Sequence record: OP752703.1
Direction: 5' to 3' (one strand)
DNA: 64,000 nucleotides
This document shows positions 1 to 64,000 of this stretch, piece by piece (the stretch's first letter is position 1; the number at the start of each line of letters is the position of its first letter). Both the position numbers and the translations under genes were made by a program. The notes under the pieces are model-generated. The model had not been told where the DNA came from, did no database searches, and saw only the letters and a program-made list of their open reading frames with translations.

Positions 1-60
1 GTACGCAGTAACCCGTTGTAAAACTAACCTTAACTAAACCAAACCATAGGAATAAATGCA

Positions 61-366
61 ATGAGCGAAACCGTCAAGAACGAAACCACCACCGTTGCCG
101 TCGAAGTGAAGACCCTTCCGGCCTTCCGTCAGGAAGGCGATTTCATCGAAGCCACCGCCAAGGCCCTGATTGAACACGGCCTGACCATCAACGACAAGCC
201 GGCCGCACTGACCGACATTTCCAGCATGGCAAAGCTCGGCTTTGTGGAAACCATCGGCATCGCCGAAAAGGCCAAGAGTGAAGATGGTAAGGCAACCCGT
301 GGCCCGTCCGCTGCTGTGTACCGCCTCGCAACCAACACCGGCTTTTTCCGCGTGGCTCTGCGCTAA
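61..366 (+). CDS. Hypothetical early protein
   Basis: GGA RBS, biased codons, terminator after. Confidence 0.85.
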   Translation: MSETVKNETTTVAVEVKTLPAFRQEGDFIEATAKALIEHGLTINDKPAALTDISSMAKLGFVETIGIAEKAKSEDGKATRGPSAAVYRLATNTGFFRVALR

Positions 367-388
367 TCCGCAACCACAATAGCACGAA

Positions 389-415
389 AGAAAAGGGGCC
401 GAAAGGCCCTTTTTC
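389..415 (+). terminator. Intrinsic terminator
   Basis: AAAAGGGGCC-GAAA-GGCCCTTTTT. Confidence 0.85.
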
Positions 416-471
416 TGTTGACAATCCCTAGAAACCTGCTAATATACACACATCAACCACGGAGCTAGATC

Positions 472-744
472 ATGGATCAGAAAGTCATTACCCGAATCGC
501 AGTCATCCGCGCAATCGAAAGTCTGTTCGACGGGATCACCGACGACGATCATGCGTTGTTCGTGTTTGAAGTGATGGCCGAGTTCCCCGACGATCAGCGC
601 GTATCGGCCATTGACGTGAATGGCGCACAGGCAAAGTGGCTTTACAAGAGCTACCCGCTGCCCATGTTCAGGGAAGCCCTGAACAACCGCGTCACGGTGA
701 ATGCGGATACTGTCGCATTGAATCTGTTGGTAAATCAACTTTAA
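472..744 (+). CDS. Hypothetical early protein
   Basis: Cassette promoter and GGAG RBS. Confidence 0.85.
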   Translation: MDQKVITRIAVIRAIESLFDGITDDDHALFVFEVMAEFPDDQRVSAIDVNGAQAKWLYKSYPLPMFREALNNRVTVNADTVALNLLVNQL

Positions 745-807
745 AAAGTAGTTGACACCCGCCAGAAATCTGTTAATATACACACATCAACTACGGAGTA
801 ACTAAAA

Positions 808-1212
808 ATGGTCAAGTATCCCGAAGGTTCCAGCGATGAAATCCAGATGGAAGTCATCGCGTCTCTGCTGTTGAAGCTGAAAGCCATTTTCCCGACCAGC
901 GGTATTCGCGTAATTCAGCGCGTTTTCATTGGCGAAAGTAACATTCACATTCGTTACACCAATGCACGTACCGATGAAAATTGCATGGCAGGGTATTATG
1001 AAAATGACCCAGCTTACATGCTGTTTTCCATTGAATATGATGGCGAAGGCTTCTACATTGAAGCTCCGTCCACTCATTCCAATGTTCTAAAAAATGCCGG
1101 TGTCAAGTTCCGCAAGATCAAGGGCGCAACTGAAAAGGCATGTGCTGACAAGCTGGCCGCATGGTTCAAGAAAAATTCTGCGGAATTCCTGAAATTGGGC
1201 TTGTCTCGCTAA
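808..1212 (+). CDS. Hypothetical early protein
   Basis: Cassette promoter and GGAG RBS. Confidence 0.85.
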   Translation: MVKYPEGSSDEIQMEVIASLLLKLKAIFPTSGIRVIQRVFIGESNIHIRYTNARTDENCMAGYYENDPAYMLFSIEYDGEGFYIEAPSTHSNVLKNAGVKFRKIKGATEKACADKLAAWFKKNSAEFLKLGLSR

Positions 1213-1235
1213 TCGAACTAGGATAGAATACACAC

Positions 1236-1439
1236 ATGGATACCAAACTTTACAACGACTATAAGCAGGTCGAGAGCAATCCCCCGCCGCGTACACCCTC
1301 ACGACCCTTCCCGCCACAAGCGGGGGCAACCCCGGAACAATACCGCAAGTATGCGGATGAACTGGACAAGTACAATGCCGACGCTATCGTGTTTGCTGCA
1401 AAGCGCGATGAATGCGTGATAAGGCCCGTGAAGCGGTGA
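1236..1439 (+). CDS. Hypothetical Pro-rich protein, probably leaderless
   Basis: TTGTCT-17-TAGAAT-ACACAC-ATG. Confidence 0.75.
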   Translation: MDTKLYNDYKQVESNPPPRTPSRPFPPQAGATPEQYRKYADELDKYNADAIVFAAKRDECVIRPVKR

Positions 1440-1618
1440 TGGATTCCATCATTGAGGAATACTCCCGCTCCCCGTTCAAGCGCGAAACCATCAGTTATAT
1501 CCTGAACCATGCTGTGCATGCAACGGACAGCCTGACCGAAGCGGACGACATGATGATGGAGCTTGTCCAGCTTGTGCGCGACGTGATCGCTATCGAAAAG
1601 GGCGAACCTGTCCACTAA
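1439..1618 (+). CDS. Hypothetical protein (start moved from 1412)
   Basis: TGATG overlap with upstream stop. Confidence 0.7.
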   Translation: MDSIIEEYSRSPFKRETISYILNHAVHATDSLTEADDMMMELVQLVRDVIAIEKGEPVH

Positions 1619-1682
1619 AAACGCTTGACAAGGTGTGTGTAGCCCTGTAATCTACACACATCAACTCAACGGAGCAACACAG

Positions 1683-1775
1683 ATGGAAGACGCCGCAGAC
1701 CTCGCCTACATCAACGATATGGAAGCGAACGCTGAATACGCCAACTTTGATGCACAGGAATACGGGGAGGGTTAA
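1683..1775 (+). CDS. 30-aa acidic peptide MEDAADLAYINDMEANAEYANFDAQEYGEG
   Basis: Own cassette promoter and GGAG RBS; not in ORF track. Confidence 0.7.
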   Translation: MEDAADLAYINDMEANAEYANFDAQEYGEG

Positions 1776-1844
1776 CCTCCCCCGCTTGACAAACCAGAAA
1801 TAACCCCTATACTACACACACCAACCAACAAACCGGAGTCTAAA

Positions 1845-2123
1845 ATGTCCTACATCGTCAAGGTGAACGGTAAGACCACCACTGAAACCTCCTACAACGC
1901 CGCTGGTGCCACTGTCAAGGCTTCCGTGGCCCGTGTGGCTGCATCCCTGCGTGAACCGCTGCGCAAGGGCCTGTATCGATCCCCGAAGGCACAGACGCGA
2001 GCAAATGCCGAACGCCTGAACAGGGCTGTAAAGCTGGAAGCCGCCAAGGTCACGTTGCCCAAGGCCGCTGGCGATGCTTTCGGTAAGCTGCCCGGCTTCA
2101 CCTTCGCCATTGCCCGTCGATAA
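1845..2123 (+). CDS. Basic Ala-rich hypothetical protein
   Basis: Cassette promoter and GGAG. Confidence 0.85.
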   Translation: MSYIVKVNGKTTTETSYNAAGATVKASVARVAASLREPLRKGLYRSPKAQTRANAERLNRAVKLEAAKVTLPKAAGDAFGKLPGFTFAIARR

Positions 2124-2142
2124 GACGGGCTTTAGGGGTAGT

Positions 2143-2388
2143 ATGCTACTAAATCTAAATCATCAAGAAAACGCCCAGCGCGTAGCTATCGCAAACCGCC
2201 AGAAACTCTACCATACCGCATCCGCTGCGAAGGTGGGTGAGACTTGCAAGTGTCCAAGCTGTGTGCGAGAATTCGTTAAGAAATCGTATCAGCAAAAATT
2301 CTGCTCTAACAAGGGTGGTGGGAACTGCAAAGATACCTATTGGAATGCAGTAGACCCTAAGCGTGCTGGACGCGGTTTCATTCTCTAA
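2143..2388 (+). CDS. Putative zinc-finger protein
   Basis: CPSC...QKFCS...CKDTYWN; start moved to ATG 2143. Confidence 0.7.
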   Translation: MLLNLNHQENAQRVAIANRQKLYHTASAAKVGETCKCPSCVREFVKKSYQQKFCSNKGGGNCKDTYWNAVDPKRAGRGFIL

Positions 2389-2397
2389 AGGATTCCC

Positions 2398-2574
2398 ATG
2401 GAATACGAAAAAATCTCCCTGTCCCTTTCGCACTTTCAGGTGCAGGAAGCGATTAAGCAGCTAGTAAGGCAAGACTTCCCCGACCACTCTGTGGTTAATA
2501 TTAGCATCCGCGCAGATGGCGGTGCAAATGTGGAAGTCAAGAACCGCGAACCGCGATACAGTCAAAGGGATTGA
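2398..2574 (+). CDS. 58-aa hypothetical protein
   Basis: AAGGA RBS; TGA stop lies in next TTGACA. Confidence 0.7.
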   Translation: MEYEKISLSLSHFQVQEAIKQLVRQDFPDHSVVNISIRADGGANVEVKNREPRYSQRD

Positions 2575-2627
2575 CAGGCACTAAAAACCTGTTATAGTAC
2601 ACACATCAACTAAACCAAGGCATTCAA

Positions 2628-3419
2628 ATGTCCCGTATCGCCCGATCCGAACTGGCCCCACTCGCTGATGAAATCCGCCGCTTGATTGTGGAACGACTCG
2701 GGACAAGGGATGACTTCATGGTTACCCCTGCGGTGATCGCTGAACTGTTTGGCGACAACAATATTGATTCGTTCAATCTGCGTCAAGCACTTGAATGCCA
2801 CACCGGCAACGTGATGGCTCGCACGCCGCATTTCCTCGCCCACCTTCACGCTGCACTGGTAGCCAAGGGCCATGACCGTCTGAATCCGTATGAAATTAGC
2901 TCCTGTGATCGTCGCGTTTCGTTCATCGAAACGGTAGACCCCAAGGTTAAGCTATTGGCCTTTGAAAATCAAAACTTTACCTATATGGTACTGTTGAAGC
3001 CTGATATTCTGACAAAGTATGTCGGCGATAAGATCATGCAATATGAAATGCACGTCCGTGCCAGCACGCCAGCAGCGCCACAAAATCACTACCGCTACAA
3101 CAATCCGGGCATTAAGCGCGTCCCGTATGGTAACAAGCTGGCTAATGAATTCACCGACTATCACGGCTATTTCCGTTTTCTGGATTCACGTGATCGTGGG
3201 TTCGTTGGCTGCATCAAGCCTGAACAGTCTTACAAGGTCGCTGCGGACGGTAAATTCACTGACCGCGACGAAATCGTGTGGATCGGTAAGGATACAGTGG
3301 GTGCTATCTTTGGCGCTAGTGCCATACTGGATGAACTGAAAGCATATACCACCATGGCGGAAGAAACTTTTCAAGAATTGGAGTACAAAGTAGTTGACAA
3401 GGCCAGCGAAGGGGGCTAA
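2628..3419 (+). CDS. Hypothetical early protein
   Basis: 263 aa ORF with cassette promoter. Confidence 0.85.
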   Translation: MSRIARSELAPLADEIRRLIVERLGTRDDFMVTPAVIAELFGDNNIDSFNLRQALECHTGNVMARTPHFLAHLHAALVAKGHDRLNPYEISSCDRRVSFIETVDPKVKLLAFENQNFTYMVLLKPDILTKYVGDKIMQYEMHVRASTPAAPQNHYRYNNPGIKRVPYGNKLANEFTDYHGYFRFLDSRDRGFVGCIKPEQSYKVAADGKFTDRDEIVWIGKDTVGAIFGASAILDELKAYTTMAEETFQELEYKVVDKASEGG

Positions 3420-3450
3420 TATACACACATCAACTACGGAGTGACACGAA

Positions 3451-3603
3451 ATGAACGCTTGGAACCTGATTTCCTTCCTGCTGGTCGTCATCGCCCTGAT
3501 CGAAGCCTACCAGATGAATTGGGCGCGTCCGAAGTTCGTTAGCTGGGCAACCATTGCTGGCCTGTGGCTGGTCGGTTCCTTCGCACTGTGGCTGGTGTCC
3601 TGA
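3451..3603 (+). CDS. 50-aa two-helix membrane protein
   Basis: Cassette promoter; MNAWNLISFLLVVIALIEA...IAGLWLVGSFALWLVS. Confidence 0.75.
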   Translation: MNAWNLISFLLVVIALIEAYQMNWARPKFVSWATIAGLWLVGSFALWLVS

Positions 3604-3683
3604 TGCTCTACACTATCTGCAAGTGGTCGTATATCGGCCTTTGGATTGTTTGCATCGGCTGCGCAGTCTACCGCGTAATCTGA
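3603..3683 (+). CDS. 26-aa membrane peptide
   Basis: TGATG coupling; MLYTICKWSYIGLWIVCIGCAVYRVI. Confidence 0.55.
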   Translation: MLYTICKWSYIGLWIVCIGCAVYRVI

Positions 3684-3752
3684 TTTAAAAAAGGGGTTGC
3701 AATCGTAACCCCTCCCCTGTATACTACACACATACCAACCAAGGATTAAAAC

Positions 3753-4028
3753 ATGGCTCGTCTCGTTACTGGTGTCGTTCGTATTGAAAAGCGTTCGGTA
3801 GCCAAGCGCTTCCGCTCCACTGACGGCAACATGTATCATTCGGCTCTAGGTGCCAATATCCAGCAGAAGGCAATCAACCGGGCGAACGCTGCACGGGATA
3901 TTTTCGACCGTCTCGGCCTGACCATGCCCAGCAATAAAAACGTGGTGAGCATCAATCGCCTGATCGGTGTTCTGCGCCACAACCCGAAGGAAGCTGCGAA
4001 GTTTATCAAGCTTTTGCAGGAAGCGTAA
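3753..4028 (+). CDS. Basic hypothetical protein
   Basis: Hairpin promoter and AAGGA. Confidence 0.85.
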   Translation: MARLVTGVVRIEKRSVAKRFRSTDGNMYHSALGANIQQKAINRANAARDIFDRLGLTMPSNKNVVSINRLIGVLRHNPKEAAKFIKLLQEA

Positions 4029-4100
4029 CTAAATAAAACTGGACAAACAAGAGGCAGGGGGCTACAATCTCCTGCCTCAACTACTTTAAAGGAATCCAAA

Positions 4101-4238
4101 ATGCACAACCCCGTACACAAGCACAGCAAAAACATTAACAAGCCCAAAACGCACCGTGATCGTAAGAACGATTACAAGCGCAAAGACCGCAATAACAGGA
4201 ATGGTTCGGATGGAAGTTCGGACCATTTTTGTTTCTAA
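4101..4238 (+). CDS. 45-aa basic peptide
   Basis: AAGGA RBS; MHNPVHKHSKNINKPKTHRDRK. Confidence 0.65.
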   Translation: MHNPVHKHSKNINKPKTHRDRKNDYKRKDRNNRNGSDGSSDHFCF

Positions 4239-4299
4239 AGTGCTTGCATTCCTTTAAAGTCTGTCCTATACTACACGCACACTTTAAAGGAATACAAGC

Positions 4300-4587
4300 A
4301 TGCTTGATGAAGAATTTGGTTTTGAATTTGGTATTGGATTGGAGTTCGTTTCTCCTGCTGAATCCCTGCGCTACAGGGTTAATAAGCTCGAAACCATTCG
4401 TAACAAAATGCTTGAATGCTTGGAAAGCGCCAATGATGACCTTGCATCCATCGGGGTAGAATTGCAGTTCAATACTGCCATTGCGCATCCGTCCTACGAA
4501 ATCCATCTGATTGACGATCTTATCACAAAGCTGTCGGCTGAATTGGCAATCGAATCTCGCAAAGAAAAGCTTGCACAATCCGTTTAA
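4300..4587 (+). CDS. Acidic hypothetical protein
   Basis: TATACT-ACACGCAC and AAGGA. Confidence 0.8.
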   Translation: MLDEEFGFEFGIGLEFVSPAESLRYRVNKLETIRNKMLECLESANDDLASIGVELQFNTAIAHPSYEIHLIDDLITKLSAELAIESRKEKLAQSV

Positions 4588-4629
4588 ACCTGTATACTAC
4601 ACACATCAACCAACAACACGGAGTTAGCC

Positions 4630-5004
4630 ATGACCCTCAGCATCGCCACCGTCGAACGTCGCTTCACTTCCTTTGACGTGTACCTGAACGATAAGCTGAT
4701 CGACACCACTTTCCACCAAGGCGAGACGGTCGAGGATCAGAAGCGCTCGCTGATCGACCATGACGGCTATGATTCGGAAATCGAAGTCTACGGCGTGGCC
4801 GAATCGGTTCTCCCGCTGACAAAAAAGGAAATGCGTACCCTGCTGGAAGACGTGGGCGGCGAAGTGTTTCAGGACGTGGTGAGCTGGCATTGGCGCGATG
4901 ACACGGGCGCAAGCCTGCCGTTCCAGACCGAAAGCGATGCACTGGCCGATGCCGTCGAATCGCTGGGACTGGACACCAAGGGTATCGAGGATACCCGCCA
5001 GTAA
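4630..5004 (+). CDS. Hypothetical phage protein
   Basis: Cassette promoter; KRSLIDHDGY segment. Confidence 0.85.
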   Translation: MTLSIATVERRFTSFDVYLNDKLIDTTFHQGETVEDQKRSLIDHDGYDSEIEVYGVAESVLPLTKKEMRTLLEDVGGEVFQDVVSWHWRDDTGASLPFQTESDALADAVESLGLDTKGIEDTRQ

Positions 5005-5075
5005 AAAGATTTAAAAGGGGGTTGCAAAAGATCGTAACCCCCTGTATACTACACGCACACCACAAGGAAATCGCA

Positions 5076-5387
5076 ATGGACGTTGAAGCCCGCATTCGTG
5101 AATTCGCCGCCAAGCTGGAAGACTACTGCAATGCCGACCAGCCGGATTACCTGCAACAAAAGGTGACGATCATCACTGGCAAGAAGTATGTAAAGATTGC
5201 CATTGGTTATGTCAAGAGTGAAGGCCGCAGCGTCTATTGTTTCATTGACCAGAGCAACGGCGATATTTACAAGGCCGCAAGCTGGAAGGCCCCGGCCAAG
5301 GGTGTGCGCGGTTCGATCTTTAACGATAACTGCGACGTGGGTGACGACAAGCCCTGCAATCGATTCGGGAGCGGATTGTACCGCTAA
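5076..5387 (+). CDS. Conserved phage protein (GKKYxKI...GDIYKAASWKAPAK type)
   Basis: Motif recalled from many large phages; start moved to 5076. Confidence 0.8.
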   Translation: MDVEARIREFAAKLEDYCNADQPDYLQQKVTIITGKKYVKIAIGYVKSEGRSVYCFIDQSNGDIYKAASWKAPAKGVRGSIFNDNCDVGDDKPCNRFGSGLYR

Positions 5388-5427
5388 AACAGTTGACATA
5401 GGGTTCAAGTAGAATTAAACTGAACAC

Positions 5428-5649
5428 CTAACGTAATCCCATCAACGAGAAACGATACCACTAAGGGGGTTGGAAAGTATGTAACGGTTAAACTTAATTT
5501 TACTCTATCTTATTAAATTAATCTTGTATACTTAAACGCAACACCGTAACATTGTAAACCACGTTAGCAGCAGGGAGCGCCCATAAAAGCAACGCTAACA
5601 TAACATCGTAAACCACGGCCCGCTAGTGAGTTCACCTAGCGGGCTTTTT
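5428..5649 (+). ncRNA. Candidate non-coding RNA of about 220 nt
   Basis: TTGACA(5393)-17-TAAACT(5416); no usable ORF; terminator 5618-5649. Confidence 0.55.
5618..5649 (+). terminator. Intrinsic terminator
   Basis: GCCCGCTAG-N9-CTAGCGGGC-TTTTT. Confidence 0.88.
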
Positions 5650-5783
5650 CGTGTCTAATCAATGACTTAGCGGGATATATCCCCGGCCTACCATCCATTT
5701 TACAGCAAATATAATTTAATGCAAGGGGTTGCAATGAAATAAAATAGGCGTATACTACACACATACCAACAACGGAGCTACAC

Positions 5784-6008
5784 ATGAACACCATTCGCGT
5801 CGATACCAACAATGCCAAGTGCGCCCCGTGCGGGATGAATTCGATTCGCTATATCGGTGACAACATGGCTGCGGCCCGTCGCGCTTTCGACAATGCTACG
5901 GTCGGCATTGATGCGTGGGGTAAGGCTAATCCGGCCTATGGTATCGTCCTGTCGAAGTGGGATCGATCCAAAAACGATTATGTGGTGATTGATAGCAAGG
6001 GCTTGTAA
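5784..6008 (+). CDS. Hypothetical early protein
   Basis: Cassette promoter and GGAG. Confidence 0.85.
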   Translation: MNTIRVDTNNAKCAPCGMNSIRYIGDNMAAARRAFDNATVGIDAWGKANPAYGIVLSKWDRSKNDYVVIDSKGL

Positions 6009-6057
6009 TTCTCAAAGACTGCTGTATACTACACACATACCAACCACGGAGTTACAC

Positions 6058-6162
6058 ATGAACAACCAAGGCACCCTTGAAGAACGTTACGCGATCTATC
6101 TGGCCTGCGCAAAGGATTTGGGTTGGCAGATCAAGACTTTCGATGAATGGTTGAATAGTTGA
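6058..6162 (+). CDS. 34-aa peptide
   Basis: Cassette promoter and GGAG; stop inside next TTGACA. Confidence 0.7.
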   Translation: MNNQGTLEERYAIYLACAKDLGWQIKTFDEWLNS

Positions 6163-6216
6163 CACAAGCCAAAATCCTGTTATACTAACCACACACACAC
6201 TAACAAGGAAGCACGA

Positions 6217-6984
6217 ATGCCCATCACCGATAACGCTACTGTCATTCTCACCGACGCGGACGGCAACCGTTTCCGCGCAAGCATGGAACAGGCCAACGCA
6301 CTGGCCGCAATGGAACAGGCCAACAAGGGTGGCTTTGCTACCATCATCGGTTATCAGCCGTCAAGCGACTACGTGGTTAAGCCGCTGCACGATTATCAGG
6401 TCATCACCCGTTTTGACTATGGTCGCCTGAACAACCGTAAGCGCGATGCACTGGAAGGTATCACGTGGAATCAGGTTAAGGATGAAATTCTGGCCCTGCC
6501 CAAGGTGATCGAACTGGTCAAGGCCAAGGGTGAAGAACACGTGCGCGGCATTTTCAACGAACGCAAGGCAAAGGAACTGGACAGCATCCACGTTTCGGCA
6601 ATGGGCGACCGTTCCGATGCACACCGACAGGGCCATGATCGTTGCTATGGCCGCATTGTCGAAGGTGTCCGCGTTCATTACAAGACTGAAAAGGTTGACG
6701 GCATCATGCAGCCGGTGTTCACTGATGGACTGCCTACCGCTGATTCCATCATGTTGAACGTGCTGATCCTGAGCCGTAACGTGCGTGAACCGGGTGAACG
6801 TAAGGTAGTGAACAGCGGCGTTCCAGTGCTTATCTCCAACGTCCTGAAAAAGCAGATGAACAGCCGCAGCGTGGGTTTCAAGGCACTGAGCTTGAAGCCG
6901 GGCAATTTTGAAGAAGTGCGTATGGGCGGTGTCACCCTGAACGAAGCTGACACGGCCCGACTCGGCGACCTGCTGATTCTGTAA
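6217..6984 (+). CDS. Hypothetical early protein
   Basis: 255 aa, cassette promoter, AAGGA. Confidence 0.88.
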   Translation: MPITDNATVILTDADGNRFRASMEQANALAAMEQANKGGFATIIGYQPSSDYVVKPLHDYQVITRFDYGRLNNRKRDALEGITWNQVKDEILALPKVIELVKAKGEEHVRGIFNERKAKELDSIHVSAMGDRSDAHRQGHDRCYGRIVEGVRVHYKTEKVDGIMQPVFTDGLPTADSIMLNVLILSRNVREPGERKVVNSGVPVLISNVLKKQMNSRSVGFKALSLKPGNFEEVRMGGVTLNEADTARLGDLLIL

Positions 6985-7003
6985 CCGATCAGCCTAACAG
7001 AAA

Positions 7004-7027
7004 GCCCTAGAGAAATCTAGGGCTTTT
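7004..7027 (+). terminator. Intrinsic terminator, identical to 12879-12902
   Basis: GCCCTAGA-GAAA-TCTAGGGC-TTTT. Confidence 0.88.
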
Positions 7028-7099
7028 TTAATTCAAAAAGTGCTTGACAGGGCATTACCTAGGCCCCATAATACACGCATCAACTACGGAGCAAACCAC

Positions 7100-7408
7100 A
7101 TGCGCAAGATTGAAGCCCAACTGATCGAAGCAATCCGCCAGAATCGTGAGTGGTCCAGTGGTAACACTACCTTTGCCGGTGGCCTTGTCCTGCTGCACGG
7201 TCACGTGATCGCCCGCAAGGATGGAAGCATCTGGCAGATCAATCTCCAAGGTTGGAACACCGCCACCACCCGTTCCCGTCTTACTGCCATTCTGTCGGAA
7301 CTGGTTGGCACCGCATTCAGTGTGACCACAAAGAATGGGCAGGCTTATATCAACTATCGTAACGGTTTCAGCAAGGCCATTGCCAGCGAAGGTTGGCACA
7401 GTGTCTAA
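7100..7408 (+). CDS. Conserved phage protein (GWNTxTTRSRL type)
   Basis: Cassette promoter; start moved to 7100. Confidence 0.8.
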   Translation: MRKIEAQLIEAIRQNREWSSGNTTFAGGLVLLHGHVIARKDGSIWQINLQGWNTATTRSRLTAILSELVGTAFSVTTKNGQAYINYRNGFSKAIASEGWHSV

Positions 7409-7541
7409 CGAATCGGTATGGACAATCAAGGTATGGGACGGCTTTTCTAGCCGTTCCTTCACCCGAAGGGGGACGTATGGAGCGCTGGCTCAGGCGTATA
7501 TCTACAATGCCCCGCCCGGATATATTGTCAGCATTAGTTGA
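7401..7541 (+). CDS. Small hypothetical protein (GTG start)
   Basis: Fills gap; stop inside next TTGACA. Confidence 0.5.
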   Translation: MSNESVWTIKVWDGFSSRSFTRRGTYGALAQAYIYNAPPGYIVSIS

Positions 7542-7594
7542 CAATCCCTAAAATCCCTGTATACTACACACATACCAACCACATGAGGCACACC

Positions 7595-7822
7595 ATGGCA
7601 CGTTATATGCGATCCAATCTGGAACAGGAAATCGAAGCCATCAATCAGACTGGCGGACGCAATGGCCGAACCACCTATCTAAAGGTGCAGGCCCGCAATG
7701 GTTACACTGCCATTGACGAATATAGCGTAAGGCAAGGTGGTGGTGCAATCTGCCTGCGCAATATCCAGTGCGGAACGCCGCGTGAATGTCGTGAAAGTGC
7801 GATGGAATGGGCCGCAAATTAA
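7595..7822 (+). CDS. Hypothetical early protein
   Basis: Cassette promoter, GAGG RBS. Confidence 0.8.
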   Translation: MARYMRSNLEQEIEAINQTGGRNGRTTYLKVQARNGYTAIDEYSVRQGGGAICLRNIQCGTPRECRESAMEWAAN

Positions 7823-7883
7823 AGTTTGCATCCTGATCTAACTACTGTATACTAACCACACACAACAAACAAAGGGTAACACG

Positions 7884-8264
7884 ATGACCTCTCCCAACGT
7901 AATTCCGGGTTTCAAGAAGCTGAGTAAGCAGCGCATTTTTAATAAGGCAGTAGCTCACATTGCCGTCACCCGTCAACTTTCCGTTCGTGATGGGGGTTGC
8001 GTTTATGGTGGGTCTGGCTGTAACGCTGCACCGCTGCTGACCCCCGACGGTCGTGCGCTTGCGGATAGTGTCGGTAGTTGGCAATATCTCGTAGAAACGG
8101 GGTTTGTCCCCTCCAATAATGCCGAATTCATCGAGGAATTGCAGGAAGCTCACGATTCCGTGCGTATCGCACAGGATTTCATGCCAACGTGGAAAGAGAA
8201 CATGGCGGCTCTCGCAAAGCGCTGGAACCTGTCCACTTCCACCCTTGACAAGGTGCCTGCCTAA
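7884..8264 (+). CDS. Hypothetical phage protein with CxY..C and LQxAHD motifs
   Basis: Cassette promoter. Confidence 0.82.
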   Translation: MTSPNVIPGFKKLSKQRIFNKAVAHIAVTRQLSVRDGGCVYGGSGCNAAPLLTPDGRALADSVGSWQYLVETGFVPSNNAEFIEELQEAHDSVRIAQDFMPTWKENMAALAKRWNLSTSTLDKVPA

Positions 8265-8476
8265 TGGACGTTCAGAAGTTCCGCAAGATTCATGCCAAGT
8301 ACGAACAGGGCGACCGTCTGACCGATGCCGAACTGAAAACCCTGCTGGCATTTTATGACGATCTTGTCAAGGTGCTTGACACGGCCTATCTGCCCATGTT
8401 CACCCTGACTCAGCGCGAAGCATGGCAGAATCAGCGCCGTCTACGTTACATGCAGGAAGCCCGACAGGGCAAGTGA
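8264..8476 (+). CDS. Hypothetical protein
   Basis: TAATG coupling. Confidence 0.8.
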   Translation: MDVQKFRKIHAKYEQGDRLTDAELKTLLAFYDDLVKVLDTAYLPMFTLTQREAWQNQRRLRYMQEARQGK

Positions 8477-8556
8477 AAATAGTTTAAAAAAGGGGTTGCA
8501 TCCCGTAACCCCTTTCTGTATACTACACACATCAACCAACAACACGGAGCAACACC

Positions 8557-8724
8557 ATGGATTACCGCATCTACACCGTCGCCATCATGCTGGGTAACAA
8601 GATTGTGAAGGAAATCCACAACGTGTTCGCGCAGAATCGTGACCAAGCGATTGCCAATGCATGGCAGTCGAATGCAGCCCAGCCGTACCGCGATGGTAAG
8701 CACGAAGCCAAGGCGTATGCCTAA
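8557..8724 (+). CDS. 55-aa hypothetical protein
   Basis: Hairpin promoter and GGAG; not in ORF track. Confidence 0.75.
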   Translation: MDYRIYTVAIMLGNKIVKEIHNVFAQNRDQAIANAWQSNAAQPYRDGKHEAKAYA

Positions 8725-9089
8725 TGCGAGTCTATCGGATTCAGGACGCTAACAACCTAGGTCCGATGCACTACCTTAGCACCATTCGCCGCAACGTCAT
8801 CCATCACAAAGACCCCAGCGAAATGCAAGCCACTAAGGGTGGCGTACCGATCTACCCACAAATCGGTGGCAGTGCAGCCCGTTTCGGTTGGGATTCCCTC
8901 GAAAAGATTTGCGGATTCATCAAGTATCCGCGCTCTGTAGACGAAGCGGGTTATACCGTGGTAGTCTATGAAGTGGATGCAGACGAATGCGTATTGTATC
9001 CCGATGGTCAAGTGTTTTTCTACCCCTCCAAGGCTGAAAAGGTAGATGAATTTCTTTACAGCCAAGCGCTTGCAAAGCTGTTAGCATGA
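8724..9089 (+). CDS. Hypothetical protein (VYRI...GP N-terminus)
   Basis: TAATG coupling. Confidence 0.8.
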   Translation: MRVYRIQDANNLGPMHYLSTIRRNVIHHKDPSEMQATKGGVPIYPQIGGSAARFGWDSLEKICGFIKYPRSVDEAGYTVVVYEVDADECVLYPDGQVFFYPSKAEKVDEFLYSQALAKLLA

Positions 9090-9124
9090 CGCTATAATAC
9101 CCACACACCAACAAGGATTAACAA

Positions 9125-9691
9125 ATGTCCAGCGTAATGAAGAAGCTCACCACGACTCAGGCCGCAAACCTCGTTCGACTGATCGGCTCCCTGCGCAACC
9201 GCGCACAGACTGTCAGCGAGATGAAGGCTGGCTTGACGGATAAGAATGGCCTAGTGGCCTTCTATGCCCCGATGATTAATCACAGCGTGACGTTTAGCGA
9301 GCCGTTCGGCCATGCTCCGGTGATGCTGTTCGATGGTCACATGGTCACTGCCAACAACGTCAACCGTATCGCCAGTGCATTCAATGCCTCGTTCGGTCCC
9401 GCATTCTATAATGAAGTGCTGGAAAACGGCCAGTCGGCAAACGTGACTGTTTCGATCATAAATGACGTGATCCCGCATCTGGAAGCGTATCAGGCTCGCC
9501 ATGATCGTGAATTGCCGCTGCGCAAGTTGAAGGCTGCACGCGAACAGGTCCGTACCATGCTGAAAATCTTTGACAATCCGGCCACCCCGGAAGTGGCAAA
9601 GAACATTCCCGCCGCGACTGCTGCACGCTGGGGAGCGCTGGAAAAGCATCTTACCGCAGAAATTGCCAAGCTGGAATCTTTCGGCGTCTGA
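9125..9691 (+). CDS. Hypothetical early protein
   Basis: TTGCAA-17-TATAAT and AAGGA. Confidence 0.85.
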   Translation: MSSVMKKLTTTQAANLVRLIGSLRNRAQTVSEMKAGLTDKNGLVAFYAPMINHSVTFSEPFGHAPVMLFDGHMVTANNVNRIASAFNASFGPAFYNEVLENGQSANVTVSIINDVIPHLEAYQARHDRELPLRKLKAAREQVRTMLKIFDNPATPEVAKNIPAATAARWGALEKHLTAEIAKLESFGV

Positions 9692-9741
9692 TATACAGAA
9701 AGGGGTTGACAGAAATGTCAGCCCCTTTTACACTTACACGC

Positions 9742-10062
9742 ATGAAAGAACACCCCCTCGACCCCCTCTGTAAACCCATTAAGAAAGGCTGGAATTGTCC
9801 CCATTGTGGCGAAAAGCCCAAGGGAGTACAGACCTACAATGGCGAAAAATGGATGACAGAAGGCAGATATTACCTCGCCCCTCATACCTGTAAGGGTGGA
9901 ACCATGATCGGTGGATTCAACTACACCGTATGGGATTGCCTGCACGAATATTGGGGGCCATGGGTTAAGGCACAACGCAAGATCATCGATAACCCTCCCC
10001 CTGTTGTCAAGCCTGTTGTTAAGAAAAGTTTTTGGCAAAAGCTCTTGACAGGCTGGAACTAA
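9742..10062 (+). CDS. Cys/His-containing hypothetical protein, probably leaderless
   Basis: TTGACA-17-TACACT-N7-ATG; CPHC motif. Confidence 0.75.
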   Translation: MKEHPLDPLCKPIKKGWNCPHCGEKPKGVQTYNGEKWMTEGRYYLAPHTCKGGTMIGGFNYTVWDCLHEYWGPWVKAQRKIIDNPPPVVKPVVKKSFWQKLLTGWN

Positions 10063-10098
10063 TCCACTATTCTACACACATCAACCACGGAGCCACAC

Positions 10099-10488
10099 AT
10101 GAACAAGCTTTTCTCTGCTAACCTCCACGTCAAGAAGATGGACGGCGGTTACAATATCACCCTGTACGTCCTCGCTGAAAGTGAAGACAAGGTGAAGGAT
10201 GCAGTTCTGTCGCTCGGCCTGTATGACCACCTGATTGACACCCTCACCAGTGAAGAAATCGACATTGTGAAGGTGCCGTATCTGGAAGTGAACGCATTCA
10301 TGGGCAAGTTCTTTGGCAAGGAGTTCGGCGACCAGCGTTTGGGTCAGGCATTCCTGAACCATTTCGGTAAGGATTATCCGCTTGTCGAAGCGAATCGCCA
10401 TGGTCCCTACTTGTGGGAAGAAAAGAACAACAACGTGGCCGTAGACAAGCTGGATGCACTTGGCCTGATCGATTGGAGCGCAAACTAA
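10099..10488 (+). CDS. Hypothetical early protein
   Basis: Cassette promoter and GGAG. Confidence 0.85.
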   Translation: MNKLFSANLHVKKMDGGYNITLYVLAESEDKVKDAVLSLGLYDHLIDTLTSEEIDIVKVPYLEVNAFMGKFFGKEFGDQRLGQAFLNHFGKDYPLVEANRHGPYLWEEKNNNVAVDKLDALGLIDWSAN

Positions 10489-10733
10489 TGCGTAAGATTA
10501 CCGCATATCAGACCGCAGACGGCCATATTCATACCTGTGCTGATAAAGCAAAGAGCCATGCAGCGAACATGCATGGGCTTGCCCTGTCAAATCTTGCCCA
10601 TCGAATGGTAAGGGAAACGGGTGCGCGCTATAGCTCTTCGGGTGAATGGCTGATGGAAAATCGCCAACTAATTGAAACCATGTATAAACTGCATGATGAC
10701 ATGAAAGTAGTTGCAGACGACGAAGAAGTCTGA
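10488..10733 (+). CDS. Hypothetical protein
   Basis: TAATG coupling; start moved to 10488. Confidence 0.78.
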   Translation: MRKITAYQTADGHIHTCADKAKSHAANMHGLALSNLAHRMVRETGARYSSSGEWLMENRQLIETMYKLHDDMKVVADDEEV

Positions 10734-10745
10734 TATAGTACACGC

Positions 10746-10961
10746 ATGAAGCACACGAACGAACAGCGTAACAAGTGGGGCCGTCACGACGCAATCAATT
10801 CCGTCACGATGGCCAACCCCATCCACAACAACTGGCGTTCGCCCTCTGGTGTGTTGCGTCATTATGATGCTGCATACGTTGATGGTTATGTCAAGGCATG
10901 GAAAGCCAAAACGGGCGAAACCCTCACGATTCTCATTGACCACTGGAACCCCAATGTCTGA
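10746..10961 (+). CDS. Hypothetical protein, probably leaderless
   Basis: TTGCAG-17-TATAGT-ACACGC-ATG. Confidence 0.75.
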   Translation: MKHTNEQRNKWGRHDAINSVTMANPIHNNWRSPSGVLRHYDAAYVDGYVKAWKAKTGETLTILIDHWNPNV

Positions 10962-11205
10962 TTTCTTCACTGGATACCACCAGCGTGCATGGAAAGCTGA
11001 TCTGGAATCCTATAAGCGTTATGCAAAACTGGCATTGAGCCAGAATGAACAACTGCGCGATATGGCGAACCGTTCCCGTCATCGTGTTCGCACCGACTGG
11101 CCGACTCATGGCAAGGTGTTCGATGCCATTGACGTTGAGTGTAACTCACTTTATAATTACGTACCACCCAAGGAAACAACTGATGAAATTGCCCAAGCTG
11201 CTTAA
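10954..11205 (+). CDS. Hypothetical protein
   Basis: 8-nt overlap; start moved to 10954. Confidence 0.7.
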   Translation: MSDFFTGYHQRAWKADLESYKRYAKLALSQNEQLRDMANRSRHRVRTDWPTHGKVFDAIDVECNSLYNYVPPKETTDEIAQAA

Positions 11206-11512
11206 ACCTGAACCCACTGGCTTTGCTGTTGCCGCTGCACCTGTCCTGCTCGCATTTGCTGTAGTGGGTTGTATGGTCAGCCTTGACCGTAAGGGCCACT
11301 ATACGGGTATTGAAGTGGTGGATCACCACTATGACCCTGCCATTGCCGCCGAACTGAACAAAAACAACTGCACTCGCTACATGCCGAGCGCTGATGAATC
11401 TCTGCTCGCGGTAAGCTGCGACCCGTCCAACGTGGTCCCTGCTGTCATCACATACACGGAACCCAAGCGCTTTGGCTGGCGTCCGTCATTCGATTACAGT
11501 CTACCGCAGTAA
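11183..11512 (+). CDS. Membrane-anchored or exported protein
   Basis: AAGGA RBS; hydrophobic FAVAAAPVLLAFAVVGCMV. Confidence 0.72.
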   Translation: MKLPKLLKPEPTGFAVAAAPVLLAFAVVGCMVSLDRKGHYTGIEVVDHHYDPAIAAELNKNNCTRYMPSADESLLAVSCDPSNVVPAVITYTEPKRFGWRPSFDYSLPQ

Positions 11513-11585
11513 AAAGATTTAAAAAGGGGTTGCCAAGTGCAGCCCCTTTTGTTATAGTACACGCATCAACTACGGAGACGTATAC

Positions 11586-11852
11586 ATGTTTGGACTGTTC
11601 AGCGGAACCCCCAAAAATGACCATATCATCGTCATTCGCAATTCGGATGGGTACATTCAGCACACGCTCTATATGCCTATGTCGAGCAAGGCTGTCATGG
11701 GGATCACCACACAGTGCCATACGCGTGGCATTGATGACTTCGGAAACCGCTTCTGGATTCTGCCGAAAGACGTTACGATGACCTTGACTGGTCCTGATGG
11801 CAGCACCTACACCATTCCGGGTGGCTACAAAATCACTTACAAGTGCGATTAA
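11586..11852 (+). CDS. Hypothetical early protein
   Basis: Hairpin promoter and GGAG. Confidence 0.85.
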   Translation: MFGLFSGTPKNDHIIVIRNSDGYIQHTLYMPMSSKAVMGITTQCHTRGIDDFGNRFWILPKDVTMTLTGPDGSTYTIPGGYKITYKCD

Positions 11853-11862
11853 GGAGCATTCC

Positions 11863-12042
11863 ATGCAAACTGAATTGATACATGTACTGTTTGAAAAGGG
11901 ACCGGAGGATACCTGTCGCCAGCCCATCGAATGGTGTAAGTCGCTGGACGAAGCCAAACGCCGCTGTGATGAACTGGCAGGCGATTCGGCCAATGATGGG
12001 TACAAGTACAGCTATTGTCAACTGCCCGGCATCATGAAATAA
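11863..12042 (+). CDS. Hypothetical protein
   Basis: AAGGAG RBS. Confidence 0.78.
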   Translation: MQTELIHVLFEKGPEDTCRQPIEWCKSLDEAKRRCDELAGDSANDGYKYSYCQLPGIMK

Positions 12043-12112
12043 GTTTTAAAAAGGGGTTGCAATTCATTTCAACCCCTGTATACTGACCACACACACCAAC
12101 GGAGCTACTGAA

Positions 12113-12256
12113 ATGAAGGCATATCTGGTTCTCTTCCGTGACAACACCCCGGCCCGCGAAGTCATCGCCGAATCCGCCGACCACGCAATGACCATGATTC
12201 CCGATGACGAAAAGCCGTGGGTTTCCTCCATCGTCCCCAACCCGACTGCCGACTAA
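12113..12256 (+). CDS. 47-aa peptide
   Basis: Hairpin promoter and GGAG; not in track. Confidence 0.72.
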   Translation: MKAYLVLFRDNTPAREVIAESADHAMTMIPDDEKPWVSSIVPNPTAD

Positions 12257-12270
12257 GGAATAATTCCTAA

Positions 12271-12870
12271 ATGATTAGCCTGAAAGAATACAATAATATC
12301 TGCACCCTCCTGAACTATCTGCGTGAGCAGTTGCATACACCGCTGGGTGACAAGTATTATCATGGCAGTTACAACACCTGTAGCATTGGCTTCGCTGCTA
12401 TTTCGGGGAAGTTCCCCTCACTGCCGATGACCGTCGAATACTACGAAAGCGGTTTGTGGAATCTCAAATATAAGGGCAATGCTGAGAATCACTCTCGCGC
12501 TGTGTTCGGTGACGATTACACAAGGCACGTTGCACTGCCCTACAATGACGTGATTATGGGTCGCCCCGAAGGAAAGAAGCAGTTGTCCTATGTCATTGAA
12601 AAGATTGAAAATCTCCTGATCGCTAATGACTATGCGGTCCCTGCTGCGACACCTGTCAAGGCGGCAAAGGTGCCGAAGGTGCCGAAGGTGAAGCAGCCGA
12701 AGGCCCCGAACCCTGCCACTGCTGGAAAGCGTATTGAAGCACGCATTGCCCGCATGGAAAAGGTCAAGGCTGACATTGCAAAGCTGGGCGTAGACGCAAA
12801 GCACTTCACCGTCAACGTTCAGAGCATGGATGCACAAATCGCCGCACTGCGTGATGCCCTCGCATCGTAA
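12271..12870 (+). CDS. Paralog family A, member 1
   Basis: YxH..CSIGFA, FGxDY, C-terminal coiled coil. Confidence 0.88.
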   Translation: MISLKEYNNICTLLNYLREQLHTPLGDKYYHGSYNTCSIGFAAISGKFPSLPMTVEYYESGLWNLKYKGNAENHSRAVFGDDYTRHVALPYNDVIMGRPEGKKQLSYVIEKIENLLIANDYAVPAATPVKAAKVPKVPKVKQPKAPNPATAGKRIEARIARMEKVKADIAKLGVDAKHFTVNVQSMDAQIAALRDALAS

Positions 12871-12878
12871 CACGAAAG

Positions 12879-12902
12879 GCCCTAGAGAAATCTAGGGCTT
12901 TT
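12879..12902 (+). terminator. Intrinsic terminator, identical to 7004-7027
   Basis: GCCCTAGA-GAAA-TCTAGGGC-TTTT. Confidence 0.88.
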
Positions 12903-12962
12903 CTCTTGCACATTCCCTAGAGTGTGTGTATACTAAACCCATACCAACCAATGGAGCTAACC

Positions 12963-13097
12963 ATGACCAACGCAACCCGCCGCAAAGCCAATCGAACCAT
13001 GTATCGCACTGCCAAGGCCGGTTATCACGCGTTCGGCTACGTCAAGATGATGGGTCGCATTGTGTCCAGCGGTAAGAACGTGGAGAAGGCATCCTAA
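12963..13097 (+). CDS. 44-aa basic peptide
   Basis: Cassette promoter and GGAG. Confidence 0.7.
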   Translation: MTNATRRKANRTMYRTAKAGYHAFGYVKMMGRIVSSGKNVEKAS

Positions 13098-13264
13098 TGC
13101 GTTACAAGATCATTACCGGCGATAACGCCGTCGAGTTTTCGCAGCAGGTTGAGGGCTATCTGCAATCAGGCTACAAGCTCCACGGGGAAACGCAAGTCAT
13201 TCAGACCAAGGAAGCGTTTAGCATCTATTACCACTTCTTCCAAGCCGTAGTTAAGGAGGATTGA
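13097..13264 (+). CDS. DUF1737-like small protein
   Basis: MRYKIITG...FSQQVEGYLQSGYKLHG...FQAVVK. Confidence 0.65.
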   Translation: MRYKIITGDNAVEFSQQVEGYLQSGYKLHGETQVIQTKEAFSIYYHFFQAVVKED

Positions 13265-13266
13265 AA

Positions 13267-13428
13267 TTGAGCATCGAAGGTCAAATTCGTGAAACTATGG
13301 CATGGCTGCGCAGCGGTAATTCAGTGCCAGTAAGTAAGCGCGATGTTACCAAGAATGAAAAATTCTGGAAAGATATTGACAAGCTCAATGAAATGGTCAA
13401 CAATGACAATCTGAATCTATCGGAGTGA
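13267..13428 (+). CDS. 53-aa protein (TTG start)
   Basis: AAGGAGG RBS. Confidence 0.62.
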   Translation: MSIEGQIRETMAWLRSGNSVPVSKRDVTKNEKFWKDIDKLNEMVNNDNLNLSE

Positions 13429-13430
13429 CC

Positions 13431-13583
13431 ATGAAAGTATCAGTCTGGAAGCGCCTCAAATCGTTTGTAAGGGGCGTTCGTGAATCCCGCGACCACCGTA
13501 TCACTAAGTACGGCCATCAGTCCAGAAACGACGCCTACGCGGCAGGAAGGGCATTCGCTCGATGGGTCATGCGAAAGCATTGA
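13431..13583 (+). CDS. 50-aa basic protein
   Basis: GGAG RBS; stop in TTGACA. Confidence 0.65.
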   Translation: MKVSVWKRLKSFVRGVRESRDHRITKYGHQSRNDAYAAGRAFARWVMRKH

Positions 13584-13633
13584 CAGAGACACCACTTCAT
13601 AGTTAAAATTCTCGTTTTAACAGGAATAAAACT

Positions 13634-13777
13634 ATGAAGTGGATTATCCCGTCTGCCCCTTGGGCTGCTGAAATGCGCCTAATCATGGAATCGCTGGGCG
13701 TTTGTATGAATGATGCCTTTAAACTGCTGAATCAACATGGAACGGCTGAGGCTGTGTTTGACCACGTAACCGCTTGA
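13634..13777 (+). CDS. 47-aa protein
   Basis: Own promoter, AGGA RBS; stop in TTGACA. Confidence 0.68.
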   Translation: MKWIIPSAPWAAEMRLIMESLGVCMNDAFKLLNQHGTAEAVFDHVTA

Positions 13778-13835
13778 CAAACGTTTAAAAGCTGCTATTC
13801 TATAACCACACACCCAAACTATAAAGAACAACAAC

Positions 13836-13967
13836 ATGAAATGGAAAGTTCTTAGCAAAAATGGCTTTTGGTTGACGACTGAATTTGCATCGTCTGAGGA
13901 TAATGCAGTAGAACAAAGTAAAATGCGTGGCTATGCCGCAGTTAAAGCAGTTTTGATGGAAGATTGA
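13836..13967 (+). CDS. 43-aa protein
   Basis: Cassette promoter; stop in TTGACC. Confidence 0.65.
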   Translation: MKWKVLSKNGFWLTTEFASSEDNAVEQSKMRGYAAVKAVLMED

Positions 13968-14021
13968 CCACAAACGTTTAAAAGCTGCTATACTATCCAC
14001 ATCAACCACGGAGCAACCATC

Positions 14022-14177
14022 ATGACCAAGTATGAAGTCACCATCGAAGGCCGCAACGGGCGTGAAATCCTGTGGACGCGCTGCTACTGGTGCTATGCAA
14101 ACGACAAGATGGATGCTGTTGCTATGGCCCGTGAAGAATACCCCAATGGCAATTATTTCAACGCAAAGGCTCACTAA
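14022..14177 (+). CDS. 51-aa protein
   Basis: Cassette promoter and GGAG. Confidence 0.72.
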   Translation: MTKYEVTIEGRNGREILWTRCYWCYANDKMDAVAMAREEYPNGNYFNAKAH

Positions 14178-14377
14178 TGGCTACCCGTATTGAACTGTTT
14201 GAACAGGCTCTAGATGATTTTGGTGAAACCGTCTATTTCTATGTGGACGGCTCATATATCCGCCGTGATGCTGGTAATGGCATGTGGCGTTTGTATGACA
14301 CCAATAATAAGAATATTGACAACGATCAATATCGACATGACCTGATGGAGCGTAACGGATTGCAGTTCCCGTATTAA
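14177..14377 (+). CDS. Hypothetical protein
   Basis: TAATG coupling. Confidence 0.78.
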   Translation: MATRIELFEQALDDFGETVYFYVDGSYIRRDAGNGMWRLYDTNNKNIDNDQYRHDLMERNGLQFPY

Positions 14378-14410
14378 AACGCGAACCCGTTACTTTAATG
14401 ATAGAAGACC

Positions 14411-14446
14411 CAAACTCCCCAAGTCAATAGATTTGGGGAGCAAAAT
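14411..14446. repeat. 36-bp element identical to 17954-17989; hairpin containing an antisense -35
   Basis: CAAACTCCCCAAGTCAATAGATTTGGGGAGCAAAAT. Confidence 0.9.
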
Positions 14447-14527
14447 TATTTTAAATTATTTGCTGAAAAGTGTTGACAGCCCCTCCGAATCTGTCTAATA
14501 TACACACATCAACCACGGAGACACACC

Positions 14528-14752
14528 ATGAACAACGAAACCACCTTCAAGACCATCGCCCGCTGCGCCCCGGCTGCTTATGCCACTCAGTTCTGCAAGG
14601 CCATGCGTAACGCAGGTTATGAAGTGGTCCGCGACAACACCGCAAAGACCATCGTGTGTAAGATGGACGGGGTTGTGGTGGCTCGCGGCATGCAGATGGG
14701 TGGCATGGGCTGGCTGATCCGCGCCAACCCGGAAGTGGTCAGCGCAAAGTAA
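14528..14752 (+). CDS. Hypothetical early protein
   Basis: Cassette promoter and GGAG. Confidence 0.85.
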   Translation: MNNETTFKTIARCAPAAYATQFCKAMRNAGYEVVRDNTAKTIVCKMDGVVVARGMQMGGMGWLIRANPEVVSAK

Positions 14753-14820
14753 TTCAACAAAGGGGGTTGTGCAAGAGTGCAACCCCCTGTATACTACACA
14801 CATCAACTACGGAGCTAACC

Positions 14821-15042
14821 ATGAACATTCTCTCCAACGCCGAAATCGCCACCGCTCTGGAAAGCATCGTGATCGGGGAATCCCGTAATGAGTATGCGCT
14901 GAACACTGCCGCGAGCCATCAGGCCATCAGCGAAAGTGAACGCGAAGTGGTTCAGAAGTTCCAGCGTCGTGAGGCTGTGACGTTCGTGGATCGTAGCATT
15001 CTGGAACAGGTTGCTGCAAAGATTCGCAAGCATTCTTTTTAA
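14821..15042 (+). CDS. Hypothetical early protein
   Basis: Hairpin promoter; start moved to 14821. Confidence 0.82.
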   Translation: MNILSNAEIATALESIVIGESRNEYALNTAASHQAISESEREVVQKFQRREAVTFVDRSILEQVAAKIRKHSF

Positions 15043-15102
15043 TTGACAGGGGAGAAATCCCCTGTTATCATACACACAACAACCCCAATCAAAGGCCATT
15101 AA

Positions 15103-15720
15103 ATGACCACTCGCGTACTGAAAGCCAACCCGACCCAGCGCAAGAACATTGCAAAGCTGGTATCGTATCTGACCCAGCAGCTTGCCGCGAAGGACAAGAC
15201 TTACAATCATAGCAACGTGGCCGCATGCACGATTGGCTTTGCCATCAAATCGGGGCTATTTGAACCGCTGAACCGCTACAGCATCAGCACTGGCCGATTC
15301 GGTGAGCCGAACGTTCATCATGCAGGCCGCAACCCCTTCACCACCGCTGTCGTGTCCGAAGTCATCATGAAGGGCCTGTTTGGCAGTGATTACGTGAATG
15401 AAATCGTGTTCCCCGGTCGTCGTGGAGTGGACAGCGATTTCCAGCCGTTCGGCAAAAAGGGCCTTAGCGCTCTGCGCTATGTCATCAAGCATATCACCAA
15501 GGTGTACGAACTGGATGCCCCGGCCCCCGCTGGCGTGGTTGCTGCCAAGGTCGAAGCCGACAACATCCGTGCGAAGGTTACTGCCCGTGTGGCCGAATTG
15601 GAAGAACTGGTAAAGGCGTGCAAAGTGGTTTACAAGCATAGCCCGCTGGACACCGTGAAGCAAACCAAGGACGCAGCCGCTACCGAACTACTGATCCTGA
15701 AAAATCTGCTGGAAAAGTAA
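15103..15720 (+). CDS. Paralog family A, member 2
   Basis: YNHS..CTIGFA, LFGSDY. Confidence 0.88.
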   Translation: MTTRVLKANPTQRKNIAKLVSYLTQQLAAKDKTYNHSNVAACTIGFAIKSGLFEPLNRYSISTGRFGEPNVHHAGRNPFTTAVVSEVIMKGLFGSDYVNEIVFPGRRGVDSDFQPFGKKGLSALRYVIKHITKVYELDAPAPAGVVAAKVEADNIRAKVTARVAELEELVKACKVVYKHSPLDTVKQTKDAAATELLILKNLLEK

Positions 15721-15784
15721 TGAAAAGGGGTTGCAGAAATGCAGCCCCTTTGCTATTATACACACATCAACTACGGAGCGAGCC

Positions 15785-15964
15785 ATGACCCACAACATGC
15801 TGTCTGTCCTGAACGGTGCAAAGCTGACCTGTTACATCGACGGTCGCCGTGTCAGCCGTGACGCATTCAATGCAATGAATGGTAGCGCAATCCGTAAGGA
15901 ATGCTTTACCACTCAGAATAAGAATGGTAAGCTCTACCATCGCCACGTAATCAGGACCATGTGA
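15785..15964 (+). CDS. Hypothetical early protein
   Basis: Hairpin promoter and GGAG. Confidence 0.8.
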   Translation: MTHNMLSVLNGAKLTCYIDGRRVSRDAFNAMNGSAIRKECFTTQNKNGKLYHRHVIRTM

Positions 15965-16173
15965 TGAATCACGATGAACTGAACGACCATATCCGCAAGA
16001 ATCTGAGCATCAATGCCGACCTGTCGTGGGCATATGATGACAGGCTCGACCCCGTGTTGCAGCTTGAAATCGGCCTGCGAATCGACGGTATCACGTTCAA
16101 TGACGTTAAGCTATCCATTCAGATGCCTAGCGAATTATTGAACAATTGTGTTGACGCGGACAAACATCGCTGA
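15961..16173 (+). CDS. Hypothetical protein
   Basis: GTGATG coupling. Confidence 0.75.
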   Translation: MMNHDELNDHIRKNLSINADLSWAYDDRLDPVLQLEIGLRIDGITFNDVKLSIQMPSELLNNCVDADKHR

Positions 16174-16212
16174 TATACTACACACATCAACCAACCACAA
16201 AGGGCTTTAACA

Positions 16213-16773
16213 ATGAAGCGTGCACGAATTACCGACAATCAGCGTTTCCAGATCACCAAGCTGGTGCAAGTGCTGACCGAACTACGTGACACTCCCGAAG
16301 CCGCGAAGTATGACCATTCCGACGTGAATACCTGCACCATCGGTTTTGCGGTCAAGTCGGGGCAGTTTGAATTCCTGAACAAGCATATTGACGTAACGCC
16401 CGCTGGTCATCCGATTGTGCGCGAAGATAGTATCTATTCCTACATGAGTATCAGCGCCATTGCCGCCAAGCTCTTTGGTTCTGATTACGACAATAATGTG
16501 GTGTTCGGCGGTGGCGAGTCGGGCATCTTCGCAGTCCCGGTCGGTGTGGAACAGCTTGATTTCATTATTAAGTTCATCGTCAATCGCTACAAGATCGAAG
16601 TTACTGCACCGAAGCCAGATGCAACCAAGATCAAGGTTCAGGCCGCGATTGACGAAAATGTCAAGCTGATTGAAGCATGTAACGTGGTGCTTGCCAAGGG
16701 CAACATTGCAAGCGTGGTGGAACGCCGTGATACGGCTATCAATGAAAACGTCCTGTTGCGACAGTTCGTGTAA
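16213..16773 (+). CDS. Paralog family A, member 3
   Basis: YDHS..CTIGFA, LFGSDY. Confidence 0.88.
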   Translation: MKRARITDNQRFQITKLVQVLTELRDTPEAAKYDHSDVNTCTIGFAVKSGQFEFLNKHIDVTPAGHPIVREDSIYSYMSISAIAAKLFGSDYDNNVVFGGGESGIFAVPVGVEQLDFIIKFIVNRYKIEVTAPKPDATKIKVQAAIDENVKLIEACNVVLAKGNIASVVERRDTAINENVLLRQFV

Positions 16774-16845
16774 TTAGTTTTAAAAAGGGGTTGCCAAGTG
16801 CAGCCCCTTTTTGTTATAGTACACGCATCAACCACGGAGATATAC

Positions 16846-17298
16846 ATGTACCCCATTCTGATTATGTGCATCGGTGCTGCAAAGGTCTGGCACACCAACA
16901 ACCAAGGCGAAGGTGCTCATTGCTTCCACAATCGCTATCCTGCTGACCTTCCTGACCCCGATCACGTCCGCCTGTTGTGTGCAAACTATGTCCGCACTCA
17001 GGCATGGGAAGCCCTGAAAATAGGCAATCGCAAGCTGCAAAAATACGGCAATGGTACAAGGGTGCGCTGGCGTTGGGCGCTTGAACCGAATCAGTGGGGT
17101 AGTGGGAAGCTCAGTGGTCGCAATTCCTACCTTGAACTGTTCACAGATCAAAAGGGCGATGAAACTGGCTCTAAGCCGCTGGTCCTGCTGGCACGTTACC
17201 CGATTTGTGGTGCAGATTTCAAGGCCCTGCCCATCCACCAGCGTCTAGCAATCGAACTGCTGTTCCGTAAGGATTGTGGCGGACACGACACCGAATAA
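16846..17298 (+). CDS. Hypothetical early protein
   Basis: Hairpin promoter and GGAG. Confidence 0.82.
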   Translation: MYPILIMCIGAAKVWHTNNQGEGAHCFHNRYPADLPDPDHVRLLCANYVRTQAWEALKIGNRKLQKYGNGTRVRWRWALEPNQWGSGKLSGRNSYLELFTDQKGDETGSKPLVLLARYPICGADFKALPIHQRLAIELLFRKDCGGHDTE

Positions 17299-17369
17299 AG
17301 TTTTAAAAAGGGGTTGCCAAGTGCAGCCCCTTTTGTTATAGTACACACATCAACCACGGAGCGCCCGCC

Positions 17370-17639
17370 ATGCTGAACATGACCTTTGAAGAAGCCAAGG
17401 CCCACGCAAACGAACTGTACGCCAAGCTCAATGAATGCAGTGCTGCCCTGAACAAATACCCGAAGGGCGATATGGGCATGGTGGCCGAATCCATCCGCAT
17501 GACCCCCGAATACAAGGCAGAAACCGCTGCATTCCGTAAGGTGTTCGAGGAACTGCGCCAGTTTAACACGGTGTATGTCAAGCAATTCAAAAAAGAATTG
17601 CGTGAGGAACGTGCAAAGAAATACGCACAAACCCCTTGA
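17370..17639 (+). CDS. Helical hypothetical protein
   Basis: Hairpin promoter; stop in TTGACA. Confidence 0.85.
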   Translation: MLNMTFEEAKAHANELYAKLNECSAALNKYPKGDMGMVAESIRMTPEYKAETAAFRKVFEELRQFNTVYVKQFKKELREERAKKYAQTP

Positions 17640-17689
17640 CAGGGGACGCGCTGTACTCTACTATACACGCATCAACCACGGAGCAAGCC

Positions 17690-17917
17690 ATGAAACCCAT
17701 GTTCGTACATGATTGCGACTGCTGCAAGCACCTTGGCACTGTGCTTGTGGCGGGTGAGTATCATGACCTGTATGCCCATCCCAATGGCATCCTAGGGACC
17801 ACTCTGGTGGCTCGTTGGAGCGACAATGGCCCTGACTATGAGTCTGCCCCTGTCCAGTACATCACCGACCTCCACAATCCCCCGTTACGCATGGCTCTTA
17901 TCGCCTACAAGGCTTAA
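17690..17917 (+). CDS. Hypothetical protein (HDCDCC)
   Basis: Cassette promoter and GGAG. Confidence 0.82.
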   Translation: MKPMFVHDCDCCKHLGTVLVAGEYHDLYAHPNGILGTTLVARWSDNGPDYESAPVQYITDLHNPPLRMALIAYKA

Positions 17918-17953
17918 AAAAGCGCCAGATCGTTACCACCATTGTGACATACA

Positions 17954-17989
17954 CAAACTCCCCAAGTCAATAGATTTGGGGAGCAAAAT
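17954..17989. repeat. 36-bp element identical to 14411-14446
   Basis: Direct comparison. Confidence 0.9.
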
Positions 17990-18071
17990 AATTTAAAAAA
18001 AGTGTTGACAAGAGTCCATAAGGGGCGTATTCTACACACATCAAGTCAACACCAACCCAACGGAGCAACCC

Positions 18072-18293
18072 ATGAACTACGTCGCCACCAACACCGCCAA
18101 CGCCGCCTCCTACGTCGCTCAGGCTGAAAGCAACATCGAACTGGTCGCTACTGGTCTGGACGCTGGCGCAAAGCACTTCTACAACAACGAAGGCCGCTAC
18201 ATCGGCACCCGCTTCACGGACGGCTCTGCAATCACCCCGACCCATGGCGGTGGCTGTGTGGAATTCCTCAGCACCTTCGCACAGGAGGGCTAA
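18072..18293 (+). CDS. Hypothetical early protein
   Basis: Cassette promoter and GGAG. Confidence 0.85.
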   Translation: MNYVATNTANAASYVAQAESNIELVATGLDAGAKHFYNNEGRYIGTRFTDGSAITPTHGGGCVEFLSTFAQEG

Positions 18294-18303
18294 GGAGTCA
18301 AGA

Positions 18304-18333
18304 GGGAGGGGCTATGGCCTCTCCCTTTATTTT
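18304..18333 (+). terminator. Intrinsic terminator
   Basis: GGGAGGGGC-TATG-GCCTCTCCC-TTTATTTT. Confidence 0.8.
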
Positions 18334-18363
18334 AAGGTAGCTATTCCCCCGTCCTTCCATCCC

Positions 18364-18392
18364 ATTTTATATTATAATTTAGCGCGAGTCAA
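18364..18392 (-). promoter_or_regulatory. Antisense sigma70-like promoter
   Basis: TTGACT-17-TAAAAT on - strand. Confidence 0.7.
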
Positions 18393-18471
18393 CAACAAAA
18401 TTAATTAAAATAATGCTTGACAAGTCGCGCGCTGTACCCTAATATACACACATCAACCACGGAGACACACC

Positions 18472-18708
18472 ATGAACTATCTCGCCATTGGTCCGTACTG
18501 CTGGGGTAAGGGTTCCACCCGTAAGGAAGCCGTTGATAAGGCAAAGGAGAATTTCCCGCACTCCTACTTCCCCAGCGTCAAGCGTGTGGCTGACAAGCAT
18601 TTCAGCATCTACACCAGCGAGGGCGTGTTCACTGTCGATGGCATGGGGGATATTCAATCCACCGCTAACGATATTGTCAAGGTCCAGAAATCGATTCTGG
18701 CTGATTAA
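18472..18708 (+). CDS. Hypothetical early protein
   Basis: Cassette promoter and GGAG. Confidence 0.85.
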   Translation: MNYLAIGPYCWGKGSTRKEAVDKAKENFPHSYFPSVKRVADKHFSIYTSEGVFTVDGMGDIQSTANDIVKVQKSILAD

Positions 18709-18777
18709 TCAGCCAAGGGGGTTGACAATCCAGTCAGCCCCCTTTACTATACACACATCAACCACGGAGACGCACAC

Positions 18778-18984
18778 ATGAAGTTTCTGGATTTTGGCGG
18801 CGAACCGATCAACGTCAAGCTGGCTGCGCAGTTCACCTACAAGGGCCTGACCATTTCCGCCTCCACCATCTTCACCCCCTACGCCTCCATTGCCATTCTG
18901 GATGCTGAGGGTGAATTCCTCGCTACCGATCTGAACAGCGTGGAAGAAGCCATCGCCCTGATCGACAATGGCACGGTGGGTTGA
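18778..18984 (+). CDS. Hypothetical early protein
   Basis: Hairpin promoter; stop in TTGACA. Confidence 0.85.
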   Translation: MKFLDFGGEPINVKLAAQFTYKGLTISASTIFTPYASIAILDAEGEFLATDLNSVEEAIALIDNGTVG

Positions 18985-19038
18985 CACAAACCCACTGACC
19001 AGTTAAACTAACACACATCCACTCACCATAGGAACACC

Positions 19039-19662
19039 ATGACCGCTATCCTGCTATCCGCCACCCCGACCCAGCGTAAAAACCTGCTGCAACTGGTCGG
19101 CTACCTCATGTCGATTCAGAACACGCCCAAGGCTGATGAATACGACCATAGCGACGAAGAACGCTGCACTTTCGGCTTCGCTGTCCTGAGCAAAAAGATC
19201 AAGGCTCTGAACGCACGTTTCATGGTTACTGGCGTGGGCCGAAGCTATGTGAAGCGTGCCAAATACAACGGTATCGCTTTATCCGAACTGGCTAATGCTG
19301 TGTTCGGTAAGGACTACTGGTCACGAATCGTTTACGGCCCGTATACCAGCAGCAGCGCACGCGCCTTCGCGGAAATCAAAGACCTTCCGAAGGGCCGCGA
19401 GCAGATGAATTTCATCATCAACGCCATGATTTCCGCATACAAGATGACCCCGGAAGAACTGGCCCCGTACAAGGAAAGTGTCACCATCATCACCAATGAA
19501 GTGGACACGACCCGTAATCGCATTCTGGACCGCATTACCAAGCTGGAAGCTTTCGTGAACTACGCCAGTGCGTTTGATAATGATGACACCATCAAGCTGA
19601 CCCAGCAAGTGCAGGCCGCACAGGCTGACATTAAGGCGCTGAAACGCGCACTGTCCCTGTAA
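19039..19662 (+). CDS. Paralog family A, member 4
   Basis: YDHS..CTFGFA, VFGKDY. Confidence 0.88.
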   Translation: MTAILLSATPTQRKNLLQLVGYLMSIQNTPKADEYDHSDEERCTFGFAVLSKKIKALNARFMVTGVGRSYVKRAKYNGIALSELANAVFGKDYWSRIVYGPYTSSSARAFAEIKDLPKGREQMNFIINAMISAYKMTPEELAPYKESVTIITNEVDTTRNRILDRITKLEAFVNYASAFDNDDTIKLTQQVQAAQADIKALKRALSL

Positions 19663-19734
19663 TTAGTTTAAAAAGGGGGTTGCAGAAATGCAGCCCCTTT
19701 GCTATTCTACACACATCAACTACGGAGACGCATC

Positions 19735-19923
19735 ATGTTCGCAGCTACCAGTTCCAAAGTAATCGACCAGTGGGGTGATGGCAGGTATGGTGCTGTCTTC
19801 TGGCGTACTGATCGCCGCGACGTGTGGTATTGCTATGACGGCCATTACAGCTATCAGGCTGTGGTGGATGAATTCGGCAACCTGATCTGTATCTCTCACT
19901 ACACCAATGAGGCAGGTTACTAA
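19735..19923 (+). CDS. Hypothetical early protein
   Basis: Hairpin promoter and GGAG. Confidence 0.8.
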   Translation: MFAATSSKVIDQWGDGRYGAVFWRTDRRDVWYCYDGHYSYQAVVDEFGNLICISHYTNEAGY

Positions 19924-20075
19924 TGTGTACCTCTGACTGTAACTATCTGAACTGCTGTGACTGTGGTGGCAATGGCTGCGGTTGCTCTGGCTGCTGGTCC
20001 TGTCAAGCCTGTGAAGAATGCAAGTGGGAAAATGGCGAGTGTGATGATTGTAAGGAGGAATCCGATGGAGTTTGA
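19923..20075 (+). CDS. 50-aa Cys-rich metallothionein-like peptide
   Basis: MCTSDCNYLNCCDCGGNGCGCSGCWSCQACEECKWENGECDDCKEESDGV; TAATG coupling; not in track. Confidence 0.72.
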   Translation: MCTSDCNYLNCCDCGGNGCGCSGCWSCQACEECKWENGECDDCKEESDGV

Positions 20076-20325
20076 ATTCCAGACAATCCACCGCGTCTGT
20101 TTCAGTTGCACCACGAACGGCGATGCAGCAGACGACTACAATGATGCCCTTGTGAGGCTCGCAAAGCAATTCAGTACAGTCTACTTCAATAACGATAGCC
20201 GTTACATGTGGAAATGGTGCTGGATTTTTGAGTGCGAAAACAGGGACACCCTGAACGAAATTCTTAAAGCGGCAACCGTCCTAGCAGACATGCAAGGGGT
20301 TGTACTCACCAACGAACTAGGCTAA
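20065..20325 (+). CDS. Hypothetical protein (start moved from 19957)
   Basis: AAGGAGG RBS before ATG 20065. Confidence 0.78.
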   Translation: MEFEFQTIHRVCFSCTTNGDAADDYNDALVRLAKQFSTVYFNNDSRYMWKWCWIFECENRDTLNEILKAATVLADMQGVVLTNELG

Positions 20326-20354
20326 GATACACACATCAACCACGGAGACATACC

Positions 20355-20708
20355 ATGTTCGCTATCGTGATGCTTGGCAAGAACAACGAAATCCGCTCCT
20401 TCGCATACTATGACCCCGACTGTGGTCACATGATGAGCCGCTACACCACTCCCGGTTCTGGTCTGGTCGGTGCAAAGTTCTTCCCCACCCGTGAAGCTGC
20501 GCAGACTGTGTATGATGGAATGCGTAAGGAACGCGTGAACGAATACAGCGACGGTTCCACCACTCCCCCGATGCACATCTGGCAGGGCCTCCAAATCTGC
20601 AACGACAATCCGAAGGATGAAGGCACTTTTGCCATTGTCGAACTGTCGTGGGCCGTGGTCGAATCCGTACATGTGCAGGGGGAATTGACCTCCTGCAAAC
20701 ATCGCTAA
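20355..20708 (+). CDS. Hypothetical early protein
   Basis: Cassette leader and GGAG. Confidence 0.82.
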   Translation: MFAIVMLGKNNEIRSFAYYDPDCGHMMSRYTTPGSGLVGAKFFPTREAAQTVYDGMRKERVNEYSDGSTTPPMHIWQGLQICNDNPKDEGTFAIVELSWAVVESVHVQGELTSCKHR

Positions 20709-20720
20709 GGAGCTTAACAT

Positions 20721-20927
20721 ATGTTTTACAAATTCATTGACGCCCTGTGGTCGTTCGGCCTGCGCTGGTTCCCGCCACTCATGGTGCTGAATTTCATACT
20801 CTGCACGCACAAGATTGTGGTAGACGGCTTTAAGGTCAGCCATGTGGTGCTGTGGATTCTGGCTGTATTCTATCTCACCATGTGGTGTGATCGTAACTCC
20901 GAATTCATAAAAGAAATGGAGAAATAA
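20721..20927 (+). CDS. Two-helix membrane protein
   Basis: AAGGAG RBS; two hydrophobic segments. Confidence 0.78.
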   Translation: MFYKFIDALWSFGLRWFPPLMVLNFILCTHKIVVDGFKVSHVVLWILAVFYLTMWCDRNSEFIKEMEK

Positions 20928-21007
20928 TCGCTCAAAAGTGTTGACGGGTGGGCGGTAACTCTTTAATATACACACATCGAGTCACCACCCACCCAACGGA
21001 GAACACC

Positions 21008-21280
21008 ATGAGCAACGTCACCAACTTCCTCGCCAACGTCGCCGCTGCTGAGAAGATTGTGCAGGCCAACCACAAGGCTAGCTGGGATTGGGCCGCTTCT
21101 GATCGTGCCACCCGTGGCCCCTCCCCGCGTCTGGAAAAGGGTGCTGATACTGTGACCATGGGCAACGTCTCCTGCAAGCTGTCTGCCCCCGCTCAGAATG
21201 CTCGCACCAACGCCTGCCGCCGCAACTGGAAGATCAACGGCAAGCGTGCAACTGAGGCGGAAGCTCTGGCCGCACTCTAA
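21008..21280 (+). CDS. Ala-rich basic hypothetical protein
   Basis: Cassette promoter and GGAG. Confidence 0.83.
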   Translation: MSNVTNFLANVAAAEKIVQANHKASWDWAASDRATRGPSPRLEKGADTVTMGNVSCKLSAPAQNARTNACRRNWKINGKRATEAEALAAL

Positions 21281-21350
21281 ATCTTAAAAAAGGGGGTTGG
21301 CAAGAGCCAGCCCCCTTGCTATACTACACACACCATCAACGGAAACCATC

Positions 21351-21725
21351 ATGAGCGCTCACACCATCCCCACCACCCCCGTCGAAGTGCTGGATCGTAC
21401 CATCGCCCTGCTGTCCGACCCCGCCAACTGGACTACTGACTACTTCGCACGTAATGCAAAGGGTCAGGACGTTGACGTTCGTTCGCCCGATGCTACCTGT
21501 TTCTGCATCATGGGCGCAATTGAGCGTGTCACCCGTGGACCGGAAAATGGCGAGCGCGTCACGATGGAACAAATCCATACCGAATGTGATGCGGAAGCCG
21601 CATTGCAGACCATTCTAACCAAGCGCATTGGTGATTCCAACATCGCCAATTTCAACGACTCGGCAAGCCATGAACAGGTGATCGAAGCCCTGACCGAAGC
21701 AAGGGATAGCATCAAAAGGGCTTGA
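21351..21725 (+). CDS. DUF6197-like protein, copy 1
   Basis: NWT...CFCIMGAI...NFND...VIEAL. Confidence 0.65.
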   Translation: MSAHTIPTTPVEVLDRTIALLSDPANWTTDYFARNAKGQDVDVRSPDATCFCIMGAIERVTRGPENGERVTMEQIHTECDAEAALQTILTKRIGDSNIANFNDSASHEQVIEALTEARDSIKRA

Positions 21726-21775
21726 CCCCCTTACCGCATACCCCTATAATACACACACCATCAACGGAAACCATC

Positions 21776-22243
21776 ATGAGCGCCATCGATAACCTGAACA
21801 CCAAGCCGGTCAAGGAAATTCTCACGAACGTTCGTGAGCGTTTCTCCAATCGCACCAACTGGCAAACCAGTTCCCTGAGCAATCACCGTGGTTGCATGTG
21901 CCTGCTGGGCGGTATGTCCGTGGCTGAGGGCATCGTCACTGCTGACGATTATATCAAACACTATAATGGAGAAACGGATAGCCTTACCATTGGCGAGTTC
22001 CCCAACCAAGCAGCCATCTACAAGGCCATGGCTGACAGTCGCGCACTGCAATTCCTGATGGATGACATTGCGACCGAAAACAAAAACATCGCTCTCGCCA
22101 TCGAGGCCGATAAGGATGGACTGCACTACGTAGACGCCGCATGGACCTTCAATGACGGCCATGACAGGCCCGGTGAGCGTGATAAGGAAAAGAGCTATAA
22201 CCGCGTGCTGGATGCTCTGGATCGAGCCATCGCAAAGGCTTGA
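21776..22243 (+). CDS. DUF6197-like protein, copy 2
   Basis: NWQ...CMCLLGG...TFND...VLDAL. Confidence 0.62.
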   Translation: MSAIDNLNTKPVKEILTNVRERFSNRTNWQTSSLSNHRGCMCLLGGMSVAEGIVTADDYIKHYNGETDSLTIGEFPNQAAIYKAMADSRALQFLMDDIATENKNIALAIEADKDGLHYVDAAWTFNDGHDRPGERDKEKSYNRVLDALDRAIAKA

Positions 22244-22295
22244 CCATCTGAAACAATGTGGGTATGATACACACATACCCACTCAGGCCATAACC

Positions 22296-22511
22296 ATGAA
22301 CAAAACCAAGGCGAACAAATTCCTAGAGGCCAAAGGCTTTGATATGGAAGTTGACAAGTTCGAGGGCATCTGGTTCATGGTCAACGCCTACAGGGGATAC
22401 GGTCAACCCATCCGTAGCACGGAAGGCTCTTGCATGAATATCGTTCGCATGAGTGATATGACTGAATCCGATCTGCTATACTACGCCAATAAACTCGCTA
22501 AGGAAGACTAA
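22296..22511 (+). CDS. Hypothetical early protein
   Basis: Cassette promoter. Confidence 0.78.
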   Translation: MNKTKANKFLEAKGFDMEVDKFEGIWFMVNAYRGYGQPIRSTEGSCMNIVRMSDMTESDLLYYANKLAKED

Positions 22512-22514
22512 GCC

Positions 22515-22715
22515 ATGAACCTACAGCAGCAGAATTTCCCGAAATACGTTATCGTACATAGCGAAATCGGTAACGAACTGACCAGTCCCTTGACTCTCGA
22601 AGAAGTCAACAACGGCTCACAGGCATATCCCGCCATCAAGGCCCGTTCCCTGCGCATCGGCGAAACCCTGAAAAGCACCCTCGACCATGATCGAGAAATT
22701 CGCCGCGTAAGCTAA
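22515..22715 (+). CDS. Hypothetical protein
   Basis: AAGGA upstream. Confidence 0.78.
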   Translation: MNLQQQNFPKYVIVHSEIGNELTSPLTLEEVNNGSQAYPAIKARSLRIGETLKSTLDHDREIRRVS

Positions 22716-22781
22716 AAAACACTTGACGATTACTCAGTGGGTATGTACTATACACATACCCACTCACTAAGGAGCTACGCC

Positions 22782-22991
22782 ATGAACAACCTCTACTGCG
22801 CAACCCACAAGGACGAAAACCTTGACTCGTTGCAGGGCGAGCGTTTGGATGCCATGACCGATCACATGGTCAAGCATAAGGCGTATGATTTCAACACCCT
22901 CAATGACTCCGCCAGTGGTAACTACGTCATTTGGGAAATGGTCCGTAAGGCAGACGGTCACTACTACTTCCACCATATCATGGGGCGATAA
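22782..22991 (+). CDS. Hypothetical early protein
   Basis: Cassette promoter and AAGGAG. Confidence 0.8.
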   Translation: MNNLYCATHKDENLDSLQGERLDAMTDHMVKHKAYDFNTLNDSASGNYVIWEMVRKADGHYYFHHIMGR

Positions 22992-23065
22992 TTCTTAAAA
23001 AGGGCTTGCCAAGTGCAAGCCCTTTTGCTATTCTACACACATACCCACTCACTAAGGAAACGACC

Positions 23066-23437
23066 ATGGAACTGCATCCGTCGATCACTCTCCCCTTCAT
23101 TGAGTACGTGTGCAAGTCCGTCCACAACAACGATACCGACGACCTCGCCAGCGACTACTGCGACCGCCATAAGGACGCCTATGGCATCAAGGCCCGTTGG
23201 GTGTTCTCCCGTACCTATACCGTCAATGAATGGCTCGTCATGTTCTCGGGCCTCGCCTACGCCATCGATGCAGAGTGCGAACGCGAGGAAGCCGAACAGA
23301 AAGCATTCATGGAACGTATCGCTTCCGTGGGCCTTACCGCATGGGCCGAGCGCAACAACATCCGCTCGGAATATGATCTGATGGAACACAACCAAATCAA
23401 TGAGTACAGGATGCTTGACCGTGGGGAAGTGCGCTAG
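23066..23437 (+). CDS. Phage protein (DxHKDAYGIKxR type)
   Basis: Hairpin promoter and AAGGA. Confidence 0.82.
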   Translation: MELHPSITLPFIEYVCKSVHNNDTDDLASDYCDRHKDAYGIKARWVFSRTYTVNEWLVMFSGLAYAIDAECEREEAEQKAFMERIASVGLTAWAERNNIRSEYDLMEHNQINEYRMLDRGEVR

Positions 23438-23468
23438 TATACTACACACACCATCACGGAAAACCATC

Positions 23469-23822
23469 ATGAACCAGATTAACCCTGAATTCGGACGTAA
23501 GCTGTTCGACGCCATGGCTGACACCCTCTATAAGGACCGTAGCCGACTGGCCTACATCATCACCGTGTCGCCCTCGCAGGCTAACACCCTCTACCTGCGC
23601 GCTACCCGTGACGTACAGTGTGCGCCCCTCCTGCATCATATCTCCAATGGCATGACCGCCGCAACCATCTGCATCCGCTATGAGGATATGGCTCTCCTGC
23701 GCACGGCCATCATTCAGGAGAATGACGCTACTCGACGCAACGGCCATACGCCAGCCCAGCACATGGTTGACATTGACACCATGCTTGCCATCGCATACCA
23801 GACAACTAACACCATCGACTAA
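23469..23822 (+). CDS. Hypothetical early protein
   Basis: Cassette promoter and CGGA. Confidence 0.8.
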   Translation: MNQINPEFGRKLFDAMADTLYKDRSRLAYIITVSPSQANTLYLRATRDVQCAPLLHHISNGMTAATICIRYEDMALLRTAIIQENDATRRNGHTPAQHMVDIDTMLAIAYQTTNTID

Positions 23823-23884
23823 ACCTCTTGCACCCTAGGGTATGTCCCTGTATACTACACACATACCCTCAAAGGAGATAACAC

Positions 23885-24052
23885 ATGAATGTAATGCACA
23901 ACATAGAGCGCATCAATGGCCGCTGGGTAGGCTATGACTCCAAGGGACAGGCCCACCGCATCAGTGGCAATACACATAGTGGATACATTGTAAAGGGTAA
24001 GTCGTTCAAGTATCTACGTAGTGTGTCAGAATACCTCTACACTGTAGCATAG
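23885..24052 (+). CDS. 55-aa protein, last cassette
   Basis: Cassette promoter and AAGGAG; not in track. Confidence 0.72.
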   Translation: MNVMHNIERINGRWVGYDSKGQAHRISGNTHSGYIVKGKSFKYLRSVSEYLYTVA

Positions 24053-24073
24053 CATACACACCACAGCTATGCA

Positions 24074-24108
24074 AGGGGTTGACATACACTCAGCCCCTAT
24101 GCTACCAT
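24074..24108 (+). promoter_or_regulatory. Orphan hairpin promoter with no downstream gene
   Basis: AGGGGTTGA-N7-TCAGCCCCT; TTGACA-18-TACCAT. Confidence 0.6.
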
Positions 24109-24234
24109 GGGGAGGGGTGAAGGCAAAACAAGTTTGAGTTTTTAAAGACTTTCTTTTTATTTTGTTGTGGAATCGCCCGTAGCCCTATGGCTCAAGCCTC
24201 GATATGGACACAGACAAAAAACATTTTACCCCCT

Positions 24235-24377
24235 ACCATACACAAACCATACAGACAGACCATCCCTTAAAAAAATTTTTCTACCATAAAATTACCATCT
24301 GTCCAACCATTTCCCCAAACAAGTTTGTGTTTTTACCATACGGAAATACCATTAGGTCCACCATTTCGGCAGACCAT
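24235..24377. repeat. Ten ACCAT pentamers at about 12-bp phasing
   Basis: At 24235, 24246, 24259, 24283, 24294, 24306, 24335, 24348, 24360, 24373. Confidence 0.85.
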
Positions 24378-24419
24378 TTCAAATTTTTCCCAAATTTTTC
24401 TTGCGGCCAGACCTTTTTC

Positions 24420-24635
24420 TTATCCTAATAGAGCATCTAGGTAGTGGACAACCTTCTTGATTACCACAGGAAGAACCTCTCTATTGGCATAAAAGTCCAC
24501 ATGTTTGTAATTACCATCCCTTAGATAGCGGTGATTATCTTTTAGGTATTCCACTACGGTCATTTTGCGGCTGTTGGCGGCAACACAATCTTCCCATAGT
24601 ATTGATTGAACTTTTATTTCGTTATCACATGCCAC
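24420..24635 (-). CDS. Micro-ORF array protein (GTG start likely)
   Basis: C-term IKKVVHYLDALLG. Confidence 0.7.
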   Translation of the reverse strand: MACDNEIKVQSILWEDCVAANSRKMTVVEYLKDNHRYLRDGNYKHVDFYANREVLPVVIKKVVHYLDALLG

Positions 24636-24640
24636 GGCGA

Positions 24641-24862
24641 TTAATCCTTTATCAGATGGGTATCGATTACCCACATCATATGTTTGATGTATGTGAGACG
24701 GTAGAAGTCATATTCTTTTCTAAACCTTCCGTATTCTTCGACATATGATAGTGGGTTATAGTCAAAGCTTGCGAATGCGGCCCCACCTTCCAATATATTA
24801 CGAGCGATATCGGTTTTGTTGTGGAACTTTATGAAATGTACGTCAACTACTGGCGGGCGCAT
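24641..24862 (-). CDS. Micro-ORF array protein
   Basis: C-term IKHMMWVIDTHL. Confidence 0.75.
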   Translation of the reverse strand: MRPPVVDVHFIKFHNKTDIARNILEGGAAFASFDYNPLSYVEEYGRFRKEYDFYRLTYIKHMMWVIDTHLIKD

Positions 24863-25145
24863 GATCCTCTCCGAATAGTTCAATGAACCATCCTTTATGC
24901 TTTAGGTTGATAGCGTATAGGGAACGATATTTCGTATCGGCTCTATTTCTACACTCTGGCCCACCGAATGCCTCAATGTATAACTTTAGGTCGTAATCGT
25001 ATTTGATGAAGTCAAGAGCGATTTCGGTGTACTCTGTCCCACGATTACTGATCTTACCCCAACTATCTTCTACGTTTTCTATAGTGTAGTTTGCATTTAG
25101 CTTTCTTGGGCTAGCGAGGACTACACCCATATTGACTAATTTCAT
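24843..25145 (-). CDS. Micro-ORF array protein
   Basis: AGGAG RBS; LKHKGWFIELF. Confidence 0.8.
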   Translation of the reverse strand: MKLVNMGVVLASPRKLNANYTIENVEDSWGKISNRGTEYTEIALDFIKYDYDLKLYIEAFGGPECRNRADTKYRSLYAINLKHKGWFIELFGEDHAPASS

Positions 25146-25391
25146 TTATTCTCCTAGATGCTGGTCATAAAAGTACATAAGCTTCCACTTACGGACGGTT
25201 TGTTTAGCGTATGTTAAATTGTAGTTTCCACTAATGTATGCTGCCTGAATACCTTTGAAGATCATATCATATAACTCTGTTGACCCTATTAGGATAGTGC
25301 TTCGGGTGGAAAGCGTATCAAAAGTATAGGAACACCATATGGCATTCCTTTCTTCGCTACTTAGATTGTAGTATTCATCATCTGTAATCAT
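25146..25391 (-). CDS. Micro-ORF array protein, paralog of 31344-31622
   Basis: IWCS, LSTR, WKLMYFYD. Confidence 0.85.
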   Translation of the reverse strand: MITDDEYYNLSSEERNAIWCSYTFDTLSTRSTILIGSTELYDMIFKGIQAAYISGNYNLTYAKQTVRKWKLMYFYDQHLGE

Positions 25392-25392
25392 A

Positions 25393-25578
25393 TCATTTGT
25401 TTGAAAGAAGGTTAAATGACCATGTGATGTATTTTATCTCAATCATCTGATATAGGCAATAAGCTGCACGTTTGTGTTGGCCTAATAGTTTCCTATAAGC
25501 ATAGGCACCACCGGATGCTATACTGGCTATTTGCTGCGCGTCAATGAAACGTGATGGGGGAGAGTAGCGGTAGTTCAT
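25393..25578 (-). CDS. Micro-ORF array protein
   Basis: IKYITWSFNLL; ATGA overlap. Confidence 0.75.
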   Translation of the reverse strand: MNYRYSPPSRFIDAQQIASIASGGAYAYRKLLGQHKRAAYCLYQMIEIKYITWSFNLLSNK

Positions 25579-25772
25579 CCTTCATCTACCATTGTCATGA
25601 GGAATCGATAGAACTTCGTGTTGTTCATATACCATTTGCAGTAGGAACGATCCATTCTATTGTGCAGAGTTAGACGCTTCACGGTTAGTTCATGAGTTCC
25701 ATGAATGTCAATGAGAACTTTAGCGTTGTGAAGAGACAGAGGCATTTTTCGATTATCCGGTAGAGAGTTCAT
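25575..25772 (-). CDS. Micro-ORF array protein
   Basis: TKFYRFLMTMVDE; TAATG overlap. Confidence 0.75.
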   Translation of the reverse strand: MNSLPDNRKMPLSLHNAKVLIDIHGTHELTVKRLTLHNRMDRSYCKWYMNNTKFYRFLMTMVDEG

Positions 25773-25975
25773 TATTTTACTCTACGTTTTAGGGAAGTCA
25801 AGAACCAATCATATGACTCTTTGATTAGTTCCATACTCCAACCAGAGTACTTAATGTATTTCATCTTTTCTGAATTATAGTCCCAAAGGTTGTGGCCGAA
25901 GATACGGTGTTGCATGAACTTCTCAGGACTTTCATTTCTTAGGAGGGTTCGAGCATACTCGAATTTGTCTCTCAT
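25772..25975 (-). CDS. Micro-ORF array protein (start moved)
   Basis: ATGA overlap; motif weak. Confidence 0.75.
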   Translation of the reverse strand: MRDKFEYARTLLRNESPEKFMQHRIFGHNLWDYNSEKMKYIKYSGWSMELIKESYDWFLTSLKRRVK

Positions 25976-26166
25976 TGTGGTGGAGTCTCTTGTAGAAGTA
26001 TGATCTGCCATGCGGTGTTCTTGAATTGTAGTAGGGATTGGGGGACGTAGGTCTTCTTTATTTTATTAAAATGAAACGCAACATTACACAAGTATCGATA
26101 TGGATCGAACTTGCATTCCCTATAAGCAAAATATTTTGATTTCTCAAATTCCTTAGAGTTAATCAT
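25972..26166 (-). CDS. Micro-ORF array protein
   Basis: FKNTAWQIILLQE. Confidence 0.75.
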   Translation of the reverse strand: MINSKEFEKSKYFAYRECKFDPYRYLCNVAFHFNKIKKTYVPQSLLQFKNTAWQIILLQETPPQ

Positions 26167-26167
26167 T

Positions 26168-26401
26168 TCAATCCTTTAAGTAGTGCATATACCAGAAGAC
26201 GTGGCGGATAGTTCTCATATGATATATCGAATAGTATGGGCAATTTTGTTGAAACCAGTACGATTCAATGTATTCTTCTGGTTTGGTATCTATGGAGAGA
26301 AAGTGATATGCGCCTTTAGTAATTAGCTCAACAATATTGTTAGATGTATATCTGGTTCTCGCTGATGCTTCGTAGAAATCATACAGGGTAGATAATATCA
26401 T
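26168..26401 (-). CDS. Micro-ORF array protein
   Basis: GAGGA RBS; IRHVFWYMHYLKD. Confidence 0.8.
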   Translation of the reverse strand: MILSTLYDFYEASARTRYTSNNIVELITKGAYHFLSIDTKPEEYIESYWFQQNCPYYSIYHMRTIRHVFWYMHYLKD

Positions 26402-26404
26402 CCT

Positions 26405-26602
26405 TTAATCCTCATTGAACCAGTATATGGTTTCATTACATAGTTCTTCAAACTCTTCCTGAGATAGTTCTTTTCCGGCCTTCTCGGCTTCATAGGCTAC
26501 GCATCTAGCTACCTGATAATGGAACTTTAGGTAAGCTGGTCGATTATCTTCTCTTACGTTGTTTTGATAGAATTGTACGGCTCGTTCAGTAATGTCATGC
26601 AT
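26405..26602 (-). CDS. Micro-ORF array protein (start moved)
   Basis: 8-nt overlap; motif weak. Confidence 0.72.
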   Translation of the reverse strand: MHDITERAVQFYQNNVREDNRPAYLKFHYQVARCVAYEAEKAGKELSQEEFEELCNETIYWFNED

Positions 26603-26825
26603 TGATTTGGTTCTCTGTGGGATTGTCAATGATAAGGTCTAAGAAGAATATAGCAGTCTTTCTATTGACTAGAAATCTAAAAAAGTCCTTATGGTAGTTG
26701 TTACCATGAATTAGCTGCAAACACGTAGTAGTCAACTCTTCAACGGTGGTATTACAATTAAGTATACCATTCACGTTAGCTACTAGCAAGGAGATATCAT
26801 TCCAGTTATTAGAAGACGCGTTCAT
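26595..26825 (-). CDS. Micro-ORF array protein
   Basis: RKTAIFFLDLIID. Confidence 0.8.
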   Translation of the reverse strand: MNASSNNWNDISLLVANVNGILNCNTTVEELTTTCLQLIHGNNYHKDFFRFLVNRKTAIFFLDLIIDNPTENQINA

Positions 26826-27057
26826 TGGTGTCTATACAAGAGTCCATGAAGAAGAGGGCCACCTTTCTATGGTTTAGGTACGGCGGGAAGTAGCCCCTTG
26901 CATGAACATTACCTAGGCTAGCGTTGGCTACAATCATTAAATCCATATCACCGCGTTCAATGATGTTATTGGCGTTTTCCTTGATATTAGAAGTATCAAT
27001 CGGCCCGATAGAGAAACCACCGCCACTGTATTTTGCAATAATGTCTTTATGGATCAT
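26809..27057 (-). CDS. Micro-ORF array protein
   Basis: RKVALFFMDSCID. Confidence 0.8.
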   Translation of the reverse strand: MIHKDIIAKYSGGGFSIGPIDTSNIKENANNIIERGDMDLMIVANASLGNVHARGYFPPYLNHRKVALFFMDSCIDTNERVF

Positions 27058-27066
27058 GATTCTTTG

Positions 27067-27252
27067 TCATTCCTCGTTCAGTAGCATAGCCCAGCCAACA
27101 TACTTTGATCGTCGGATATAATGTTCGGCATAGTTAATACCTACAACATTATGGGAGTCAAATCTTGACCTCAAATACTCGTAAGGCTCCATATGGCCTT
27201 TAATATTGATGGATTCTTCATACCAAGTAATTCGTATTAACTCCGTTTTCAT
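27067..27252 (-). CDS. Micro-ORF array protein (start moved)
   Basis: ATGA overlap; SKYVGWAMLLNEE. Confidence 0.78.
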   Translation of the reverse strand: MKTELIRITWYEESINIKGHMEPYEYLRSRFDSHNVVGINYAEHYIRRSKYVGWAMLLNEE

Positions 27253-27482
27253 GAGTATGCATCCAATCGTAGGTCTAGCATCCACGTGTTAAGTTTGCTG
27301 CCGTTAGAATAGAGGGGTAGGTATTGGTCTTCCAATGAGCAGTTAATACCGGAATAAATGCGGACATATTCAGTCAAGTCAAAGCCTAGATAGGCATTGT
27401 GATAGGCATTTTCCCATCGCATTTCCATTGGAGTTGTTGCCACGGAATAGAACTTCTTTAGTTTTGGCGTATTCATTATCAA
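27249..27482 (-). CDS. Micro-ORF array protein
   Basis: SKLNTWMLDLRLD. Confidence 0.78.
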   Translation of the reverse strand: MIMNTPKLKKFYSVATTPMEMRWENAYHNAYLGFDLTEYVRIYSGINCSLEDQYLPLYSNGSKLNTWMLDLRLDAYS

Positions 27483-27703
27483 TCCAAAATGATGTAATTC
27501 ATTGCGGACAGAGTATACCTGACCAGAAGTAGGCGGTCAATATCATATCCATAGGAAGGGGTGAACGAACTACAGAAGCTCTCTGAGGTATACCCACGGT
27601 TAATGAACGCTTCGGCATTCTTGACATACTTGTCTCGGGGGTTTAGGCCGAGGTAGCAAATATTTCTATCAGAATGTAGTCTGTATTGGGTCATATCAGT
27701 CAT
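27479..27703 (-). CDS. Micro-ORF array protein
   Basis: VRYTLSAMNYIILD. Confidence 0.78.
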   Translation of the reverse strand: MTDMTQYRLHSDRNICYLGLNPRDKYVKNAEAFINRGYTSESFCSSFTPSYGYDIDRLLLVRYTLSAMNYIILD

Positions 27704-27923
27704 GACCTACTGCTAGCTTATGCTTGTTCAACAAGGACTTATGACCATTCTTAATCTGTGTCCAAGTTTTATCATTGACCTTATTTCTATTATATTTGGC
27801 TTCAAGGCGCATGAACTCAATGCTGTAGGCGATCAGATATTCGTCCGGGGTAGTAGCATTAGGCATATCCCACGTGAACATTCTAGACCAGCCGGTTTGA
27901 GGGTTGTGGAGTTCTAGTAGCAT
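27696..27923 (-). CDS. Micro-ORF array protein
   Basis: Packing; motif weak. Confidence 0.72.
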   Translation of the reverse strand: MLLELHNPQTGWSRMFTWDMPNATTPDEYLIAYSIEFMRLEAKYNRNKVNDKTWTQIKNGHKSLLNKHKLAVGHD

Positions 27924-27925
27924 AG

Positions 27926-28105
27926 TTAATCCATTGAGTCCAAGTAAAACATTATCAACTTAATTTTGTCTTTCAGTAATTCTCTGGTAGTATTGTTTCT
28001 AAGATTATGAATATACTTCGGCATATCATAATTTGACTCTTTGAACCACAGAGCGCTAAACCATGCAGATTCTTGTACTGAGTGTTTGATATTTTTGTCA
28101 AACAT
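27926..28105 (-). CDS. Micro-ORF array protein, 59 aa, not in track
   Basis: MFDKNIKHSVQESAWF...IKLIMFYLDSMD; 8-nt overlap. Confidence 0.8.
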   Translation of the reverse strand: MFDKNIKHSVQESAWFSALWFKESNYDMPKYIHNLRNNTTRELLKDKIKLIMFYLDSMD

Positions 28106-28295
28106 CAGTCAAAGACTCCATGGCTCGAACGACTTGCTTGACTTCCACTGAAAGTGACATGATGTATCCACGTCCTTGAATAATCCTAGGACAGAAGTGG
28201 TCGCAGAACTCGGACACCGTAACTTCTTGATTTAAATAGGAATTTGCGGTCTTATAGAGTCTACCGTGTGCTATGGTAAGTACTTTCTTATTCAT
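28098..28295 (-). CDS. Micro-ORF array protein
   Basis: VKQVVRAMESLTD. Confidence 0.75.
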   Translation of the reverse strand: MNKKVLTIAHGRLYKTANSYLNQEVTVSEFCDHFCPRIIQGRGYIMSLSVEVKQVVRAMESLTDV

Positions 28296-28479
28296 CGATT
28301 AAATCCAGAAAAGACGTTTGTATCTTCATTGTAACTAGTAAAGAGATTGAATATCCTTGCCAATAAGAATTGTGTAGGTGTCTGTCTATATACCAATTAG
28401 CATAAGCTTCATATCGGTCACCAAATGTATACAAGTCATAAGCGACTTTAAGTAGAGAAGGTGTATCAGTAAGTGACAT
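28288..28479 (-). CDS. Micro-ORF array protein
   Basis: MKIQTSFLDLIDE. Confidence 0.75.
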   Translation of the reverse strand: MSLTDTPSLLKVAYDLYTFGDRYEAYANWYIDRHLHNSYWQGYSISLLVTMKIQTSFLDLIDE

Positions 28480-28485
28480 ATTAGA

Positions 28486-28680
28486 TTACGGATAATATTC
28501 GAGGATATGAATTGCTCGCTTACGGCGAATGATGTTACTAAATTCATCAGGATAGTGAACCGTATCTGCGATATTCCACGCTAAGTTATTGATACCCCTG
28601 ACTTTTAGTTCATACGTAGTAGCTATACTGAAAGAATTAACAAGGAATTCTGAATCTAGGAATTTATTTTTGTTATCCAT
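28486..28680 (-). CDS. Micro-ORF array protein
   Basis: RKRAIHILEYY. Confidence 0.75.
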   Translation of the reverse strand: MDNKNKFLDSEFLVNSFSIATTYELKVRGINNLAWNIADTVHYPDEFSNIIRRKRAIHILEYYP

Positions 28681-28853
28681 TATTGCGATTCTCTCACTAA
28701 TAGTTCCCTATATTCTGCCATTTCGTAATAATCCATAAGCATTATTCTAGTCTTTGCCTTAATCCAGCGCTGTAAACGCTTATCCGAGTAGAAATAGCAT
28801 GCGGATATTGTGAAACTCACCTGATAATTCATATTCGCCGCTGTATCATCCAT
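28680..28853 (-). CDS. Micro-ORF array protein (start moved)
   Basis: TAATG overlap; AKTRIMLMDYYE. Confidence 0.75.
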   Translation of the reverse strand: MDDTAANMNYQVSFTISACYFYSDKRLQRWIKAKTRIMLMDYYEMAEYRELLVRESQ

Positions 28854-29047
28854 TAGGTACGACCCTTGAAATGGGTATGATACCATAGCACCATTTTGGT
28901 GGTTTGGGTAGCATCAGTATGAACAAAGTTCAACGTCTTTCCGCTAGCAATAATGTATTTCGCATAGATGGCAGAATAGTGTTGCCAGCCAATACGTTCA
29001 GCTTTTTTGAAGGATGCATCGTCATATTTGGCATTTCGATTCGTCAT
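28853..29047 (-). CDS. Micro-ORF array protein
   Basis: TKMVLWYHTHF. Confidence 0.75.
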   Translation of the reverse strand: MTNRNAKYDDASFKKAERIGWQHYSAIYAKYIIASGKTLNFVHTDATQTTKMVLWYHTHFKGRT

Positions 29048-29228
29048 GTATAATTAACTCTCTGAAAAATAAAGAAATTTTCTTAAAACTTATAGATTCA
29101 CGTTTATTATTATTGTATGAAAACTGATAATTGAGATATTCATTGCCACTAGTGAGGGTATTAGAATGATTATTCAGCATAATCCATAGATTACTTGGCA
29201 AGAAAAACATATCTGCACTCTTTTTCAT
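29022..29228 (-). CDS. Micro-ORF array protein (start moved)
   Basis: ATGA overlap; KKISLFFRELII. Confidence 0.75.
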   Translation of the reverse strand: MKKSADMFFLPSNLWIMLNNHSNTLTSGNEYLNYQFSYNNNKRESISFKKISLFFRELIIHDESKCQI

Positions 29229-29425
29229 TCTAAATGATCCATACAATGAATTACATTTTTGAATAATACATGGAAATCATCAGTAATTTCCGTTCTACTG
29301 TAGGTATAAATGGAATTATTCAGAACATAAGATGCCACAGTGGAGTTTCTTCTAATTAAATTCCCACTATATTTCAAAACATCCGACATATTCAAAAAAT
29401 TAGAGGCAGTCTTACGGACGTTCAT
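29225..29425 (-). CDS. Micro-ORF array protein
   Basis: FKNVIHCMDHLE. Confidence 0.78.
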   Translation of the reverse strand: MNVRKTASNFLNMSDVLKYSGNLIRRNSTVASYVLNNSIYTYSRTEITDDFHVLFKNVIHCMDHLE

Positions 29426-29657
29426 CTAGTAAATCTCTACAAAATGATGCCATTTTAACCACAGGGAAGAATGAACTGTAGTAACTCTTAACGAATTTAG
29501 GAAATATGCTATTAACATACGACTCCATAGTCGATTCATTGACTACAGTAGACACGCTAATGTTATATTGAACAGTTTCCATTATCAATGGTGGATTAAC
29601 TGGCGATGTGATGCGTTTCATAGAACCCCTGAAATGAGAAACCCCAAGCGGGGGCAT
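29412..29657 (-). CDS. Micro-ORF array protein
   Basis: VKMASFCRDLLDE. Confidence 0.75.
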   Translation of the reverse strand: MPPLGVSHFRGSMKRITSPVNPPLIMETVQYNISVSTVVNESTMESYVNSIFPKFVKSYYSSFFPVVKMASFCRDLLDERP

Positions 29658-29681
29658 GGGGTAATTATAGCAAACCGGATT

Positions 29682-29894
29682 TTAGACTGCAACAGGAATA
29701 TAGCTGTCAAGATAGAAGATTCGCAACTTAGCATCCATCAAATAATTGATCTTATTTGTCATAGATGACCTCTCTTGATTACGATTCAAAGGCAACCAAA
29801 TACCCGCAACAATGGATAGGTCGGATGTAGTAGGATTTACATAAACGGACAAGATTCTGTTGTATACAACGGTGTTATACTGCAAATCATTCAT
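29682..29894 (-). CDS. Micro-ORF array protein
   Basis: DAKLRIFYLDSY. Confidence 0.78.
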   Translation of the reverse strand: MNDLQYNTVVYNRILSVYVNPTTSDLSIVAGIWLPLNRNQERSSMTNKINYLMDAKLRIFYLDSYIPVAV

Positions 29895-30103
29895 TCGTTG
29901 GTTTCCAGATCGAAGATGAACATAGTATGCTTCCTACCTAGAATGTTGTCAAGCGCACCGAAATGCGTATACGCTATTCCACGAAGATTATACGCTTCAC
30001 TAATGTAAGGGAATGCATCTTTAATCAAATCCTTTATACTAACTCCAATTTTTATAAGATGGAGAGCTTCTTCAAATAGAAATTCTTGATATGTGTTAGC
30101 CAT
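29891..30103 (-). CDS. Micro-ORF array protein
   Basis: RKHTMFIFDLE. Confidence 0.78.
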   Translation of the reverse strand: MANTYQEFLFEEALHLIKIGVSIKDLIKDAFPYISEAYNLRGIAYTHFGALDNILGRKHTMFIFDLETNE

Positions 30104-30104
30104 A

Positions 30105-30383
30105 TCAAGTCAACCTAATGTCGTTAAAGAATAGTACTGTTTTAAGATCGGAAATCGCAATGGATGCAGGCTTAATCTCAAAGACAAACTCGCGGGCATA
30201 CTGCCTTGCAATAGTCTGCACCTGTTCATTATTGAACTTTCTAATGGACTTGCCAGCCGTCAATCGGTCAACACTCGCAAATAGACTAGTCCTTAGAGTA
30301 TACTTGGACGGGATGTAGGGGGCGTAGTATGTACTTCTGCCCGGTACTATTTTATTAGGATAAACTTGCATGTCATTTCTCAT
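30105..30383 (-). CDS. Micro-ORF array protein
   Basis: SDLKTVLFFNDI. Confidence 0.8.
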   Translation of the reverse strand: MRNDMQVYPNKIVPGRSTYYAPYIPSKYTLRTSLFASVDRLTAGKSIRKFNNEQVQTIARQYAREFVFEIKPASIAISDLKTVLFFNDIRLT

Positions 30384-30594
30384 TCAAATTCAATGTGTGG
30401 ACTACGTACTTGGAAGCCATGTTTTCGTCTAACGTTTCATACGCGTTATACTTCGAGTTTCTATAATGCTGGTAAGTGAAGCGGATAAATTGAACCGCAT
30501 CCGTGATAGCAATCTCAATATCCCTAGCATCACTCAAAATATTATCATACAGAATTTCCATCGAAGTACCGAATCTCATTCGATTACCCATCAT
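30373..30594 (-). CDS. Micro-ORF array protein
   Basis: SKYVVHTLNLNE. Confidence 0.78.
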   Translation of the reverse strand: MMGNRMRFGTSMEILYDNILSDARDIEIAITDAVQFIRFTYQHYRNSKYNAYETLDENMASKYVVHTLNLNEK

Positions 30595-30848
30595 TCCACC
30601 ACTAGATTATGCAGATGCAAATGGTACTTACAATCGAAGATACTGTTCAGAATGTAGGATTTCTTGTATTCAAGATGATTCATATACCCCTTAGTGATGT
30701 AGTCCATGAATGAATTATAATTATTCCTGATACTAGCAGTCAAGTTCTGGTAGATCACATCACGGGTATATTCATGACAGTATTCATTACTGAAAGTGAA
30801 ATAATCACTTCGTGATGTAGCATAGACTTCGTATGTCTTATCGTTCAT
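30591..30848 (-). CDS. Micro-ORF array protein, tandem paralog of next ORF
   Basis: EYCHE, IFDCKYHLHLHNLV. Confidence 0.85.
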   Translation of the reverse strand: MNDKTYEVYATSRSDYFTFSNEYCHEYTRDVIYQNLTASIRNNYNSFMDYITKGYMNHLEYKKSYILNSIFDCKYHLHLHNLVVE

Positions 30849-31104
30849 AGTTAGCTACTAGTTCGTGTAGGTGTAAATGATACTTCGCGTCTAGGATTTC
30901 GTTAACCCTAGCACCCATATGATGGGCGATATCCTCCGCACCCTCTTCAATACATTGAAGAAACAGAGAATAATGCCTAGTGATAGAGCGACAATTAATA
31001 AGCATCATATGAGTATAGGTCTTCTCTTGGCAGTATTCAACACTCCATTCATAAGATCGACTACGATTACAGGCGTACATACCACCATATTTCTTATAGT
31101 TCAT
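30838..31104 (-). CDS. Micro-ORF array protein
   Basis: EYCQE, ILDAKYHLHLHELV. Confidence 0.85.
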   Translation of the reverse strand: MNYKKYGGMYACNRSRSYEWSVEYCQEKTYTHMMLINCRSITRHYSLFLQCIEEGAEDIAHHMGARVNEILDAKYHLHLHELVANYER

Positions 31105-31360
31105 CGACTAAATCCGCACAGAAACAAACATAACGATAGTCATTGATCGTCTGCATGAAGTTGGTAGGCTGATGACTATAATAGAGAGTAATCGCGTCCA
31201 CAGAAGATTTGAAGTAGGTAGTAGCACTATCCAGCCCTCGCTGAATATGACTAGTCACATTCTCTAGCTGTTCCGGTCTGATTTGCTTGTATGCATTCAT
31301 CTTATAACTCTCAACCGCCCTTAAATATTCATCGACGGCAACTTTAAGTGGAGTGGTCAT
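31094..31360 (-). CDS. Micro-ORF array protein
   Basis: INDYRYVCFCADLVDE. Confidence 0.85.
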   Translation of the reverse strand: MTTPLKVAVDEYLRAVESYKMNAYKQIRPEQLENVTSHIQRGLDSATTYFKSSVDAITLYYSHQPTNFMQTINDYRYVCFCADLVDEL

Positions 31361-31622
31361 TATGCGCTAGTCTGTGGTAAAAGTAAATCATCTTCCAGTT
31401 TCTAATGCGCTTGTCTCTGCCATTCAGGTTAGGACCAGCATATTCCTCAGCAACGTTACTCTTAATGGAATCCAGAAAGTCGGCCCCATTAATGTGTAAG
31501 AATCGCGTACTGATATAGTTCCACTGAAACGAACACCATATTTTGTCCCTAAGCTCTGCATCCAGATCATAGAATGCAAACATGTCCATTTCATTAATGT
31601 CAGTAACCTGTTTCTTCTTCAT
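31344..31622 (-). CDS. Micro-ORF array protein, paralog of 25146-25391
   Basis: IWCS, ISTR, WKMIYFY. Confidence 0.85.
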   Translation of the reverse strand: MKKKQVTDINEMDMFAFYDLDAELRDKIWCSFQWNYISTRFLHINGADFLDSIKSNVAEEYAGPNLNGRDKRIRNWKMIYFYHRLAHNDHST

Positions 31623-31837
31623 CCTAAATCCACATGATGGGCGCAGTATAACACACGTTTCCAGTGTACGACTTCTTCCAACAGAAGATGACGCGACTGT
31701 TCACCGAACATATAAGCATCACGAATATAGTCCACTGAAATCTGAATCATCCCATTAAATGTAGTTCCTTTATGATGGTGCTGCATCATATTATAAAAGA
31801 AATAATGGTGACTATCGGGCTTTTTCATATTCATCAT
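31619..31837 (-). CDS. Micro-ORF array protein
   Basis: VHWKRVLYCAHHVD. Confidence 0.8.
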   Translation of the reverse strand: MMNMKKPDSHHYFFYNMMQHHHKGTTFNGMIQISVDYIRDAYMFGEQSRHLLLEEVVHWKRVLYCAHHVDLG

Positions 31838-32066
31838 CTATTAGTTGACAGGCATGAACCAAGTAACGCCAGTCATTAAGCTCAACACTCAAAGTAGGAT
31901 TCGGTTCAAACCTATGTTCTTTATACAGTCTCTTGCAAGCTTGTTGGACAGTACGAAAGTAAGATCGGCGAGCGTTTCCTTCAAAGCCTCTGGCGTTCAG
32001 GTTTTCCCACTGTTCTACTCTACGCCAATCATATCGGCGCTCGGCAAGCACTTCTCTGTCAGCCAT
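31812..32066 (-). CDS. Micro-ORF array protein (start moved)
   Basis: LNDWRYLVHACQLIDD. Confidence 0.85.
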   Translation of the reverse strand: MADREVLAERRYDWRRVEQWENLNARGFEGNARRSYFRTVQQACKRLYKEHRFEPNPTLSVELNDWRYLVHACQLIDDEYEKAR

Positions 32067-32298
32067 TCCCTTTATCCTCTGTAATAATATCGCATACAAA
32101 CAGTACGTAACGCCAATCGCCTAACTCTCGTTTCAGAAAGTTCCCCGACAAGTAACCTTCTTTGTTATTCTCGTAACACTCTCTAACGCTTAAAGTTGTC
32201 AGCTTCGAGTAGTCGCCGGAAAACGGTCTTGTCAAGTATCCTTCCCACTGTATGTTTCGCCTCTGGCAATAACCATAGTCGATATCATATACGCCCAT
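32059..32298 (-). CDS. Micro-ORF array protein
   Basis: LGDWRYVLFVCDII. Confidence 0.85.
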   Translation of the reverse strand: MGVYDIDYGYCQRRNIQWEGYLTRPFSGDYSKLTTLSVRECYENNKEGYLSGNFLKRELGDWRYVLFVCDIITEDKGNG

Positions 32299-32552
32299 TA
32301 GTCATCGTCCTTTAGAAGGTCACATACAAACAGTACATAACGCCAGTCGCCCAAATGGTTATTCGGTATCTTTCTTACAAGAGGGTCTGCCTCCATCCAA
32401 GCTTCGTAATAACGCCTAATACCAACGGTAACCGTAGGGTCCATAGACATATCTTTACCATTACTATGTCTATTAGAGAATCCACTAAGCTGGTCATGGC
32501 GTCTATAAGCTAGTTGTGTAAGGTCAAACATCTTAGTAAGGTCCAACATCAT
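32298..32552 (-). CDS. Micro-ORF array protein
   Basis: GGAGG RBS; LGDWRYVLFVCDLL. Confidence 0.87.
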   Translation of the reverse strand: MMLDLTKMFDLTQLAYRRHDQLSGFSNRHSNGKDMSMDPTVTVGIRRYYEAWMEADPLVRKIPNNHLGDWRYVLFVCDLLKDDD

Positions 32553-32585
32553 CTATCCTCCCGTAAGATGCCAGTATACCGTAAA

Positions 32586-32849
32586 TTACAAGCGTCCACA
32601 AGCCTCGTCATCAACAATATCACATACGAATAACTTATAGCGTAAGTGAGACAGTCTGGCGTTCAATAGGCTTTGGTTTATTTCCGTACAACAGGCGTTA
32701 TGTTCGTTATAAGCATTAATCACAAACGTCTGTAAGCTGTATACGTTTCCGTTTAAAGCTTCTCCCGTAGGGAAGTCGTCACGCATACGGTTCAATAGCC
32801 TCTGTTTGAAATGAGGGTGTAGGATTACGGTAGTCTTTGTTATGGTCAT
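32586..32849 (-). CDS. Micro-ORF array protein
   Basis: LSHLRYKLFVCDIVDD. Confidence 0.85.
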   Translation of the reverse strand: MTITKTTVILHPHFKQRLLNRMRDDFPTGEALNGNVYSLQTFVINAYNEHNACCTEINQSLLNARLSHLRYKLFVCDIVDDEACGRL

Positions 32850-33175
32850 TACTGTCTATCGTAAAGGTTTTCGAGGATTAGTGTGGCCGCGTGTAGTTCG
32901 TATCGTAGATCAATCGTCTTTCTGTAATCGTTGCTATTCTTGTGCAATCGTCTCTGTATGGATTCCAAAATATCGTCCAGTCTATCCTTGGATAGATAAC
33001 GATCACACATCCTGATCTGTGTTTTGTAAAAATGATCTGCTCTGTCTCTGTATGCTGAAACACTGAACTGATACTTTGATTTGTATTGATAGCTCTGTAT
33101 GTACGAAGGGATTTTGTAGGTGGAATTGAATAGTTTGTTAAGATAACGTTGGTGGAGAGCAGCAGCTAGGGTCAT
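32849..33175 (-). CDS. Micro-ORF array protein
   Basis: IDLRYELHAATLILE. Confidence 0.82.
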   Translation of the reverse strand: MTLAAALHQRYLNKLFNSTYKIPSYIQSYQYKSKYQFSVSAYRDRADHFYKTQIRMCDRYLSKDRLDDILESIQRRLHKNSNDYRKTIDLRYELHAATLILENLYDRQ

Positions 33176-33217
33176 AAAAAATTTTCCGTGCCGTAATGTG
33201 GTAACTAAACAAACTGC

Positions 33218-33409
33218 TTACGCAGTTTGTTGGAAGAGCAGATCATAGCAGAATATTCTATACTTAATCGTTATTGGAAGTTTAGACGTAGGTCTAAAGC
33301 GAGTAAGATTCGGGGTGGGAAAGACAGTCTTTTGAGTGGGAGTCAGGGCGTTATAATTTTGACAGCATATACGGAACATGTCACTATAATCTTGCTCAGA
33401 AAACGTCAT
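33218..33409 (-). CDS. Micro-ORF array protein (start moved from 33565)
   Basis: MTFSEQ start; IKYRIFCYDLL. Confidence 0.78.
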   Translation of the reverse strand: MTFSEQDYSDMFRICCQNYNALTPTQKTVFPTPNLTRFRPTSKLPITIKYRIFCYDLLFQQTA

Positions 33410-33578
33410 CGCGGTCAATCCCATAGTCAATGTAGATGAAGTACTTTCGGCAGATGGCCGAGTATCGTCTAATACGCACATCATCCGACTTACTGAGCCA
33501 ACTCCACACATGCTTATGCACGAATGATTCAATTGTATGGAAACGTTGCATATCGTACACTTCACGTGCGATACTCAT
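33396..33578 (-). CDS. Micro-ORF array protein
   Basis: ATGA overlap; CRKYFIYIDY. Confidence 0.75.
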   Translation of the reverse strand: MSIAREVYDMQRFHTIESFVHKHVWSWLSKSDDVRIRRYSAICRKYFIYIDYGIDRDDVF

Positions 33579-33814
33579 TGTTGATTCTCTGCATGAAGCT
33601 CTAGGAAGAATGCGAAGGTCTTAACCACTCGGATGTACGCATGCGGATTATCCTTGAACACACCCGATTTGGCAAAGTTACCTTCTAGGATAACATCACC
33701 ATAAGTCTGCAAATAGTATTCACGGGTGCTGTGTATAAGGTACTGACGAGCGTTCTCGAAAAGACGCTCTCCCATGGTACGCTGTTCTAGGGTTTTAGGA
33801 TTATCATCAGTCAT
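33575..33814 (-). CDS. Micro-ORF array protein
   Basis: VKTFAFFLELH. Confidence 0.8.
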   Translation of the reverse strand: MTDDNPKTLEQRTMGERLFENARQYLIHSTREYYLQTYGDVILEGNFAKSGVFKDNPHAYIRVVKTFAFFLELHAENQQ

Positions 33815-34050
33815 AGGTAATTGTACTCAGGCGTTGAGCGTAAATTATACTGAGGCTCGCATACGAAGTCAAGGCAGAAAATGTAAGCTTTAATTTTAAT
33901 ATGAAACAGCATAAATCCTTTCGGACTTACATTTATGTTCACACGCCTAACGTAATCACAGACAGGACTTACATTATCTTTAGGTGTTAGCTCAAAATAT
34001 TCCTGTATGCCTTCTAGTTGTTTGGTGAGGTTAATTCGTTCGCTAGCCAT
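33811..34050 (-). CDS. Micro-ORF array protein (start moved)
   Basis: IKAYIFCLDFV. Confidence 0.75.
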   Translation of the reverse strand: MASERINLTKQLEGIQEYFELTPKDNVSPVCDYVRRVNINVSPKGFMLFHIKIKAYIFCLDFVCEPQYNLRSTPEYNYL

Positions 34051-34274
34051 GGAATTGTTCCCTGTTCTCCAAACCACATGTGGACTGCATAGAACTGCAT
34101 TTTGTAAGTTGCAGCCATCCAATCTTCTCCCTTATCAGTATACACTCTCACGTATCCTGCTGCTAGGTTTGAATACACTTCCACGTACTTTGGCATATTA
34201 ATTTTTGCCATCTGGCGTTCTAGCTTATCAACGCATGAATCAAATGAGGAAATTCGGGTTGGTCTGCCTCTCAT
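34014..34274 (-). CDS. Micro-ORF array protein
   Basis: AGGAG RBS; YKMQFYAVHMW. Confidence 0.78.
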   Translation of the reverse strand: MRGRPTRISSFDSCVDKLERQMAKINMPKYVEVYSNLAAGYVRVYTDKGEDWMAATYKMQFYAVHMWFGEQGTIPWLANELTSPNN

Positions 34275-34377
34275 AGTTCGTCTCCTACTACATCAACGTA
34301 GTGTAGCACTAATTTTCCGCTCTGGTGAGTCCCGATCCCTCTCATATAACTTCATCGATTCAATTTCGAGAATTTCT

Positions 34378-34551
34378 TCAACAGTCTGTGTCTTCCTGCG
34401 CAGTACACTCTGGACTATCTGTAATAAAAATGTTGTCGAGGATTTCGCCATAAAATATAAAATGTTTGTATTTGAGGATTGAAGCATAGTCTTTCTTACT
34501 AGCCAATGAATGGATGATAGCTACTAAGTTTGCTGAAAAGTTTGTGGTCAC
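34378..34551 (-). CDS. Micro-ORF array protein, 57 aa, GTG start, not in track
   Basis: GTGA overlap; ILKYKHFIFYGEILD. Confidence 0.75.
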   Translation of the reverse strand: MTTNFSANLVAIIHSLASKKDYASILKYKHFIFYGEILDNIFITDSPECTAQEDTDC

Positions 34552-34763
34552 GGTTCTTCCTTTAGATATATTTGCTGTTTAAGCAATGTGACCATATCTA
34601 TGTTGTAATCTTCACTCTGAGCGATAATCTGAGTCTTCAAAGTAAGATATTTGTCATATGTGAACTTACCGACAGTAGTCCCTCCGTTGTTTGCATCACG
34701 AAACATCAAAGAGTTTGTATACTGGTTCCTAGCTAACTTCATACTAGAATTGAACTGTCTCAC
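34548..34763 (-). CDS. Micro-ORF array protein
   Basis: LKQQIYLKE. Confidence 0.75.
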   Translation of the reverse strand: MRQFNSSMKLARNQYTNSLMFRDANNGGTTVGKFTYDKYLTLKTQIIAQSEDYNIDMVTLLKQQIYLKEEP

Positions 34764-34981
34764 AGATCGTCTCCGATTGTATCACAGAAGAATACTGCAA
34801 TCTTAATATCCGACATTCGTGCGGAATCCACAGGCGTTATAGTGCCATGGGTCATCTTCGCATAGTGGATGATAATATTTGCAGTAGTTCCATAATGAAT
34901 CTTATAGTACGGAGAGTTGCACATGTATTCTACCATTGCATCCCATAAGTCAGTTCTTCGTAAGTGAATGCGACTACTCAT
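34760..34981 (-). CDS. Micro-ORF array protein
   Basis: SDIKIAVFFCDTI. Confidence 0.82.
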   Translation of the reverse strand: MSSRIHLRRTDLWDAMVEYMCNSPYYKIHYGTTANIIIHYAKMTHGTITPVDSARMSDIKIAVFFCDTIGDDL

Positions 34982-35219
34982 TTGCCATATCCATGTAATG
35001 TATACGAACTTTTTCTACTTGTGGTCGATTTCTCTTTTCGTTAGCATGAAGCTTACGAGCGATAAAACCAGTTGTTGACGTAGGCGCTTTGTATACTTTG
35101 TAGTTAGGATCATAGTATCGAATGATCTTAGTAATACAATCCAATATATTAGGCTCTACTGCATAACTTCTAGAAATACAAGAGGTCCATATTGCCGAGT
35201 TTGCGATAACCATTTTCAT
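34974..35219 (-). CDS. Micro-ORF array protein
   Basis: EKVRIHYMDMANE. Confidence 0.78.
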   Translation of the reverse strand: MKMVIANSAIWTSCISRSYAVEPNILDCITKIIRYYDPNYKVYKAPTSTTGFIARKLHANEKRNRPQVEKVRIHYMDMANE

Positions 35220-35434
35220 TTCTTTCTTTTCGCTCTTTCCGGTTCACATAGGGATACAGCATGGGCGTAATGACGCCAATCATTGACTTGGTAATTCAAA
35301 TCTTCAAGGTTGTATCGTTTCTCGGAATAGAAGCTCATAATGCGTTCGCTCACGTATTTCATCGTGTAGGCTTCGGTTCTCTTACCTGCACGTTCCATAG
35401 CTAGTTTTAAGTTTTCATTTGCGTCGAAATTCAT
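35216..35434 (-). CDS. Micro-ORF array protein
   Basis: VNDWRHYAHAVSL. Confidence 0.82.
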   Translation of the reverse strand: MNFDANENLKLAMERAGKRTEAYTMKYVSERIMSFYSEKRYNLEDLNYQVNDWRHYAHAVSLCEPERAKRKK

Positions 35435-35667
35435 TATACATTATCCATGCAAAAGATGAAGTGCTTCCAGTCCAGAACACTACAGTATCGTGCTTTACCT
35501 ACATCACTATCCCACGAATGACCAGTTTCTCTTAAGCTTTCTTGTGCCATGTTTACGTGACTCGCAAATCTTTCTAAGCTCGCATAGTGATCTTGCCTGT
35601 TATAGGAGATAGCTTTATTTTTCAATGCAATCTCTAGGTTACTGTTGCATTTAATTTTATTACTCAT
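35434..35667 (-). CDS. Micro-ORF array protein (start moved)
   Basis: ATGA overlap; VLDWKHFIFCMDNV. Confidence 0.82.
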   Translation of the reverse strand: MSNKIKCNSNLEIALKNKAISYNRQDHYASLERFASHVNMAQESLRETGHSWDSDVGKARYCSVLDWKHFIFCMDNV

Positions 35668-35855
35668 TCTAACTCCATGATGCACATATGGTAAATTACG
35701 TATTTGGAGAACTGGCGTTGATTGAATTCATACTCACCGCTAGCACTTCGCTTGAAGCATTCCTCTTCCATACTAATACCTTGTGCGTAATTAGGCTTTA
35801 ATGCTTTCAGATACTTGCATGCGGTATTGGCGAGGTCATTGGCAGATTTAATCAC
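35664..35855 (-). CDS. Micro-ORF array protein
   Basis: SKYVIYHMCIME. Confidence 0.78.
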   Translation of the reverse strand: MIKSANDLANTACKYLKALKPNYAQGISMEEECFKRSASGEYEFNQRQFSKYVIYHMCIMELE

Positions 35856-36057
35856 TTAGGTAATCCGGGCATAGGTCCATTTGAAGTAGGACAGATTTAG
35901 CTTCAAGTACATTCAACAAAAAGTCACTATTGGTGGTTACGTCTCTAGTGAAACGATCCCTCCAAGCTTTGTGTAGAATTTGTGCTTCATGCATTAGCAC
36001 CGTTTCTTTAGATGCACCTTGGGGGTAGTATGTTTTTAGTAGGTTGGTCTTCATCAT
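35848..36057 (-). CDS. Micro-ORF array protein (start moved)
   Basis: ATGA overlap; LEAKSVLLQMDL. Confidence 0.8.
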   Translation of the reverse strand: MMKTNLLKTYYPQGASKETVLMHEAQILHKAWRDRFTRDVTTNSDFLLNVLEAKSVLLQMDLCPDYLSD

Positions 36058-36284
36058 TCCTCCCACATAACATCTACAGCGCCAATATACCACTTTCGCA
36101 TTCTGATTGATTGCTCTAACTGATCTTTCGCAAACACTTCCTTATCAAGGATAGCATTTTGGATAGCCACAACCTGACCTGTAATATACGTTTCAATACA
36201 TTCAGGGTGGGACCATGGGTATTCTCGGTTAACCAGCTTTGTGGCATTACTGAAATACTTTGACATGTTAGTCATACGGTTCAT
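36054..36284 (-). CDS. Micro-ORF array protein
   Basis: RKWYIGAVDVMWEE. Confidence 0.8.
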   Translation of the reverse strand: MNRMTNMSKYFSNATKLVNREYPWSHPECIETYITGQVVAIQNAILDKEVFAKDQLEQSIRMRKWYIGAVDVMWEE

Positions 36285-36302
36285 CCGTTAGTGTGTCTCG
36301 AA

Positions 36303-36339
36303 ATTATACCAAACGACAAAGGGACCGTAAAGCCCCTTT
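36303..36339 (-). promoter_or_regulatory. Hairpin-embedded promoter heading the main array
   Basis: TTTACG-17-TATAAT inside AAAGGGG...CCCTTT; followed by ACACAC. Confidence 0.72.
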
Positions 36340-36605
36340 CATTCGTATACGATTAATTGTGCGGCAAACAGATAGTTCTTGAATGTGATAAGACGATACA
36401 CGTGATACCAGTTCACACCCTCCATATCAGCCGTATATGGACTATTCTTATAAGCTGTATACGCAATGTCATGGATTGAACGAATGTAGTAATTTATTCG
36501 CCCTTCCTTATCCTTCATTGTTGGACAATCAGCGAATACTTGTTCAAATCTAGGAATAAGGTTGTAGGTGTATTTGCTAAGTTGATGTACGTATAGATCG
36601 GTCAT
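36339..36605 (-). CDS. Micro-ORF array protein
   Basis: FKNYLFAAQLIV. Confidence 0.8.
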   Translation of the reverse strand: MTDLYVHQLSKYTYNLIPRFEQVFADCPTMKDKEGRINYYIRSIHDIAYTAYKNSPYTADMEGVNWYHVYRLITFKNYLFAAQLIVYE

Positions 36606-36919
36606 TTTAAAAAATCCAACCCCATTATCATTGCTTTGTATACGATGGAGTAGGGGCGATTCACTTCACATACCGTGGGTATCACTTCTGCTAGGCGTCT
36701 AATATTGGCTACACGATAAGTCTCACATGCTCTTTCCCACCTTGCAGTCTTAGCTGGTGATCGTTTGATTCTCTTATTTTTGGGAGGATGGTAGTGTACT
36801 CTTTCGCAATAATCTGTAACCATTTCACCGGTAAAATAGTGTGGCTTACGTGAATGCATATCGTAAAGCTCTTCCCATTGATTGGTATTCATATATGGAG
36901 TCATATAGAGGGTAGCCAA
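36602..36919 (-). CDS. Micro-ORF array protein (start may be downstream)
   Basis: YKAMIMGLDFL. Confidence 0.72.
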   Translation of the reverse strand: MATLYMTPYMNTNQWEELYDMHSRKPHYFTGEMVTDYCERVHYHPPKNKRIKRSPAKTARWERACETYRVANIRRLAEVIPTVCEVNRPYSIVYKAMIMGLDFLK

Positions 36920-37085
36920 AGTGAGTGCGCGATAGCTCCATCTTCCTTTTCACCCTATATTGCGGTGTGTTCATAAAATCGCGTAGGAAGTGAGCATTCA
37001 ACATAAATGATTTACCAGTATTGCGAGTTATTGGCATTACCGATAATAGTGTCTGTCCCTTGTTTATTTGAGATAAGTCGAACAT
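36846..37085 (-). CDS. Hypothetical protein, first gene after the 37139 promoter
   Basis: TTGCCA-17-TATAAT upstream. Confidence 0.68.
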   Translation of the reverse strand: MFDLSQINKGQTLLSVMPITRNTGKSFMLNAHFLRDFMNTPQYRVKRKMELSRTHFGYPLYDSIYEYQSMGRALRYAFT

Positions 37086-37110
37086 AAATGTGGCCTGTTG
37101 ATTGCCGTGA

Positions 37111-37160
37111 ATTATAGACCTTCTGATAGGGCTTGGCAAGACCTTAGAGTGTGCTATAAT
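37111..37160. promoter_or_regulatory. Divergent promoter pair with shared -35 region
   Basis: - strand TTGCCA-17-TATAAT; + strand TTGGCA-16-TATAAT around CTTGGCAAG. Confidence 0.72.
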
Positions 37161-37166
37161 ATCGCC

Positions 37167-37457
37167 ATGGAACCAAAAACATTTAGCGATATGTCAGCCC
37201 AACTATACGTCATGCAGCATGTCAAGACGATCATGAGCTATTACAAGAAGCCGACTCGAAAGGGCTATTCATCTATCATAACGGCCAAAAAGAATGTGCA
37301 GCGTGTGTTGATGGTGGTGGAGAATGTGAAGCCAGATAAGCGACTGCTAAGAGATTCGACGTGGAGAATGAATCAATATCCAGTGGAACGAGACAGAAAG
37401 AAGAAAAGGAAGCGACCAAGTAAGTCGCCTTATACCTTATTTGGGGATGATCTTTGA
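37167..37457 (+). CDS. Basic hypothetical protein, probably leaderless
   Basis: TATAAT-N6-ATG. Confidence 0.68.
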   Translation: MEPKTFSDMSAQLYVMQHVKTIMSYYKKPTRKGYSSIITAKKNVQRVLMVVENVKPDKRLLRDSTWRMNQYPVERDRKKKRKRPSKSPYTLFGDDL

Positions 37458-37658
37458 CTTGACGATCATTCGGTAGTGTTTCTCATTGAAACAGTCCATG
37501 ACCAGTAGGTGCAGACCGATCTTGGTGTTCTGATGATAGAAGGCTCTATATGACTTGTTATGCGAAGGTAGTCCGTGACGATTGAAGGCTCTATGTCGGA
37601 TATACAGATCGAGATTGTCGTCTGAGTAAATTTTGCGTTTCTGGCTGAATGTGTTCAT
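37437..37658 (-). CDS. Small hypothetical protein, probably leaderless
   Basis: TTGACT-17-TATAAT-N7-ATG. Confidence 0.7.
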   Translation of the reverse strand: MNTFSQKRKIYSDDNLDLYIRHRAFNRHGLPSHNKSYRAFYHQNTKIGLHLLVMDCFNEKHYRMIVKSKIIPK

Positions 37659-37665
37659 GTGAAGG

Positions 37666-37712
37666 ATTATACTACTCACCCTCTTTACAGTCAACTACAT
37701 AGGAGCTATAAT
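37666..37712. promoter_or_regulatory. Divergent promoter pair with overlapping -35 boxes
   Basis: - strand TTGACT-17-TATAAT; + strand TTTACA-17-TATAAT. Confidence 0.75.
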
Positions 37713-37733
37713 CAAACTCTTAAAGGTAACCCT

Positions 37734-38042
37734 ATGACTAGTAAAACATATAATCCATCGTTCTCAGGCCATCTAGCTAACAACACCTTCCTTAAAGGGA
37801 ATCCCGATGCCCCTGAGCATGAAATCTTTGAAGTAGTGACTATGATACTGTCATCATCTTCACGTATACAGATCACGTACAACCACATTCATAAAATCCA
37901 TGGAATGTTGGTCGAAGCAACTATGACTCCTGCAATTCAGAGTTACGTCAATACGCACATGCGTGCTATGATTCAGGAAAAGAAATACCTATACGATATT
38001 CTGCAATCAATTCCACACTCGGACGAACACGACCTACTGTAA
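37734..38042 (+). CDS. Hypothetical protein
   Basis: AAGG RBS; start moved to 37734. Confidence 0.75.
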   Translation: MTSKTYNPSFSGHLANNTFLKGNPDAPEHEIFEVVTMILSSSSRIQITYNHIHKIHGMLVEATMTPAIQSYVNTHMRAMIQEKKYLYDILQSIPHSDEHDLL

Positions 38043-38106
38043 GATTTGACAAAGCCCGTAAACGGCGTATACTTAACCCCTAACTCAACCTTCGGACCTT
38101 AAACAT

Positions 38107-38526
38107 ATGCTGAATAACATTGATGCCACTAAACAGAAGACTGTCATTGGAAATCTAAAGCTCTTTAAAGTTGTTTCTCTTGACGAAGTAGACCCCACTC
38201 TCCTAAAAGACCCTCACATCACTGGTGAATCATTTAGGCTAGGGGAAGAAGTCTTCCGACCCGTTGAAATTGTGTCAGATGGATATGACACCTTTGTATA
38301 CAAGGGACTGGTTGCATTTGATAGTTTAGTAGGAGCATGGGACTGCATCCGACTACTGGAACGCCATTATCCATCAATGGCTGACCGATTCACCGTGGCT
38401 GAAATCAGCCTATCCAATAACACCACGTTCTATACGGGCTATCATGTTCGTAAGGATACCAGTATCAAGATTTACGCTGTCGATTCATTCAAGGTTGAGA
38501 GAATCGTAGAGGAAATGGCGGCATGA
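38107..38526 (+). CDS. Hypothetical protein
   Basis: TTGACA/TATACT promoter upstream. Confidence 0.8.
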   Translation: MLNNIDATKQKTVIGNLKLFKVVSLDEVDPTLLKDPHITGESFRLGEEVFRPVEIVSDGYDTFVYKGLVAFDSLVGAWDCIRLLERHYPSMADRFTVAEISLSNNTTFYTGYHVRKDTSIKIYAVDSFKVERIVEEMAA

Positions 38527-38657
38527 AAACGCATGCCTTCGTTCCGATCACCAAGACACTGCCGATCAAGTATTGTGATCGCTGTGGACTTATTCGTTTA
38601 AACAATAAAGAAACAAACAAGGCAGCATCAAAGCCTTGTCCCGGTAGAGAGGACTGA
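38523..38657 (+). CDS. 44-aa CxxC peptide
   Basis: ATGA overlap; YCDRCGL. Confidence 0.6.
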   Translation: MKTHAFVPITKTLPIKYCDRCGLIRLNNKETNKAASKPCPGRED

Positions 38658-38849
38658 TATGGCAACGTTTTCAAAGGTAGGACTCCGTAGTAATGGAGAA
38701 ACACTTAAAGCTGCAATTATTAAGCAACAACTAAAAGAGCGGTTTGGAAAGACTTGGAATATACGATGAAGCTCGTCAAGCTGACCTCATGAAGTACGGG
38801 AAGGATGTAGATGGTCCTGTTGAATATGCAATATTAAAGGTTAATCGAA

Positions 38850-39146
38850 ATGTCTAAAGTAGTTCTAGATCGTTACAATAGTAAGCTCCGAACGGAAAAT
38901 GGTGACGCTATTCACTTTGATCCTCACACGATGCAATATTACTATGAACAGCGCTTGCGTGACGAAGTAGGAAAGGACATTGAATCTCTTCGTAAAGTCC
39001 TGATTGCAGATGGACTAATCGACGGTACGTTAGTCGATGAAATGTTAGGGATGCCGCCCAAGGACAGATATCAAAGTCCTTACATTCCTATGAATGCACA
39101 TGATAGTGATGTAACTTTAACTGTCGAATATGCTGTATTGAGGTAA
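38850..39146 (+). CDS. Hypothetical protein
   Basis: Packing, RBS. Confidence 0.75.
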   Translation: MSKVVLDRYNSKLRTENGDAIHFDPHTMQYYYEQRLRDEVGKDIESLRKVLIADGLIDGTLVDEMLGMPPKDRYQSPYIPMNAHDSDVTLTVEYAVLR

Positions 39147-39150
39147 TATA

Positions 39151-39459
39151 ATGTTTTTACACAACCGTCATAAATCTTATCATGCAGTAAAAGTATTCTC
39201 GTCTCGACTAATCATGCCTCTACGTAGTAGGCATGAAGGAGTGGCCGAAGATAAAATTCACACCATGGGTACTAGTGAATATATGTTAGAGGACAGTAGG
39301 GGTATAACTCATGAATATGAAGGTGAGAGTAAGAATCAGTTCTTCCCCTATCGTGCATATATTGGCTGCTATGGCAGACACTTATCCTTGGTCGCAGATC
39401 ATTTGACTAAGTTATCAGATTACGAAGCATTATCAGGATCAAATTCATTATACTCATGA
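39151..39459 (+). CDS. Hypothetical protein
   Basis: GAGG RBS. Confidence 0.7.
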   Translation: MFLHNRHKSYHAVKVFSSRLIMPLRSRHEGVAEDKIHTMGTSEYMLEDSRGITHEYEGESKNQFFPYRAYIGCYGRHLSLVADHLTKLSDYEALSGSNSLYS

Positions 39460-39965
39460 CAAACAGTTACAGTTTCAATTTAATCAAAGACTACTACGGT
39501 GATCGCGTAGCTGCACGATCACAAGTACCACTAATCAATCATATCATTGAAGGTATGGAGATTCTAACTATGATCGGAGCAAATGATCTAGCGAAGGATG
39601 CATTCTGCATTCATCCTATGATTCAAAATGACGATGATATGGTTAAGACCTATGAAAGACTTTTCACTACAGACCCTTCCATTTTAGACCCACGTGTGGT
39701 TTACTATGCCCTCGAATACAGAAACATCGCAAACCAGTACCTAAGCTTCCGAGAAATTGATTCCCTAGATGACATTACTCTAAGCCCGATTCCAGAAGTA
39801 AACCAAATGCTGGTAGCGGATAAAGTACAAAACTACAAAGACTTCCTGATCTATCATCAGGCCACCCATAAGCGTTCAAGGGAATTGACTCATTACTTCT
39901 GCAATTGGTTGAAGAAGTTGAATGCGGTTCATATCTTTGACACCTATTTTGAATTGAAGCGTTAA
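39456..39965 (+). CDS. Degenerate HD-domain-like protein
   Basis: NHIIEG, CIHP (HD to HP), LVADKVQN. Confidence 0.55.
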   Translation: MTNSYSFNLIKDYYGDRVAARSQVPLINHIIEGMEILTMIGANDLAKDAFCIHPMIQNDDDMVKTYERLFTTDPSILDPRVVYYALEYRNIANQYLSFREIDSLDDITLSPIPEVNQMLVADKVQNYKDFLIYHQATHKRSRELTHYFCNWLKKLNAVHIFDTYFELKR

Positions 39966-40432
39966 TGACTAACCCATTCCCATTAACATATCCAATCCCC
40001 GTAGAAGGTGACCCCGGTTACTTTGGTGCTGTACGAAAGCATGACATTCATACGGGGATTGATCTTTACTGTGGCCCCTATCAGCCCGTGTATGCGATTG
40101 AGAGAGGGGTTGTAGTTAAGATGGAGGACTTTACCGGGGAAAGTGCCGGAAGCCCGTGGTGGAACGATACGAGGGCTGTATTGGTGGAAGGTAAGTCCGG
40201 TGTCATTGTCTATGGCGAGATATCACCACTGGAAGGTCTTGAAGTCGGTGAAGTCCTTGAAAAAGGGGATTTCATCGGCAATGTCATTCCTGTGCTAAAG
40301 AAACGTAAGGGCGATATCCCTCAACACATGCTTCATCTTGAATTGATGACTCACGGCAGTTATACTACTCTGGTATGGGACTTGGATACACCAAAGCCCG
40401 ATTGCCTACTTAATCCTATTACATTACTATGA
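39965..40432 (+). CDS. M23 family peptidase
   Basis: HTGIDL and LHLE zinc motifs. Confidence 0.85.
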   Translation: MTNPFPLTYPIPVEGDPGYFGAVRKHDIHTGIDLYCGPYQPVYAIERGVVVKMEDFTGESAGSPWWNDTRAVLVEGKSGVIVYGEISPLEGLEVGEVLEKGDFIGNVIPVLKKRKGDIPQHMLHLELMTHGSYTTLVWDLDTPKPDCLLNPITLL

Positions 40433-40641
40433 GCTATACTTCGCTTAAGATTCACGATCATCATGATAAGCTAGAATCTTTAGGTAAGCGAGAAGAAGAC
40501 ACTTCTGACAGAGAATTCCTTCGCGCTCCTATTATTGGTACATACGGAATCAGTACGCATACTGATGGTATAGAATATAGAAGTAGAGAATACATCCGTT
40601 TATCGCTAGGTTATGATACTGGCGCTAAAATATCAATTTAA
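40429..40641 (+). CDS. Hypothetical protein
   Basis: ATGA overlap. Confidence 0.65.
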   Translation: MSYTSLKIHDHHDKLESLGKREEDTSDREFLRAPIIGTYGISTHTDGIEYRSREYIRLSLGYDTGAKISI

Positions 40642-40651
40642 AGGAAATTAA

Positions 40652-41461
40652 ATGAAAAAAGTAGCATGGGTCATTCAAACTAACTTACTCCAAGACTCAA
40701 CTGTCTTGGGCGTATGGAATAGTGCCAAAGAACTAGGCTGTGATACCCACGAAGCCATCATCATTCCCTTCCAAGAGGAAATGGGCAATGAAGAAGAATT
40801 AATGGCAATTCCCGTTGATGATGTTACTGTCATCCCTTATGGCTCTTGCAAACTCGCCCGCATTTCTAATGCTCGCGGTTGGAAGGGTAATTGCTACGTA
40901 GATGAAACCTTTAGAACTGATGTATGGCTACGTGAGCGTGATGATATGCTCAACAAGGACGCCGTAATGATGATGGTCAAGGACACTGAGCAATATCTAA
41001 AGGATGTTCCTGATGATGAAGAGTTCTTCATTCGTCCTGTAAAGGACTTGAAGTCTTTCTCTGGTAGTGTGGCCGAAGCCCATGACATTCGTAACTGGAT
41101 GAACAGTACGAAGTCTGGTAATTTCAGCTTCACAGAAGATACTGAAATCATTATCGCTCCTATTCAGAAGCTTTATTCTGAATCTCGCTTCTTCATTGTA
41201 GGTGGTAAGGTTGTTGATGGCTCATACTATCGCATGGGCGGTAGCCTTCAAGTATCTGCAATCAAACAGCCAGAAATGTATGAACTAGCTCAGACATTCG
41301 CTGACAAGTGGCTTCCGCACGAATGCTGTGTTATGGACCTTGCTGAAACTGATGACGGTTACAGGGTTATCGAGTTCAACACTATCAATTCGTCAGGATT
41401 CTATGAGCATGACATTCGTAAGATTGTAACTGCTATGACTGAATGGGGTAGAAATCAATGA
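40652..41461 (+). CDS. ATP-grasp protein (R2K/DUF4343-like)
   Basis: FIRPVKDLKSFSG, ESRFFIV, VMDLA, VIEFNTINSSGFY. Confidence 0.8.
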   Translation: MKKVAWVIQTNLLQDSTVLGVWNSAKELGCDTHEAIIIPFQEEMGNEEELMAIPVDDVTVIPYGSCKLARISNARGWKGNCYVDETFRTDVWLRERDDMLNKDAVMMMVKDTEQYLKDVPDDEEFFIRPVKDLKSFSGSVAEAHDIRNWMNSTKSGNFSFTEDTEIIIAPIQKLYSESRFFIVGGKVVDGSYYRMGGSLQVSAIKQPEMYELAQTFADKWLPHECCVMDLAETDDGYRVIEFNTINSSGFYEHDIRKIVTAMTEWGRNQ

Positions 41462-41712
41462 CTAGAGCACACAAACCTTTAAAGGTTTTTCAAACCTGTT
41501 TCGGTAAAGCCGACGATGTTTTAAGATATACATTGGCGACAGAAGATGAAGCCATGTACCTTTCTTCTTTAAGTGAAGTGAATCCATATTTCCGTCATTC
41601 GGAAATTACAGAAATGGGGTTGCGTTGTAAAGTTGAAAATTTCTTTGATGGAAAAGAGCCATATTTGGGGATAACCCCTCATGCGGACTATGCGGAAAAT
41701 ATAATTCGATGA
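41458..41712 (+). CDS. Hypothetical protein
   Basis: ATGA overlap. Confidence 0.7.
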   Translation: MTRAHKPLKVFQTCFGKADDVLRYTLATEDEAMYLSSLSEVNPYFRHSEITEMGLRCKVENFFDGKEPYLGITPHADYAENIIR

Positions 41713-41975
41713 ACAGTATGAAATATTTCAATAAAGAAATCAATCTCGCAAAGAAAGATGGAGATTGGGAGAGGTTCGATAAGGCATGGACCGATTTAGA
41801 GGCGTGGCGCGACGGCCCACTATATCAAGAAGTCAAAGCTTTATTTGAATCTAAAGATGAAGACGTGTATTCTAAACGCAAGAAGGAACATGATGCCGCT
41901 TGGGAATTGGGCATGAAGTGTTTTGACATTGCTAGAGAAACGTTCTTGGTCGAATTTTCCAGAGTAATACCATAA
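41709..41975 (+). CDS. Hypothetical protein
   Basis: ATGA overlap. Confidence 0.75.
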   Translation: MNSMKYFNKEINLAKKDGDWERFDKAWTDLEAWRDGPLYQEVKALFESKDEDVYSKRKKEHDAAWELGMKCFDIARETFLVEFSRVIP

Positions 41976-42139
41976 TGACATTTGCAGAATTAGTAGAAAG
42001 TGCCAGAAAGGTTACGTTTGACGAAGAAGCAGCTAAAAAGTTGCGTGAAGAAATTCGTCTAATCAATGAAACTTATGACAGATTAGAGCGTGAGCGTAGA
42101 GTTACTACAGCGGTTCTAAATCAAGTATGCGACTTATAA
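41975..42139 (+). CDS. 54-aa helical protein
   Basis: TAATG overlap; not in track. Confidence 0.68.
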   Translation: MTFAELVESARKVTFDEEAAKKLREEIRLINETYDRLERERRVTTAVLNQVCDL

Positions 42140-42148
42140 GGATGGTTT

Positions 42149-42352
42149 ATGGATGATTTTAAAATATTTGAACTATATGAATTGACCCGTGAATCTTCAT
42201 TCACTTCATATGGTGATCCCGAAATGATTGTAGGTGAAGAAGAAGTCGATGATGTATTGTGCGAAGATAATGACTTTGCAGTTGTTATGACATTGCAAGT
42301 GAAAGAAAAATTCGTTGACAGTGAAGATAATTTGTGGGTTCGAATTAAGTAA
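42149..42352 (+). CDS. Acidic hypothetical protein
   Basis: AAGGA RBS. Confidence 0.72.
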   Translation: MDDFKIFELYELTRESSFTSYGDPEMIVGEEEVDDVLCEDNDFAVVMTLQVKEKFVDSEDNLWVRIK

Positions 42353-42403
42353 TAATTCCCAAGATGGAGCGTCAATTTATTGACACTCACAAAACTGAAT
42401 GGG

Positions 42404-42410
42404 ATAAATA
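42404..42410 (+). promoter_or_regulatory. T4-like late promoter
   Basis: ATAAATA 22 nt before ATG 42433. Confidence 0.6.
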
Positions 42411-42432
42411 AGCGCATTACTGAAAGAGAACC

Positions 42433-43140
42433 ATGAAACTTATAGACTTATTTGAAGATCAACAACATCAGACGAACGGCAGTACAACAAACTTCTCTGG
42501 TAGATTCAGACAATCCAAGGCAGCATTTTCTGATCCTAAATCAGGTGCGTTTTCCTCGGTGAAAGATGATAAACGTGATCCTCATATGGTGAAGAAATAT
42601 CACCATGGACCTATGGAAGATGATACTCCCGAAGCCGAAGTTGGCGAAGATGCATACGTATATTTTGCCCAATGGCTGGCTGACCAGAATGTCACAAACC
42701 CGCACATGCCTAGAATTTATGACATAAAGAAGATTCAGGATAGTACAGGTAAGTTCATTTACAAGTATCAAGTTGAAAAGCTTAATTCGGCTACGGAACT
42801 AGGTCTTGAAGAACTAATGAATGTATTCGGCCAACACTTTGTGTCAGATACAACTGCACAACAAGTTGCCGATGAATTGGATTTTGAATCAGGTGTTGAT
42901 ACGCCTGACAATAAGAAGATTCTAATCCATGTAATGGGTAGATTCTGTGAAGATATGGTCAAACAAGGGTCGAATAATATCAAGAGTGATTCTCTAAGAG
43001 AAGCACTGATGCTTATTCAGAAGTTCCTGAAAGATCATAAGGGCAAGATGTTTGGCTTGGATATCGAAAATTCAGGCAACATCATGTTCCGTCGAGGGCC
43101 ACATGGACTACAATTAGTCATCACTGACCCCGTATCTTAA
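42433..43140 (+). CDS. Protein-kinase-like enzyme
   Basis: KSGAFSSV Gly loop, VKK, PRIY, LDIENSGNIM, VITDP. Confidence 0.72.
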   Translation: MKLIDLFEDQQHQTNGSTTNFSGRFRQSKAAFSDPKSGAFSSVKDDKRDPHMVKKYHHGPMEDDTPEAEVGEDAYVYFAQWLADQNVTNPHMPRIYDIKKIQDSTGKFIYKYQVEKLNSATELGLEELMNVFGQHFVSDTTAQQVADELDFESGVDTPDNKKILIHVMGRFCEDMVKQGSNNIKSDSLREALMLIQKFLKDHKGKMFGLDIENSGNIMFRRGPHGLQLVITDPVS

Positions 43141-43283
43141 AAACATTATCGGCCTTTAGTTGAGAAACTTTAGGCCGATTTCACAAAGAGGTTGACAGCA
43201 CCAGTTTCACTTGGTACTATATACCTCTACTCCTACTTGATATTAGGGGTTTGCAACACACAAAACTAACAAGGAAATAAAAC

Positions 43284-44015
43284 ATGTTTAAACTACTAAC
43301 CGCTACTGCCCTATCACTTGCTCTAGCTGCTCCGGCAATGGCTTCCGAAGGTAAGGCTTCTGGCTTCATCGAAGCATCATCAGATTACCTATACCGTGGT
43401 CAGTCAGTAACCAACGATAAGCCTGCTGTTTCTGCTGGCCTACAGGTTACCGATCTAGTTGTTGATGGCACTTTCGCATCTGTTAAGGGTACTACCGTTG
43501 ACGTAGGCGATCTAGACCGCAATGGTAAGATTCGCGCTGAATACGAAGTTGGTTATGGTAAGACTTTCGCTGACCGCTATTCACTAGCTGTCTCAGTTGC
43601 TCGCGTCCAGAACCCGGTTCTATACACCGAAGATTACACCGAAGCCCGCGTAAGTGGTGCTGTCCGTCTAACCGACAAGCTATTCGCCACTGGTGAATAC
43701 GCTCAGATTCTAACCACCAAGGTTGGTAATGACAAGTACGCTGCTCTAGGTCTAGAGTACAAGGGTCTAGGTGTTGAAGAACTAAGCGCTGGCGTCAAGG
43801 CTTCTTACCAGAGCTACGACCTAAGCGGTCGTTCAGAGTTCAATAACGCTGAACTATACGCAACCTATGCTCTAACCAAGAACGTAGAAGCTTTCGGTTC
43901 ATACTCATGGGGTGGTAAGTCAATCACTCACGCAACTGATGCTTTCAGCTTCCTAGACTATCGCGCATCTTCACTACGCGATCAGGGTCAGGTCGGTGTA
44001 CGTGTCCGCTTCTGA
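43284..44015 (+). CDS. TIGR02001 (Gcw_chp)-like outer-membrane beta-barrel
   Basis: Signal peptide, SDYLYRGQSVTNDKPAVSAG, C-terminal Phe; TTGACA-17-TACTAT promoter. Confidence 0.75.
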   Translation: MFKLLTATALSLALAAPAMASEGKASGFIEASSDYLYRGQSVTNDKPAVSAGLQVTDLVVDGTFASVKGTTVDVGDLDRNGKIRAEYEVGYGKTFADRYSLAVSVARVQNPVLYTEDYTEARVSGAVRLTDKLFATGEYAQILTTKVGNDKYAALGLEYKGLGVEELSAGVKASYQSYDLSGRSEFNNAELYATYALTKNVEAFGSYSWGGKSITHATDAFSFLDYRASSLRDQGQVGVRVRF

Positions 44016-44064
44016 TAATCGCCAATTCATCGGCAAAGTCCCCCCAACAGAAGAGGGGGATACT

Positions 44065-44322
44065 GTGGATGATATGGTTCGTTTAACGAACTATATCATC
44101 CCAAACATTCATAATGTGAATAAAATACTAAGAGACGGGAAGGAAACTTGGATTGATAAACTAGTCAAGCAAATTGACTACGATACTACCGAAGGAATGG
44201 AATTCTCTAGATTGTTTATACTGATTAGTGACCCAAATACTAAAGAAGTAAAGATCGCATCCTTCCCTTATTCCATTAAGAATGGACCAGATATTAAAGC
44301 TCTCATAAAAGCCCCTGCTTGA
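44065..44322 (+). CDS. Hypothetical protein (GTG start)
   Basis: GAGGGGG RBS. Confidence 0.68.
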   Translation: MDDMVRLTNYIIPNIHNVNKILRDGKETWIDKLVKQIDYDTTEGMEFSRLFILISDPNTKEVKIASFPYSIKNGPDIKALIKAPA

Positions 44323-44347
44323 CAGGGGCTTTTTTGTGGCCTATAAT
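44308..44347 (+). promoter_or_regulatory. Combined stop codon, terminator and promoter
   Basis: AAAGCCCCTG-CTTGA-CAGGGGCTTTTTT; TTGACA-17-TATAAT. Confidence 0.85.
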
Positions 44348-44373
44348 TTCCCCATCAACTACGGAAATCCCCC

Positions 44374-44886
44374 ATGAACACTCTTTCCACTACTATCAAT
44401 TCTACTACTTTCAACGTTTCAACTCATGTTAATAAAACTGAAACAGGTTTGGAGCTTACGCGTCAGCATTGGGAGCCAGTTATTGATCCTATTGTAGTAA
44501 GTGATGAAACTTTGACCCTAGAACGTTTCGTACTTGCTGTGGAGAGTGTTTCATTTGACGGTCCCGATTACTTCCACTTCGGAATCTATCATACCTCCAA
44601 GAAAGCTCTCCGCAATGACCTTAATACTCTAATTGAGTATAGAAAGTCACAGATGGTGGAACTACAAGCTAAGGCCGAAGCTTATTGGCCGTTGTTTGAT
44701 TATGAACAAGATGATTTAGGGGTTGAAGATACTCTTCATGTAGAATACCTAGCAGTTGAGGAAAAGCTCAATCTTCTTCGTTCAATGCGATTTGAAGTGA
44801 ATGGGAAGTCCATTCATATGGGTCACTTTGATGATGGTTGTACGTTCAAGATTTTAACTCTGGATGAATGGTTTAATGCAAATTGA
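44374..44886 (+). CDS. Hypothetical protein
   Basis: Early-type promoter, CATCAACTACGGA leader. Confidence 0.82.
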   Translation: MNTLSTTINSTTFNVSTHVNKTETGLELTRQHWEPVIDPIVVSDETLTLERFVLAVESVSFDGPDYFHFGIYHTSKKALRNDLNTLIEYRKSQMVELQAKAEAYWPLFDYEQDDLGVEDTLHVEYLAVEEKLNLLRSMRFEVNGKSIHMGHFDDGCTFKILTLDEWFNAN

Positions 44887-45163
44887 TTATGAAAGTTTGT
44901 TGAAGGTATACTATTCCGAGCTAGAGAGTAATATTGAAAGCCTACATGATAACTTGATGGTATGTATTAAGTATCAACTCATTAACCAATCTAGAAATTT
45001 GACGGAAGATGGGAATGATAGTTATGAAATATACCGTTTTCTTATGTTCAAGAAAAATTGGCACCACGGATGTATGTACCATGAAGAAGAATTACATAGA
45101 CCCCCTGTATTCCACAACGGCAGATACATTCCGGGTCGATATGCTCACTTGACAGACGACTAA
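44864..45163 (+). CDS. Hypothetical protein
   Basis: Packing. Confidence 0.7.
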   Translation: MNGLMQIDYESLLKVYYSELESNIESLHDNLMVCIKYQLINQSRNLTEDGNDSYEIYRFLMFKKNWHHGCMYHEEELHRPPVFHNGRYIPGRYAHLTDD

Positions 45164-45205
45164 CCCGCTCTTATAATATTCGAAATTCCAAGGACAACAC
45201 CTTAC

Positions 45206-46480
45206 ATGACTAAGCGATACGTAATGCTCGTTAAGAATGACGCAGCAGCAAACAACAACAAGTTCTACGAAATCAAGCTGGAAGACAACGATGAAGTAAT
45301 GATTCGCTATGGCCGAGTCGGTGCTACTGGTGCTTCCGAAAGCAAGGGCTTCGGTGAAGCTGTATTCGAGAAGGTTCTAAAGTCGAAGACTGGTGCCAAG
45401 AAGGGCTATCAGCAGGTTGACGTTGTTGTGAACGAAGGTGGTACTCCTACCTCCACTGCTACTGGCGGCTCTCTTGTAGAGATTGCTATGCGTGACGTTG
45501 CCGGTGGTAATGCCGATCTACGCGCACTTCTAACCCGTCTAAATAACATCAACCGCTTCCAGCTACAGGCTGCATCTGGCGGTCAGATCGATATCGTGGA
45601 CGGTGAAGTAAAGACCGCTCTAGGTGTTCTGATTTCTCTTGATAGCATCGCTTCCGCTAAGGAAATGTTGAACGAGCTATCAGGCTATGTTGAAAAGAGC
45701 GACTATTCGTCCTCTTACGTCCAGCTACTACAGAACTACCTAACTAAGATTCCGCAGAAGGTTTCGCACCGCCGTGGTTGGGACCAAACGTTCTTCACTG
45801 AACACACCACTCTTGTCAACCAGATGGACCTTCTAGAACAGCTAGAGAACTCTGTAAAGAACTCTAAGCCGGTCGAAGTCACTGAGGAACAGGGTGAAAT
45901 TGCTCGCCTATTTGGTTACAGTCTTGAAGTTGTTCAGGACGGCGCTGAGTTTGAGAAGCTACGCAAGTTCTACAACGCTACCCTACAATCCAAGCACGTT
46001 TCTTCTTCTAAGAAGCTAGTTCGTGTCTACAAGATGATTAATCCTGAGAAGGATGAAGCATATCAGAAGAAGCTAGCCAAGATCGGCAATGAAATGATGC
46101 TATGGCATGGTACTCGCGCATGTAATGTTCTTTCGATTCTAAAGGGCGGTCTAATCATTCCTCCGACTGTCGGTGGTAACTTCACCATTGCTGGACGCAT
46201 GTTCGGTGACGGCGTATACTTCTCCGATCAGTCTTCTAAGTCGCTGAACTACTCTGTAGGTTATTGGGGCCGTGATGGTGTCGATAATGGCTCTGTGTTC
46301 ATGCTCAACGCGTCCGTGGCAATGGGTAAGGCACACACCCCTACCCGTCCCATCAACGCCCGTCCTAGCGGCTACGATTCGATCTACGCGAAGGGTGGTC
46401 AGAGTGGCGTAATGAACAATGAAATGATTGTTCCGCACCTAGACCAGTTCCGCCTTGACTTCCTATGTGAGTTCGAGTGA
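45206..46480 (+). CDS. WGR-domain poly(ADP-ribose) polymerase-like protein
   Basis: NNKFY...YGRVG; LWHGT, GRMFGDGVYF, SKSLNY, NNEMIV (H-Y-E triad). Confidence 0.9.
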   Translation: MTKRYVMLVKNDAAANNNKFYEIKLEDNDEVMIRYGRVGATGASESKGFGEAVFEKVLKSKTGAKKGYQQVDVVVNEGGTPTSTATGGSLVEIAMRDVAGGNADLRALLTRLNNINRFQLQAASGGQIDIVDGEVKTALGVLISLDSIASAKEMLNELSGYVEKSDYSSSYVQLLQNYLTKIPQKVSHRRGWDQTFFTEHTTLVNQMDLLEQLENSVKNSKPVEVTEEQGEIARLFGYSLEVVQDGAEFEKLRKFYNATLQSKHVSSSKKLVRVYKMINPEKDEAYQKKLAKIGNEMMLWHGTRACNVLSILKGGLIIPPTVGGNFTIAGRMFGDGVYFSDQSSKSLNYSVGYWGRDGVDNGSVFMLNASVAMGKAHTPTRPINARPSGYDSIYAKGGQSGVMNNEMIVPHLDQFRLDFLCEFE

Positions 46481-46812
46481 TGAAATACCTTCTAGCTCTG
46501 CTACTCCTTCCTGTGTCAGTCTTTGCGGCAGACCTTACTGTCCGTGATGCTACTGATGAAGAAGTAGCTGAGATTGAGAAGAATATGGATCAAATGAAGT
46601 TTCAATTTGATCCTTCCACAGTTAAATTGAAGAAAGTGTTGATTACCGATCACACTTTCTGTGGTAGAATGGACGCAACTCGAAAGAACGGAACTAAAGC
46701 CAGTGACTTAACCGTCTATGGTACTTGGTTCGGTGGAGAGGCAGTTGCCCCCATTGCTACAGGCGTAGGTGCAAGAAGAATGTGCGACCTAGACAAATTT
46801 CCTAAAAATTAA
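46477..46812 (+). CDS. Exported protein with signal peptide
   Basis: MKYLLALLLLPVSVFA; two Cys. Confidence 0.78.
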   Translation: MMKYLLALLLLPVSVFAADLTVRDATDEEVAEIEKNMDQMKFQFDPSTVKLKKVLITDHTFCGRMDATRKNGTKASDLTVYGTWFGGEAVAPIATGVGARRMCDLDKFPKN

Positions 46813-46821
46813 GGTAAACAA

Positions 46822-47343
46822 ATGAATACTATTGAAGAAGAACTAAGCATTCCGCAAGAAGAACTCAGTAATCAGTGGGAAGGTGTCGCATCCCACACTA
46901 TCCTACTCAACACCAATGATATGACTGATACTATCCCTTATCTAAAGGTCGGTAGTAAATGGAAGGTGTATGGTGATCTACCTGTAACTACCAATATCCA
47001 GACATTCATTGATTCTGCACTAATCCAGCACATCGAAGCGATCAAGGCCCACTTTGATCCGTATGATCGAACCTCGGCGTTGGATATGGCTACTGATCCA
47101 CAGACTCTATTTGAAACATACTTTAGAGAGCAGGATATTAGCGATGTTGTCATGGATGATGTTACTGTTCGCTTCTATGCTCCTGTAGTAACACGCTATA
47201 CCCTTTCCGAAAAAGAATTTTCGAATTATGTTGACGGGATGTTGAATGATATCCGAAATGAGTTCACCGAACGCGCTGATGAAATCATCGCAAAACTCTC
47301 TGAGCGCACTGACGAAATCATTGAGCAATTGAAGACCGCATAA
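46822..47343 (+). CDS. Acidic hypothetical protein
   Basis: AAGG RBS. Confidence 0.8.
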   Translation: MNTIEEELSIPQEELSNQWEGVASHTILLNTNDMTDTIPYLKVGSKWKVYGDLPVTTNIQTFIDSALIQHIEAIKAHFDPYDRTSALDMATDPQTLFETYFREQDISDVVMDDVTVRFYAPVVTRYTLSEKEFSNYVDGMLNDIRNEFTERADEIIAKLSERTDEIIEQLKTA

Positions 47344-47425
47344 CTGTCTTGCAAGATCGGTAGCAGTGGTGTATACTGCATCCCACAAGCAACACGACAC
47401 ACATAACCTAACAAGGAAATAAACA

Positions 47426-47968
47426 ATGTCAAACCTAGGAACTCTAATCCTACCTCAGCTACATTCACATGGTAATCCGCTAGTCATCCGCGAGATTACT
47501 CGTAAGGATGCCGAAGGTCTAATCCAGAATCTAGCCGAGCGCACTAAGACTGCCCGTAAGCTAAAGCACTACCCGGCTGCTATTGAAGATGCTTTCTTTG
47601 AAGTAAACGCCGTTGGACCGCGTACATATTTCAACAGCTATGATGAAGAAGACACTCTAAACGATCTAGCGGAATCAAGCATTCCGGGCCTACGTGGTGA
47701 GCGTGCAGTGTTCTTCGAAAGTGGTAACTTTGATAACGGTGAAAACGCGGCCTTCCTAATCGGCACTACCGTAATCTATAACGCCAATTGGGCAACTCTA
47801 GGTGTTCTAGACCTATCCGTTATGGACTTTATCGCCAATTCTACTCACGAAGAAGGTGAAGAGGAAGAAGAGGAAGAAGAAGAAGAAGACGAAGACGAAT
47901 TCTTTGAAGATGAAGACGAATACTACGATGACGATGGCCGTTGTTACTGGTGTGGTGATTACCACTAA
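47426..47968 (+). CDS. Hypothetical protein with poly-Glu/Asp tail
   Basis: TTGCAA-17-TATACT promoter; AAGGA. Confidence 0.82.
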   Translation: MSNLGTLILPQLHSHGNPLVIREITRKDAEGLIQNLAERTKTARKLKHYPAAIEDAFFEVNAVGPRTYFNSYDEEDTLNDLAESSIPGLRGERAVFFESGNFDNGENAAFLIGTTVIYNANWATLGVLDLSVMDFIANSTHEEGEEEEEEEEEEDEDEFFEDEDEYYDDDGRCYWCGDYH

Positions 47969-47973
47969 TTCAT

Positions 47974-48354
47974 ATGGAATATCGCACCCGTAAAATCGTC
48001 AAGGGTGGTGACCTTAATGGCGCTGGCAACCTTTTTGGTGGCCGCGCCCTTGAATGGATTGACGAAGAAGGTGCTATCTTTGCCTTCTGTCAGCTAGGTC
48101 ACCCAAAGAATCTCGTAACCAAAGCAATGTCAGGGATTGAGTTCCTTGCACCGGGCCATGCTAATGATCTAATTGAAATTGGATGTGAAACTATTGCCAT
48201 GGGTCGTACTTCAATTACTATTCAAGTATCCATGCGTAATAAGACCACCGAAAATCTAATTGTACGTGTTGAAAAGATGGTTTTCGTTAATTTAGACGAG
48301 AATGGTAACCCAACACCCCATTATTGTGTGATGCCTGAGAAGGTTTTTGTGTAA
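47974..48354 (+). CDS. Hotdog-fold acyl-CoA thioesterase
   Basis: DLNGAGNLFGGRALEWIDEEG, MGRTSI, MVFVNLDENGNP. Confidence 0.88.
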   Translation: MEYRTRKIVKGGDLNGAGNLFGGRALEWIDEEGAIFAFCQLGHPKNLVTKAMSGIEFLAPGHANDLIEIGCETIAMGRTSITIQVSMRNKTTENLIVRVEKMVFVNLDENGNPTPHYCVMPEKVFV

Positions 48355-48407
48355 CAAAATGCCAAGTTGCATAAATACATTGAAATCCACCAGTCAGGAG
48401 ATAATTA

Positions 48408-48641
48408 ATGGATAATAAGAAATACCTACGTAGTTGCGTTGATGCCATGATTGCTGGTGATTCCGAAGCCGCAAACACTGCATTTACCAAGTACATTACC
48501 CCGAAGGCCCTAGACGTTCTAAGCGAAGCCGTCAAGAATAAGAATCTAGACAAGGCTCTTGAAAAGGTCGATGACCGCGCCCCAAAGGGTCAGAAGAAGA
48601 ACCTAAAGAAGGTTGAAGACGAAGCTGAAAAGTGCGTCTAA
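48408..48641 (+). CDS. Small late protein, possibly prohead-core-like
   Basis: ATAAATA at 48371; AMIAGDSEAANTAF resembles T4-like core proteins. Confidence 0.5.
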   Translation: MDNKKYLRSCVDAMIAGDSEAANTAFTKYITPKALDVLSEAVKNKNLDKALEKVDDRAPKGQKKNLKKVEDEAEKCV

Positions 48642-48670
48642 TATAATAAAAATAAATAGTTACAACATTT

Positions 48671-48694
48671 AGGCCAACGAAAGTTGGCCTTTTT
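48671..48694 (+). terminator. Intrinsic terminator
   Basis: AGGCCAAC-GAAA-GTTGGCCT-TTTT. Confidence 0.85.
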
Positions 48695-48757
48695 TGTGCT
48701 TGACAGACGGGGTTTAGGTGCTATAATCTCCCCATACCAACTAACCAAGGACATTAA

Positions 48758-49921
48758 ATGAGTCACAACTCACAGTACATGCGTTCCGTTAACGACTATT
48801 CTCTATCGGCACATGAACTATTCACCCGCGAATCAGGACAGTCACATCCGTCTGAAACTCGCGTATTTGTAATTAAGAATATTCCCGAGCTAGTAGAATT
48901 TGATAAGGTGAAAGCCGAAATCATTGAAACCATTCGTGCGAATAGTCCTGAGCTATCCACAGAATCCAATTACAACATTCAGTTCCGTGATACTCTAAAG
49001 ATTGATATGGAATCTTATTCCATTTACGGTCAGGAGTTCATTGTACGTACTGGTAAGAATATTTCTGATTCGTTTGGTATTAATATTTCGCTTGAAACTC
49101 TAGTAGCGGAAGTATACCGCCGTTCGGACGAACTAATTCTAATCGTTCTAGCAAACGTTTCTCTAAACTGGCTAGATGCGGTCTATGAAAATATCCAGAC
49201 TCGTTACCCGGAAATTGAGGAAGAAAAGCCTAATACCTTCTACACCATTTCCCGTAATCAGAATGGTTTTGAGCTACAGAGCATGGAACTAGAAACCGTA
49301 TATGATGAAAAAATCATCGACGGCAACTACAATGATTCATTCCGTGAAACTTGGGAGCTAACAACTAATGCAATCGATAATGACAAGCGTGGCCTAATTC
49401 TGCTTCACGGCGTTCCGGGTTCGGGTAAGAGTCACATTCTAAAGCAAATCATCGCTCGCGGTGGTAAGCGTAAGATCGTTTATATCCCATCCTATCTCGC
49501 TACTTCTCTAAGTGATCCAGCATTCATTGGCTTTGTTCGTAAGCAAATGTCCAATGCAGTTCTGGTAATCGAAGACGGTGAAGACGTACTAGTTAGCCGT
49601 GAGATTGCACCTAATCCTGCTGTTACGAACATCCTACAGATTTCGGACGGTATCTTGGGTGATGCACTTAACATGCTAATCATTTCAACCTTCAATACCG
49701 ATCTACAGCGTATTGACGCCGCTCTACAGCGAAAGGGTCGTATGATTGCTGAGTATAAGTTCGATGAACTAGATATCGTCAAGGCCGAAGCATTGGCTGA
49801 AAAGCTCTTCGGTGAAGACCATAATATGGTTCTACCGAAGGAACTAACCCTAGCCAATATCTTCACCATGGAAGAAAACCAGCCTAAGACTGTAATCCAG
49901 CAGCGTAAGATTGGCTTTTAA
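48758..49921 (+). CDS. AAA+ ATPase
   Basis: HGVPGSGKS, LVIED, ALQRKGR. Confidence 0.88.
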   Translation: MSHNSQYMRSVNDYSLSAHELFTRESGQSHPSETRVFVIKNIPELVEFDKVKAEIIETIRANSPELSTESNYNIQFRDTLKIDMESYSIYGQEFIVRTGKNISDSFGINISLETLVAEVYRRSDELILIVLANVSLNWLDAVYENIQTRYPEIEEEKPNTFYTISRNQNGFELQSMELETVYDEKIIDGNYNDSFRETWELTTNAIDNDKRGLILLHGVPGSGKSHILKQIIARGGKRKIVYIPSYLATSLSDPAFIGFVRKQMSNAVLVIEDGEDVLVSREIAPNPAVTNILQISDGILGDALNMLIISTFNTDLQRIDAALQRKGRMIAEYKFDELDIVKAEALAEKLFGEDHNMVLPKELTLANIFTMEENQPKTVIQQRKIGF

Positions 49922-49935
49922 TTAAAGGATAAAAA

Positions 49936-50328
49936 ATGAGTTTCAGTGACGGTGATAAGGAACTAATTCGTTCACTTTGTAATGAAGTGACGTATATGAT
50001 GTTCGATTTGGAAAATGGTAACCATATCCGACCCGATGGGTCGGAAGTGGATATTGATGGACAATGGAAGTTCAAGTATACTGCGAAGCTACTATCCGAT
50101 ACTATTGAAGAAACCCCTTACGGGCCGATGAAGACCATTGTAAAGGACTTCACTATTTCAGTATCAAATGCGGATAGGCCCGTTATTGACTTTGACTTCA
50201 ATCAGCAGACTCGCGGCCTAAAGGTCAGGACTATTGATGCATTCTATGTTTCAATGTTCCTAGACATTCTAGACGCTTACCGCCGCAAGATGTTTAACGT
50301 CCCTGAACCAAATCAATCGGGTTCTTAA
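49936..50328 (+). CDS. Hypothetical protein
   Basis: AAGGA RBS. Confidence 0.8.
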   Translation: MSFSDGDKELIRSLCNEVTYMMFDLENGNHIRPDGSEVDIDGQWKFKYTAKLLSDTIEETPYGPMKTIVKDFTISVSNADRPVIDFDFNQQTRGLKVRTIDAFYVSMFLDILDAYRRKMFNVPEPNQSGS

Positions 50329-51064
50329 CTTTTTGAGCCACGTCTTGGGTTAGACCGCCAACGTTACCCCAAGCCATACCGGAAGTTAGAAGGTACAAGC
50401 CAACGATTCGATTGGCACCTGAGAAACCGATTGTTTCATTTACCTTGAATGACCCCTGCTCAGAATCGCTTACAACAAGCTTTTTGAGTTTGCGGGTCAT
50501 TTCGTCTTTCTGCTGGCGTAGAACCTGTTCGTTTTCCTTTGAACCATTGGTTGCATAAGCGATGACAGTACGGACGTAATCTTTTGCGGTAGGAATGGCA
50601 TTCTTGATTGTTTTGGCATTCAAACCCTTAGCCTGTAGGTTTTGGACCAAAAGGCTCATAGCTTCTTTGTGTAGTTCTTCTGGATCGATTCCGCTTCTAG
50701 CAATCTGCATGATTACCTTGTCGTTAAGTAATCCGTCATCATTTAGACGGTCTTCATCCATTTCAGCAGTCTTGGGCTGAATCTGTGCGCAGATGATTAC
50801 GGAATCGGCCTGATTCTTACCGCTCATATGTTTGGCAAGCTGGAAAGCCTTGTAGTAATCTTTGTAGAAATAAATTCCGGGTAGTGCGGCAAGATCATAG
50901 CCAGCAGAGGATTTATCCCCAGCCGCATAGCCACCGGATTCCTTATTAGGAACTAGACCATTCTTTAGAATTGATCGTAGGTGATTGGCCGATGTTGCAT
51001 GGTACGCCAAGATCGGTTTCGTCTCAGCTTCGTTCAATAATTGTAGGAGAGTCTGTATTTTCAT
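50294..51064 (-). CDS. ADP-ribosyltransferase-fold protein (KptA/PARP-like)
   Basis: YHATSANHLRSILKNGLVP, PGIYF, EMDED; ATAAATA 5 nt upstream. Confidence 0.68.
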   Translation of the reverse strand: MKIQTLLQLLNEAETKPILAYHATSANHLRSILKNGLVPNKESGGYAAGDKSSAGYDLAALPGIYFYKDYYKAFQLAKHMSGKNQADSVIICAQIQPKTAEMDEDRLNDDGLLNDKVIMQIARSGIDPEELHKEAMSLLVQNLQAKGLNAKTIKNAIPTAKDYVRTVIAYATNGSKENEQVLRQQKDEMTRKLKKLVVSDSEQGSFKVNETIGFSGANRIVGLYLLTSGMAWGNVGGLTQDVAQKVKNPIDLVQGR

Positions 51065-51128
51065 GATCCTATTTATTGCTTTTTATAGAGTAAGCTGTAT
51101 ACTGGCCTCGAACCAAACGAGGAAACTA

Positions 51129-52187
51129 ATGGTTAATTTTATCTCACAACAAACTAAGCTAGATTTTGATGACGTACTAATTGTTCCACAGCTAGGCGGC
51201 ATTTCAAGTCGTAGTTTAGTTGATTTCAACCGCGAATTTGAACTCCCCCATTCTGATGAAATTCTACGCGGTCCCGGTATCATCGCGGCCAATATGGATG
51301 GCGTTGGTACTATCGAAGTAGCCAGAGCGCTCTCTAAGCTACAAATGTATACGGCTCTAACCAAGAACCTACCAGCGGAAACTCTAATTAAGTTCTTCCG
51401 TGAAGGTCTTGAAACCGACGATCTACATGCTGCTGATTTCTCATTCTATTCAATGGGAATTGGTATGGAAGACTTCAAGAAGTTCTCAGAAGTAGATGCA
51501 CAGGTTGGTATTGATCGCGTATGTGTAGACGTAGCAAACGGCTATATGTCTGCCTTCTATGAACACATTTCATTCCTACGCGAACGCTGGCCGCATCTAA
51601 CTATCATGGCCGGTAACGTAGTAACCCCCGAAGGCGTTGAAGCCGCATATGAGGCTGGTGCTGATATTGTAAAGGTTGGTATCGGTTCAGGTGCAGTATG
51701 TACCACTCGTTTGGTTACTGGCGTCGGTTATCCACAATTCTCTGCGGTTACTGAGGCCGTTGAAGCTGCTGATGAACTAGGTATCCTAGTTTGCTCGGAT
51801 GGCGGTTGTAAGAACTCTGGTGATGTTGCAAAGGCAATCGCTGGCGGTGCTGACTTTGTTATGCTAGGGTCAATGTTTGCTGGTTCAGATGAAGGTGGAA
51901 ACTTCGCTGCTGACGGTAGCGTAAGCTTCTATGGAATGAGTTCAAAGACGGCCAATGATAAACATTTCGGTGGCCTAAAAGAATATCGTTCAAGTGAAGG
52001 TCGTACCGTTAAGCTATCACCGAAGGGACCGATTGAAGTAATTGCAAAGCAGATTCTAGGTGGTCTGGCAAGTGCATGCACCTATTCCAACTGCAATTCA
52101 CTCTATCAGTTACCGGCAATGGCTCAGTTCGCTCGCGTGAACAACACCCACAATCGCTGGTTAGAAAGTCAGACCATTGGCTTCTAA
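51129..52187 (+). CDS. guaC: GMP reductase
   Basis: [47 protein letters not shown]. Confidence 0.9.
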
Positions 52188-52244
52188 CTAGACAAACGAA
52201 ACAGAGTGGGGTATACTTACCCCACATTAATCAAGGAAACTTAA

Positions 52245-53318
52245 ATGTCAAATCGCAATTACGTAAAGGTTGTATACGTTGATCCGGCTGCAATCGATAC
52301 TTATGGTTACGAATTGAGCAAACTAGCTCTTATTCTAACCAAGGAATGGGCGCATGCTATGTCAAAGTATGTTCAGTCCATGCTTGAAAAGGAAACTGAA
52401 CTAAACGCCCTTTCCGATAAGGAACTTGTACTAGAACTACATTCGGGTTCGGAAGAAATTATTGAAGCTCTATCAATGGGTGTTCAGATTGGTAGTGGCA
52501 ATAACTTTGATATCGTCAATGCCATCATCGGTTTGGTTCGTAAGTCAATCAACACTCCGCAGCAGATGTTTGAGGCTCTAGGTCAGCGTTCACCGGGCAT
52601 CCCGCTATCCATTGCTCTACGCCACAACTATCCGTTCATCGTAATGCCGGTTGTCAATTCTTCCGACATTGAATATTCCGTACACTTCGATCTAAATGAA
52701 TTCACAACCTTCTTTGTTATTGAAAACAATCTAGGCGATTCCGTGTCACAGTTATCATCTTTCCCTATCGATCCCGCTATCCGTGATGGTCTAATGGGTG
52801 AAGATTTCTACGGTAGTCGTGAAGATGATTCGGAAGACGAAAAAGAAGAAGAAGAAGAAGAAGGAAGTGTAGAAGATGACATTCCGGTACTTGACCCCAT
52901 CATGGAAGCAATTGAGCGTGACTTGCAGCGCCATCTAGCACGTGCGTATGAAAGCGAATCAGAAGCCGCAAATGACGACTCTTATGAGGAAGAAGATACT
53001 CCAATCATGGATCGAATGGAGCGTGAAATTTACGAAATGCTACGTAGCATGGTAGAAAATCAGAAGAAGTCAAACCCGGTTGAAGAAACTGACGACAGCG
53101 TTGTTGAACGCACTTCTGAAATCGAATACATCGCCCGTATCTATGATGTATTTGGTAATCTTGAAGATGAACGAATCGGCAATGCAACCCAGCTAGAGTC
53201 GCTCCTAAATTGGGCTAAGGCAGTTGCAGAACTAGATGGTTTGCGTTATTCTGTCGTCCGTGCTGTCACCACTACGGTCGTATCCGTAGAAGAAGAAATT
53301 GTAACTCAATCAACCTAA
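52245..53318 (+). CDS. Acidic hypothetical protein
   Basis: TAGACA-17-TATACT promoter; AAGGA. Confidence 0.82.
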   Translation: MSNRNYVKVVYVDPAAIDTYGYELSKLALILTKEWAHAMSKYVQSMLEKETELNALSDKELVLELHSGSEEIIEALSMGVQIGSGNNFDIVNAIIGLVRKSINTPQQMFEALGQRSPGIPLSIALRHNYPFIVMPVVNSSDIEYSVHFDLNEFTTFFVIENNLGDSVSQLSSFPIDPAIRDGLMGEDFYGSREDDSEDEKEEEEEEGSVEDDIPVLDPIMEAIERDLQRHLARAYESESEAANDDSYEEEDTPIMDRMEREIYEMLRSMVENQKKSNPVEETDDSVVERTSEIEYIARIYDVFGNLEDERIGNATQLESLLNWAKAVAELDGLRYSVVRAVTTTVVSVEEEIVTQST

Positions 53319-53328
53319 AGGGAATCAA

Positions 53329-53856
53329 ATGAGCGGTAAGAACTACAAACTAGTAACGTGGACCAACCATAATTATCTGAAAGAAATTCAGTGTGGTATT
53401 CAAGCCGCTCATTCCTCTAAAGTCATTGAACGAGTTTCTTCTGGAATGAAGTCGTACAAAGAATGGTCAGAGAATGATACTATGGTCATTCTCCAAGGTG
53501 GAGGACACTTGCGCTTGAAGGATATTGCTTTCATTATCGATCAAGTGTCTTATGCCTACAGCATCTTCCATCAAGAAGAACTACCTAACGGTATCTTCTA
53601 TGAACCTGAATTGAACTACTCGGCTACTGCTGTATCTCTAATCGTTTCCGACGAAAGTAGAAATGAATGGCGTGAAAAGTATGATGAATTAGGGGTAACA
53701 GGCGTTGCTATATTTGAACAGCTAATGTCTGCTGCATCCTTCATTCAGGCATTCCGAGACACGTATCACACGAAATACCCGAGTGAAAACTTGGAATATT
53801 ACGCTAATTTCCTAGTCCGTTTCAGTTATTGGATGGACTCTTGTAAACTGGTATAA
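53329..53856 (+). CDS. PTH2-like (peptidyl-tRNA hydrolase II fold) protein
   Basis: YLKEIQCGIQAAHS, VILQGG, FYEPEL..TAV. Confidence 0.55.
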   Translation: MSGKNYKLVTWTNHNYLKEIQCGIQAAHSSKVIERVSSGMKSYKEWSENDTMVILQGGGHLRLKDIAFIIDQVSYAYSIFHQEELPNGIFYEPELNYSATAVSLIVSDESRNEWREKYDELGVTGVAIFEQLMSAASFIQAFRDTYHTKYPSENLEYYANFLVRFSYWMDSCKLV

Positions 53857-53859
53857 ACT

Positions 53860-54207
53860 ATGGACCTAAAATTCACTAAAATCGTAAGTCGTTTGACCAC
53901 CGCCCATCATAAGGGCGAGGGTAAGTATTGCGGTAACACCATTCGATCACTTGTTATCGATACCTCTGGTGTAAATGAACATTTTGAGCGTAATGGTGAA
54001 AGTGGTGATCCGGGTTGGGATAATCATGGTGGTGTAGAAGTATTCGCTATCGCTGAATATGTCCCTGATATGGATGTTTCGGCAATTGACGAATACCGTC
54101 ATCAATTCTCTGAATTTGGTTACGAATTCGAGACTGAGAGAGTGGTTTATAACATTCCTTCACAAGGAATGAAAATATCAATTAAAAGACTACAACCATG
54201 TCAATAA
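53860..54207 (+). CDS. Hypothetical protein
   Basis: Packing. Confidence 0.75.
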   Translation: MDLKFTKIVSRLTTAHHKGEGKYCGNTIRSLVIDTSGVNEHFERNGESGDPGWDNHGGVEVFAIAEYVPDMDVSAIDEYRHQFSEFGYEFETERVVYNIPSQGMKISIKRLQPCQ

Positions 54208-54998
54208 TCAGACAATTAAAAGAAAGAAATATCTTCAAAGTAGAACAGTCCTTCATCTATGATACCGAATTGGAAGTCATGATGGGGTCTGTTGCCTATG
54301 GTGCCGCTACTGGACCTTCTTCCGATATCGACGTTCATGCAATTTGCGTACCAGATATCGATATCGTATTTCCTCAGACGATATCGGGAGGATATGTTGA
54401 GGGGTTCACTCAGCGTCCTACAAATTTTGAAAGTTCGCAGAAGCATCATATGGATATGGACGGTATGCAGCATGACGTATGCGTCTATTCGATTGTTAAG
54501 GCTTTCGCTCTTGCGGTTGACAATAACCCTAACGTACTAGACGTATTATGGGTTCCGGATAAGTGCGTCTTGCGTTCTACTGAAATCGGCCAACATATCA
54601 GGAACAATCGTCAGTTGTTCCTGAGTAAGGCTTCATATCATCGTTTCCGTGGTTATGCATATGCGCAGCAGAAACGAATGATGAATTCCACTCGTACCGA
54701 TCTGATTGAGCGTTACGGGTTCGACGTTAAAAATGCGTATCACATCATCCGTCTTGTCGAACAGGTTAGACAGATTCTAGAAACCGGCGATATGGTTCTG
54801 GATAAGAACTCGATTTTGTTACAAGAAATTCGTGCAGGTAAGTACACTCTACAAGATATCGAACAGATGCTAAGTGATGCTGAGGCCGATTTAGAAAGAC
54901 TATATAAGACCTCAGACCTTCGCTATTCTGCTGATACAAAAGAATTACAGAAGGTTCTTCTAGAATGTCTAGAAATGAAGTACGGATACCTACCTTAA
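54198..54998 (+). CDS. Pol-beta superfamily nucleotidyltransferase (RlaP-like)
   Basis: GSVAYG...SDIDV, NNPNVLDVL, KNAYHIIRL. Confidence 0.85.
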   Translation: MSIIRQLKERNIFKVEQSFIYDTELEVMMGSVAYGAATGPSSDIDVHAICVPDIDIVFPQTISGGYVEGFTQRPTNFESSQKHHMDMDGMQHDVCVYSIVKAFALAVDNNPNVLDVLWVPDKCVLRSTEIGQHIRNNRQLFLSKASYHRFRGYAYAQQKRMMNSTRTDLIERYGFDVKNAYHIIRLVEQVRQILETGDMVLDKNSILLQEIRAGKYTLQDIEQMLSDAEADLERLYKTSDLRYSADTKELQKVLLECLEMKYGYLP

Positions 54999-55008
54999 AG
55001 GAAATAAT

Positions 55009-55443
55009 ATGGAAAATATGACCACTGATGAACTTGGTAAATGGCATGAACAACTTGTCAATACCAAGAATCTAATTAACAAATACAAAGAAACAAGCGA
55101 TAACGGGGTTCTATCACAAATTAAGTTTTCAGCGATGGTGCTGCCAGTAGGCCGTACTGAAATTGAACGAACTGCCGATCCTAAAAATTCAGTGTACCTA
55201 GAACTGATACGATCTGTTACTCCAACCGTTGAAGATGATTCGTTCATCCCTACTATAAACGTCGAAGAAAGTACTCCGGTATCTTTGAAGATTTATAATG
55301 GCCTTGATAATGTAAGCATCAATCCGATCTATATGCAGGAGCTTCAAACAGTTATACTAAAGATCATGGACGATGTTGAATCAACTCTTAGTGCCGAAAG
55401 TCAGAAGCTTCAAGCGGAAGTGGAAAAGAGTTTTAAAGTATAA
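55009..55443 (+). CDS. Hypothetical protein
   Basis: AAGGA RBS. Confidence 0.78.
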   Translation: MENMTTDELGKWHEQLVNTKNLINKYKETSDNGVLSQIKFSAMVLPVGRTEIERTADPKNSVYLELIRSVTPTVEDDSFIPTINVEESTPVSLKIYNGLDNVSINPIYMQELQTVILKIMDDVESTLSAESQKLQAEVEKSFKV

Positions 55444-55739
55444 TGGCGATCAAAGTCGTTCACTGTAAACTAGAACCTTACGACATTTACATTGGTCGAG
55501 CCAACGGGGATTTGCCTAGATCAAAATGGGCAAATCCCTTTATTGTTGGTAAAGACTGTGAACGTGGTAAGTGTATCCAAATGTACGAAGATTGGATTCG
55601 TACCCAACCCCAGCTATTGGCAGACCTTCACGAATTAGACGGTAAAACTCTAGGATGTTGGTGTAAGCCCAATAAGAATTGCCATGGCGATGTGTTAGCT
55701 CGCCTCTATCAAGAATATAGCCTATTTAACTATGAATGA
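55443..55739 (+). CDS. DUF4326 family protein
   Basis: DIYIGR, SKWANPF, LGCWCKP..CHGDVL. Confidence 0.88.
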   Translation: MAIKVVHCKLEPYDIYIGRANGDLPRSKWANPFIVGKDCERGKCIQMYEDWIRTQPQLLADLHELDGKTLGCWCKPNKNCHGDVLARLYQEYSLFNYE

Positions 55740-56145
55740 TATCGACTTTAATGTAAATCAAATCCTTATCCGTACTGATTGGGAAGAAGTAATCGGTACA
55801 GAATCTACAACTAAAACAATACTAGGCTTCATTAGTTCAGAGAAAACTAAGACTATTGTTAAGAATTCCTATAGAATTGTTGATGCTGAAACCGATGAAG
55901 TAGTTGAAACCAATACAACGTCCCTACCAGACTACACAGGAATGACTTCAATTAGCTTTAAATATTCGAGTGATAATCTTCCAGCGATCATGAAGGATAT
56001 GATGAATACGATTTATAGCACTAAACCAATGCGAAAGCTTACCATTGAACGTCCCACTTGCACTCTTCATGGTGTATTCGTTACAGAATGGAATCCTAAG
56101 ATTGGTGGTGGTAAGGGAATAGTTGACTATATCTCGTACAAGTAG
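55732..56145 (+). CDS. Hypothetical protein
   Basis: Packing. Confidence 0.75.
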   Translation: MNDIDFNVNQILIRTDWEEVIGTESTTKTILGFISSEKTKTIVKNSYRIVDAETDEVVETNTTSLPDYTGMTSISFKYSSDNLPAIMKDMMNTIYSTKPMRKLTIERPTCTLHGVFVTEWNPKIGGGKGIVDYISYK

Positions 56146-56175
56146 TACAATAACCCTATAACGAATCAGGAACAA

Positions 56176-56502
56176 ATGTCTAATAAAAATCTAATCAAAG
56201 AGCTTCTGAATTCTATTACAGTAGATGAAAATCTAACAAATGCAATAGAAACTCTTAAGTCGGACGGTACAGCAATCATCACTGTCAGCGTAACCAAAAA
56301 GAATTCTTTGGGAGTTATTCCTATCGACCTCACTATCGGTGATGGAAAGATTGCAGTTCAAACTGCTGGTAATACCAAGCACGTCGTTAGTGATGATACT
56401 CTTTCTGCTGCATTTATTGATCTAATGGAAAAGGCTCGAATCTCTAACACTATTCATAAGAATACCGTGTACCAGAACATCGGCAAATCACTACAGGAAT
56501 AA
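56176..56502 (+). CDS. Hypothetical protein
   Basis: AGGA RBS. Confidence 0.78.
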   Translation: MSNKNLIKELLNSITVDENLTNAIETLKSDGTAIITVSVTKKNSLGVIPIDLTIGDGKIAVQTAGNTKHVVSDDTLSAAFIDLMEKARISNTIHKNTVYQNIGKSLQE

Positions 56503-56503
56503 C

Positions 56504-57424
56504 ATGTCTAATCAATACAAATCACTTCTAGCAAACATTCTAGAAAATGGCGAAGTAAAGTCTGACCGTACCGGGGAAGGTACGAAGTCCATCTTCGCAT
56601 CAACCATGACCTTCGATCTAGCCGAAGGATTCCCTGCGGACACTCTCCGTAAGGTTGCTCCCCGTATTGCCTTTGAAGAAACTATGTTCTTCGCTCGCGG
56701 CGAACGTGACACAAAGAAGCTAGAAGCTAAGAAGATCAATATCTGGAAGGGCAACACCAGCCGTGAATTCCTCGATAAGGTTGGTCTTAACTACCTACCA
56801 GAAGGCGATCTAGGCCGTGGCTACGGCGTCCAGTGGCGTGACTTCCGAACCGCTACCGTAGAACAGTACACCGATTCTATGGACATTTCAAACGATGCTA
56901 CCTACTTCTATGGCGCTAAGGTCAAGATGAAGAGTGTAGATCAGCTAAAGAATCTTCTAGACGGTCTAAAGAATGACCCGAACGGTCGTCGTCACATCAT
57001 CACTGCATGGAACCCGGCTGAACTAGATCAGATGGCACTTCCTCCATGCCACCTATACCAGCAGTATTACGTAAGTAATGGCCGTCTCCATTCTCTATGG
57101 ATGCAGCGTTCAGTTGATACTGTGTTCGGTCTTCCTTACAATGTAATGTCGTATGCCTTCCTGAATATGGCTTTCGCCAAACTCCTAGGTCTAGAACCGG
57201 GCAAGCTGACTTTCATGGGCGGCGATACTCACATTTATCTAAACCAAATGTTCATGGCAGAGGATATGGTCGCTAATCGTGATCCCAAGCCTTTCCCAAA
57301 GCTAGAAATTACTAAGGAAATCAATACCTTAGATGATTTCCTAGAACTGGAATACAGCGATATTCAGATCACTGGATACGATGCACATCCAGACTATAAG
57401 AATAAACCTTCGATGGCTGTTTGA
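56504..57424 (+). CDS. thyA: Thymidylate synthase
   Basis: DRTGEGT, GDLGRGYGVQWR, MALPPCH, QRSVD, GLPYN, HIYLN. Confidence 0.96.
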   Translation: MSNQYKSLLANILENGEVKSDRTGEGTKSIFASTMTFDLAEGFPADTLRKVAPRIAFEETMFFARGERDTKKLEAKKINIWKGNTSREFLDKVGLNYLPEGDLGRGYGVQWRDFRTATVEQYTDSMDISNDATYFYGAKVKMKSVDQLKNLLDGLKNDPNGRRHIITAWNPAELDQMALPPCHLYQQYYVSNGRLHSLWMQRSVDTVFGLPYNVMSYAFLNMAFAKLLGLEPGKLTFMGGDTHIYLNQMFMAEDMVANRDPKPFPKLEITKEINTLDDFLELEYSDIQITGYDAHPDYKNKPSMAV

Positions 57425-57472
57425 CAGCCATCCAAGAATGCTATACAATAACCAACTTACAAGAGAACTCAA

Positions 57473-57811
57473 ATGGAACTAAATCTAAACCCCGATAACA
57501 TCATGCTAGTCAAGCTAGTCAATGGCCTAGAATTGATTGGCCGTGACGAAACCCCCGAAGGCAGCAGCGAACATGTAATCAAGGAAGCGCTGTTCATCGA
57601 ACTAACTGTCGATCAGGAACGTTCAACCCCTGAACACATCAGCTACAAACCAACTTTCGAGCCAGTTTCACGTCTAGTTGATCCGGGTTCAAGTGTCAAT
57701 GGTGAAGTAGACCTTGTTCTACAGCCCACTTCGGTTCTATTCAAGAAGGCTATCCATCCGCACGTAATTCCGCATTACAAGCAGTTGACTTCTAAGATCA
57801 TTTTGCAGTAA
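57473..57811 (+). CDS. Possible Sm-like fold protein
   Basis: IMLVKLVNGLELIG N-terminus; TTGACA-17-TACAAT promoter. Confidence 0.5.
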   Translation: MELNLNPDNIMLVKLVNGLELIGRDETPEGSSEHVIKEALFIELTVDQERSTPEHISYKPTFEPVSRLVDPGSSVNGEVDLVLQPTSVLFKKAIHPHVIPHYKQLTSKIILQ

Positions 57812-57856
57812 ATAAAAGGGGGGGCAGCAAGCCCCCTTTCTCATGGAGATTTAACA

Positions 57857-58219
57857 ATGGCAACACAAAAACGAAATGTATTCCGTATTCTACATGGCTT
57901 TGAAGGTCTTGATGCTGTAGTAGAAAAATGGACAGCAGATATGGATGAAGGTAAGGTTCTATTCACCTATCTAAATCTTGAAAAAGACTCAACGCCTGAG
58001 ATTACCAAAATTGCCGGAACCGTTGTAGAAATGTGGACTGATTCTGAGGGCCTTGTAGTAGCCACGCAGACGATGGACACTGATGCCGGTGCAGAGCTAG
58101 TCGCTCTACTAGAAAACCGCACACTGAGCTTTACAATGGGTCCAATCGCTACTTATCATGATGAAGGTGATAAGAAGGTTATTGATTCCCTAGGTGGCAT
58201 CTATTTTCGTACTAAATAA
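57857..58219 (+). CDS. Hypothetical protein
   Basis: GGAG RBS. Confidence 0.8.
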   Translation: MATQKRNVFRILHGFEGLDAVVEKWTADMDEGKVLFTYLNLEKDSTPEITKIAGTVVEMWTDSEGLVVATQTMDTDAGAELVALLENRTLSFTMGPIATYHDEGDKKVIDSLGGIYFRTK

Positions 58220-58238
58220 GGTATAACTAGGCGGTTTC

Positions 58239-58853
58239 ATGGAATTATACCAACAATTACTACTAACTGAGTCGCAGCGTGCGGCTCAAAAGGAAATTGA
58301 TTATTCTATTTCAGTTGTAAACAAAATCTACAACGAATGGAAGAAGTCTCGCGGTCGTCGTATTAATGCCGTAGACCTTATCACAACAAGCGCTAACAAG
58401 ATTTCAACCCTTAACCCTGATGTAGTATCTCAGGTGCATGAAGCGACTAGAGAGAAGCTTACAGTAATCATCATGCGTTGTATGGATATTCCACCGTGGA
58501 AAGACCCATACTCCAAGGAAAAGATTTACACCAAGCTTTATCCTTTGATTACGAAGCTAGAAACCTATAATCCTAACACAGGAACAGGAGGGAATCTACG
58601 TGAAGCGATCATGACACGTCTATCCTCAACCCTATGTCATAGCTCTAAAGAAAAGGTCTTCGTGGCCTATGAGCCTACTATCAGCGCCAAGTACATCGAC
58701 TATATGTTCAGTCATGACAGTAAGCCGAAGAAAACGTACAAGATGCGTTCGCTCAAACTACCCAGTGACTTCGAGTCCCTTATGGACACCCTAGAAATTA
58801 ATCAGGAAAAGGCTGAGAAAGCCTTTAAGAGTGAAAAAGAAAAGCCCGCATAA
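58239..58853 (+). CDS. Hypothetical protein, possibly late
   Basis: TAAATA at 58213; N-term MELYQQLLLTE. Confidence 0.78.
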   Translation: MELYQQLLLTESQRAAQKEIDYSISVVNKIYNEWKKSRGRRINAVDLITTSANKISTLNPDVVSQVHEATREKLTVIIMRCMDIPPWKDPYSKEKIYTKLYPLITKLETYNPNTGTGGNLREAIMTRLSSTLCHSSKEKVFVAYEPTISAKYIDYMFSHDSKPKKTYKMRSLKLPSDFESLMDTLEINQEKAEKAFKSEKEKPA

Positions 58854-58864
58854 GCGGGCTTTTC
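58841..58864. terminator. Bidirectional terminator
   Basis: AAAGCCCGC-ATAA-GCGGGCTTTT between convergent genes. Confidence 0.88.
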
Positions 58865-58871
58865 TTTTTCT

Positions 58872-59360
58872 TTATTCGATTACAGGTTCCGGCTCTGGCT
58901 CTGGATCAGGAACGGGTTCCGGCTCTGGAAATTGTGGCGGAACATTCTTATCATATCCCAACTCAGCATCCGACAGATAACCGGGCCAATCCAACCATAC
59001 TGGTAGGGGCGACTCTTCCCAACCCGGCTGAACCACACCGTTTTCGTCAGTTAGACGGTCCCATACCCAATATTCATCTGCTGGAACCCAATCTAGGTCT
59101 TTGTTCCATACCATGGCAGGACCATTAGCAGGAAGACGATAGCGCCAGCCGTGGATTACGTAATCCTCACGAATACCTTCTACGATGTAGGCAGGCTGAT
59201 CGTATGCACGATGCTGCATTCCATTATAGCACCAGAATTTAATCTTAGCGGTATAATGTTCATAGGCAGGCGTCCAATGGTCAGGACTGTGAAGTTTGTT
59301 ACCGTTATCAGTATCAATCCATTGATGATAATCAGCAAATTGTTGTTTAATTATTGGCAT
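58872..59360 (-). CDS. Protein with HR..PA-type repeats and Pro-Glu tail
   Basis: LHSPDHWTPA, QHRAYDQPA, YRLPANGPA; PEPEPVPDPEPE. Confidence 0.75.
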   Translation of the reverse strand: MPIIKQQFADYHQWIDTDNGNKLHSPDHWTPAYEHYTAKIKFWCYNGMQHRAYDQPAYIVEGIREDYVIHGWRYRLPANGPAMVWNKDLDWVPADEYWVWDRLTDENGVVQPGWEESPLPVWLDWPGYLSDAELGYDKNVPPQFPEPEPVPDPEPEPEPVIE

Positions 59361-59425
59361 TTAGTTTCCTTATTGTTATTATTGTGAAACAAAAGTACCC
59401 CCGATTACTCGGGAGTACTTATTCT

Positions 59426-62400
59426 TTAGACTGATGGTAATGGCTTCGCTGCGTAAATCGCGCCAGAGTTTGTCTTAGTCACTCCTACGAAAGTTGTATC
59501 TAGGGAGCCATCAAACATCAAGCGAGCTACGCCAGCTCTTGCTACACCACGAACCTGAGTGAAGCTACCAGAAATTAGAGGTCGCTGGTCTTCGCCTACA
59601 TGAATACCATAATATTGACCATTAGTTCCAGTCATAGGAATCCATGAAGGATCGATAGCACCATTAGATAGTAATAGGCGAGTTATACCGGGAGTAGCTA
59701 CTCCATTAACAGTGCTAAATGCACCAATAATGTAAATACCGTCTCTAGTTACAGCTAATGCATTATTACCATATGACAAGTTAGCAGCACCATTTGTACT
59801 AACATTGAATGTGGAGTCTGGAGTACCATTTGTATTATATCGACGGATATTAGCAGAAGAGCCTGATACTGAAATCACTAATTTACCATCTGGCTGAACT
59901 GCCATACCATACAGAGAAACCGCACCATATGATGGACGACTGTATGTTGTGTCTTCGGTTCCATCTTCATTCAAACATAGAATGGTATTATTAGAACTAC
60001 CTGCGTAAATCTTACCACGTACAGAGTCATAGGCTAGCATAGTATATGCAGTTGTCGCTGGCATACCTACACCCCATCCAGTATCTTCTACACCATTACC
60101 ATTCATCTTTCGTATTTTATTTGTTGCAGATACAAACAAATAATTACCTGATGTAAATGGAGTCATTGCTGATACTACATTTGTTTCAGGAGAAGTAAAT
60201 GTAGATACAAATCCGCCAGTATTGGTAACTCTCAAAATAGATGCGTTAGTGTGACCCGATTGTGCAATATTCTGCGCACCAAATACAAAGAAGTCACCAG
60301 TACCGTCCGTAGTTAAACAGATACCATATGGAGGGCCACCTGTGATAGGAGTTACAGTTTCATTACTGATGTTTGCGTTACCAGCATTAGATACTACCAT
60401 AGCCGTAAGTGTTGTAGTATTACCGTTAACTTGCACCAAACCATTACCGATCAACGCAATATTATCACTTGATTTCAATGGAATCTGTGATGGCGTTGGA
60501 GTTACCGAGGGCGTAGGTGTTGGAGTTAGACTTAGGACCGGCTGGTCATAGTCGATCAAACCTCTCAAACCAGTATTAGGTAGAGTTGCAGGAGTGAATG
60601 AAGTATCTAATGATCCATCCGCAAATAATCTAGCACCATACAGTCTTGCCGTTCCGTTTACACTTGTAAAGGCACCACCGATTAAGATTCGTTTGTCTTC
60701 GGTAATACTTACAGTATAAACATATGAGTTTACAATGGCATTGAACGATAGGTCTACGCGGCCATCAAACTTCAAACGAATGAAGTAATTTCTATTCGTT
60801 GAATCGATATTCGTAGCAGATGTTGATACGTATATACCATAATCGTCAACAGCTAGAGCCTTACCACCATAAGTGGCCTGAGTGGCGGAAGCGAACGCGA
60901 AGTACCATGTAGTGTCCAAACTACCATCTGTATTGAAACGAGCGATATAAGGGCGGCTGAAACCAGTACCATTCCATGTAATGTTAGTGAATGCACCCGT
61001 TGCGATAAGCCTTCCATCTGGCTGTACCGCAAAGCCATACACAACACCGTTAGTGGTGATATTAGCAAATGTGTTATCCAACGAACCATCAATATTTACA
61101 CGGTAAATACGGGTGGAGTTGGCAACATATAGCTTATTAATCGCAGGATCATAATGCACAGCCATTGCACCACCAAGAGGTAATGTGCCTCCCCATGAAG
61201 AATCTACCGTACCCATCATATTCATCTTGACAATACGACCATTGCTTGTAGTGAAATATACGTTATAGTCAGCGTCATATACAGCCATTACAATTTGAGC
61301 ATTATTAATTCCCGATGTGTAATTGAAATCTGTATTAATAGTACCACTACGGTCTGCACGAATGATACCATTGACTGCTGTCCCGGCAAACGTAGTAAAC
61401 TGACCATAAATGATAACATCATTACTGTTAGGCACTAGAAGTACACCAGATACTACTGCGTTTGTACTGAAATTCATGGCGACAGATTTAATATCCATAC
61501 CGTTGTTAGCTAATAAAGCATAGCGGTTGTAGTCAGTAATATTATTTACAGAAGTAAACGTACCACTAGCAACAACATCATTATCCAACTTGGCTGCCGA
61601 ACTGACTGACGGGGTTGGAGTCATTGAAGGGGCAGGCATATCTGTTGTTGTAGAAATATATCCGATAGTGTTACCTTCCGCAATACTTCCTCGGTTGTAG
61701 GTATACAATAGATTATTTGTAGGATCATTTAACATGAATCCTACTTCAATATTAGACGTATTGTATAGTGGAGTAGGTTCGTAAAACCATCCGCCATTCC
61801 CGTATTTCGAACGAATAACGCGCTGTAACGTCTGATCTACAAATCCCCCTGCGGTGGCTCTAGTAGTTCCTACAAAGCCCTGAGAGGCTGTACTATATGC
61901 AGCAGCGCCAGTAACTTCACCACTAAGCAATCCGGGGATGGTTTGTATTGTTAAGTTTAATGTTGACGGGAACAAACTAAAGTAAGCATTAGCATTAACA
62001 CCGTGTGTAATATGATGCAGATATAGGTCATTTATTGGATTATAAGATGTGCGCGATATTGACGATGTTTGCGCAAAGTATACCATATTTTCGGGATTTA
62101 CAAAAACTTGGAAATCCAAAGACCCTTGTACCGTACAAATTAGTTCACTTAATGAGGCTGTACTATACGTTACGCGAGCAATTACACCATAAGGACCGCC
62201 ATCAGTCTGTGAAAGATTACATGTACCAGTGACTCCATTATTCGGCTTAGTATATGCGGCTGACCATGTGTTTCCGAAGTCTAGCGACTGTAATACCATT
62301 ACAAATGCAGTGGTATTTGAGTTAGTACTTTTGTTTGTGATAAGGACACGATTGTTTAACCTATCCCATGCCATTGAGTTGAATACAAAATAGGTAGGGG

Positions 62401-62728
62401 TAACCGAATGCGTCACAGTGCGTTCGGTCCAAGTAGCACCGAAGTCCGTGGATGTATATGTATAAATTGTTGTAGAAGTGCCAGACTGACGAATCGACAT
62501 GATGCGACCGTCCCTCGGATCGATTACAACACCAGCTAACGGATAATTCAGGGGGATGCTTAGGAAGTTAGTTTCCCAAGTTAGACCATCAGTCGATTTG
62601 AATACGACGATACCAGTTCCATTTTTTGTACTACTTCTTGCTACTGCGATTACCTTAGTACCATCTGGCAAAATTGCGCCATCATAGCCGTAAGGTACTT
62701 CGAGTCTATCTCCAATGTAGCTTTGCAT
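59426..62728 (-). CDS. 1100-aa multi-propeller protein: BNR/Asp-box domain plus two delta-60-repeat domains
   Basis: FKSTDGLTW, YTSTDFGATW, QSLDFGNTW; AVQPDG..., RFNTDGSLDTT; TPTP linkers. Confidence 0.85.
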   Translation of the reverse strand: MQSYIGDRLEVPYGYDGAILPDGTKVIAVARSSTKNGTGIVVFKSTDGLTWETNFLSIPLNYPLAGVVIDPRDGRIMSIRQSGTSTTIYTYTSTDFGATWTERTVTHSVTPTYFVFNSMAWDRLNNRVLITNKSTNSNTTAFVMVLQSLDFGNTWSAAYTKPNNGVTGTCNLSQTDGGPYGVIARVTYSTASLSELICTVQGSLDFQVFVNPENMVYFAQTSSISRTSYNPINDLYLHHITHGVNANAYFSLFPSTLNLTIQTIPGLLSGEVTGAAAYSTASQGFVGTTRATAGGFVDQTLQRVIRSKYGNGGWFYEPTPLYNTSNIEVGFMLNDPTNNLLYTYNRGSIAEGNTIGYISTTTDMPAPSMTPTPSVSSAAKLDNDVVASGTFTSVNNITDYNRYALLANNGMDIKSVAMNFSTNAVVSGVLLVPNSNDVIIYGQFTTFAGTAVNGIIRADRSGTINTDFNYTSGINNAQIVMAVYDADYNVYFTTSNGRIVKMNMMGTVDSSWGGTLPLGGAMAVHYDPAINKLYVANSTRIYRVNIDGSLDNTFANITTNGVVYGFAVQPDGRLIATGAFTNITWNGTGFSRPYIARFNTDGSLDTTWYFAFASATQATYGGKALAVDDYGIYVSTSATNIDSTNRNYFIRLKFDGRVDLSFNAIVNSYVYTVSITEDKRILIGGAFTSVNGTARLYGARLFADGSLDTSFTPATLPNTGLRGLIDYDQPVLSLTPTPTPSVTPTPSQIPLKSSDNIALIGNGLVQVNGNTTTLTAMVVSNAGNANISNETVTPITGGPPYGICLTTDGTGDFFVFGAQNIAQSGHTNASILRVTNTGGFVSTFTSPETNVVSAMTPFTSGNYLFVSATNKIRKMNGNGVEDTGWGVGMPATTAYTMLAYDSVRGKIYAGSSNNTILCLNEDGTEDTTYSRPSYGAVSLYGMAVQPDGKLVISVSGSSANIRRYNTNGTPDSTFNVSTNGAANLSYGNNALAVTRDGIYIIGAFSTVNGVATPGITRLLLSNGAIDPSWIPMTGTNGQYYGIHVGEDQRPLISGSFTQVRGVARAGVARLMFDGSLDTTFVGVTKTNSGAIYAAKPLPSV

Positions 62729-62757
62729 TGTTTAAAATCTCCTAAATTCTTTAGTTC

Positions 62758-62790
62758 ATTGAGAGGGGTAAGTATATTTACCCCTCTCAT
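62758..62790 (-). promoter_or_regulatory. Perfect hairpin with TAAATA at the loop (terminator and late promoter)
   Basis: TGAGAGGGGTAA-GTATAT-TTACCCCTCTCA. Confidence 0.6.
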
Positions 62791-62798
62791 ATTTTTCA

Positions 62799-64000
62799 TT
62801 ACTGTTGGTACTGAGCTATGCGGAAGGCTAGCGGAGTATCATATATTGCCGATGGAACTGGCGTATGAGTAGGGGTAACACTTGGTGTCTGTGTCGGAGT
62901 AAGTGAAACCAATGGGGCCGAATATTCACCAACACCGAATACTGCGTTAGTTGTAACAGAACCATTGAATGTGGTATCCAATGTCCCATCATAATTCAAA
63001 CGGACAATACCATTTCTAGAAACCTCATTGACACGAATAGTACCAGTTGCTCCTACTAAAATTCTACCATCGTTTAGTACCTTTATACCGTACAATGAGC
63101 CTATGATAGGCTGATTGAATGAAGGATCAAGTCTACCATTAGACTTGAACTTGTTAAGGTAACTATAGCCAGTTTGACCATCAATATTAACTTGAAAACC
63201 AGCGACGATGAACGAATCATCCGGTAGAACTTCTAGATTGTTTAGTGGAACGTTAATACCCGATCCTGTAGTAGTTATAATCGTGAATGTTGGGTCTACC
63301 ACGCCAGTAGTACTCACTCTAGCAAAGTATGACTTACTTACACCACCAATAGTATTAAATTGACCAAAAGCAAGCAAGCTGCCATCGCTTTGTTGACGAA
63401 TAGACGTAGTACCGTTCACCGTTACTGTTGCGAATGAGGAATCAATCGTTCCCGAAGGAATATCAACTTTTATAATTCGACTGCTTGATGCAATATACAT
63501 CTTATTACTATTCTGGTTATCAATCAATATGTAAGGTGTTGAGTGTGTACCAATTGTAGTACCCCATGCAGTATCAACCACACCATTTCCATTCATTTTA
63601 TAAACTCTACCGCCATTTACACCGATATAGTATTCATTTTCACTAATTTTCACCATAGATGAAATGTTTCGTGAAACTCCAATACCTGTTACTGACCATG
63701 TTGGGTTTAAAGTTCCAACTCGGTCAATTCTATTAACTGATACCGTTGGTACTATTCCATTAATAGAGCCGTACTGACCAAATACTATCAATTCATTGGT
63801 TCCTTCAACATGGAAAGAGTTAATGATGAAATCGTTAACCGGTAGTTCTACATTAATCGTCAGTACGTTATTACCATCGTTATCGAACAACGTATATCCC
63901 GTCTGTGCTATACCATTAGCCTGACCAATACGACCATATGCCATCATAGCATTTGTATTGTTTCTCGGAGTAGCAGACATAGTTGCAGTAGCACTAGGAG
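62799..64000 (-). CDS. Delta-60-repeat beta-propeller protein, 5-prime truncated by window edge
   Basis: QQSDGSLL, RLNYDGTLDTTF; frame open past 63980 (PSATAT). Confidence 0.85.
   Translation of the reverse strand, partial: PSATATMSATPRNNTNAMMAYGRIGQANGIAQTGYTLFDNDGNNVLTINVELPVNDFIINSFHVEGTNELIVFGQYGSINGIVPTVSVNRIDRVGTLNPTWSVTGIGVSRNISSMVKISENEYYIGVNGGRVYKMNGNGVVDTAWGTTIGTHSTPYILIDNQNSNKMYIASSSRIIKVDIPSGTIDSSFATVTVNGTTSIRQQSDGSLLAFGQFNTIGGVSKSYFARVSTTGVVDPTFTIITTTGSGINVPLNNLEVLPDDSFIVAGFQVNIDGQTGYSYLNKFKSNGRLDPSFNQPIIGSLYGIKVLNDGRILVGATGTIRVNEVSRNGIVRLNYDGTLDTTFNGSVTTNAVFGVGEYSAPLVSLTPTQTPSVTPTHTPVPSAIYDTPLAFRIAQYQQ

Follow-up and report, generated by a model that had tools for sequence, protein, structure and literature searches.

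A block of repeated sigma70-type promoter-leader elements ahead of small genes in Stenotrophomonas jumbo phage RAS14: a candidate PeSL-like early region

Location and gene content of the block

The stretch of DNA analyzed here ("the window") comprises positions 1-64000 of Stenotrophomonas phage RAS14 (OP752703.1), a jumbo phage of 319.6 kb. It begins within a block of small genes that runs from 318320 via the record origin (produced artificially by the assembly, with 117 nt of overlap) to about 24052. The element-bearing part spans 25.3 kb (318320 to 23851), with all elements on one strand; the block thus starts ~1.2 kb ahead of the record origin, where three further elements are found, and not at position 418 as given in the original prediction. 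All 74 annotated small CDSs of the block are on the + strand, and its GC content is 0.51 vs 0.40 in the adjoining sequence. Comparison with Pfam and PHROG gave nothing informative for the 10 largest block proteins. An element of its own, 12-44 nt upstream of the CDS, precedes 46 of the 74 annotated genes, while the remaining 28 lie behind another gene, without a promoter. The features are as follows (-10 and ATG positions are given; hairpin energies in kcal/mol):

318320, 318768, 318944, +, elements ahead of the record origin (PWM scan)
1..24108, +, early-gene block (predicted), window part
405..474, +, element, -10 440, predicted +1 452, ATG 472; terminator-type hairpin 385-420 just upstream
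739..810, +, element, -10 774, predicted +1 786, ATG 808; plain
1189..1238, +, element, -10 1224, ATG 1236 at the predicted +1 (putative leaderless)
1613..1685, +, element, -10 1648, predicted +1 1660, implied ATG 1683 (annotation has GTG 1635)
1773..1847, +, element, -10 1808, ATG 1845; hairpin just upstream
2558..2630, +, element, -10 2593, ATG 2628; plain
3382..3453, +, element, -10 3417, ATG 3451; plain
3685..3755, +, element, -10 3720, ATG 3753; hairpin around -35, -14.7
4232..4302, +, element, -10 4267, ATG 4300; plain
4558..4632, +, element, -10 4593, ATG 4630; plain
5010..5078, +, element, -10 5045, ATG 5076; hairpin around -35, -18.5
5381..5446, +, weak element (17 bits), -10 5416; other leader; no ORF behind, opens onto the ORF-free stretch 5388-5783
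5716..5786, +, element, -10 5751, ATG 5784; plain
5990..6060, +, element, -10 6025, implied ATG 6058 of an unannotated ORF reaching to 6162
6146..6219, +, element, -10 6181, ATG 6217; plain, leader variant
7032..7102, +, element, -10 7067, ATG 7100; plain
7525..7597, +, element, -10 7560, ATG 7595; plain
8484..8559, +, element, -10 8519, ATG 8557; hairpin around -35, -16.4
9058..9127, +, element, -10 9093, ATG 9125; plain
10033..10101, +, element, -10 10068, ATG 10099; plain, no structure in fold control
10699..10748, +, element, -10 10734, ATG 10746 at the predicted +1 (putative leaderless)
11518..11588, +, element, -10 11553, ATG 11586; hairpin around -35, -19.0
12044..12115, +, element, -10 12079, ATG 12113; hairpin around -35, -12.8
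13761..13838, +, weak element, -10 13796, ATG 13836
13954..14024, +, weak element, -10 13989, ATG 14022
14461..14530, +, element, -10 14496, ATG 14528; plain; next gene has an XacN1 homolog
14755..14823, +, element, -10 14790, ATG 14821; hairpin -21.7
15031..15105, +, element, -10 15066, ATG 15103; hairpin across spacer and -10
15719..15787, +, element, -10 15754, ATG 15785; hairpin -20.7; near-identical to the 19703 copy
16139..16215, +, element, -10 16174, ATG 16213; plain
16780..16848, +, element, -10 16815, ATG 16846; hairpin -20.4
17302..17372, +, element, -10 17337, ATG 17370; hairpin -19.0
17624..17692, +, element, -10 17659, ATG 17690
17993..18074, +, element, -10 18028, ATG 18072; plain, long leader
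18405..18474, +, element, -10 18440, ATG 18472; plain
18710..18780, +, element, -10 18745, ATG 18778; hairpin -21.9
19668..19737, +, element, -10 19703, ATG 19735; hairpin -20.4
20288..20357, +, element, -10 20323, ATG 20355
20929..21010, +, element, -10 20964, ATG 21008
21285..21353, +, element, -10 21320, ATG 21351; hairpin -24.6
21710..21778, +, element, -10 21745, ATG 21776
22228..22298, +, element, -10 22263, ATG 22296
22711..22784, +, element, -10 22746, ATG 22782
22994..23068, +, element, -10 23029, ATG 23066; hairpin -19.0
23403..23471, +, element, -10 23438, ATG 23469
23816..23887, +, last element, -10 23851, ATG 23885
24053..24419, no strand, non-coding block end, where both GC content and coding strand switch; 11 same-strand ACCAT repeats, 10 of them spaced by 11-13 nt

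The repeat family and the anatomy of its members

The whole-genome motif scan suggested together with the original prediction was carried out on the assembled 319,635-bp genome with a two-block PWM (a -35 block, a 16-18 nt spacer, and a block of -10 plus leader; at least 14 bits). It returned 58 matches on the + strand, 55 of them in the block (318320..23851), while the matches outside the block comprise three weak ones on the + strand and six on the - strand. Dropping offset duplicates leaves 49 distinct elements in the block, whose spacing has a median of 449 bp (mean 522, range 156-1717), in good agreement with the predicted ~50 promoter-leader-RBS elements recurring about every 450 bp. With up to 3 mismatches allowed, the leader ACACACATCAACYACGGAG is matched 19 times, from 446 to 20347 and exclusively on the + strand, where 0.02 matches would be expected. 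The 12-mer ACACACATCAAC, with one mismatch tolerated, is present at 27 places in the whole genome, always on the + strand of the block, with no occurrence outside it and none in antisense. An independent scan of positions 1-20000 found 59 sigma70-like sites vs 21.2 +/- 5.9 in shuffles. DNA repeats within the block are confined to the elements (48/48). The near-identity of stretches of 50-60 bp in distant copies also proved correct: the copies at 11513, 16776 and 17297 (-10 at 11553, 16815 and 17337, respectively) share 95-97% identity across 62-65 nt, and those at 15727 and 19676 share 98% across 52 nt.

The elements are built in the order TTGACA, N16-18, TATAMT, ACACAC, A(+1)TCAACYAC, GGAG, N6-8, ATG. 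Based on this sequence pattern, the A that follows ACACAC is the predicted start of transcription. The annotated ATGs at 1236, 10746 and 318780 are located exactly 6 nt past the -10, i.e. at the predicted +1, and these three genes are probably leaderless; 6 nt from the -10 to the start is the usual sigma70 geometry. The same grammar was found in phage XacN1, where an ATG at the predicted +1 is likewise encountered, and in uncultivated phages related to PA5oct. The core is kept by selection rather than by shared ancestry alone, because the spacer carries ~0 bits of information while the -10 and the following 8 nt carry 1-2 bits at each position, and because the same grammar precedes unrelated genes in XacN1 and in the uncultivated phages.

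The 8 nt past the -10 are conserved as strongly as the -10 itself, with an unconstrained spacer, which could also indicate that ACACAC/AUCAACYAC-GGAG is kept mainly as a control site, either a repressor operator or the target of an RNA-binding protein or endoribonuclease for joint early shut-off. T4 RegB, for instance, cuts GGAG in early messages, and GGAG-N5-9-ATG is 8-fold commoner in the block (1.49 per kb) than elsewhere (0.18 per kb); the core common to XacN1 and the uncultivated phages would fit as well. However, no regulator was identified, the largest block proteins being uninformative in this respect, the leader has no antisense copies genome-wide, and the combination of a -1 pyrimidine, a +1 A and a C/A-rich leader free of structure, from which efficient initiation and translation are expected, would suffice without any extra factor. 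We regard a primarily regulatory role as rather unlikely, albeit it could coexist with the explanation we prefer, in which the elements serve as expression units and recombination substrates.

Indels and replacements in natural variants

Natural variants were taken as contigs 94-98% identical to RAS14 from JGI, ENA and Logan assemblies. In the distal 11.9 kb of the block they display 12 events (indels or replacements), and an element is touched in 10 of these, with the reservation that some joints in the k=31 contigs may have arisen by chimeric assembly at repeats; breakpoints unrelated to the elements, which would have spoken against the original prediction, are thus the exception among these events. 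At element 14790, variants carry a 2-gene insertion between two element copies, with the switch within TATACTACACACATCAAC. At element 18745 they gain two cassettes within the leader, inside ACACACATCAACCACGGAG, and at element 17659 a 69-aa gene directly behind the leader. Element 21745 and g21776 are deleted by a join (21727|22228) to element 22263, in which two -35 regions sharing AAAGGCTTGACC are fused in register. The gene g19735 is missing from all variants, the joint 19727|19923 coinciding with the last G of the GGAG of element 19703, and g21008, behind element 20964, is swapped for a replacement whose right edge is element 21320. The deletion 15962|16829 has its right breakpoint in the leader of element 16815, the replacement 20020|20327 at the -10/leader edge of element 20323, and the deletion 22511|22989, which removes element 22746, ends at element 23029. 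Finally, a replacement or deletion starts at 23450, in the leader of element 23438. The crossover positions differ (-35, -10/leader, ATG), and three events exhibit a crossover in the conserved core or element copies at the flanks.

These observations support PeSL-like gene shuffling, and the predicted shuffling at repeats is upheld as far as the 10 of 12 distal events and the three with signs of exchange are concerned; it is not upheld by breakpoint statistics. Of the 24 breakpoints 21 are at gene edges, elements make up 73% of the non-coding sequence, and given the intergenic position there is no enrichment of breakpoints in elements. This is what one would expect if the elements were expression signals only and illegitimate recombination occurred anywhere, with selection retaining events at gene boundaries; the association would then be a by-product, since elements fill the intergenic space. 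Gene-precise indels without any element (13264|13431 in the block; beyond it, 24648|24864 and 28295|28674) and the 8.8 kb at 3.4-12.3 kb, where 16 elements show no indel in the variant compared, point in the same direction. On the other hand, the three events bear a signature of homologous exchange (flanking copies, switches in an 18-20 nt core, 9-18 nt in common at an in-register join), and the rate is ~1 event per kb in the distal block vs 0.2 per kb in the adjoining small-gene array. Moreover, the 95-98% identity of some copies over 52-65 nt extends through the unconstrained spacer despite unrelated flanking genes, which requires recent copying or conversion between elements. Hence, we consider it unlikely that the elements are signals alone, and favor their additional use as recombination substrates.

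Hairpins and similarity to PeSLs

About 15 of the 49 elements contain a very stable GGGG...CCCC hairpin, which in most of these encloses the -35. Thirteen elements fold at -12.8 to -24.6 kcal/mol, with none of 200 shuffles equally stable, whereas plain elements revealed no structure in the fold control; the copy with -10 at 23029 exhibits a compensatory G:C to C:G stem change relative to 11553. The T-tracts are short (3-4 T past the stem), and termination at the hairpins is a prediction; they probably attenuate transcription arriving from upstream, in which case such units would act as combined terminator/promoters. The notion of "independent" cassettes was nonetheless too strong: read-through between block genes is likely, because 28 of the 74 genes have no element of their own, two thirds of the elements lack a hairpin and canonical terminators show no enrichment (19 vs 23.3 expected by the tool's criterion).

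The composite architecture is that published for the PeSLs of T4-like phages (PMC2839356, PMC4122927): an A-rich tract is combined with a G-run/C-run hairpin (in about a third of the copies), a sigma70 promoter close to consensus, an SD and an ORFan's ATG. The difference is that in RAS14 all elements lie in one contiguous block, unlike those of RB49 and phi1. The platform is not "very large" as had been proposed, since its 49 elements are about as many as the 51 and 52 reported for RB49 and phi1, respectively. With the architecture and the cassette-level events in variants in agreement, the block is taken as a new example of PeSL gene-shuffling cassettes, and the original interpretation is partly supported.

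The authors of the PeSL studies considered that a recombination protein might recognize and bind the stems (PMC2839356). The conserved GGGG...CCCC stem and cassette-sized insertions exactly at the core might accordingly suggest dedicated, integron-comparable gene capture instead of general recombination, but this is very improbable given that integrase and recombinase families are absent among the block products (precomputed Pfam hits and further scans), crossover points vary, most elements have no hairpin and element-free indels occur.

Relatives and codon usage

Only 13 of the 74 block proteins are common to XacN1, in partly rearranged order. The homologous block of XacN1 sits in its 66-kb DTR (PMC5852040), by analogy with which the RAS14 block may be terminal and injected first; the genes flanking the RAS14 block end have no homologs at the XacN1 DTR junction. 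In PA5oct, early genes lie within the DTR, TTGAC/TATAATA promoters are found around transcription start sites and growth is rifampicin-sensitive (PMC7318152); early expression of the RAS14 block on host machinery is predicted from XacN1 and PA5oct by analogy and from its codon usage.

GC3 is 0.62 in the block vs 0.43 outside, and Leu is encoded by CTG/CTA in 53%/7% of cases in the block vs 7%/49% in the rest. The codons avoided by the block are those read by RAS14's own tRNAs, so that its usage is host-type, which fits dependence on the host machinery. Together with the promoter sequences, from which the use of the elements by host RNA polymerase is predicted, this bears on the remaining alternative. 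In jumbo phages of the phiKZ group transcription of early genes is carried out by the phage's own enzyme, and despite this precedent it is highly improbable that a phage-encoded or virion-carried RNA polymerase reads the RAS14 promoters, in view of the motif's agreement with the textbook sigma70 consensus at a spacing of 17 bp, the host-type codons, the rifampicin sensitivity of PA5oct, and the lack of a phage polymerase among RAS14 annotations and in the related phage RsoM2USA (PMC8504454).

Proposed explanation

Altogether, we think it probable that the block serves an XacN1-like jumbo phage as its immediate-early (host-takeover type) region and that its repeats are both sigma70 expression units and recombination substrates. 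The host sigma70 RNA polymerase would read 49 compact units with a near-consensus -35, a 16-18 bp spacer, TATAMT and the ACACAC discriminator, and would start from the A next to ACACAC. The mRNA would possess an unstructured C/A-rich leader of 20-26 nt (AUCAACYAC) followed by GGAG as the Shine-Dalgarno sequence and by a small gene's ATG, or, in three units with the ATG at +1 itself, would be leaderless; in ~15 units a hairpin with A- and T-tracts, over or just ahead of the -35, would damp upstream transcripts. General homologous recombination of the phage could cross over between element copies, given that a common stretch of 25-65 bp returns at intervals of about 450 bp and in a single orientation. 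Such crossovers would delete, insert or swap whole gene-plus-signal cassettes and leave the neighbours undisturbed, and owing to this exchange at the level of cassettes the gene content of the block would be in rapid flux.

Extent of the small-gene block

The plus-strand run of small genes starts at a divergent junction at ~318,000-318,350 of RAS14 (OP752703.1), passes across the origin of the record and ends at position 24,052, spanning ~25.3 kb and 74 annotated CDSs. The first 117 nt of the record are identical to the last 117 nt, hence it represents a circularised assembly with an arbitrary origin; CM1 (OP883945.1) is the RAS14 genome (319,635 bp) with a different start point, and the window matches nucleotides 1-64000 of the Stenotrophomonas phage RAS14 with full identity. 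The original prediction placed an array of promoter cassettes at 418-24108: the array itself is real, but its left edge had to be revised, as the block begins before the record origin and not at 418. The minus-strand arm beyond the divergent junction contains 29 tRNA genes according to ARAGORN (~35 in the annotation of the record), located at 15997-41546 of L003, our handle for a part of the RAS14 record (RAS14 ~285.6-311.2 kb). This arm includes two suppressor-type tRNAs with the anticodons TTA and CTA (L003 32793-32867 and 36693-36768, corresponding to RAS14 ~302.4 and 306.3 kb).

Two stretches devoid of coding sequence deserve a comment:

24053-24419: 367-nt non-coding end of the block, with 11 same-strand ACCAT repeats, 10 of them spaced by 11-13 nt (24235-24373)
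5388-5783: ORF-free gap within the block, in which a weak promoter of sigma70 type (-10 at 5416) is followed by a canonical terminator (5617-5649)

The former exhibits many small indels among the natural variants of RAS14 (relatives that are 94-98% identical where aligned) and could mark the end used for packaging, the boundary of a terminal repeat or an origin; the genome-wide rate of ACCAT on both strands is 3.4 per kb. The latter may encode a ncRNA of ~220 nt, like those reported in the DTR of the Pseudomonas phage PA5oct. The ORF-free stretch 5428-5725 is predicted to fold no better than shuffled sequences (z = -0.92), and the Rfam search of positions 1-26000 at gathering thresholds returned no match.

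Anatomy of the promoter elements

The repeated elements (a predicted sigma70 promoter, a leader and a Shine-Dalgarno sequence before a small gene, named here by the position of the -10 hexamer) were searched for in the whole genome, on both strands, with a two-block weight matrix comprising a -35 block, a spacer of 16-18 nt and the -10 plus 10 nt, at a threshold of at least 14 bits. The scan confirmed the predicted array, with 49 distinct elements in the block (scores 14-40 bits) and only 3 weak plus-strand and 6 minus-strand matches elsewhere. The median spacing of 449 bp agrees with the expected recurrence roughly every 450 bp, and the proposed common leader was recovered as well: allowing up to 3 mismatches it yields 19 matches, all on the plus strand, against 0.02 expected. 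The 12-mer ACACACATCAAC with at most one mismatch occurs 27 times in the genome, exclusively in the block and on the plus strand, with zero antisense matches. An independent sigma70 scan of positions 1-20000 reported 59 sites versus 21 +/- 6 in shuffled sequences, and the GGAG-N5-9-ATG pattern is 8 times commoner in the block than in the rest of the genome. Five of the six minus-strand matches are located in the tRNA arm and are followed by other, C/A-rich leaders (RAS14 290639, 291794, 306955, 314834 and 315834). These promoters are sigma70-like, near-consensus and few, and suggest that early transcription would diverge from the junction at ~318.1 kb.

The consensus aligned on the -10 hexamer reads aaaGGGG-TTGACA, 17 nt, TATACT, ACACAC, ATCAACYAC, GGAG, 6-8 nt, ATG. 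An A-tract at ~-30 to -28 relative to the start of the -10 contributes 0.6-0.7 bits, and TTTAAAAA is found upstream of most units with a hairpin (see below). The information content of the spacer is ~0, whereas the -10 hexamer and the following 8 nt reach 1-2 bits per position, which means that selection acts separately on the sequence behind the -10, and that this sequence is not merely co-inherited. In the standard geometry of sigma70 promoters the -10 is followed by a 6-nt discriminator and then by +1; accordingly placed, ACACAC would be the discriminator and the following A the predicted start of transcription. Three annotated ATG codons coincide with this A (1236, 10746 and RAS14 318780), as do two in the related phage XacN1 (26047 and 29144 in our L009 numbering). 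The corresponding transcripts look like leaderless mRNAs, which lends support to the predicted start site. The remaining genes with an element exhibit a G-poor leader of 20-26 nt, followed by a GGAG or AAGG Shine-Dalgarno sequence. The element model also bears on the annotation of individual genes: in the CDS 1635-1775 the ATG at 1683 is the likelier start, and an unannotated 34-aa ORF (6058-6162) is found behind element 6025, where the minus-strand CDS of the record (6052-6165) is doubtful.

Hairpins and the independence of the units

Fourteen elements contain a stem of 8-14 pairs, AAAAGGGGTTGC ... GCAGCCCCTTTT. Thirteen of these stems span ~-31 to -2, with the -35 hexamer (TTGCNN) in the 5' arm and the loop and the T-tract in the promoter spacer, and in element 15066 the stem lies over the spacer and the -10. 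Two further elements have such a hairpin immediately upstream; we count ~15 of the 49 elements as hairpin-bearing and ~34 as plain promoters. Folded as RNA, the 13 elements with a stem over the -35 reach -12.8 to -24.6 kcal/mol, a stability that 0 of 200 shuffled sequences attained, while three plain elements folded as controls revealed no structure. Element 23029 exhibits a compensatory G:C to C:G change with respect to 11553. The scan for canonical terminators reported no enrichment (19 versus 23 expected); the hairpins of the elements are not called by it because they are followed by fewer than 5 T, the T-tract being only 3-4 nt long. By analogy with the stems of the promoter-early stem-loops (PeSLs) of the phage nt-1 and with the tested stem of RB49, we infer that the hairpins would terminate or attenuate transcription.

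Only 46 of the 74 CDSs have an element of their own, beginning 12-44 nt after a -10, and the remaining 28 genes lack their own promoter. Together with the minority of elements that bear a hairpin, this indicates that the original description of the units as independent cassettes was overstated. Transcripts of the block probably overlap, given that two thirds of the elements are devoid of a hairpin and 28 genes of a promoter.

A second intergenic repeat, which is not a promoter, is present at 14411-14451 and 17954-17994 (97.6% identity). It comprises a hairpin, CTCCCCAA-N9-TTGGGGAG, with an A/T-rich tail, and both copies are positioned upstream of plain promoters (14496 and 18028). It may be a separate terminator.

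Origin of the near-identical copies

The near-identity of distant copies noticed originally was reproduced: the copies at 11513, 16776 and 17297 match over 62-65 nt with 95-97% identity, and those at 15727 and 19676 over 52 nt with 98% identity. Self-comparison of the block revealed 48 repeat pairs, all of them in intergenic elements. The high identity (95-98%) spans unconstrained spacer sequence beside unrelated genes, which requires recent copying or conversion between elements. Segmental duplication of genes together with their promoters was rejected, as no repeat goes further than 8 nt into a coding sequence and the proteins of the block's sole paralog family are ~30% identical. A transposon- or MITE-like origin was also rejected: all copies point in one direction, in register with the start codon, and there are no terminal inverted repeats except the hairpin and no target duplications.

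Shuffling in natural variants

Contigs of four public runs were placed on positions 19000-24999, where gene-sized deletions and replacements were seen, and further variant contigs from independent JGI, ENA and Logan assemblies were retrieved by exact-protein look-up and aligned to RAS14. Ambiguous joints of k=31 contigs at repeats were left out of the count. Between 12.2 and 24.1 kb (11.9 kb) the variants exhibit 12 distinct indel or replacement events. In 10 of these, one or both breakpoints fall between -45 and +36 of a -10, an outcome that does not refute the original proposal, for which breakpoints unrelated to the elements had been the refuting condition. The two events without an element are the precise loss of g13267 (genes are named by the position of their start codon) and a divergent N-terminal part of g12271. 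The events with an element include:

14790: insertion of two genes between two copies of the element, with the switch within TATACTACACACATCAAC
18745: leader split by the insertion of two further cassettes that bring an element each
21745: deletion of the element and g21776, with two -35 regions joined in register (common AAAGGCTTGACC)
17690 and 19735: gain or loss of a single gene immediately after the leader

In addition, several replacements extend from the leader to the hairpin edge or the -10 of the next element. In three events the switch lies inside the conserved core or is flanked by copies of the element.

Element windows make up 16% of the sequence and contain 14 of the 24 breakpoints (P = 2.5e-6). 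Gene edges, however, account for 21 of the 24, and 73% of the non-coding sequence belongs to elements, hence there is no enrichment in elements beyond that in intergenic sequence. The variant comparison revealed no indel in the region 3.4-12.3 kb, which contains 16 elements, and the adjacent element-free array undergoes gene-precise indels too (2 in 10 kb). In our reading, some of the events demonstrate homologous exchange between elements and most of them are plausibly due to it, but gene turnover in the block also takes other routes.

The adjoining array (24420-34000, minus strand) consists of genes for proteins of ~60-90 aa, with a GC content of 0.40 and zero elements. Among the variants it exhibits one precise gene loss (24648|24864) and one replacement (28295|28674), ~1/5 of the rate in the distal block.

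Genes of the block and their codon usage

The 10 largest proteins of the block have no informative family match; weak family hints in the block, besides DUF6197, are DUF1737, DUF7717, Kyano_Gp96 and Phage_T4_Y00F. The sole paralog family comprises g12271, g15103, g16213 and g19039 (~30% protein identity). The DUF6197 family (21351-22243) is represented by two adjacent copies in RAS14 and by three in most of the variant contigs L129-L134, which indicates that it expands and contracts within the array.

The codon usage sets the block apart, with GC3 of 0.62 versus 0.43 in long ORFs elsewhere. Leucine is encoded by CTG and CTA in 53% and 7% of cases in the block, versus 7% and 49% in the rest of the genome. 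The codons avoided in the block (CTA, AGA, TCA, ACA, GTA, CCA and GGA) are those decoded by the tRNAs that the phage itself encodes (Leu-TAG, Arg-TCT, Ser-TGA, Thr-TGT, Val-TAC, Pro-TGG and Gly-TCC). This split fits translation of the block by host tRNAs before the phage tRNAs build up, and indirectly supports immediate-early expression. Together with the sigma70 consensus of the elements it also lends indirect support to early transcription that would depend on host RNA polymerase.

Relationship to XacN1

The nearest relative of RAS14 is the Xanthomonas phage XacN1, in which ORF001-063 are homologous to the RAS14 block: both are encoded on one strand, adjoin the tRNA arm and exhibit a common promoter grammar including leaderless cases, although the downstream motif of XacN1 is looser (mostly TATAAT-AAACACA). 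Only 13 of the 74 RAS14 block proteins have XacN1 homologs (36-61% identity, order partly rearranged) and 61 have none. In XacN1 the small-ORF block and the tRNA arm form a 66-kb direct terminal repeat and the unique length is 318,795 bp (PMC5852040), close to the length of the RAS14 genome. From this analogy we consider it probable that the RAS14 block, too, is terminal and the first part to enter the cell. The sequencing depth drops at ~24.1 kb in one run, which is only suggestive as a sign of a terminal repeat. Synteny was not detected at the block end: of the 20 genes on the minus strand past 24.4 kb, none has a homolog within 306-321 kb of XacN1. XacN1 has been grouped by its authors with SCTP-2, Atu_ph07 as well as the Rak2-like phages, T4 being only distantly related (PMC5852040), and the RAS14 record contains a few T4-like annotations, e.g. 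RnlA and rIIA/B. The word "promoter" is absent from the papers on XacN1 (PMC5852040) and RsoM2USA, and we found no paper on RAS14 or CM1 and none that describes these elements.

Similar arrays in uncultivated phages

Protein searches of IMG/VR with g2628, g6217 and g23066 identified no relatives, and a scan of this database with the exact leader identified one 316.8-kb contig, of which the analysis covered the first 1.7 kb. With a less strict DNA pattern most matches were solitary and due to chance, and ~10 loci had dense arrays of 9-17 units each, of the form TTGACA-N17-TATAAT-ACAYACAT, CA-rich leader, AAGGAG, ATG:

L022, L029, L046, L050, L062, L069, L107 and L112: dense-array IMG/VR loci, on contigs that measure 20-221 kb in the six cases of known size

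These loci have zero proteins in common with RAS14, and cultured phages yielded no match to them at the DNA level. Judged by a protein resembling T4 NrdC.10, their nearest cultured relatives are PA5oct-like Pseudomonas jumbo phages. PA5oct itself is a jumbo myovirus with small early genes and ncRNAs in a 39-kb DTR and with rifampicin-sensitive growth (Lood et al. 2020, PMC7318152); TTGAC/TATAATA promoters were found around its RNA-seq start sites, and 32 promoters were reported genome-wide (PMC7318152). It resembles RAS14 as a jumbo phage with small genes, early in PA5oct and predicted to be so in RAS14, and with host-type promoters, but it lacks a dense array: in its first 50 kb the element model of RAS14 finds only 4 matches. 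The core grammar is common to RAS14, XacN1 and the uncultivated PA5oct-related phages, where it precedes entirely different genes.

Comparison with known systems

Among known systems the elements are closest to the PeSLs, described in RB49/phi1, PST/T4 and nt-1/KVP40 (Arbiol et al. 2010, PMC2839356; Comeau et al. 2014, PMC4122927), for which promoter activity, terminator activity and mini-circles have been shown experimentally and which number 51-52 per genome, with 8 in ~5 kb (PMC2839356, PMC4122927). Both kinds of unit combine an A/T-rich tract with a near-consensus sigma70 promoter, a Shine-Dalgarno sequence and an ORFan ATG; a stem-loop of GGGG...CCCC type, over or near the -35/-10 and variable in its position relative to the promoter, belongs to the PeSLs and to a part of the RAS14 units. 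Both occur ~50 times per genome and up to ~2 times per kb, gathered where the gene content varies; close relatives differ by indels and replacements that coincide with the units, and inserted genes are bordered by unit copies. The RAS14 hairpins conform to the formula of the nt-1 stem, A3-4G3-loop-C3T3-4. The differences are that the RAS14 units form one contiguous single-strand block, which is also a codon-usage and GC island, instead of several hyperplastic regions; that only ~1/3 of them have a stem-loop; and that their discriminator and 5' leader are strongly conserved, a feature undescribed for PeSLs. Among the features that define PeSLs, the sigma70-like promoter, the upstream A/T tract, the Shine-Dalgarno sequence with an ORFan start and indels at units in a hyperplastic region are all found in RAS14, but the phage is XacN1-like and jumbo, not a T4-like member of the Tevenvirinae. 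The RAS14 elements would work like a PeSL system, outside the lineage in which PeSLs were defined. The original proposal of a very large PeSL-like platform is supported as to the architecture and the breakpoints in relatives, but overstated as to the independence of the cassettes and the size, as 49 elements are on a par with the PeSL counts.

The host-takeover module in the terminal redundancy of the Bacillus phage SPO1 and the pre-early (first-step-transfer) region in the terminal repeat of the coliphage T5 enter the cell first and encode many small early proteins of unknown function, every gene or nearly every gene being preceded by a strong promoter of host type and a strong ribosome-binding site. 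The RAS14 block, with its small unknown genes and predicted host-type promoters, resembles them in layout and predicted function, its terminal position being suggested by XacN1 only; its promoters (49) are several-fold more numerous. The XacN1 paper also mentions SPO1 (PMC5852040).

The one-directional array of small, exchangeable single-gene cassettes with short repeated sites of hairpin potential is reminiscent of an integron. Identity with an integron was rejected, as there is no attI/attC organisation, and precomputed Pfam matches and family scans revealed no integrase or recombinase families among the block products. Moreover, each cassette would have its own promoter, and the crossover positions vary, as expected for homology-driven exchange.

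Implications

It is conceivable, although we consider it improbable, that the -10/ACACAC/AUCAAC core is a lineage-spanning cassette junction used preferentially by phage recombination, that the early region in these phages' terminal repeats is a platform for gene capture, and that the captured genes are kept in host-type codons. If so, ready-to-express cassettes would pass between unrelated phages of the same hosts, and the host-type codons would let the captured genes act before the phage tRNAs are made. The codon split matched to the phage tRNA set would represent a clear, testable case of timing-dependent codon adaptation.

The block provides a catalogue of ~75 probable candidates for host takeover or anti-defence, which should lend themselves to cloning and screening in Stenotrophomonas or Xanthomonas because the promoter, the start and the ribosome site are predicted for each. 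The element model corrects several gene calls and can be used to locate early regions in contigs of uncultivated phages. Finally, the idea behind PeSLs, of regulatory cassettes that double as recombination linkers, is no longer confined to T4-like phages but extends to jumbo phages of the XacN1/RAS14 group, an extension based on natural variants and not on a single pair of isolates.

Follow-up and report, generated by a model that had tools for sequence, protein, structure and literature searches.

Composite promoters and stem-loops in phages

Composite cassettes known as promoter-early stem-loops (PeSLs) have been described in the T4-type phages RB49/phi1, T4/PST and KVP40/nt-1 (Arbiol et al. 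2010, PMC2839356; Comeau et al. 2014, PMC4122927). It was demonstrated in lacZ assays that the RB49/phi1 PeSLs have both terminator and promoter activity (PMC2839356), and the nt-1/KVP40 consensus was defined as A3-4 G3 loop C3 T3-4, with TTGYVH-N17-TAWWAT (PMC2839356, PMC4122927). In Rak2-like jumbo phages, the CBB paper reported RpoD-like early promoters with UP-like elements, listing promoters and terminators apart and not mentioning their fusion (PMC5259590). These phages, Serratia phage BF being another example, share with RAS14, the phage analysed here, dense sigma70-type promoters with an upstream A-tract among short hypothetical early genes, although they are unrelated to it at the sequence level.

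Two further systems tie an inverted repeat to gene cassettes or promoters. In attC sites it is the bottom strand that folds, with a GTTRRRY core and extrahelical bases, and the N4 virion-polymerase promoters consist of a 5-7 bp stem with a 3-nt loop in single-stranded DNA, -35/-10 boxes being absent.

The early-gene array of RAS14

The window, that is, the whole stretch of 64,000 nt analysed (OP752703.1), is the left end of the Stenotrophomonas jumbo phage RAS14/CM1. RAS14 is XacN1-like, whereas the PeSL hosts are phages of the T4 subfamily; CM1 and RAS14, which are essentially identical, form the sole close-relative pair. The region of interest is the following:

1-24100, + strand: early-gene array of about 70 small genes and 45-50 sigma70-type promoters, conserved leader ACACACATCAACYACGGAG, 49-52% GC

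All 70 of the 70 genes are hypothetical, and only 11-13 of them are common to XacN1 or Xoo-sp13, in scrambled order. A simple scan of the first 20 kb (1-20 kb, both strands) returned 59 promoter-like sites against 21 +/- 6 in shuffled sequence, mostly on the + strand and each 25-30 nt upstream of an ATG.

At 16 sites of this array, a GC-rich hairpin holds the -35 TTG in its 5' arm and uses the promoter spacer as its 3' arm, so that an RNA hairpin resembling a terminator occupies the same 30-35 bp or so as a promoter of sigma70 type. The original prediction had listed 15 of these copies, from 3691 to 24074, all of which were recovered, together with one more at 18974-18997. The arm pairs that it quoted (GGGGTTGC/GTAACCCC, GGGGTTGC/GCAGCCCC, GGGCTTGC/GCAAGCCC, GGGGTTGAC/GTCAGCCCC and GGGGGTTGGC/GCCAGCCCCC) are correct, and its description of a -35 in the 5' arm with a complementary spacer applies to the 15 copies with a promoter, the copy at 24074 having no convincing -10.

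3692-3725, + strand: fused hairpin-promoter, stem 3692-3713, -35 TTGCAA at 3697, -10 TATACT at 3720, T-run absent
5016-5050, + strand: fused hairpin-promoter, stem 5016-5043, loop 8 nt, -35 at 5022, -10 at 5045, T-run absent
8489-8524, + strand: fused hairpin-promoter, stem 8489-8515, -35 at 8496, -10 at 8519, tail TTTCTG
9698-9734, + strand: fused hairpin-promoter, 14-bp stem 9698-9729, -35 TTGACA at 9706, -10 TACACT at 9729
11522-11558, + strand: fused hairpin-promoter, stem 11522-11550, -35 TTGCCA at 11530, tail TTTTGT, -10 TATAGT
12052-12084, + strand: fused hairpin-promoter, core stem 12053-12076, -35 at 12057, spacer 16 nt, -10 at 12079, T-run absent
14761-14795, + strand: fused hairpin-promoter, 12-bp stem 14761-14788, -35 TTGTGC at 14767, -10 at 14790, T-run absent
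15724-15759, + strand: fused hairpin-promoter, stem 15724-15751, -35 TTGCAG at 15731, tail TTTGC, -10 TATTAT
16781-16820, + strand: fused hairpin-promoter, stem 16781-16813, -35 at 16791, spacer 18 nt, tail TTTTTGT, -10 TATAGT
17306-17342, + strand: fused hairpin-promoter, stem 17306-17334, -35 at 17314, -10 at 17337
18715-18750, + strand: fused hairpin-promoter, stem 18715-18744, -35 TTGACA at 18722, -10 TACTAT at 18745
18974-19009, + strand: fused hairpin-promoter, stem 18974-18997, -35 at 18981, -10 TAAACT at 19004, the copy absent from the earlier list
19673-19708, + strand: fused hairpin-promoter, stem 19673-19700, -35 at 19680, -10 TATTCT at 19703
21290-21325, + strand: fused hairpin-promoter, stem 21290-21317, -35 TTGGCA at 21297, -10 at 21320
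22998-23034, + strand: fused hairpin-promoter, GGGC/GCCC stem variant, stem 22998-23026, -35 at 23006, -10 TATTCT at 23029
24074-24098, + strand: terminal hairpin ("half" cassette), -35-like TTGACA, without convincing -10, leader or gene

The spacing between -35 TTGNNN and -10 TAnnnT is 16-18 bp (17 in 13 of the 15 promoter-bearing copies), the -10 is often preceded by TGn and is followed by a G-poor, CA-rich leader of the form ACACRCAT...GGAG-ATG, and an A/T-rich tract lies upstream of the -35 (mean of 4.8 A at positions -12 to -5; typically TTTAAAAA). The stems are continuous, with 8-14 bp, 4-8 GC pairs and loops of 4-8 nt. The upstream stop codon precedes the -35 by 10-19 nt and the -10 precedes the ATG by 25-32 nt; the intergenic gaps of the hairpin class are mostly 64-80 nt long, and the cassette, of about 65-75 nt, spans the whole gap. 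In the 18974 copy the 5' arm lies inside the upstream coding sequence, the in-frame ATG at 9742 after the 9698-9734 cassette suggests a putative leaderless gene, and the 24074 hairpin closes the + strand array at a convergent junction.

This organisation closely matches that of the PeSLs. The nt-1/KVP40 consensus is nearly the RAS14 cassette sequence, and both systems present a stop codon, an A/T-rich tract, sigma70-like -35/N17/-10 boxes, a Shine-Dalgarno sequence and an ATG, in addition to a G-run/C-run stem-loop that occurs in variable registers, including across the -35, with G.T pairs in its stems. In both, many copies are found in hyperplastic, ORFan-rich regions; boxes about 17 bp apart, an A/T tract, a stem-loop of variable register, intergenic fit and ORFan clustering are all observed in RAS14. 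However, the -35 lies mostly in the 5' arm in RAS14, whereas the RB49/phi1 stem-loop is commonly located between the boxes or over the -10. Recombination, mini-circles and terminator/promoter activity were demonstrated in PeSL phages, and the RAS14 cassettes are described here from their sequence.

The hairpin as the probable end of the upstream transcript

Like Rho-independent terminators, the cassettes have a GC-rich stem of 8-14 bp, a 4-8 nt loop and flanking A- and T-tracts, and follow the stop codon on the coding strand. They differ from them in having the -35 within the stem and a U-tract that continues into the -10, and in that six copies have no proper U-tract. As had been predicted, a T-run often follows the stem: a U-tract (TTT or longer, or TTGCT) was found in 10 of 16 copies, and TTT occurs in the spacer of 9/15 hairpin promoters against 3/31 hairpin-less ones (Fisher p = 0.0006). 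The other six (3692, 5016, 12052, 14761, 18974 and 24074) end in TGTATACT-like or worse tails, and these may terminate weakly or serve another role. None of the fused hairpins was among the calls of a simple terminator scan, since pairing between the A-tract and the T-tract absorbs the T-run into the stem.

The six copies without a T-run, and the position of the hairpins directly after stop codons, would also fit a hairpin that stabilises the upstream mRNA at its 3' end or labels that end, whether by blocking exonucleases or as a site of processing, rather than terminating efficiently. This explanation is considered unlikely, given the significant association of the T-run with the hairpin class, the use of the same stems (AAGGGGTTGC...GCARCCCCTT) as common, ordinary terminators in 76 unrelated viral contigs, and the PeSL stem-loop that equalled rrnB T1 termination in a reporter (PMC2839356).

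Folding, covariation and strand asymmetry

Six representative hairpins folded at -14.7 to -23.5 kcal/mol (z = -4.6 to -7.1), and 0 of 200 dinucleotide shuffles matched any of them; additionally, a strict-pattern search gave 5 matches against 0.08 expected. The covariation of the arms, another predicted property, was borne out. In the stem alignment within the window, 88.8% of cells are paired, two-sided changes occur at 5 of 10 pairs, and the covariation score reaches 0.271 against 0.139 in shuffles (0/500 reach 0.271) and at most 0.07 in slid controls. As the 5' arm hardly varies, covariation within a single genome is modest, and some of the copies compared are recent duplicates or converted copies and not independent observations: those at 15724 and 19673 are identical at 57/58 nt, and those at 11522, 16781 and 17306 are near-identical. 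A pooled test of four phages agreed, with 97.1% of cells paired (77.8% in shuffles) and 37 cells with two-sided changes (9.9 in shuffles). All stem positions except the TTG covary on both sides, the three TTG positions varying on the 3' side only, with 25 wobbles and no A.C.

The non-Watson-Crick pairs had been read as G-U pairs of the + strand reflecting selection on that strand, which agrees with the window copies, where every wobble is a G.U pair of the + strand. In 15/16 copies the RNA of the + strand is the more stable of the two, by 2-6 kcal/mol, and the DNA palindrome is interrupted by G.T/A.C asymmetry in 12/16. With wobbles restricted to G.U and a T-run that goes specifically with the hairpin promoters, these sequence patterns support selection on the + strand transcript, at the RNA level.

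The same observations bear on two explanations acting at the DNA level. A palindrome over the -35 and spacer occupies the classic position of a repressor site, and it could be the operator of a dimeric protein, encoded by phage or host, that binds DNA and turns off some early promoters. This is very unlikely, however, as the half-site spacing is variable (loops of 4-8 nt), the distal stem shows covariation and not conservation of its sequence, DNA symmetry is lost in those 12 of 16 copies, and hairpin presence follows the upstream stop codon and not the gene type. The least probable explanation weighed is that the element acts as folded DNA, be it a cruciform, a single-stranded recombination site of the attC kind or a hairpin promoter like those of N4, read at DNA entry; of these, the original prediction had proposed an attC-like substrate, along with gating of transcription during injection. 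Its sole attraction is the inverted repeat at a promoter, a feature shared with attC and N4 sites; those are folded single-stranded DNA served by dedicated enzymes, whereas the RAS14 elements combine an RNA hairpin of the transcript strand with a duplex sigma70 promoter. The - strand arm would contain A.C mismatches and be less stable, and the identical promoter type also occurs hairpin-less. The integron attC site was rejected, as the top strand is the stabler one, stems are continuous, without the bottom-strand fold or extrahelical bases, and the GTTRRRY core was not found in the 16 cassette stems (GTTGCAA, GTTGACA and GTTGGCA do not fit). The N4-type hairpin promoter was likewise rejected, the RAS14 stems of 8-14 bp, loops of 4-8 nt and canonical boxes 17 bp apart being a misfit to virion-polymerase promoters. 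None of the observations requires the DNA to pass through a single-stranded state.

Promoters with and without the hairpin

The hairpin is present on 16 of about 47 promoters, that is, about a third, and some 30 further members of this promoter family in the array lack it. The statement that the promoter itself is a hairpin is therefore misleading. Hairpins are found at promoters whose -35 follows the upstream stop codon by 10-19 nt, and hairpin-less promoters either extend into the upstream coding sequence or follow a separate terminator. Terminators of the array may stand apart from the promoter, abut it, surround the -35, occupy the spacer or surround the -10, and examples from the array and from other parts of the window are as follows:

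389-416, + strand: conventional terminator ending 2 nt upstream of the -35 at 418
1764-1782, 6999-7028, 12874-12903, 14415-14440 and 17958-17983: abutting or separate terminators like 389-416
15043-15071, + strand: variant register, -35 TTGACA and -10 TATCAT, with most of hairpin 15044-15067 in the intervening spacer
17632-17664, + strand: variant register, -35 TTGACA in the loop of CCCC...GGGG, -10 at 17659
36295-36345, - strand: hairpin and promoter, -35 TTTACG (loop and 3' arm of the hairpin) and extended -10 TATAAT (36308-36303)
44307-44347, + strand: symmetric terminator hairpin (44307-44333), -35 TTGACA in the loop/3' arm, T-run, -10 TATAAT at 44342
57412-57449, + strand: hairpin and promoter, hairpin 57412-57432, -35 TTGACA in the loop/3' arm, -10 TACAAT

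The same design had been claimed at 36303-36339 and 44308-44347. Both sites do combine a hairpin with a promoter, but the first is on the - strand (-16.5 kcal/mol, against -7.2 on the other), places its -35 in loop and 3' arm, and heads a - strand array of tiny genes, and the second is a symmetric hairpin with the -35 in its loop, its promoter having an early-type leader.

In Xoo-sp13 and XacN1, the same promoters mostly have separate terminators or none, and a Rho-independent terminator with a separate promoter is the arrangement in Xoo-sp13 and in parts of the RAS14 array. A role of the hairpin in promoter recognition was rejected, as the same promoters are hairpin-less in the array and in relatives; because of these hairpin-less members, the hairpin is regarded as an overlaid terminator.

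Recurrence in other phages and possible cassette shuffling

The cassette geometry recurs in XacN1, in Serratia phage BF, where at least 12 of the 21 promoter-like sites listed have a fused hairpin, and in Vibrio phage Va3, which has a copy of this type. The gene at 23066-23437 and XacN1 ORF002 are 58% identical with a fused cassette upstream of both, and the 22998 cassette and the orthologous XacN1 site show compensatory stem differences.

It could also be argued that the cassettes serve mainly as portable recombination homology, repeats of 60 nt allowing the excision, duplication or exchange of genes along with their own signals by PeSL-type modular shuffling, the hairpin being secondary. It is suggestive that identity is limited to the cassette, loop included, the flanks being unrelated or only 30% identical as proteins; XacN1 and Xoo-sp13 have few early genes in common with RAS14, arranged in scrambled order; and PeSL mini-circles and indels are documented in T4-type phages (PMC2839356, PMC4122927). 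This possibility nevertheless seems doubtful, as it leaves the G.U-only wobbles, the covariation, the T-run and the stop-codon dependence unexplained, and CM1 and RAS14 are too alike to offer indels for comparison. Recombination homology is better seen as a consequence, compatible with a terminator role.

A probable stop-and-restart signal in the early-gene array

The anatomy, pairing, covariation, strand asymmetry, link to gene ends and recurrence in other phages are present in the sequence itself, and from them we infer termination, its efficiency and the polymerase involved. It is considered quite probable that each cassette is a sigma70-type promoter overlapped with the intrinsic terminator of the upstream gene. 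As duplex DNA, it would serve the host's sigma70 RNA polymerase as an ordinary promoter, composed of A-tract, -35 TTGNNN, 17-bp spacer, -10, CA-rich leader with GGAG, and ATG. In RNA made from the preceding promoter, the same bases would form a GC-rich hairpin whose 5' arm consists of the -35 together with the four or five G ahead of it and whose 3' arm is the spacer, the leftover spacer T's plus the T-rich -10 providing the U-tract. This hairpin would most likely act as intrinsic terminator and protective 3' end of the upstream gene's transcript. In line with the earlier suggestion that the upstream transcript ends at the next -10, the predicted 3' end falls in or beside the following -10, where transcription would stop and restart, and each one- or two-gene unit would therefore be insulated. 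Such an overlap would be feasible because it is mainly the length of the spacer that matters to sigma70, and the spacer sequence could therefore become complementary to the fixed -35.

The composite promoter/terminator principle is not new, since PeSLs with these features have been published for T4-type phages (PMC2839356, PMC4122927), and the RAS14 array is a good example of it, in which the fused cassette would represent a compact stop-and-restart signal among early genes.

Probable terminator-promoter fusions in the early array

The reading best supported by the sequence, and by analogy with the promoter-early stem-loops (PeSLs) of T4-type phages, is that the cassettes of the early array are intrinsic terminators of the upstream unit, superimposed on the σ70 promoter that follows, and that they would belong with the PeSLs. 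By megablast, 14-20 kb of the window is 100% identical to Stenotrophomonas phage CM1 and 99.8% identical to RAS14, each a jumbo phage of about 319.5 kb, and the first 32 kb equal RAS14 1-32000 base for base, so that the RAS14 annotation could be used directly there. About 70 small + strand genes, every one annotated as hypothetical, occupy 1-24100, where GC content is 49-52% vs 38-44% in the remaining window. No tRNA genes were found in the window, whereas the XacN1 terminal region has many, and no Rfam family matched over 1-45 kb.

Features of the window
12271-12870, 15103-15720, 16213-16773 and 19039-19662, early array: four-protein paralog family (186-207 aa, 28-35% identical)
about 24000-24400: abrupt composition step; the early array closes with a promoter-less hairpin, opposite a convergent - strand array
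24420-36300, - strand: about 50 genes lying back to back, 60-80 aa each, stop and start codons often overlapping; promoter-like sites very scarce, an architecture opposite to that of the + strand early array
36345-36295, - strand: the one hairpin and promoter heading that array
45206-46480: PARP-like protein (phrog_23333); counterparts in XacN1 and Xoo-sp13 (65% identity) annotated as poly(ADP-ribose) polymerase
56504-57424: thymidylate synthase

The hairpin-promoter structure was present at 15/15 of the positions originally predicted, the arm pairs quoted there were correct on re-inspection, and a 16th copy was found. The cassettes have a uniform geometry: the 5′ arm consists of four or five G after an A-tract, then the -35 TTG plus a further one to five bases; the loop measures 4-8 nt, and the 3′ arm coincides with the beginning of the promoter spacer. 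The -35/-10 spacing is 16-18 bp (17 in 13/15 copies). Since this spacing is fixed and loop length varies, the 3′ arm shifts with respect to the -10, and an alignment in promoter register leaves the arms out of register. This happened when whole cassettes were aligned with MAFFT, which followed the promoter register; therefore, hairpin cores were aligned instead. Six representative hairpins folded at -14.7 to -23.5 kcal/mol (z -4.6 to -7.1), values reached by 0/200 shuffles. The same design had also been proposed for 36303-36339, where a hairpin and promoter do exist, but the element is on the - strand (-16.5 vs -7.2 kcal/mol). Other overlap registers were also observed, and in the hairpins with the -10 in the loop the whole stem would be contained only in read-through transcripts.

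Additional fused copy, other overlap registers and separate terminators
18974-18997: 16th fused copy, absent from the original prediction
17632, 44307 and 57412: -35 inside the hairpin loop
15044: hairpin within the promoter spacer
1632-1662, 22258-22282 and 22736-22764: -10 inside the loop, spacer paired with the transcribed leader
389-416, 1764-1782, 6999-7028, 12874-12903, 14415-14440 and 17958-17983: separate terminator hairpins upstream of promoters

Selection on the fold and on the strand

Within the window, 88.8% of the cells in the alignment of hairpin cores were paired, and two-sided changes occurred at 5/10 pairs. The covariation score was 0.271, as compared to 0.139 in shuffles (0/500 reached it) and at most 0.07 in slid controls, a signal that is modest because GGGGTTG is near-invariant. 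When 28 hairpin cores from RAS14, XacN1, Serratia phage BF and Vibrio phage Va3 were pooled, 97.1% of cells were paired vs 77.8% in shuffles, two-sided changes affected 37 cells vs 9.9, and the score rose to 0.561 vs 0.258 (0/500), a far clearer signal than in the window alone. In the pool, all six pairs outside the TTG changed on both sides (e.g., GC, UA, AU, CG), whereas those at the T, T and G of the -35 varied on the 3′ side alone, with 25 wobbles, all U.G or G.U, and A.C never observed. On sequence grounds, this pattern bears the mark of two constraints acting on the same bases: the -35 is fixed by the promoter, and pairing is kept in the + strand transcript, in which wobble is tolerated. 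Additionally, the + strand RNA was more stable than the - strand RNA in 15/16 copies, with a margin of 2-6 kcal/mol among the examples that were folded; together with the wobbles at the TTG, this argues for the selection on the top strand that had been proposed.

The element is unlikely to serve a dimeric protein as an operator, considering that the half-site spacing is variable, the distal stem covaries and the symmetry of the DNA is broken. Models in which the DNA itself folds, as a cruciform, an attC-like site or an N4-like promoter, are contradicted by a strand asymmetry that favours the top strand, by canonical -35 and -10 boxes, and by the existence of hairpin-less twins of the same promoter; the earlier suggestion of an attC-like recombination substrate or of gating during DNA injection finds no support.

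The first T of the -35 stands opposite G, not A, in 14/28 copies of the four-phage pool. This U.G turns up repeatedly in phages unrelated to one another, and generic terminators with the same stem often have it too; it might make the element one-directional or keep the DNA palindrome from being perfect. The wobbles might conceivably serve to abolish a mirror-image -35 on the opposite strand, but in the one perfect-palindrome copy read by eye (12057) no -10-like hexamer lies at the right distance.

Promoters with and without the hairpin

A simple promoter scan of 1-20 kb on both strands returned 59 promoter-like sites vs 21 ± 6 in shuffles, and a search anchored only on the -10 and the leader (ACACRCAT...GGAG, then ATG) gave about 45-50 + strand promoters in the early array. 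The fused hairpin lies on only 16 of them, all being of the same family, and the original statement that the promoter itself is a hairpin was therefore misleading. The presence of the hairpin follows position: at hairpin promoters, the upstream stop codon is found 10-19 nt before the -35, and stop-to-ATG gaps are mostly 64-80 nt, whereas in the hairpin-less class the promoter overlaps the upstream coding sequence at its end, or is 50-340 nt away from it. Upstream of these distant promoters, a separate terminator hairpin is often found. An 80-nt direct repeat, 78% identical between 14376-14455 and 17919-17998, contains such a hairpin (CTCCCCAA...TTGGGGAG) and an A/T-rich tract, and its copies precede the promoters at 14473 and 18005. 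The hairpin class bears a visible cost in -35 quality: TTGACA is found in 3/15 hairpin promoters vs 15/31 hairpin-less ones, and 10/15 hairpin promoters have a TTGC-type -35.

The 5′ leader is G-poor and CA-rich (ACACACATCAACYACGGAG, 5-8 nt, ATG) and conserved across RAS14, XacN1 and Xoo-sp13, with a similar leader in Vibrio phage Va3 (L084, 2584); it may be an unstructured, translation-enhancing leader. At three promoters (1224-1239, 9729-9745 and 10734-10749), an in-frame ATG lies 6-7 nt past the -10, and leaderless genes probably start there (1236, 9742 and 10746). One of them is annotated from 9715, within the promoter hairpin; this start is probably wrong and should be 9742.

Evidence for a probable terminator role

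The spacer contains TTT in 9/15 hairpin promoters vs 3/31 others (Fisher p = 0.0006), which agrees with the prediction that the stems are often trailed by a T-run and makes this run a trait of the hairpin class, not of spacers in general. TGn and the T-rich -10 extend the T-run, and thus a 3′ end 7-9 nt past the stem would fall in or just before the -10, consistent with the proposal that the upstream transcript ends at the next -10. The T-run is missing in six copies, which may be weak terminators or merely protective 3′ hairpins; for these, a pure RNA-stabiliser role may apply. A consensus terminator scan listed none of the fused hairpins and is uninformative here, since pairing between the A-tract and T-tract draws the T-run into the stem.

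In an exact-pattern scan, the hairpin with its -35 (AAGGGGTTGC...GCARCCCCTT) matched 76 unrelated viral contigs, where it stands alone as an ordinary, generic terminator, one per contig. TAnnnT stood at promoter spacing in 20/100 strand matches, many of these 20 being repeats of a few sequences. The exact pattern of -10 and leader occurred across viral contigs in one unrelated 36% GC contig only, and neither exact-pattern scan (-10 with leader; hairpin with -35) of the viral contigs recovered relatives.

Relatives and cassette mobility

The nearest phages by protein similarity are Xanthomonas phages Xoo-sp13 and XacN1 (about 65% identity for the PARP-like protein). Homologous early arrays, with the same promoter family and CA-rich leader as RAS14, were found in XacN1 (L081, - strand, 1-22 kb) and at the left end of Xoo-sp13 (L004, - strand, 1-21 kb), the right end of the latter (L003) being without one. 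Homologs in one or the other relative exist for only 11-13/70 early genes, in scrambled order, which characterizes the array as hyperplastic. In Xoo-sp13, terminators are upstream of the promoters and set apart; its early promoters (L004 - strand, e.g., 14817, 11672 and 15979) have an A/T-rich inverted repeat, ACTAAATTATAG ... TTATAATTTAGT, around the -35 instead of a GC hairpin. In XacN1, the fused design was observed on 2 of about 34 promoters, one of them being that of ORF002. A fused cassette precedes both XacN1 ORF002 and its ortholog at 23066-23437 (58% identity), with compensatory stem differences (GGGCTTGC/GCAAGCCC vs GGGGTTGACA/TGTCAGCCCC) and a conserved -10 and leader.

A related-locus search with a single early protein found nothing, and one with a three-sequence alignment found a distant 317-kb contig (L083), in which promoters differ and the fused design is absent. 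Among the 21 promoter-like sites listed in a 12-kb early stretch of Serratia phage BF (Rak2-like), at least 12 were of the fused type, with varied stems. The KVP40-type Vibrio phage Va3 has one copy of identical geometry, including the U.G wobble and the CA-rich leader.

Identity among cassette copies is tightly limited to about 60 nt, loop included. The copies at 15731 and 19680 are identical at 57/58 nt, and the paralogous genes before them are only about 30% identical as proteins; those at 11530, 16791 and 17314 are near-identical with unrelated flanks. This points to cassettes that would be copied or converted independently of genes. A role in recombination is plausible as an added consequence, beside the terminator role.

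Relation to PeSLs and implications

PeSLs were reported in T4-type phages by Arbiol et al. 2010 (PMC2839356) and Comeau et al. 2014 (PMC4122927) as intergenic cassettes composed of an A/T-rich tract, a σ70-like promoter, a stem-loop, a Shine-Dalgarno sequence and the start codon, clustered in ORFan-rich hyperplastic regions. Their stem-loops have a G-run and a C-run with G-T pairs and fall into five positional subclasses, including one overlapping the -35, and PeSL x PeSL recombination yields mini-circles and accounts for indels between close relatives (PMC2839356, PMC4122927). In lacZ fusions, termination by the stem-loop was about equal to that of rrnB T1, and PeSLs were strong promoters (PMC2839356). 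The PeSL consensus of nt-1/KVP40 (A3-4 G3 loop C3 T3-4; TTGYVH-N17-TAWWAT) is almost equal to the RAS14 cassette sequence. For CBB, a phage related to Serratia phage BF, RpoD-like promoters with UP-like elements were described and terminators listed apart, with fusion unmentioned (PMC5259590). No literature on the fused feature was found for RAS14, CM1 or XacN1, and the XacN1 paper does not discuss promoters and terminators. The proposed fusion of terminator and promoter under top-strand RNA selection is thus supported by sequence evidence and by analogy to the PeSL experiments. The cassettes are not previously described in the XacN1-like group, the design itself being already known from PeSLs; no new question is opened, because the principle and the likely gene-shuffling role are already published.

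It is conceivable, at long odds, that the release site was superimposed on the next promoter by selection for polymerase hand-over, the array acting as a relay that holds scarce host polymerase on phage DNA in the first minutes of infection. The core enzyme would release the upstream RNA at the -10, remain on the DNA and be recaptured there by σ; if so, the U.G opposite the first -35 T (14/28 copies, four phages) would keep the element one-directional.

The cassettes offer a clean dual-coding signature, in which the -35 bases are frozen, their partners switch between Watson-Crick and wobble pairing, and the remaining stem positions covary on both sides. For annotation, they provide transcription-unit boundaries for about 70 unannotated genes, along with the correction of at least one start codon, and, for synthetic biology, natural 70-nt units that join terminator, promoter, leader and ribosome-binding site. 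The cassette design is the main organising signal of early arrays in at least two giant-phage groups besides the T4-type phages, namely the XacN1-like phages of Xanthomonadaceae and the Rak2-like Serratia phage BF.

Follow-up and report, generated by a model that had tools for sequence, protein, structure and literature searches.

A candidate protein-less early transcription unit with a repeated short motif in a slot kept by jumbo phages of Stenotrophomonas and Xanthomonas hosts

What does an interval make, and what is it for, if it carries a promoter and a terminator and no gene between them, in a phage region where genes are otherwise closely packed? The window analysed here, 64,000 nucleotides long, corresponds to bases 1-64000 of the Stenotrophomonas jumbo phage RAS14 (OP752703.1; genome of 319,635 bp), with identical coordinates, and the interval in question, 5393-5649, hereafter the unit, falls where the RAS14 record annotates nothing, between a CDS ending at 5387 and a CDS starting at 5784. 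A preliminary description had proposed the unit as a candidate phage non-coding RNA, perhaps a decoy or sponge. To our knowledge, lytic phages are known for only a few small RNAs, most of which have no assigned function.

An interval without genes in the early region

The early region, the first ~24 kb of RAS14, comprises about two dozen small + strand cassettes of one common design, and the first 24 kb have a G+C content of 51% versus 44% genome-wide. The cassette promoters are of the sigma-70 type, usually with TTGCAA or TTGACA, 16-17 nt and then TATACT, and TG TATACT is the -10 of the early cassettes; the promoter spacer often holds a terminator-like hairpin of a G-run and a C-run, and the leaders are CA-rich, ~30 nt long and end in GGAG and ATG. 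The last canonical early promoter lies at 23,828, and the composition also shifts near the end of the first 24 kb. Within bases 1-24500 the packing is tight apart from the unit, as 5413-5783 is the only stretch of at least 120 nt that lacks a + strand ORF of at least 30 aa, and the earlier claim that the unit is the only one of its kind here is thereby borne out.

All features of the unit lie on the + strand. The upstream neighbour is a DUF7717 gene (5076-5387; 103 aa; Pfam PF24835, E 2e-18), whose stop codon is followed after 5 nt by the -35 of promoter P1, and 5385-5398 holds no hairpin. Because the DUF7717 gene lacks a terminator of its own, its mRNA should continue to 5649, and the unit should double as the 3′UTR of this mRNA. 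P1 (5393-5421) consists of TTGACA at 5393-5398, which matches the consensus in 6/6 positions, a 17-nt spacer, and TAAACT at 5416-5421, amounting to 10/12 consensus matches, with a predicted start at ~5427-5430; the same -10 hexamer also serves a normal coding cassette at 18981. At the other end, the intrinsic terminator (5617-5649) is composed of a 12-pair stem with one bulge (5617-5645; -19.9 kcal/mol) and five U, and was missed by a simple scan because the stem is bulged. Both the promoter and the strong terminator of the preliminary description are thus found where it had placed them.

The ~220 nt between these signals had been described as free of ORFs, which holds: no + strand ORF of at least 20 aa was found in 5413-5783, and the sole ATG of the unit belongs to a start-stop, ATG TAA, at 5479-5484, with no other SD-led micro-ORF. 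A translated micro-ORF would count against a non-coding RNA, and this start-stop, the only one found, encodes nothing. It is very improbable that it acts as a translated micro-ORF or as a regulatory start-stop, since, even though it is the sole ATG and an SD-like run, AAGGGGG, precedes it at the plausible spacing of 9 nt, many cassettes have this very G-run ahead of their -35, so that it is probably a promoter remnant, and the predicted transcripts of the Xanthomonas phages XacN1 and Xoo-sp13 contain no counterpart. Additionally, no remnant of a lost coding sequence was detectable in the unit, and a pseudogene remnant was dropped as a candidate on that ground.

Repeats, modules and comparison with known RNAs

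For its 5′ half, the unit appears to have been put together from promoter and leader modules of the phage itself, which are in part duplicated. At the 5′ end of the predicted P1 transcript lies a degenerate motif copy A (5429-5439; TAAC and GTAATCC), followed by a leader-like stretch (5439-5456) with no start codon after it, which resembles the 5′UTR of the coding cassettes at 21297 and 21722 (16/18 aligned columns match with one gap; the score of 24 was reached by 13 of 300 shuffles). Direct reading and the repeats show a degenerate promoter-like module at 5463-5494, in which a G-run and TTGGAA are followed after only 13 nt by TAAACT, and inside which the start-stop is located. An AT-rich spacer (5488-5526), recognized by direct reading, leads to an internal -10, P3 (5525-5532), which is the canonical 8-mer TGTATACT without a -35 and from which, if used, an RNA of ~110 nt would be expected. 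In the first 24.5 kb, TGTATACT is confined to the + strand, where 11 of its 12 copies belong to coding-cassette promoters and the twelfth is that at 5525-5532. Moreover, 5409-5439, containing the P1 -10 and the first transcript bases, is paralogous to 5526-5560, containing the internal -10 and the first 17-mer, with a local alignment score of 32 that only 1 of 1000 shuffles reached.

Farther downstream, a hairpin (5563-5599; outer stem GTTAGC/GCTAAC, tip GGG/CCC; -9.9 kcal/mol) carries at its tip GGAGCGCCC, which the cassette at 17314 has in identical form as its SD-spacer stretch. As the preliminary description had it, this hairpin is flanked by two 17-mers, which the repeat search retrieved as motif copies B (5547-5563) and C (5601-5617), identical in 16/17 positions and both single-stranded in the folding prediction. 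Copy C together with the next base ends in AACCACGG (5611-5618), an 8-mer typical of early leaders that occurs 14 times on the + strand and whose 12 listed positions are all within the first 21 kb; this partial likeness of the repeats to the phage's early mRNA leader suggests their origin rather than their job. The 17-mer may also resemble the conserved 3′ region of 16S rRNA and the rrn boxA, a resemblance on which we base no claim. At up to 3 mismatches the window holds 2 matches to the 17-mer versus 0.46 expected, a number that 5 of 100 shuffles reach, and the 320-kb RAS14 genome contains neither a further copy of the 17-mer nor a second copy of the unit. The composite motif TAAC(N0-3)GTAA(A/T)CC, which was defined after the data had been seen, is present three times in the unit (5429, 5547 and 5601) and once elsewhere in the 320 kb, both strands considered. 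The third motif copy at 5429-5439, the internal -10 at 5525-5532 and the paralogy between 5409-5439 and 5526-5560 are additions to the preliminary description. Folding of the unit is not clearly better than that of shuffled sequences, with z-scores of -1.3 (222 nt) and -2.1 (114 nt) to which the terminator contributes most.

Such an assembly could be evolutionary debris, that is, one or two early cassettes without their ORFs and partly duplicated, of which an RNA may be made but would be functionless, and of which the terminator serves DUF7717. We regard this explanation as somewhat unlikely. It accounts for a leader after P1 that resembles those of coding cassettes and lacks their start codon, for the unusable 13-nt spacer of the promoter-like module, for a canonical -10 without a -35, for 17-mers that end in the leader 8-mer and a hairpin tip that copies an SD-spacer stretch, and for the weak folding z-scores, but it has to reckon with the lack of any trace of a former coding sequence and with an early region that is otherwise tightly packed.

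No known kind of RNA was recognized in the unit. The best Rfam 15 matches over 4800-6300 scored 13-19 bits where the family thresholds are 40-100, and their E values were above 1; ARAGORN found 0 tRNA or tmRNA genes in the whole window; the Infernal-type and CRISPR-repeat checks that the preliminary description had named thus brought up no Rfam family and no CRISPR repeat match. Its idea of a decoy or sponge has gained no direct support, as the 17-mer matches no repeated element in the genomes searched and has neither the length nor the completeness of a CRISPR repeat or a ToxI-type unit. In the representative genomes of 185,579 species, the 17-mer has 48 scattered single matches in unrelated taxa and none in Xanthomonadaceae, no more than the ~140 that by our own arithmetic are expected by chance, and the two-core repeat pattern has 20 matches in IMG/VR, all to other repeat kinds, such as collagen-like coding repeats. 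Mimics of the ToxI type carry tandem, near-complete repeats of 34-40 nt that match a host antitoxin, and CRISPR mini-arrays or RNA anti-CRISPRs carry repeats of 23-47 nt that are identical or near-identical to a host CRISPR repeat. Like the unit, the pseudo-ToxI of phage phiTE and the Racr RNA anti-CRISPRs are phage-encoded, non-coding and contain internal direct repeats; however, they copy the host repeat nearly at full length (36-nt ToxI, 28-37-nt CRISPR), whereas in the RAS14 unit 17 of 54 nt repeat. A pseudo-ToxI type III antitoxin mimic was rejected on account of this partial repetition and because no matching repeat was found in the 185,579 species or in IMG/VR, and a CRISPR mini-array or RNA anti-CRISPR was rejected because the flanks do not extend the repeat beyond 17 nt and the exact matches are single and scattered.

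The same slot in XacN1 and Xoo-sp13

The Xanthomonas jumbo phages XacN1 and Xoo-sp13 encode DUF7717 homologues with 48-49% identity to the RAS14 protein, and behind the homologous gene both have an unannotated ORF-less promoter-to-terminator unit (XacN1, L015:2820-2937; Xoo-sp13, L014:2823-2948), which is not described in the XacN1 paper (PMC5852040). In both, as in RAS14, TTGACA lies 5-9 nt past the stop codon; the promoter has a 17-nt spacer, as counted in XacN1, and an extended -10, TGn-CATTAT, and is followed by an ORF-free stretch of 85-95 nt, a strong terminator, and then, again as in RAS14, a small hairpin and the CCATCCATTTTACA element. The layout of conserved block, variable hairpin, conserved block and terminator is also like that of RAS14. 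A comparison of the XacN1 unit with that of Xoo-sp13 gives 83% identity (98/118 aligned positions), with an invariant block on each side of a hairpin whose sequence varies; for the adjacent gene the values are 71% in DNA and 59% in protein, and the genes farther downstream have no relation to each other. Because identity in the unit exceeds the 71% of the adjacent gene, the XacN1-type unit looks selectively maintained, and it may be considered a candidate small RNA family, on which Rfam gave no match at the XacN1 and Xoo-sp13 loci.

The body of the RAS14 unit is a different matter. Its slot, after the DUF7717 gene and before the CCATCCATTTTACA element, is that of the XacN1-type units, but the sequence blocks and structure common to these are not found in it: it is ~220 nt long versus 85-95 nt, shows no detectable likeness in sequence or structure, and has the 17-mer repeats, the AT-rich stretch and the internal -10 that the XacN1 and Xoo-sp13 units lack. 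In a MAFFT alignment of RAS14 with XacN1 and Xoo-sp13 only the promoter and the downstream element align; BLAST and pattern searches detected no XacN1-type unit sequence in RAS14, and the covariance model R1 of this unit, built from two sequences, had no + strand match in 5393-5649 and picked up only terminators in RAS14. The conservation in relatives that the preliminary description had asked about therefore extends to the slot, which is kept in XacN1 and Xoo-sp13, but not to the RAS14 body sequence, which is unrelated. For the debris explanation, the unrelated sequence is a point in favour, whereas the retention of an ORF-less unit in one slot by three phages whose flanking protein is only ~49% identical, with good conservation of the unit between two of them, speaks against it.

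This slot is specific to the XacN1-like clade, since at 136 other DUF7717 loci from IMG/VR and metagenomes the ORF-free gap downstream measures at most 82 nt; a general pairing of DUF7717 with an RNA was rejected for the same reason. Searches with both flanking proteins found no closer relatives in IMG/VR or the JGI metagenome collection, where the best flanking-protein matches had 41-67% identity over part of the query in unrelated phages, or there were none. The only full-length relative of the RAS14 unit is in phage CM1, which is 100% identical over the unit interval (321 bases of CM1 compared) and shows no sequence difference. Near-identical DNA to 5000-6200 of the window is found in runs from at least 14 studies, among them several isolate runs and metagenomes of food, gut, wastewater, soil and indoor origin, and RAS14-like phages seem for this reason to be widespread. 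In one soil metagenome variant, the gene at 6217-6984 has a 27-nt in-frame insertion at 6282, which lengthens by one copy a 9-residue repeat present in RAS14 in partly doubled form.

The sequence that marks the slot follows the unit in all three phages, RAS14, XacN1 and Xoo-sp13, as a small hairpin and a conserved element ending in CCATCCATTTTACA (5671-5704). The intergenic element after the hairpin reads approximately CCCGGCCT(G/A)CCATCCATTTTACA (window 5671-5712; L015:2940-2990; L014:2950-3000) and is confined to four phage records, with 1 copy in RAS14, 8 in Xoo-sp13 and ~10 per terminal repeat in XacN1. Most of its copies come after a terminator and ahead of the next TTGACA promoter, a few being in other intergenic contexts, and the element is often followed by an 11-mer, the reverse complement of this 11-mer, and GTCAAC/TTGACA. 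As its distance to the nearest TATAAT varies, the element is probably not a simple promoter. A 14-mer of this element and a 15-mer of the XacN1 block had only chance matches.

The IHF-consensus match that the preliminary description had placed behind the unit is exact, at 5657-5669, but the expected number of such matches is 3.7 by shuffling rather than about two, and WATCAANNNNTTR occurs 11 times in the window, so that the match at 5657-5669 is not special. Of these 11 matches in the whole window, 9 are on the + strand. The site bears on the alternative that the unit acts at the DNA level, with the repeats as iterons and the AT-rich stretch as the unwinding element of a transcription-primed origin, or with the repeats as sites for a DNA-binding protein, which we judge quite improbable. 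Three direct motif copies, two of them, B and C, spaced by 54 bp or about five helical turns, an AT-rich stretch downstream of a promoter, and the adjoining IHF-consensus site would suit it; however, such IHF matches are common in the window, the turning points of the cumulative GC skew are at ~34 kb and ~244 kb and not near 5.5 kb, and the units of XacN1 and Xoo-sp13 are not AT-rich and have no such repeats. An origin is therefore unlikely, and the transcription-primed replication origin was rejected as a candidate, with no skew switch at the unit and neither iterons nor AT-rich element kept in relatives.

Variation among RAS14-like phages was compared on assembled contigs, taken from two DNA runs with variants and from two metatranscriptomes. 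Variant contigs span 5325-5477, 5504-5765 and 5554-5710 and list no difference inside 5393-5649; those that they do list here fall beyond the unit, at 5671, 5673 and 5682, and the contig over 5504-5765 has one of its two differences unplaced. The flanking genes in the same runs differ by ~1-3%, partly in clusters like recombination patches. The absence of listed substitutions within the unit hints weakly at constraint and is a further point against debris. Contigs from the RNA libraries lie beside the unit, on 5763-5964 and 5903-6175, and low-depth metatranscriptome contigs such as these cannot show absence. One contig, of the soil metatranscriptome, begins at 5763, seven bases past the -10 of the promoter at 5729-5756, which fits a transcript start at 5763, as far as a contig end can indicate one.

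The neighbouring genes bear on another explanation, in which the RNA acts only in cis, either as a 3′UTR that controls the stability of the DUF7717 mRNA or as a nut- or put-like signal for the read-through of downstream early terminators from P1. In lambdoid early units, a promoter is followed by a structured RNA and then by the first terminator, and the layout of the unit corresponds to this; in addition, the DUF7717 gene has no terminator of its own in any of the three phages, and numerous promoters in the region downstream have terminator hairpins embedded in them. Nevertheless, we consider an exclusively cis-acting element improbable, since the downstream genes have canonical promoters of their own and differ among the three phages, no boxA/boxB-like match and no Rfam family was found, and the terminator is strong.

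A possible early non-coding RNA

Taken together, the anatomy and the conserved slot make it very likely that the interval is a real ORF-free early transcription unit read by the host polymerase. Its anatomy, the lack of an ORF, its uniqueness in the early region and the ORF-less unit that XacN1 and Xoo-sp13 carry in the corresponding place also uphold the candidacy for a non-coding RNA put forward in the preliminary description. That this product is an early non-coding RNA with a function of its own is a reading that we favour tentatively, and against it stand the folding near that of shuffles, the lack of likeness between its body and the XacN1-type unit, the resemblance of its 5′ half to decayed modules, and the finding of no target or partner; pairing of the RNA with 426 candidate phage start regions and 24 early leaders was no better than that of shuffled RNA. 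What the sequence shows is the anatomy, the lack of an ORF, the uniqueness, the repeats and the conserved slot; transcription, stability and any binding of the RNA are what we infer.

The unit would work most like a phage early sRNA or a 3′UTR-derived sRNA with an internal promoter, and no family described so far includes it. Early sRNAs of PAK_P3 are reportedly short, ORF-free and expressed early, in a lytic phage. The early non-coding RNAs of phiKZ (dRNA-seq study PMC8244752), mapped by RNA-seq, are reportedly likewise short, ORF-free, early units in a large lytic phage. RNAs of the phiKZ and PAK_P3 type have experimental transcript ends and no sequence relation to the RAS14 unit, which is predicted from sequence; in addition, the early promoters of phiKZ are read by a virion polymerase, whereas the RAS14 unit has host sigma-70-type signals. 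The 3′UTR-derived sRNAs of the DapZ/MicL type have, like the unit, a promoter at or just after the gene end, a terminator in common with the mRNA of the gene, and a single-stranded region upstream of the terminator hairpin; however, they are bacterial, bound by Hfq and have known targets, whereas the unit is phage-borne. Of the features of Hfq-type sRNAs, the unit has its own promoter, no ORF and a Rho-independent terminator, with a U-tail of only five U.

We propose that the host RNA polymerase would read the unit early in infection and that three RNAs should end at the terminator at 5645-5649: the DUF7717 mRNA, a ~220-nt RNA from P1, and possibly a ~110-nt RNA from 5525. The active parts would be the three copies of TAAC(N0-3)GTAA(A/T)CC, predicted to be single-stranded, of which one is at the 5′ end, one ahead of the central hairpin and one in the interval from this hairpin to the terminator; early in infection they could bind a single kind of partner, be it a protein or a complementary RNA, in several copies. 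In a wider and decidedly speculative scenario, which we think unlikely as a whole, XacN1, Xoo-sp13 and RAS14/CM1 would keep a dedicated slot in a long terminal-repeat early region, from which the host polymerase makes a fast-evolving small RNA in the first minutes; its repeated single-stranded motifs would titrate a host factor, be it an RNA chaperone, a nuclease or a defence sensor, and the RNA of each lineage would be tuned to its host.

In conclusion, the sole protein-less unit of a densely packed early region lies between a strong promoter of the host type and a strong terminator, and a protein-less unit is kept in one slot by three jumbo phages whose hosts are Stenotrophomonas or Xanthomonas. 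S. maltophilia is a phage-therapy target, so it is of value to learn what its phages do early in infection. Modest as the case is for now, the unit offers a compact and easily deleted candidate for the study of RNA-based host takeover or counter-defence.
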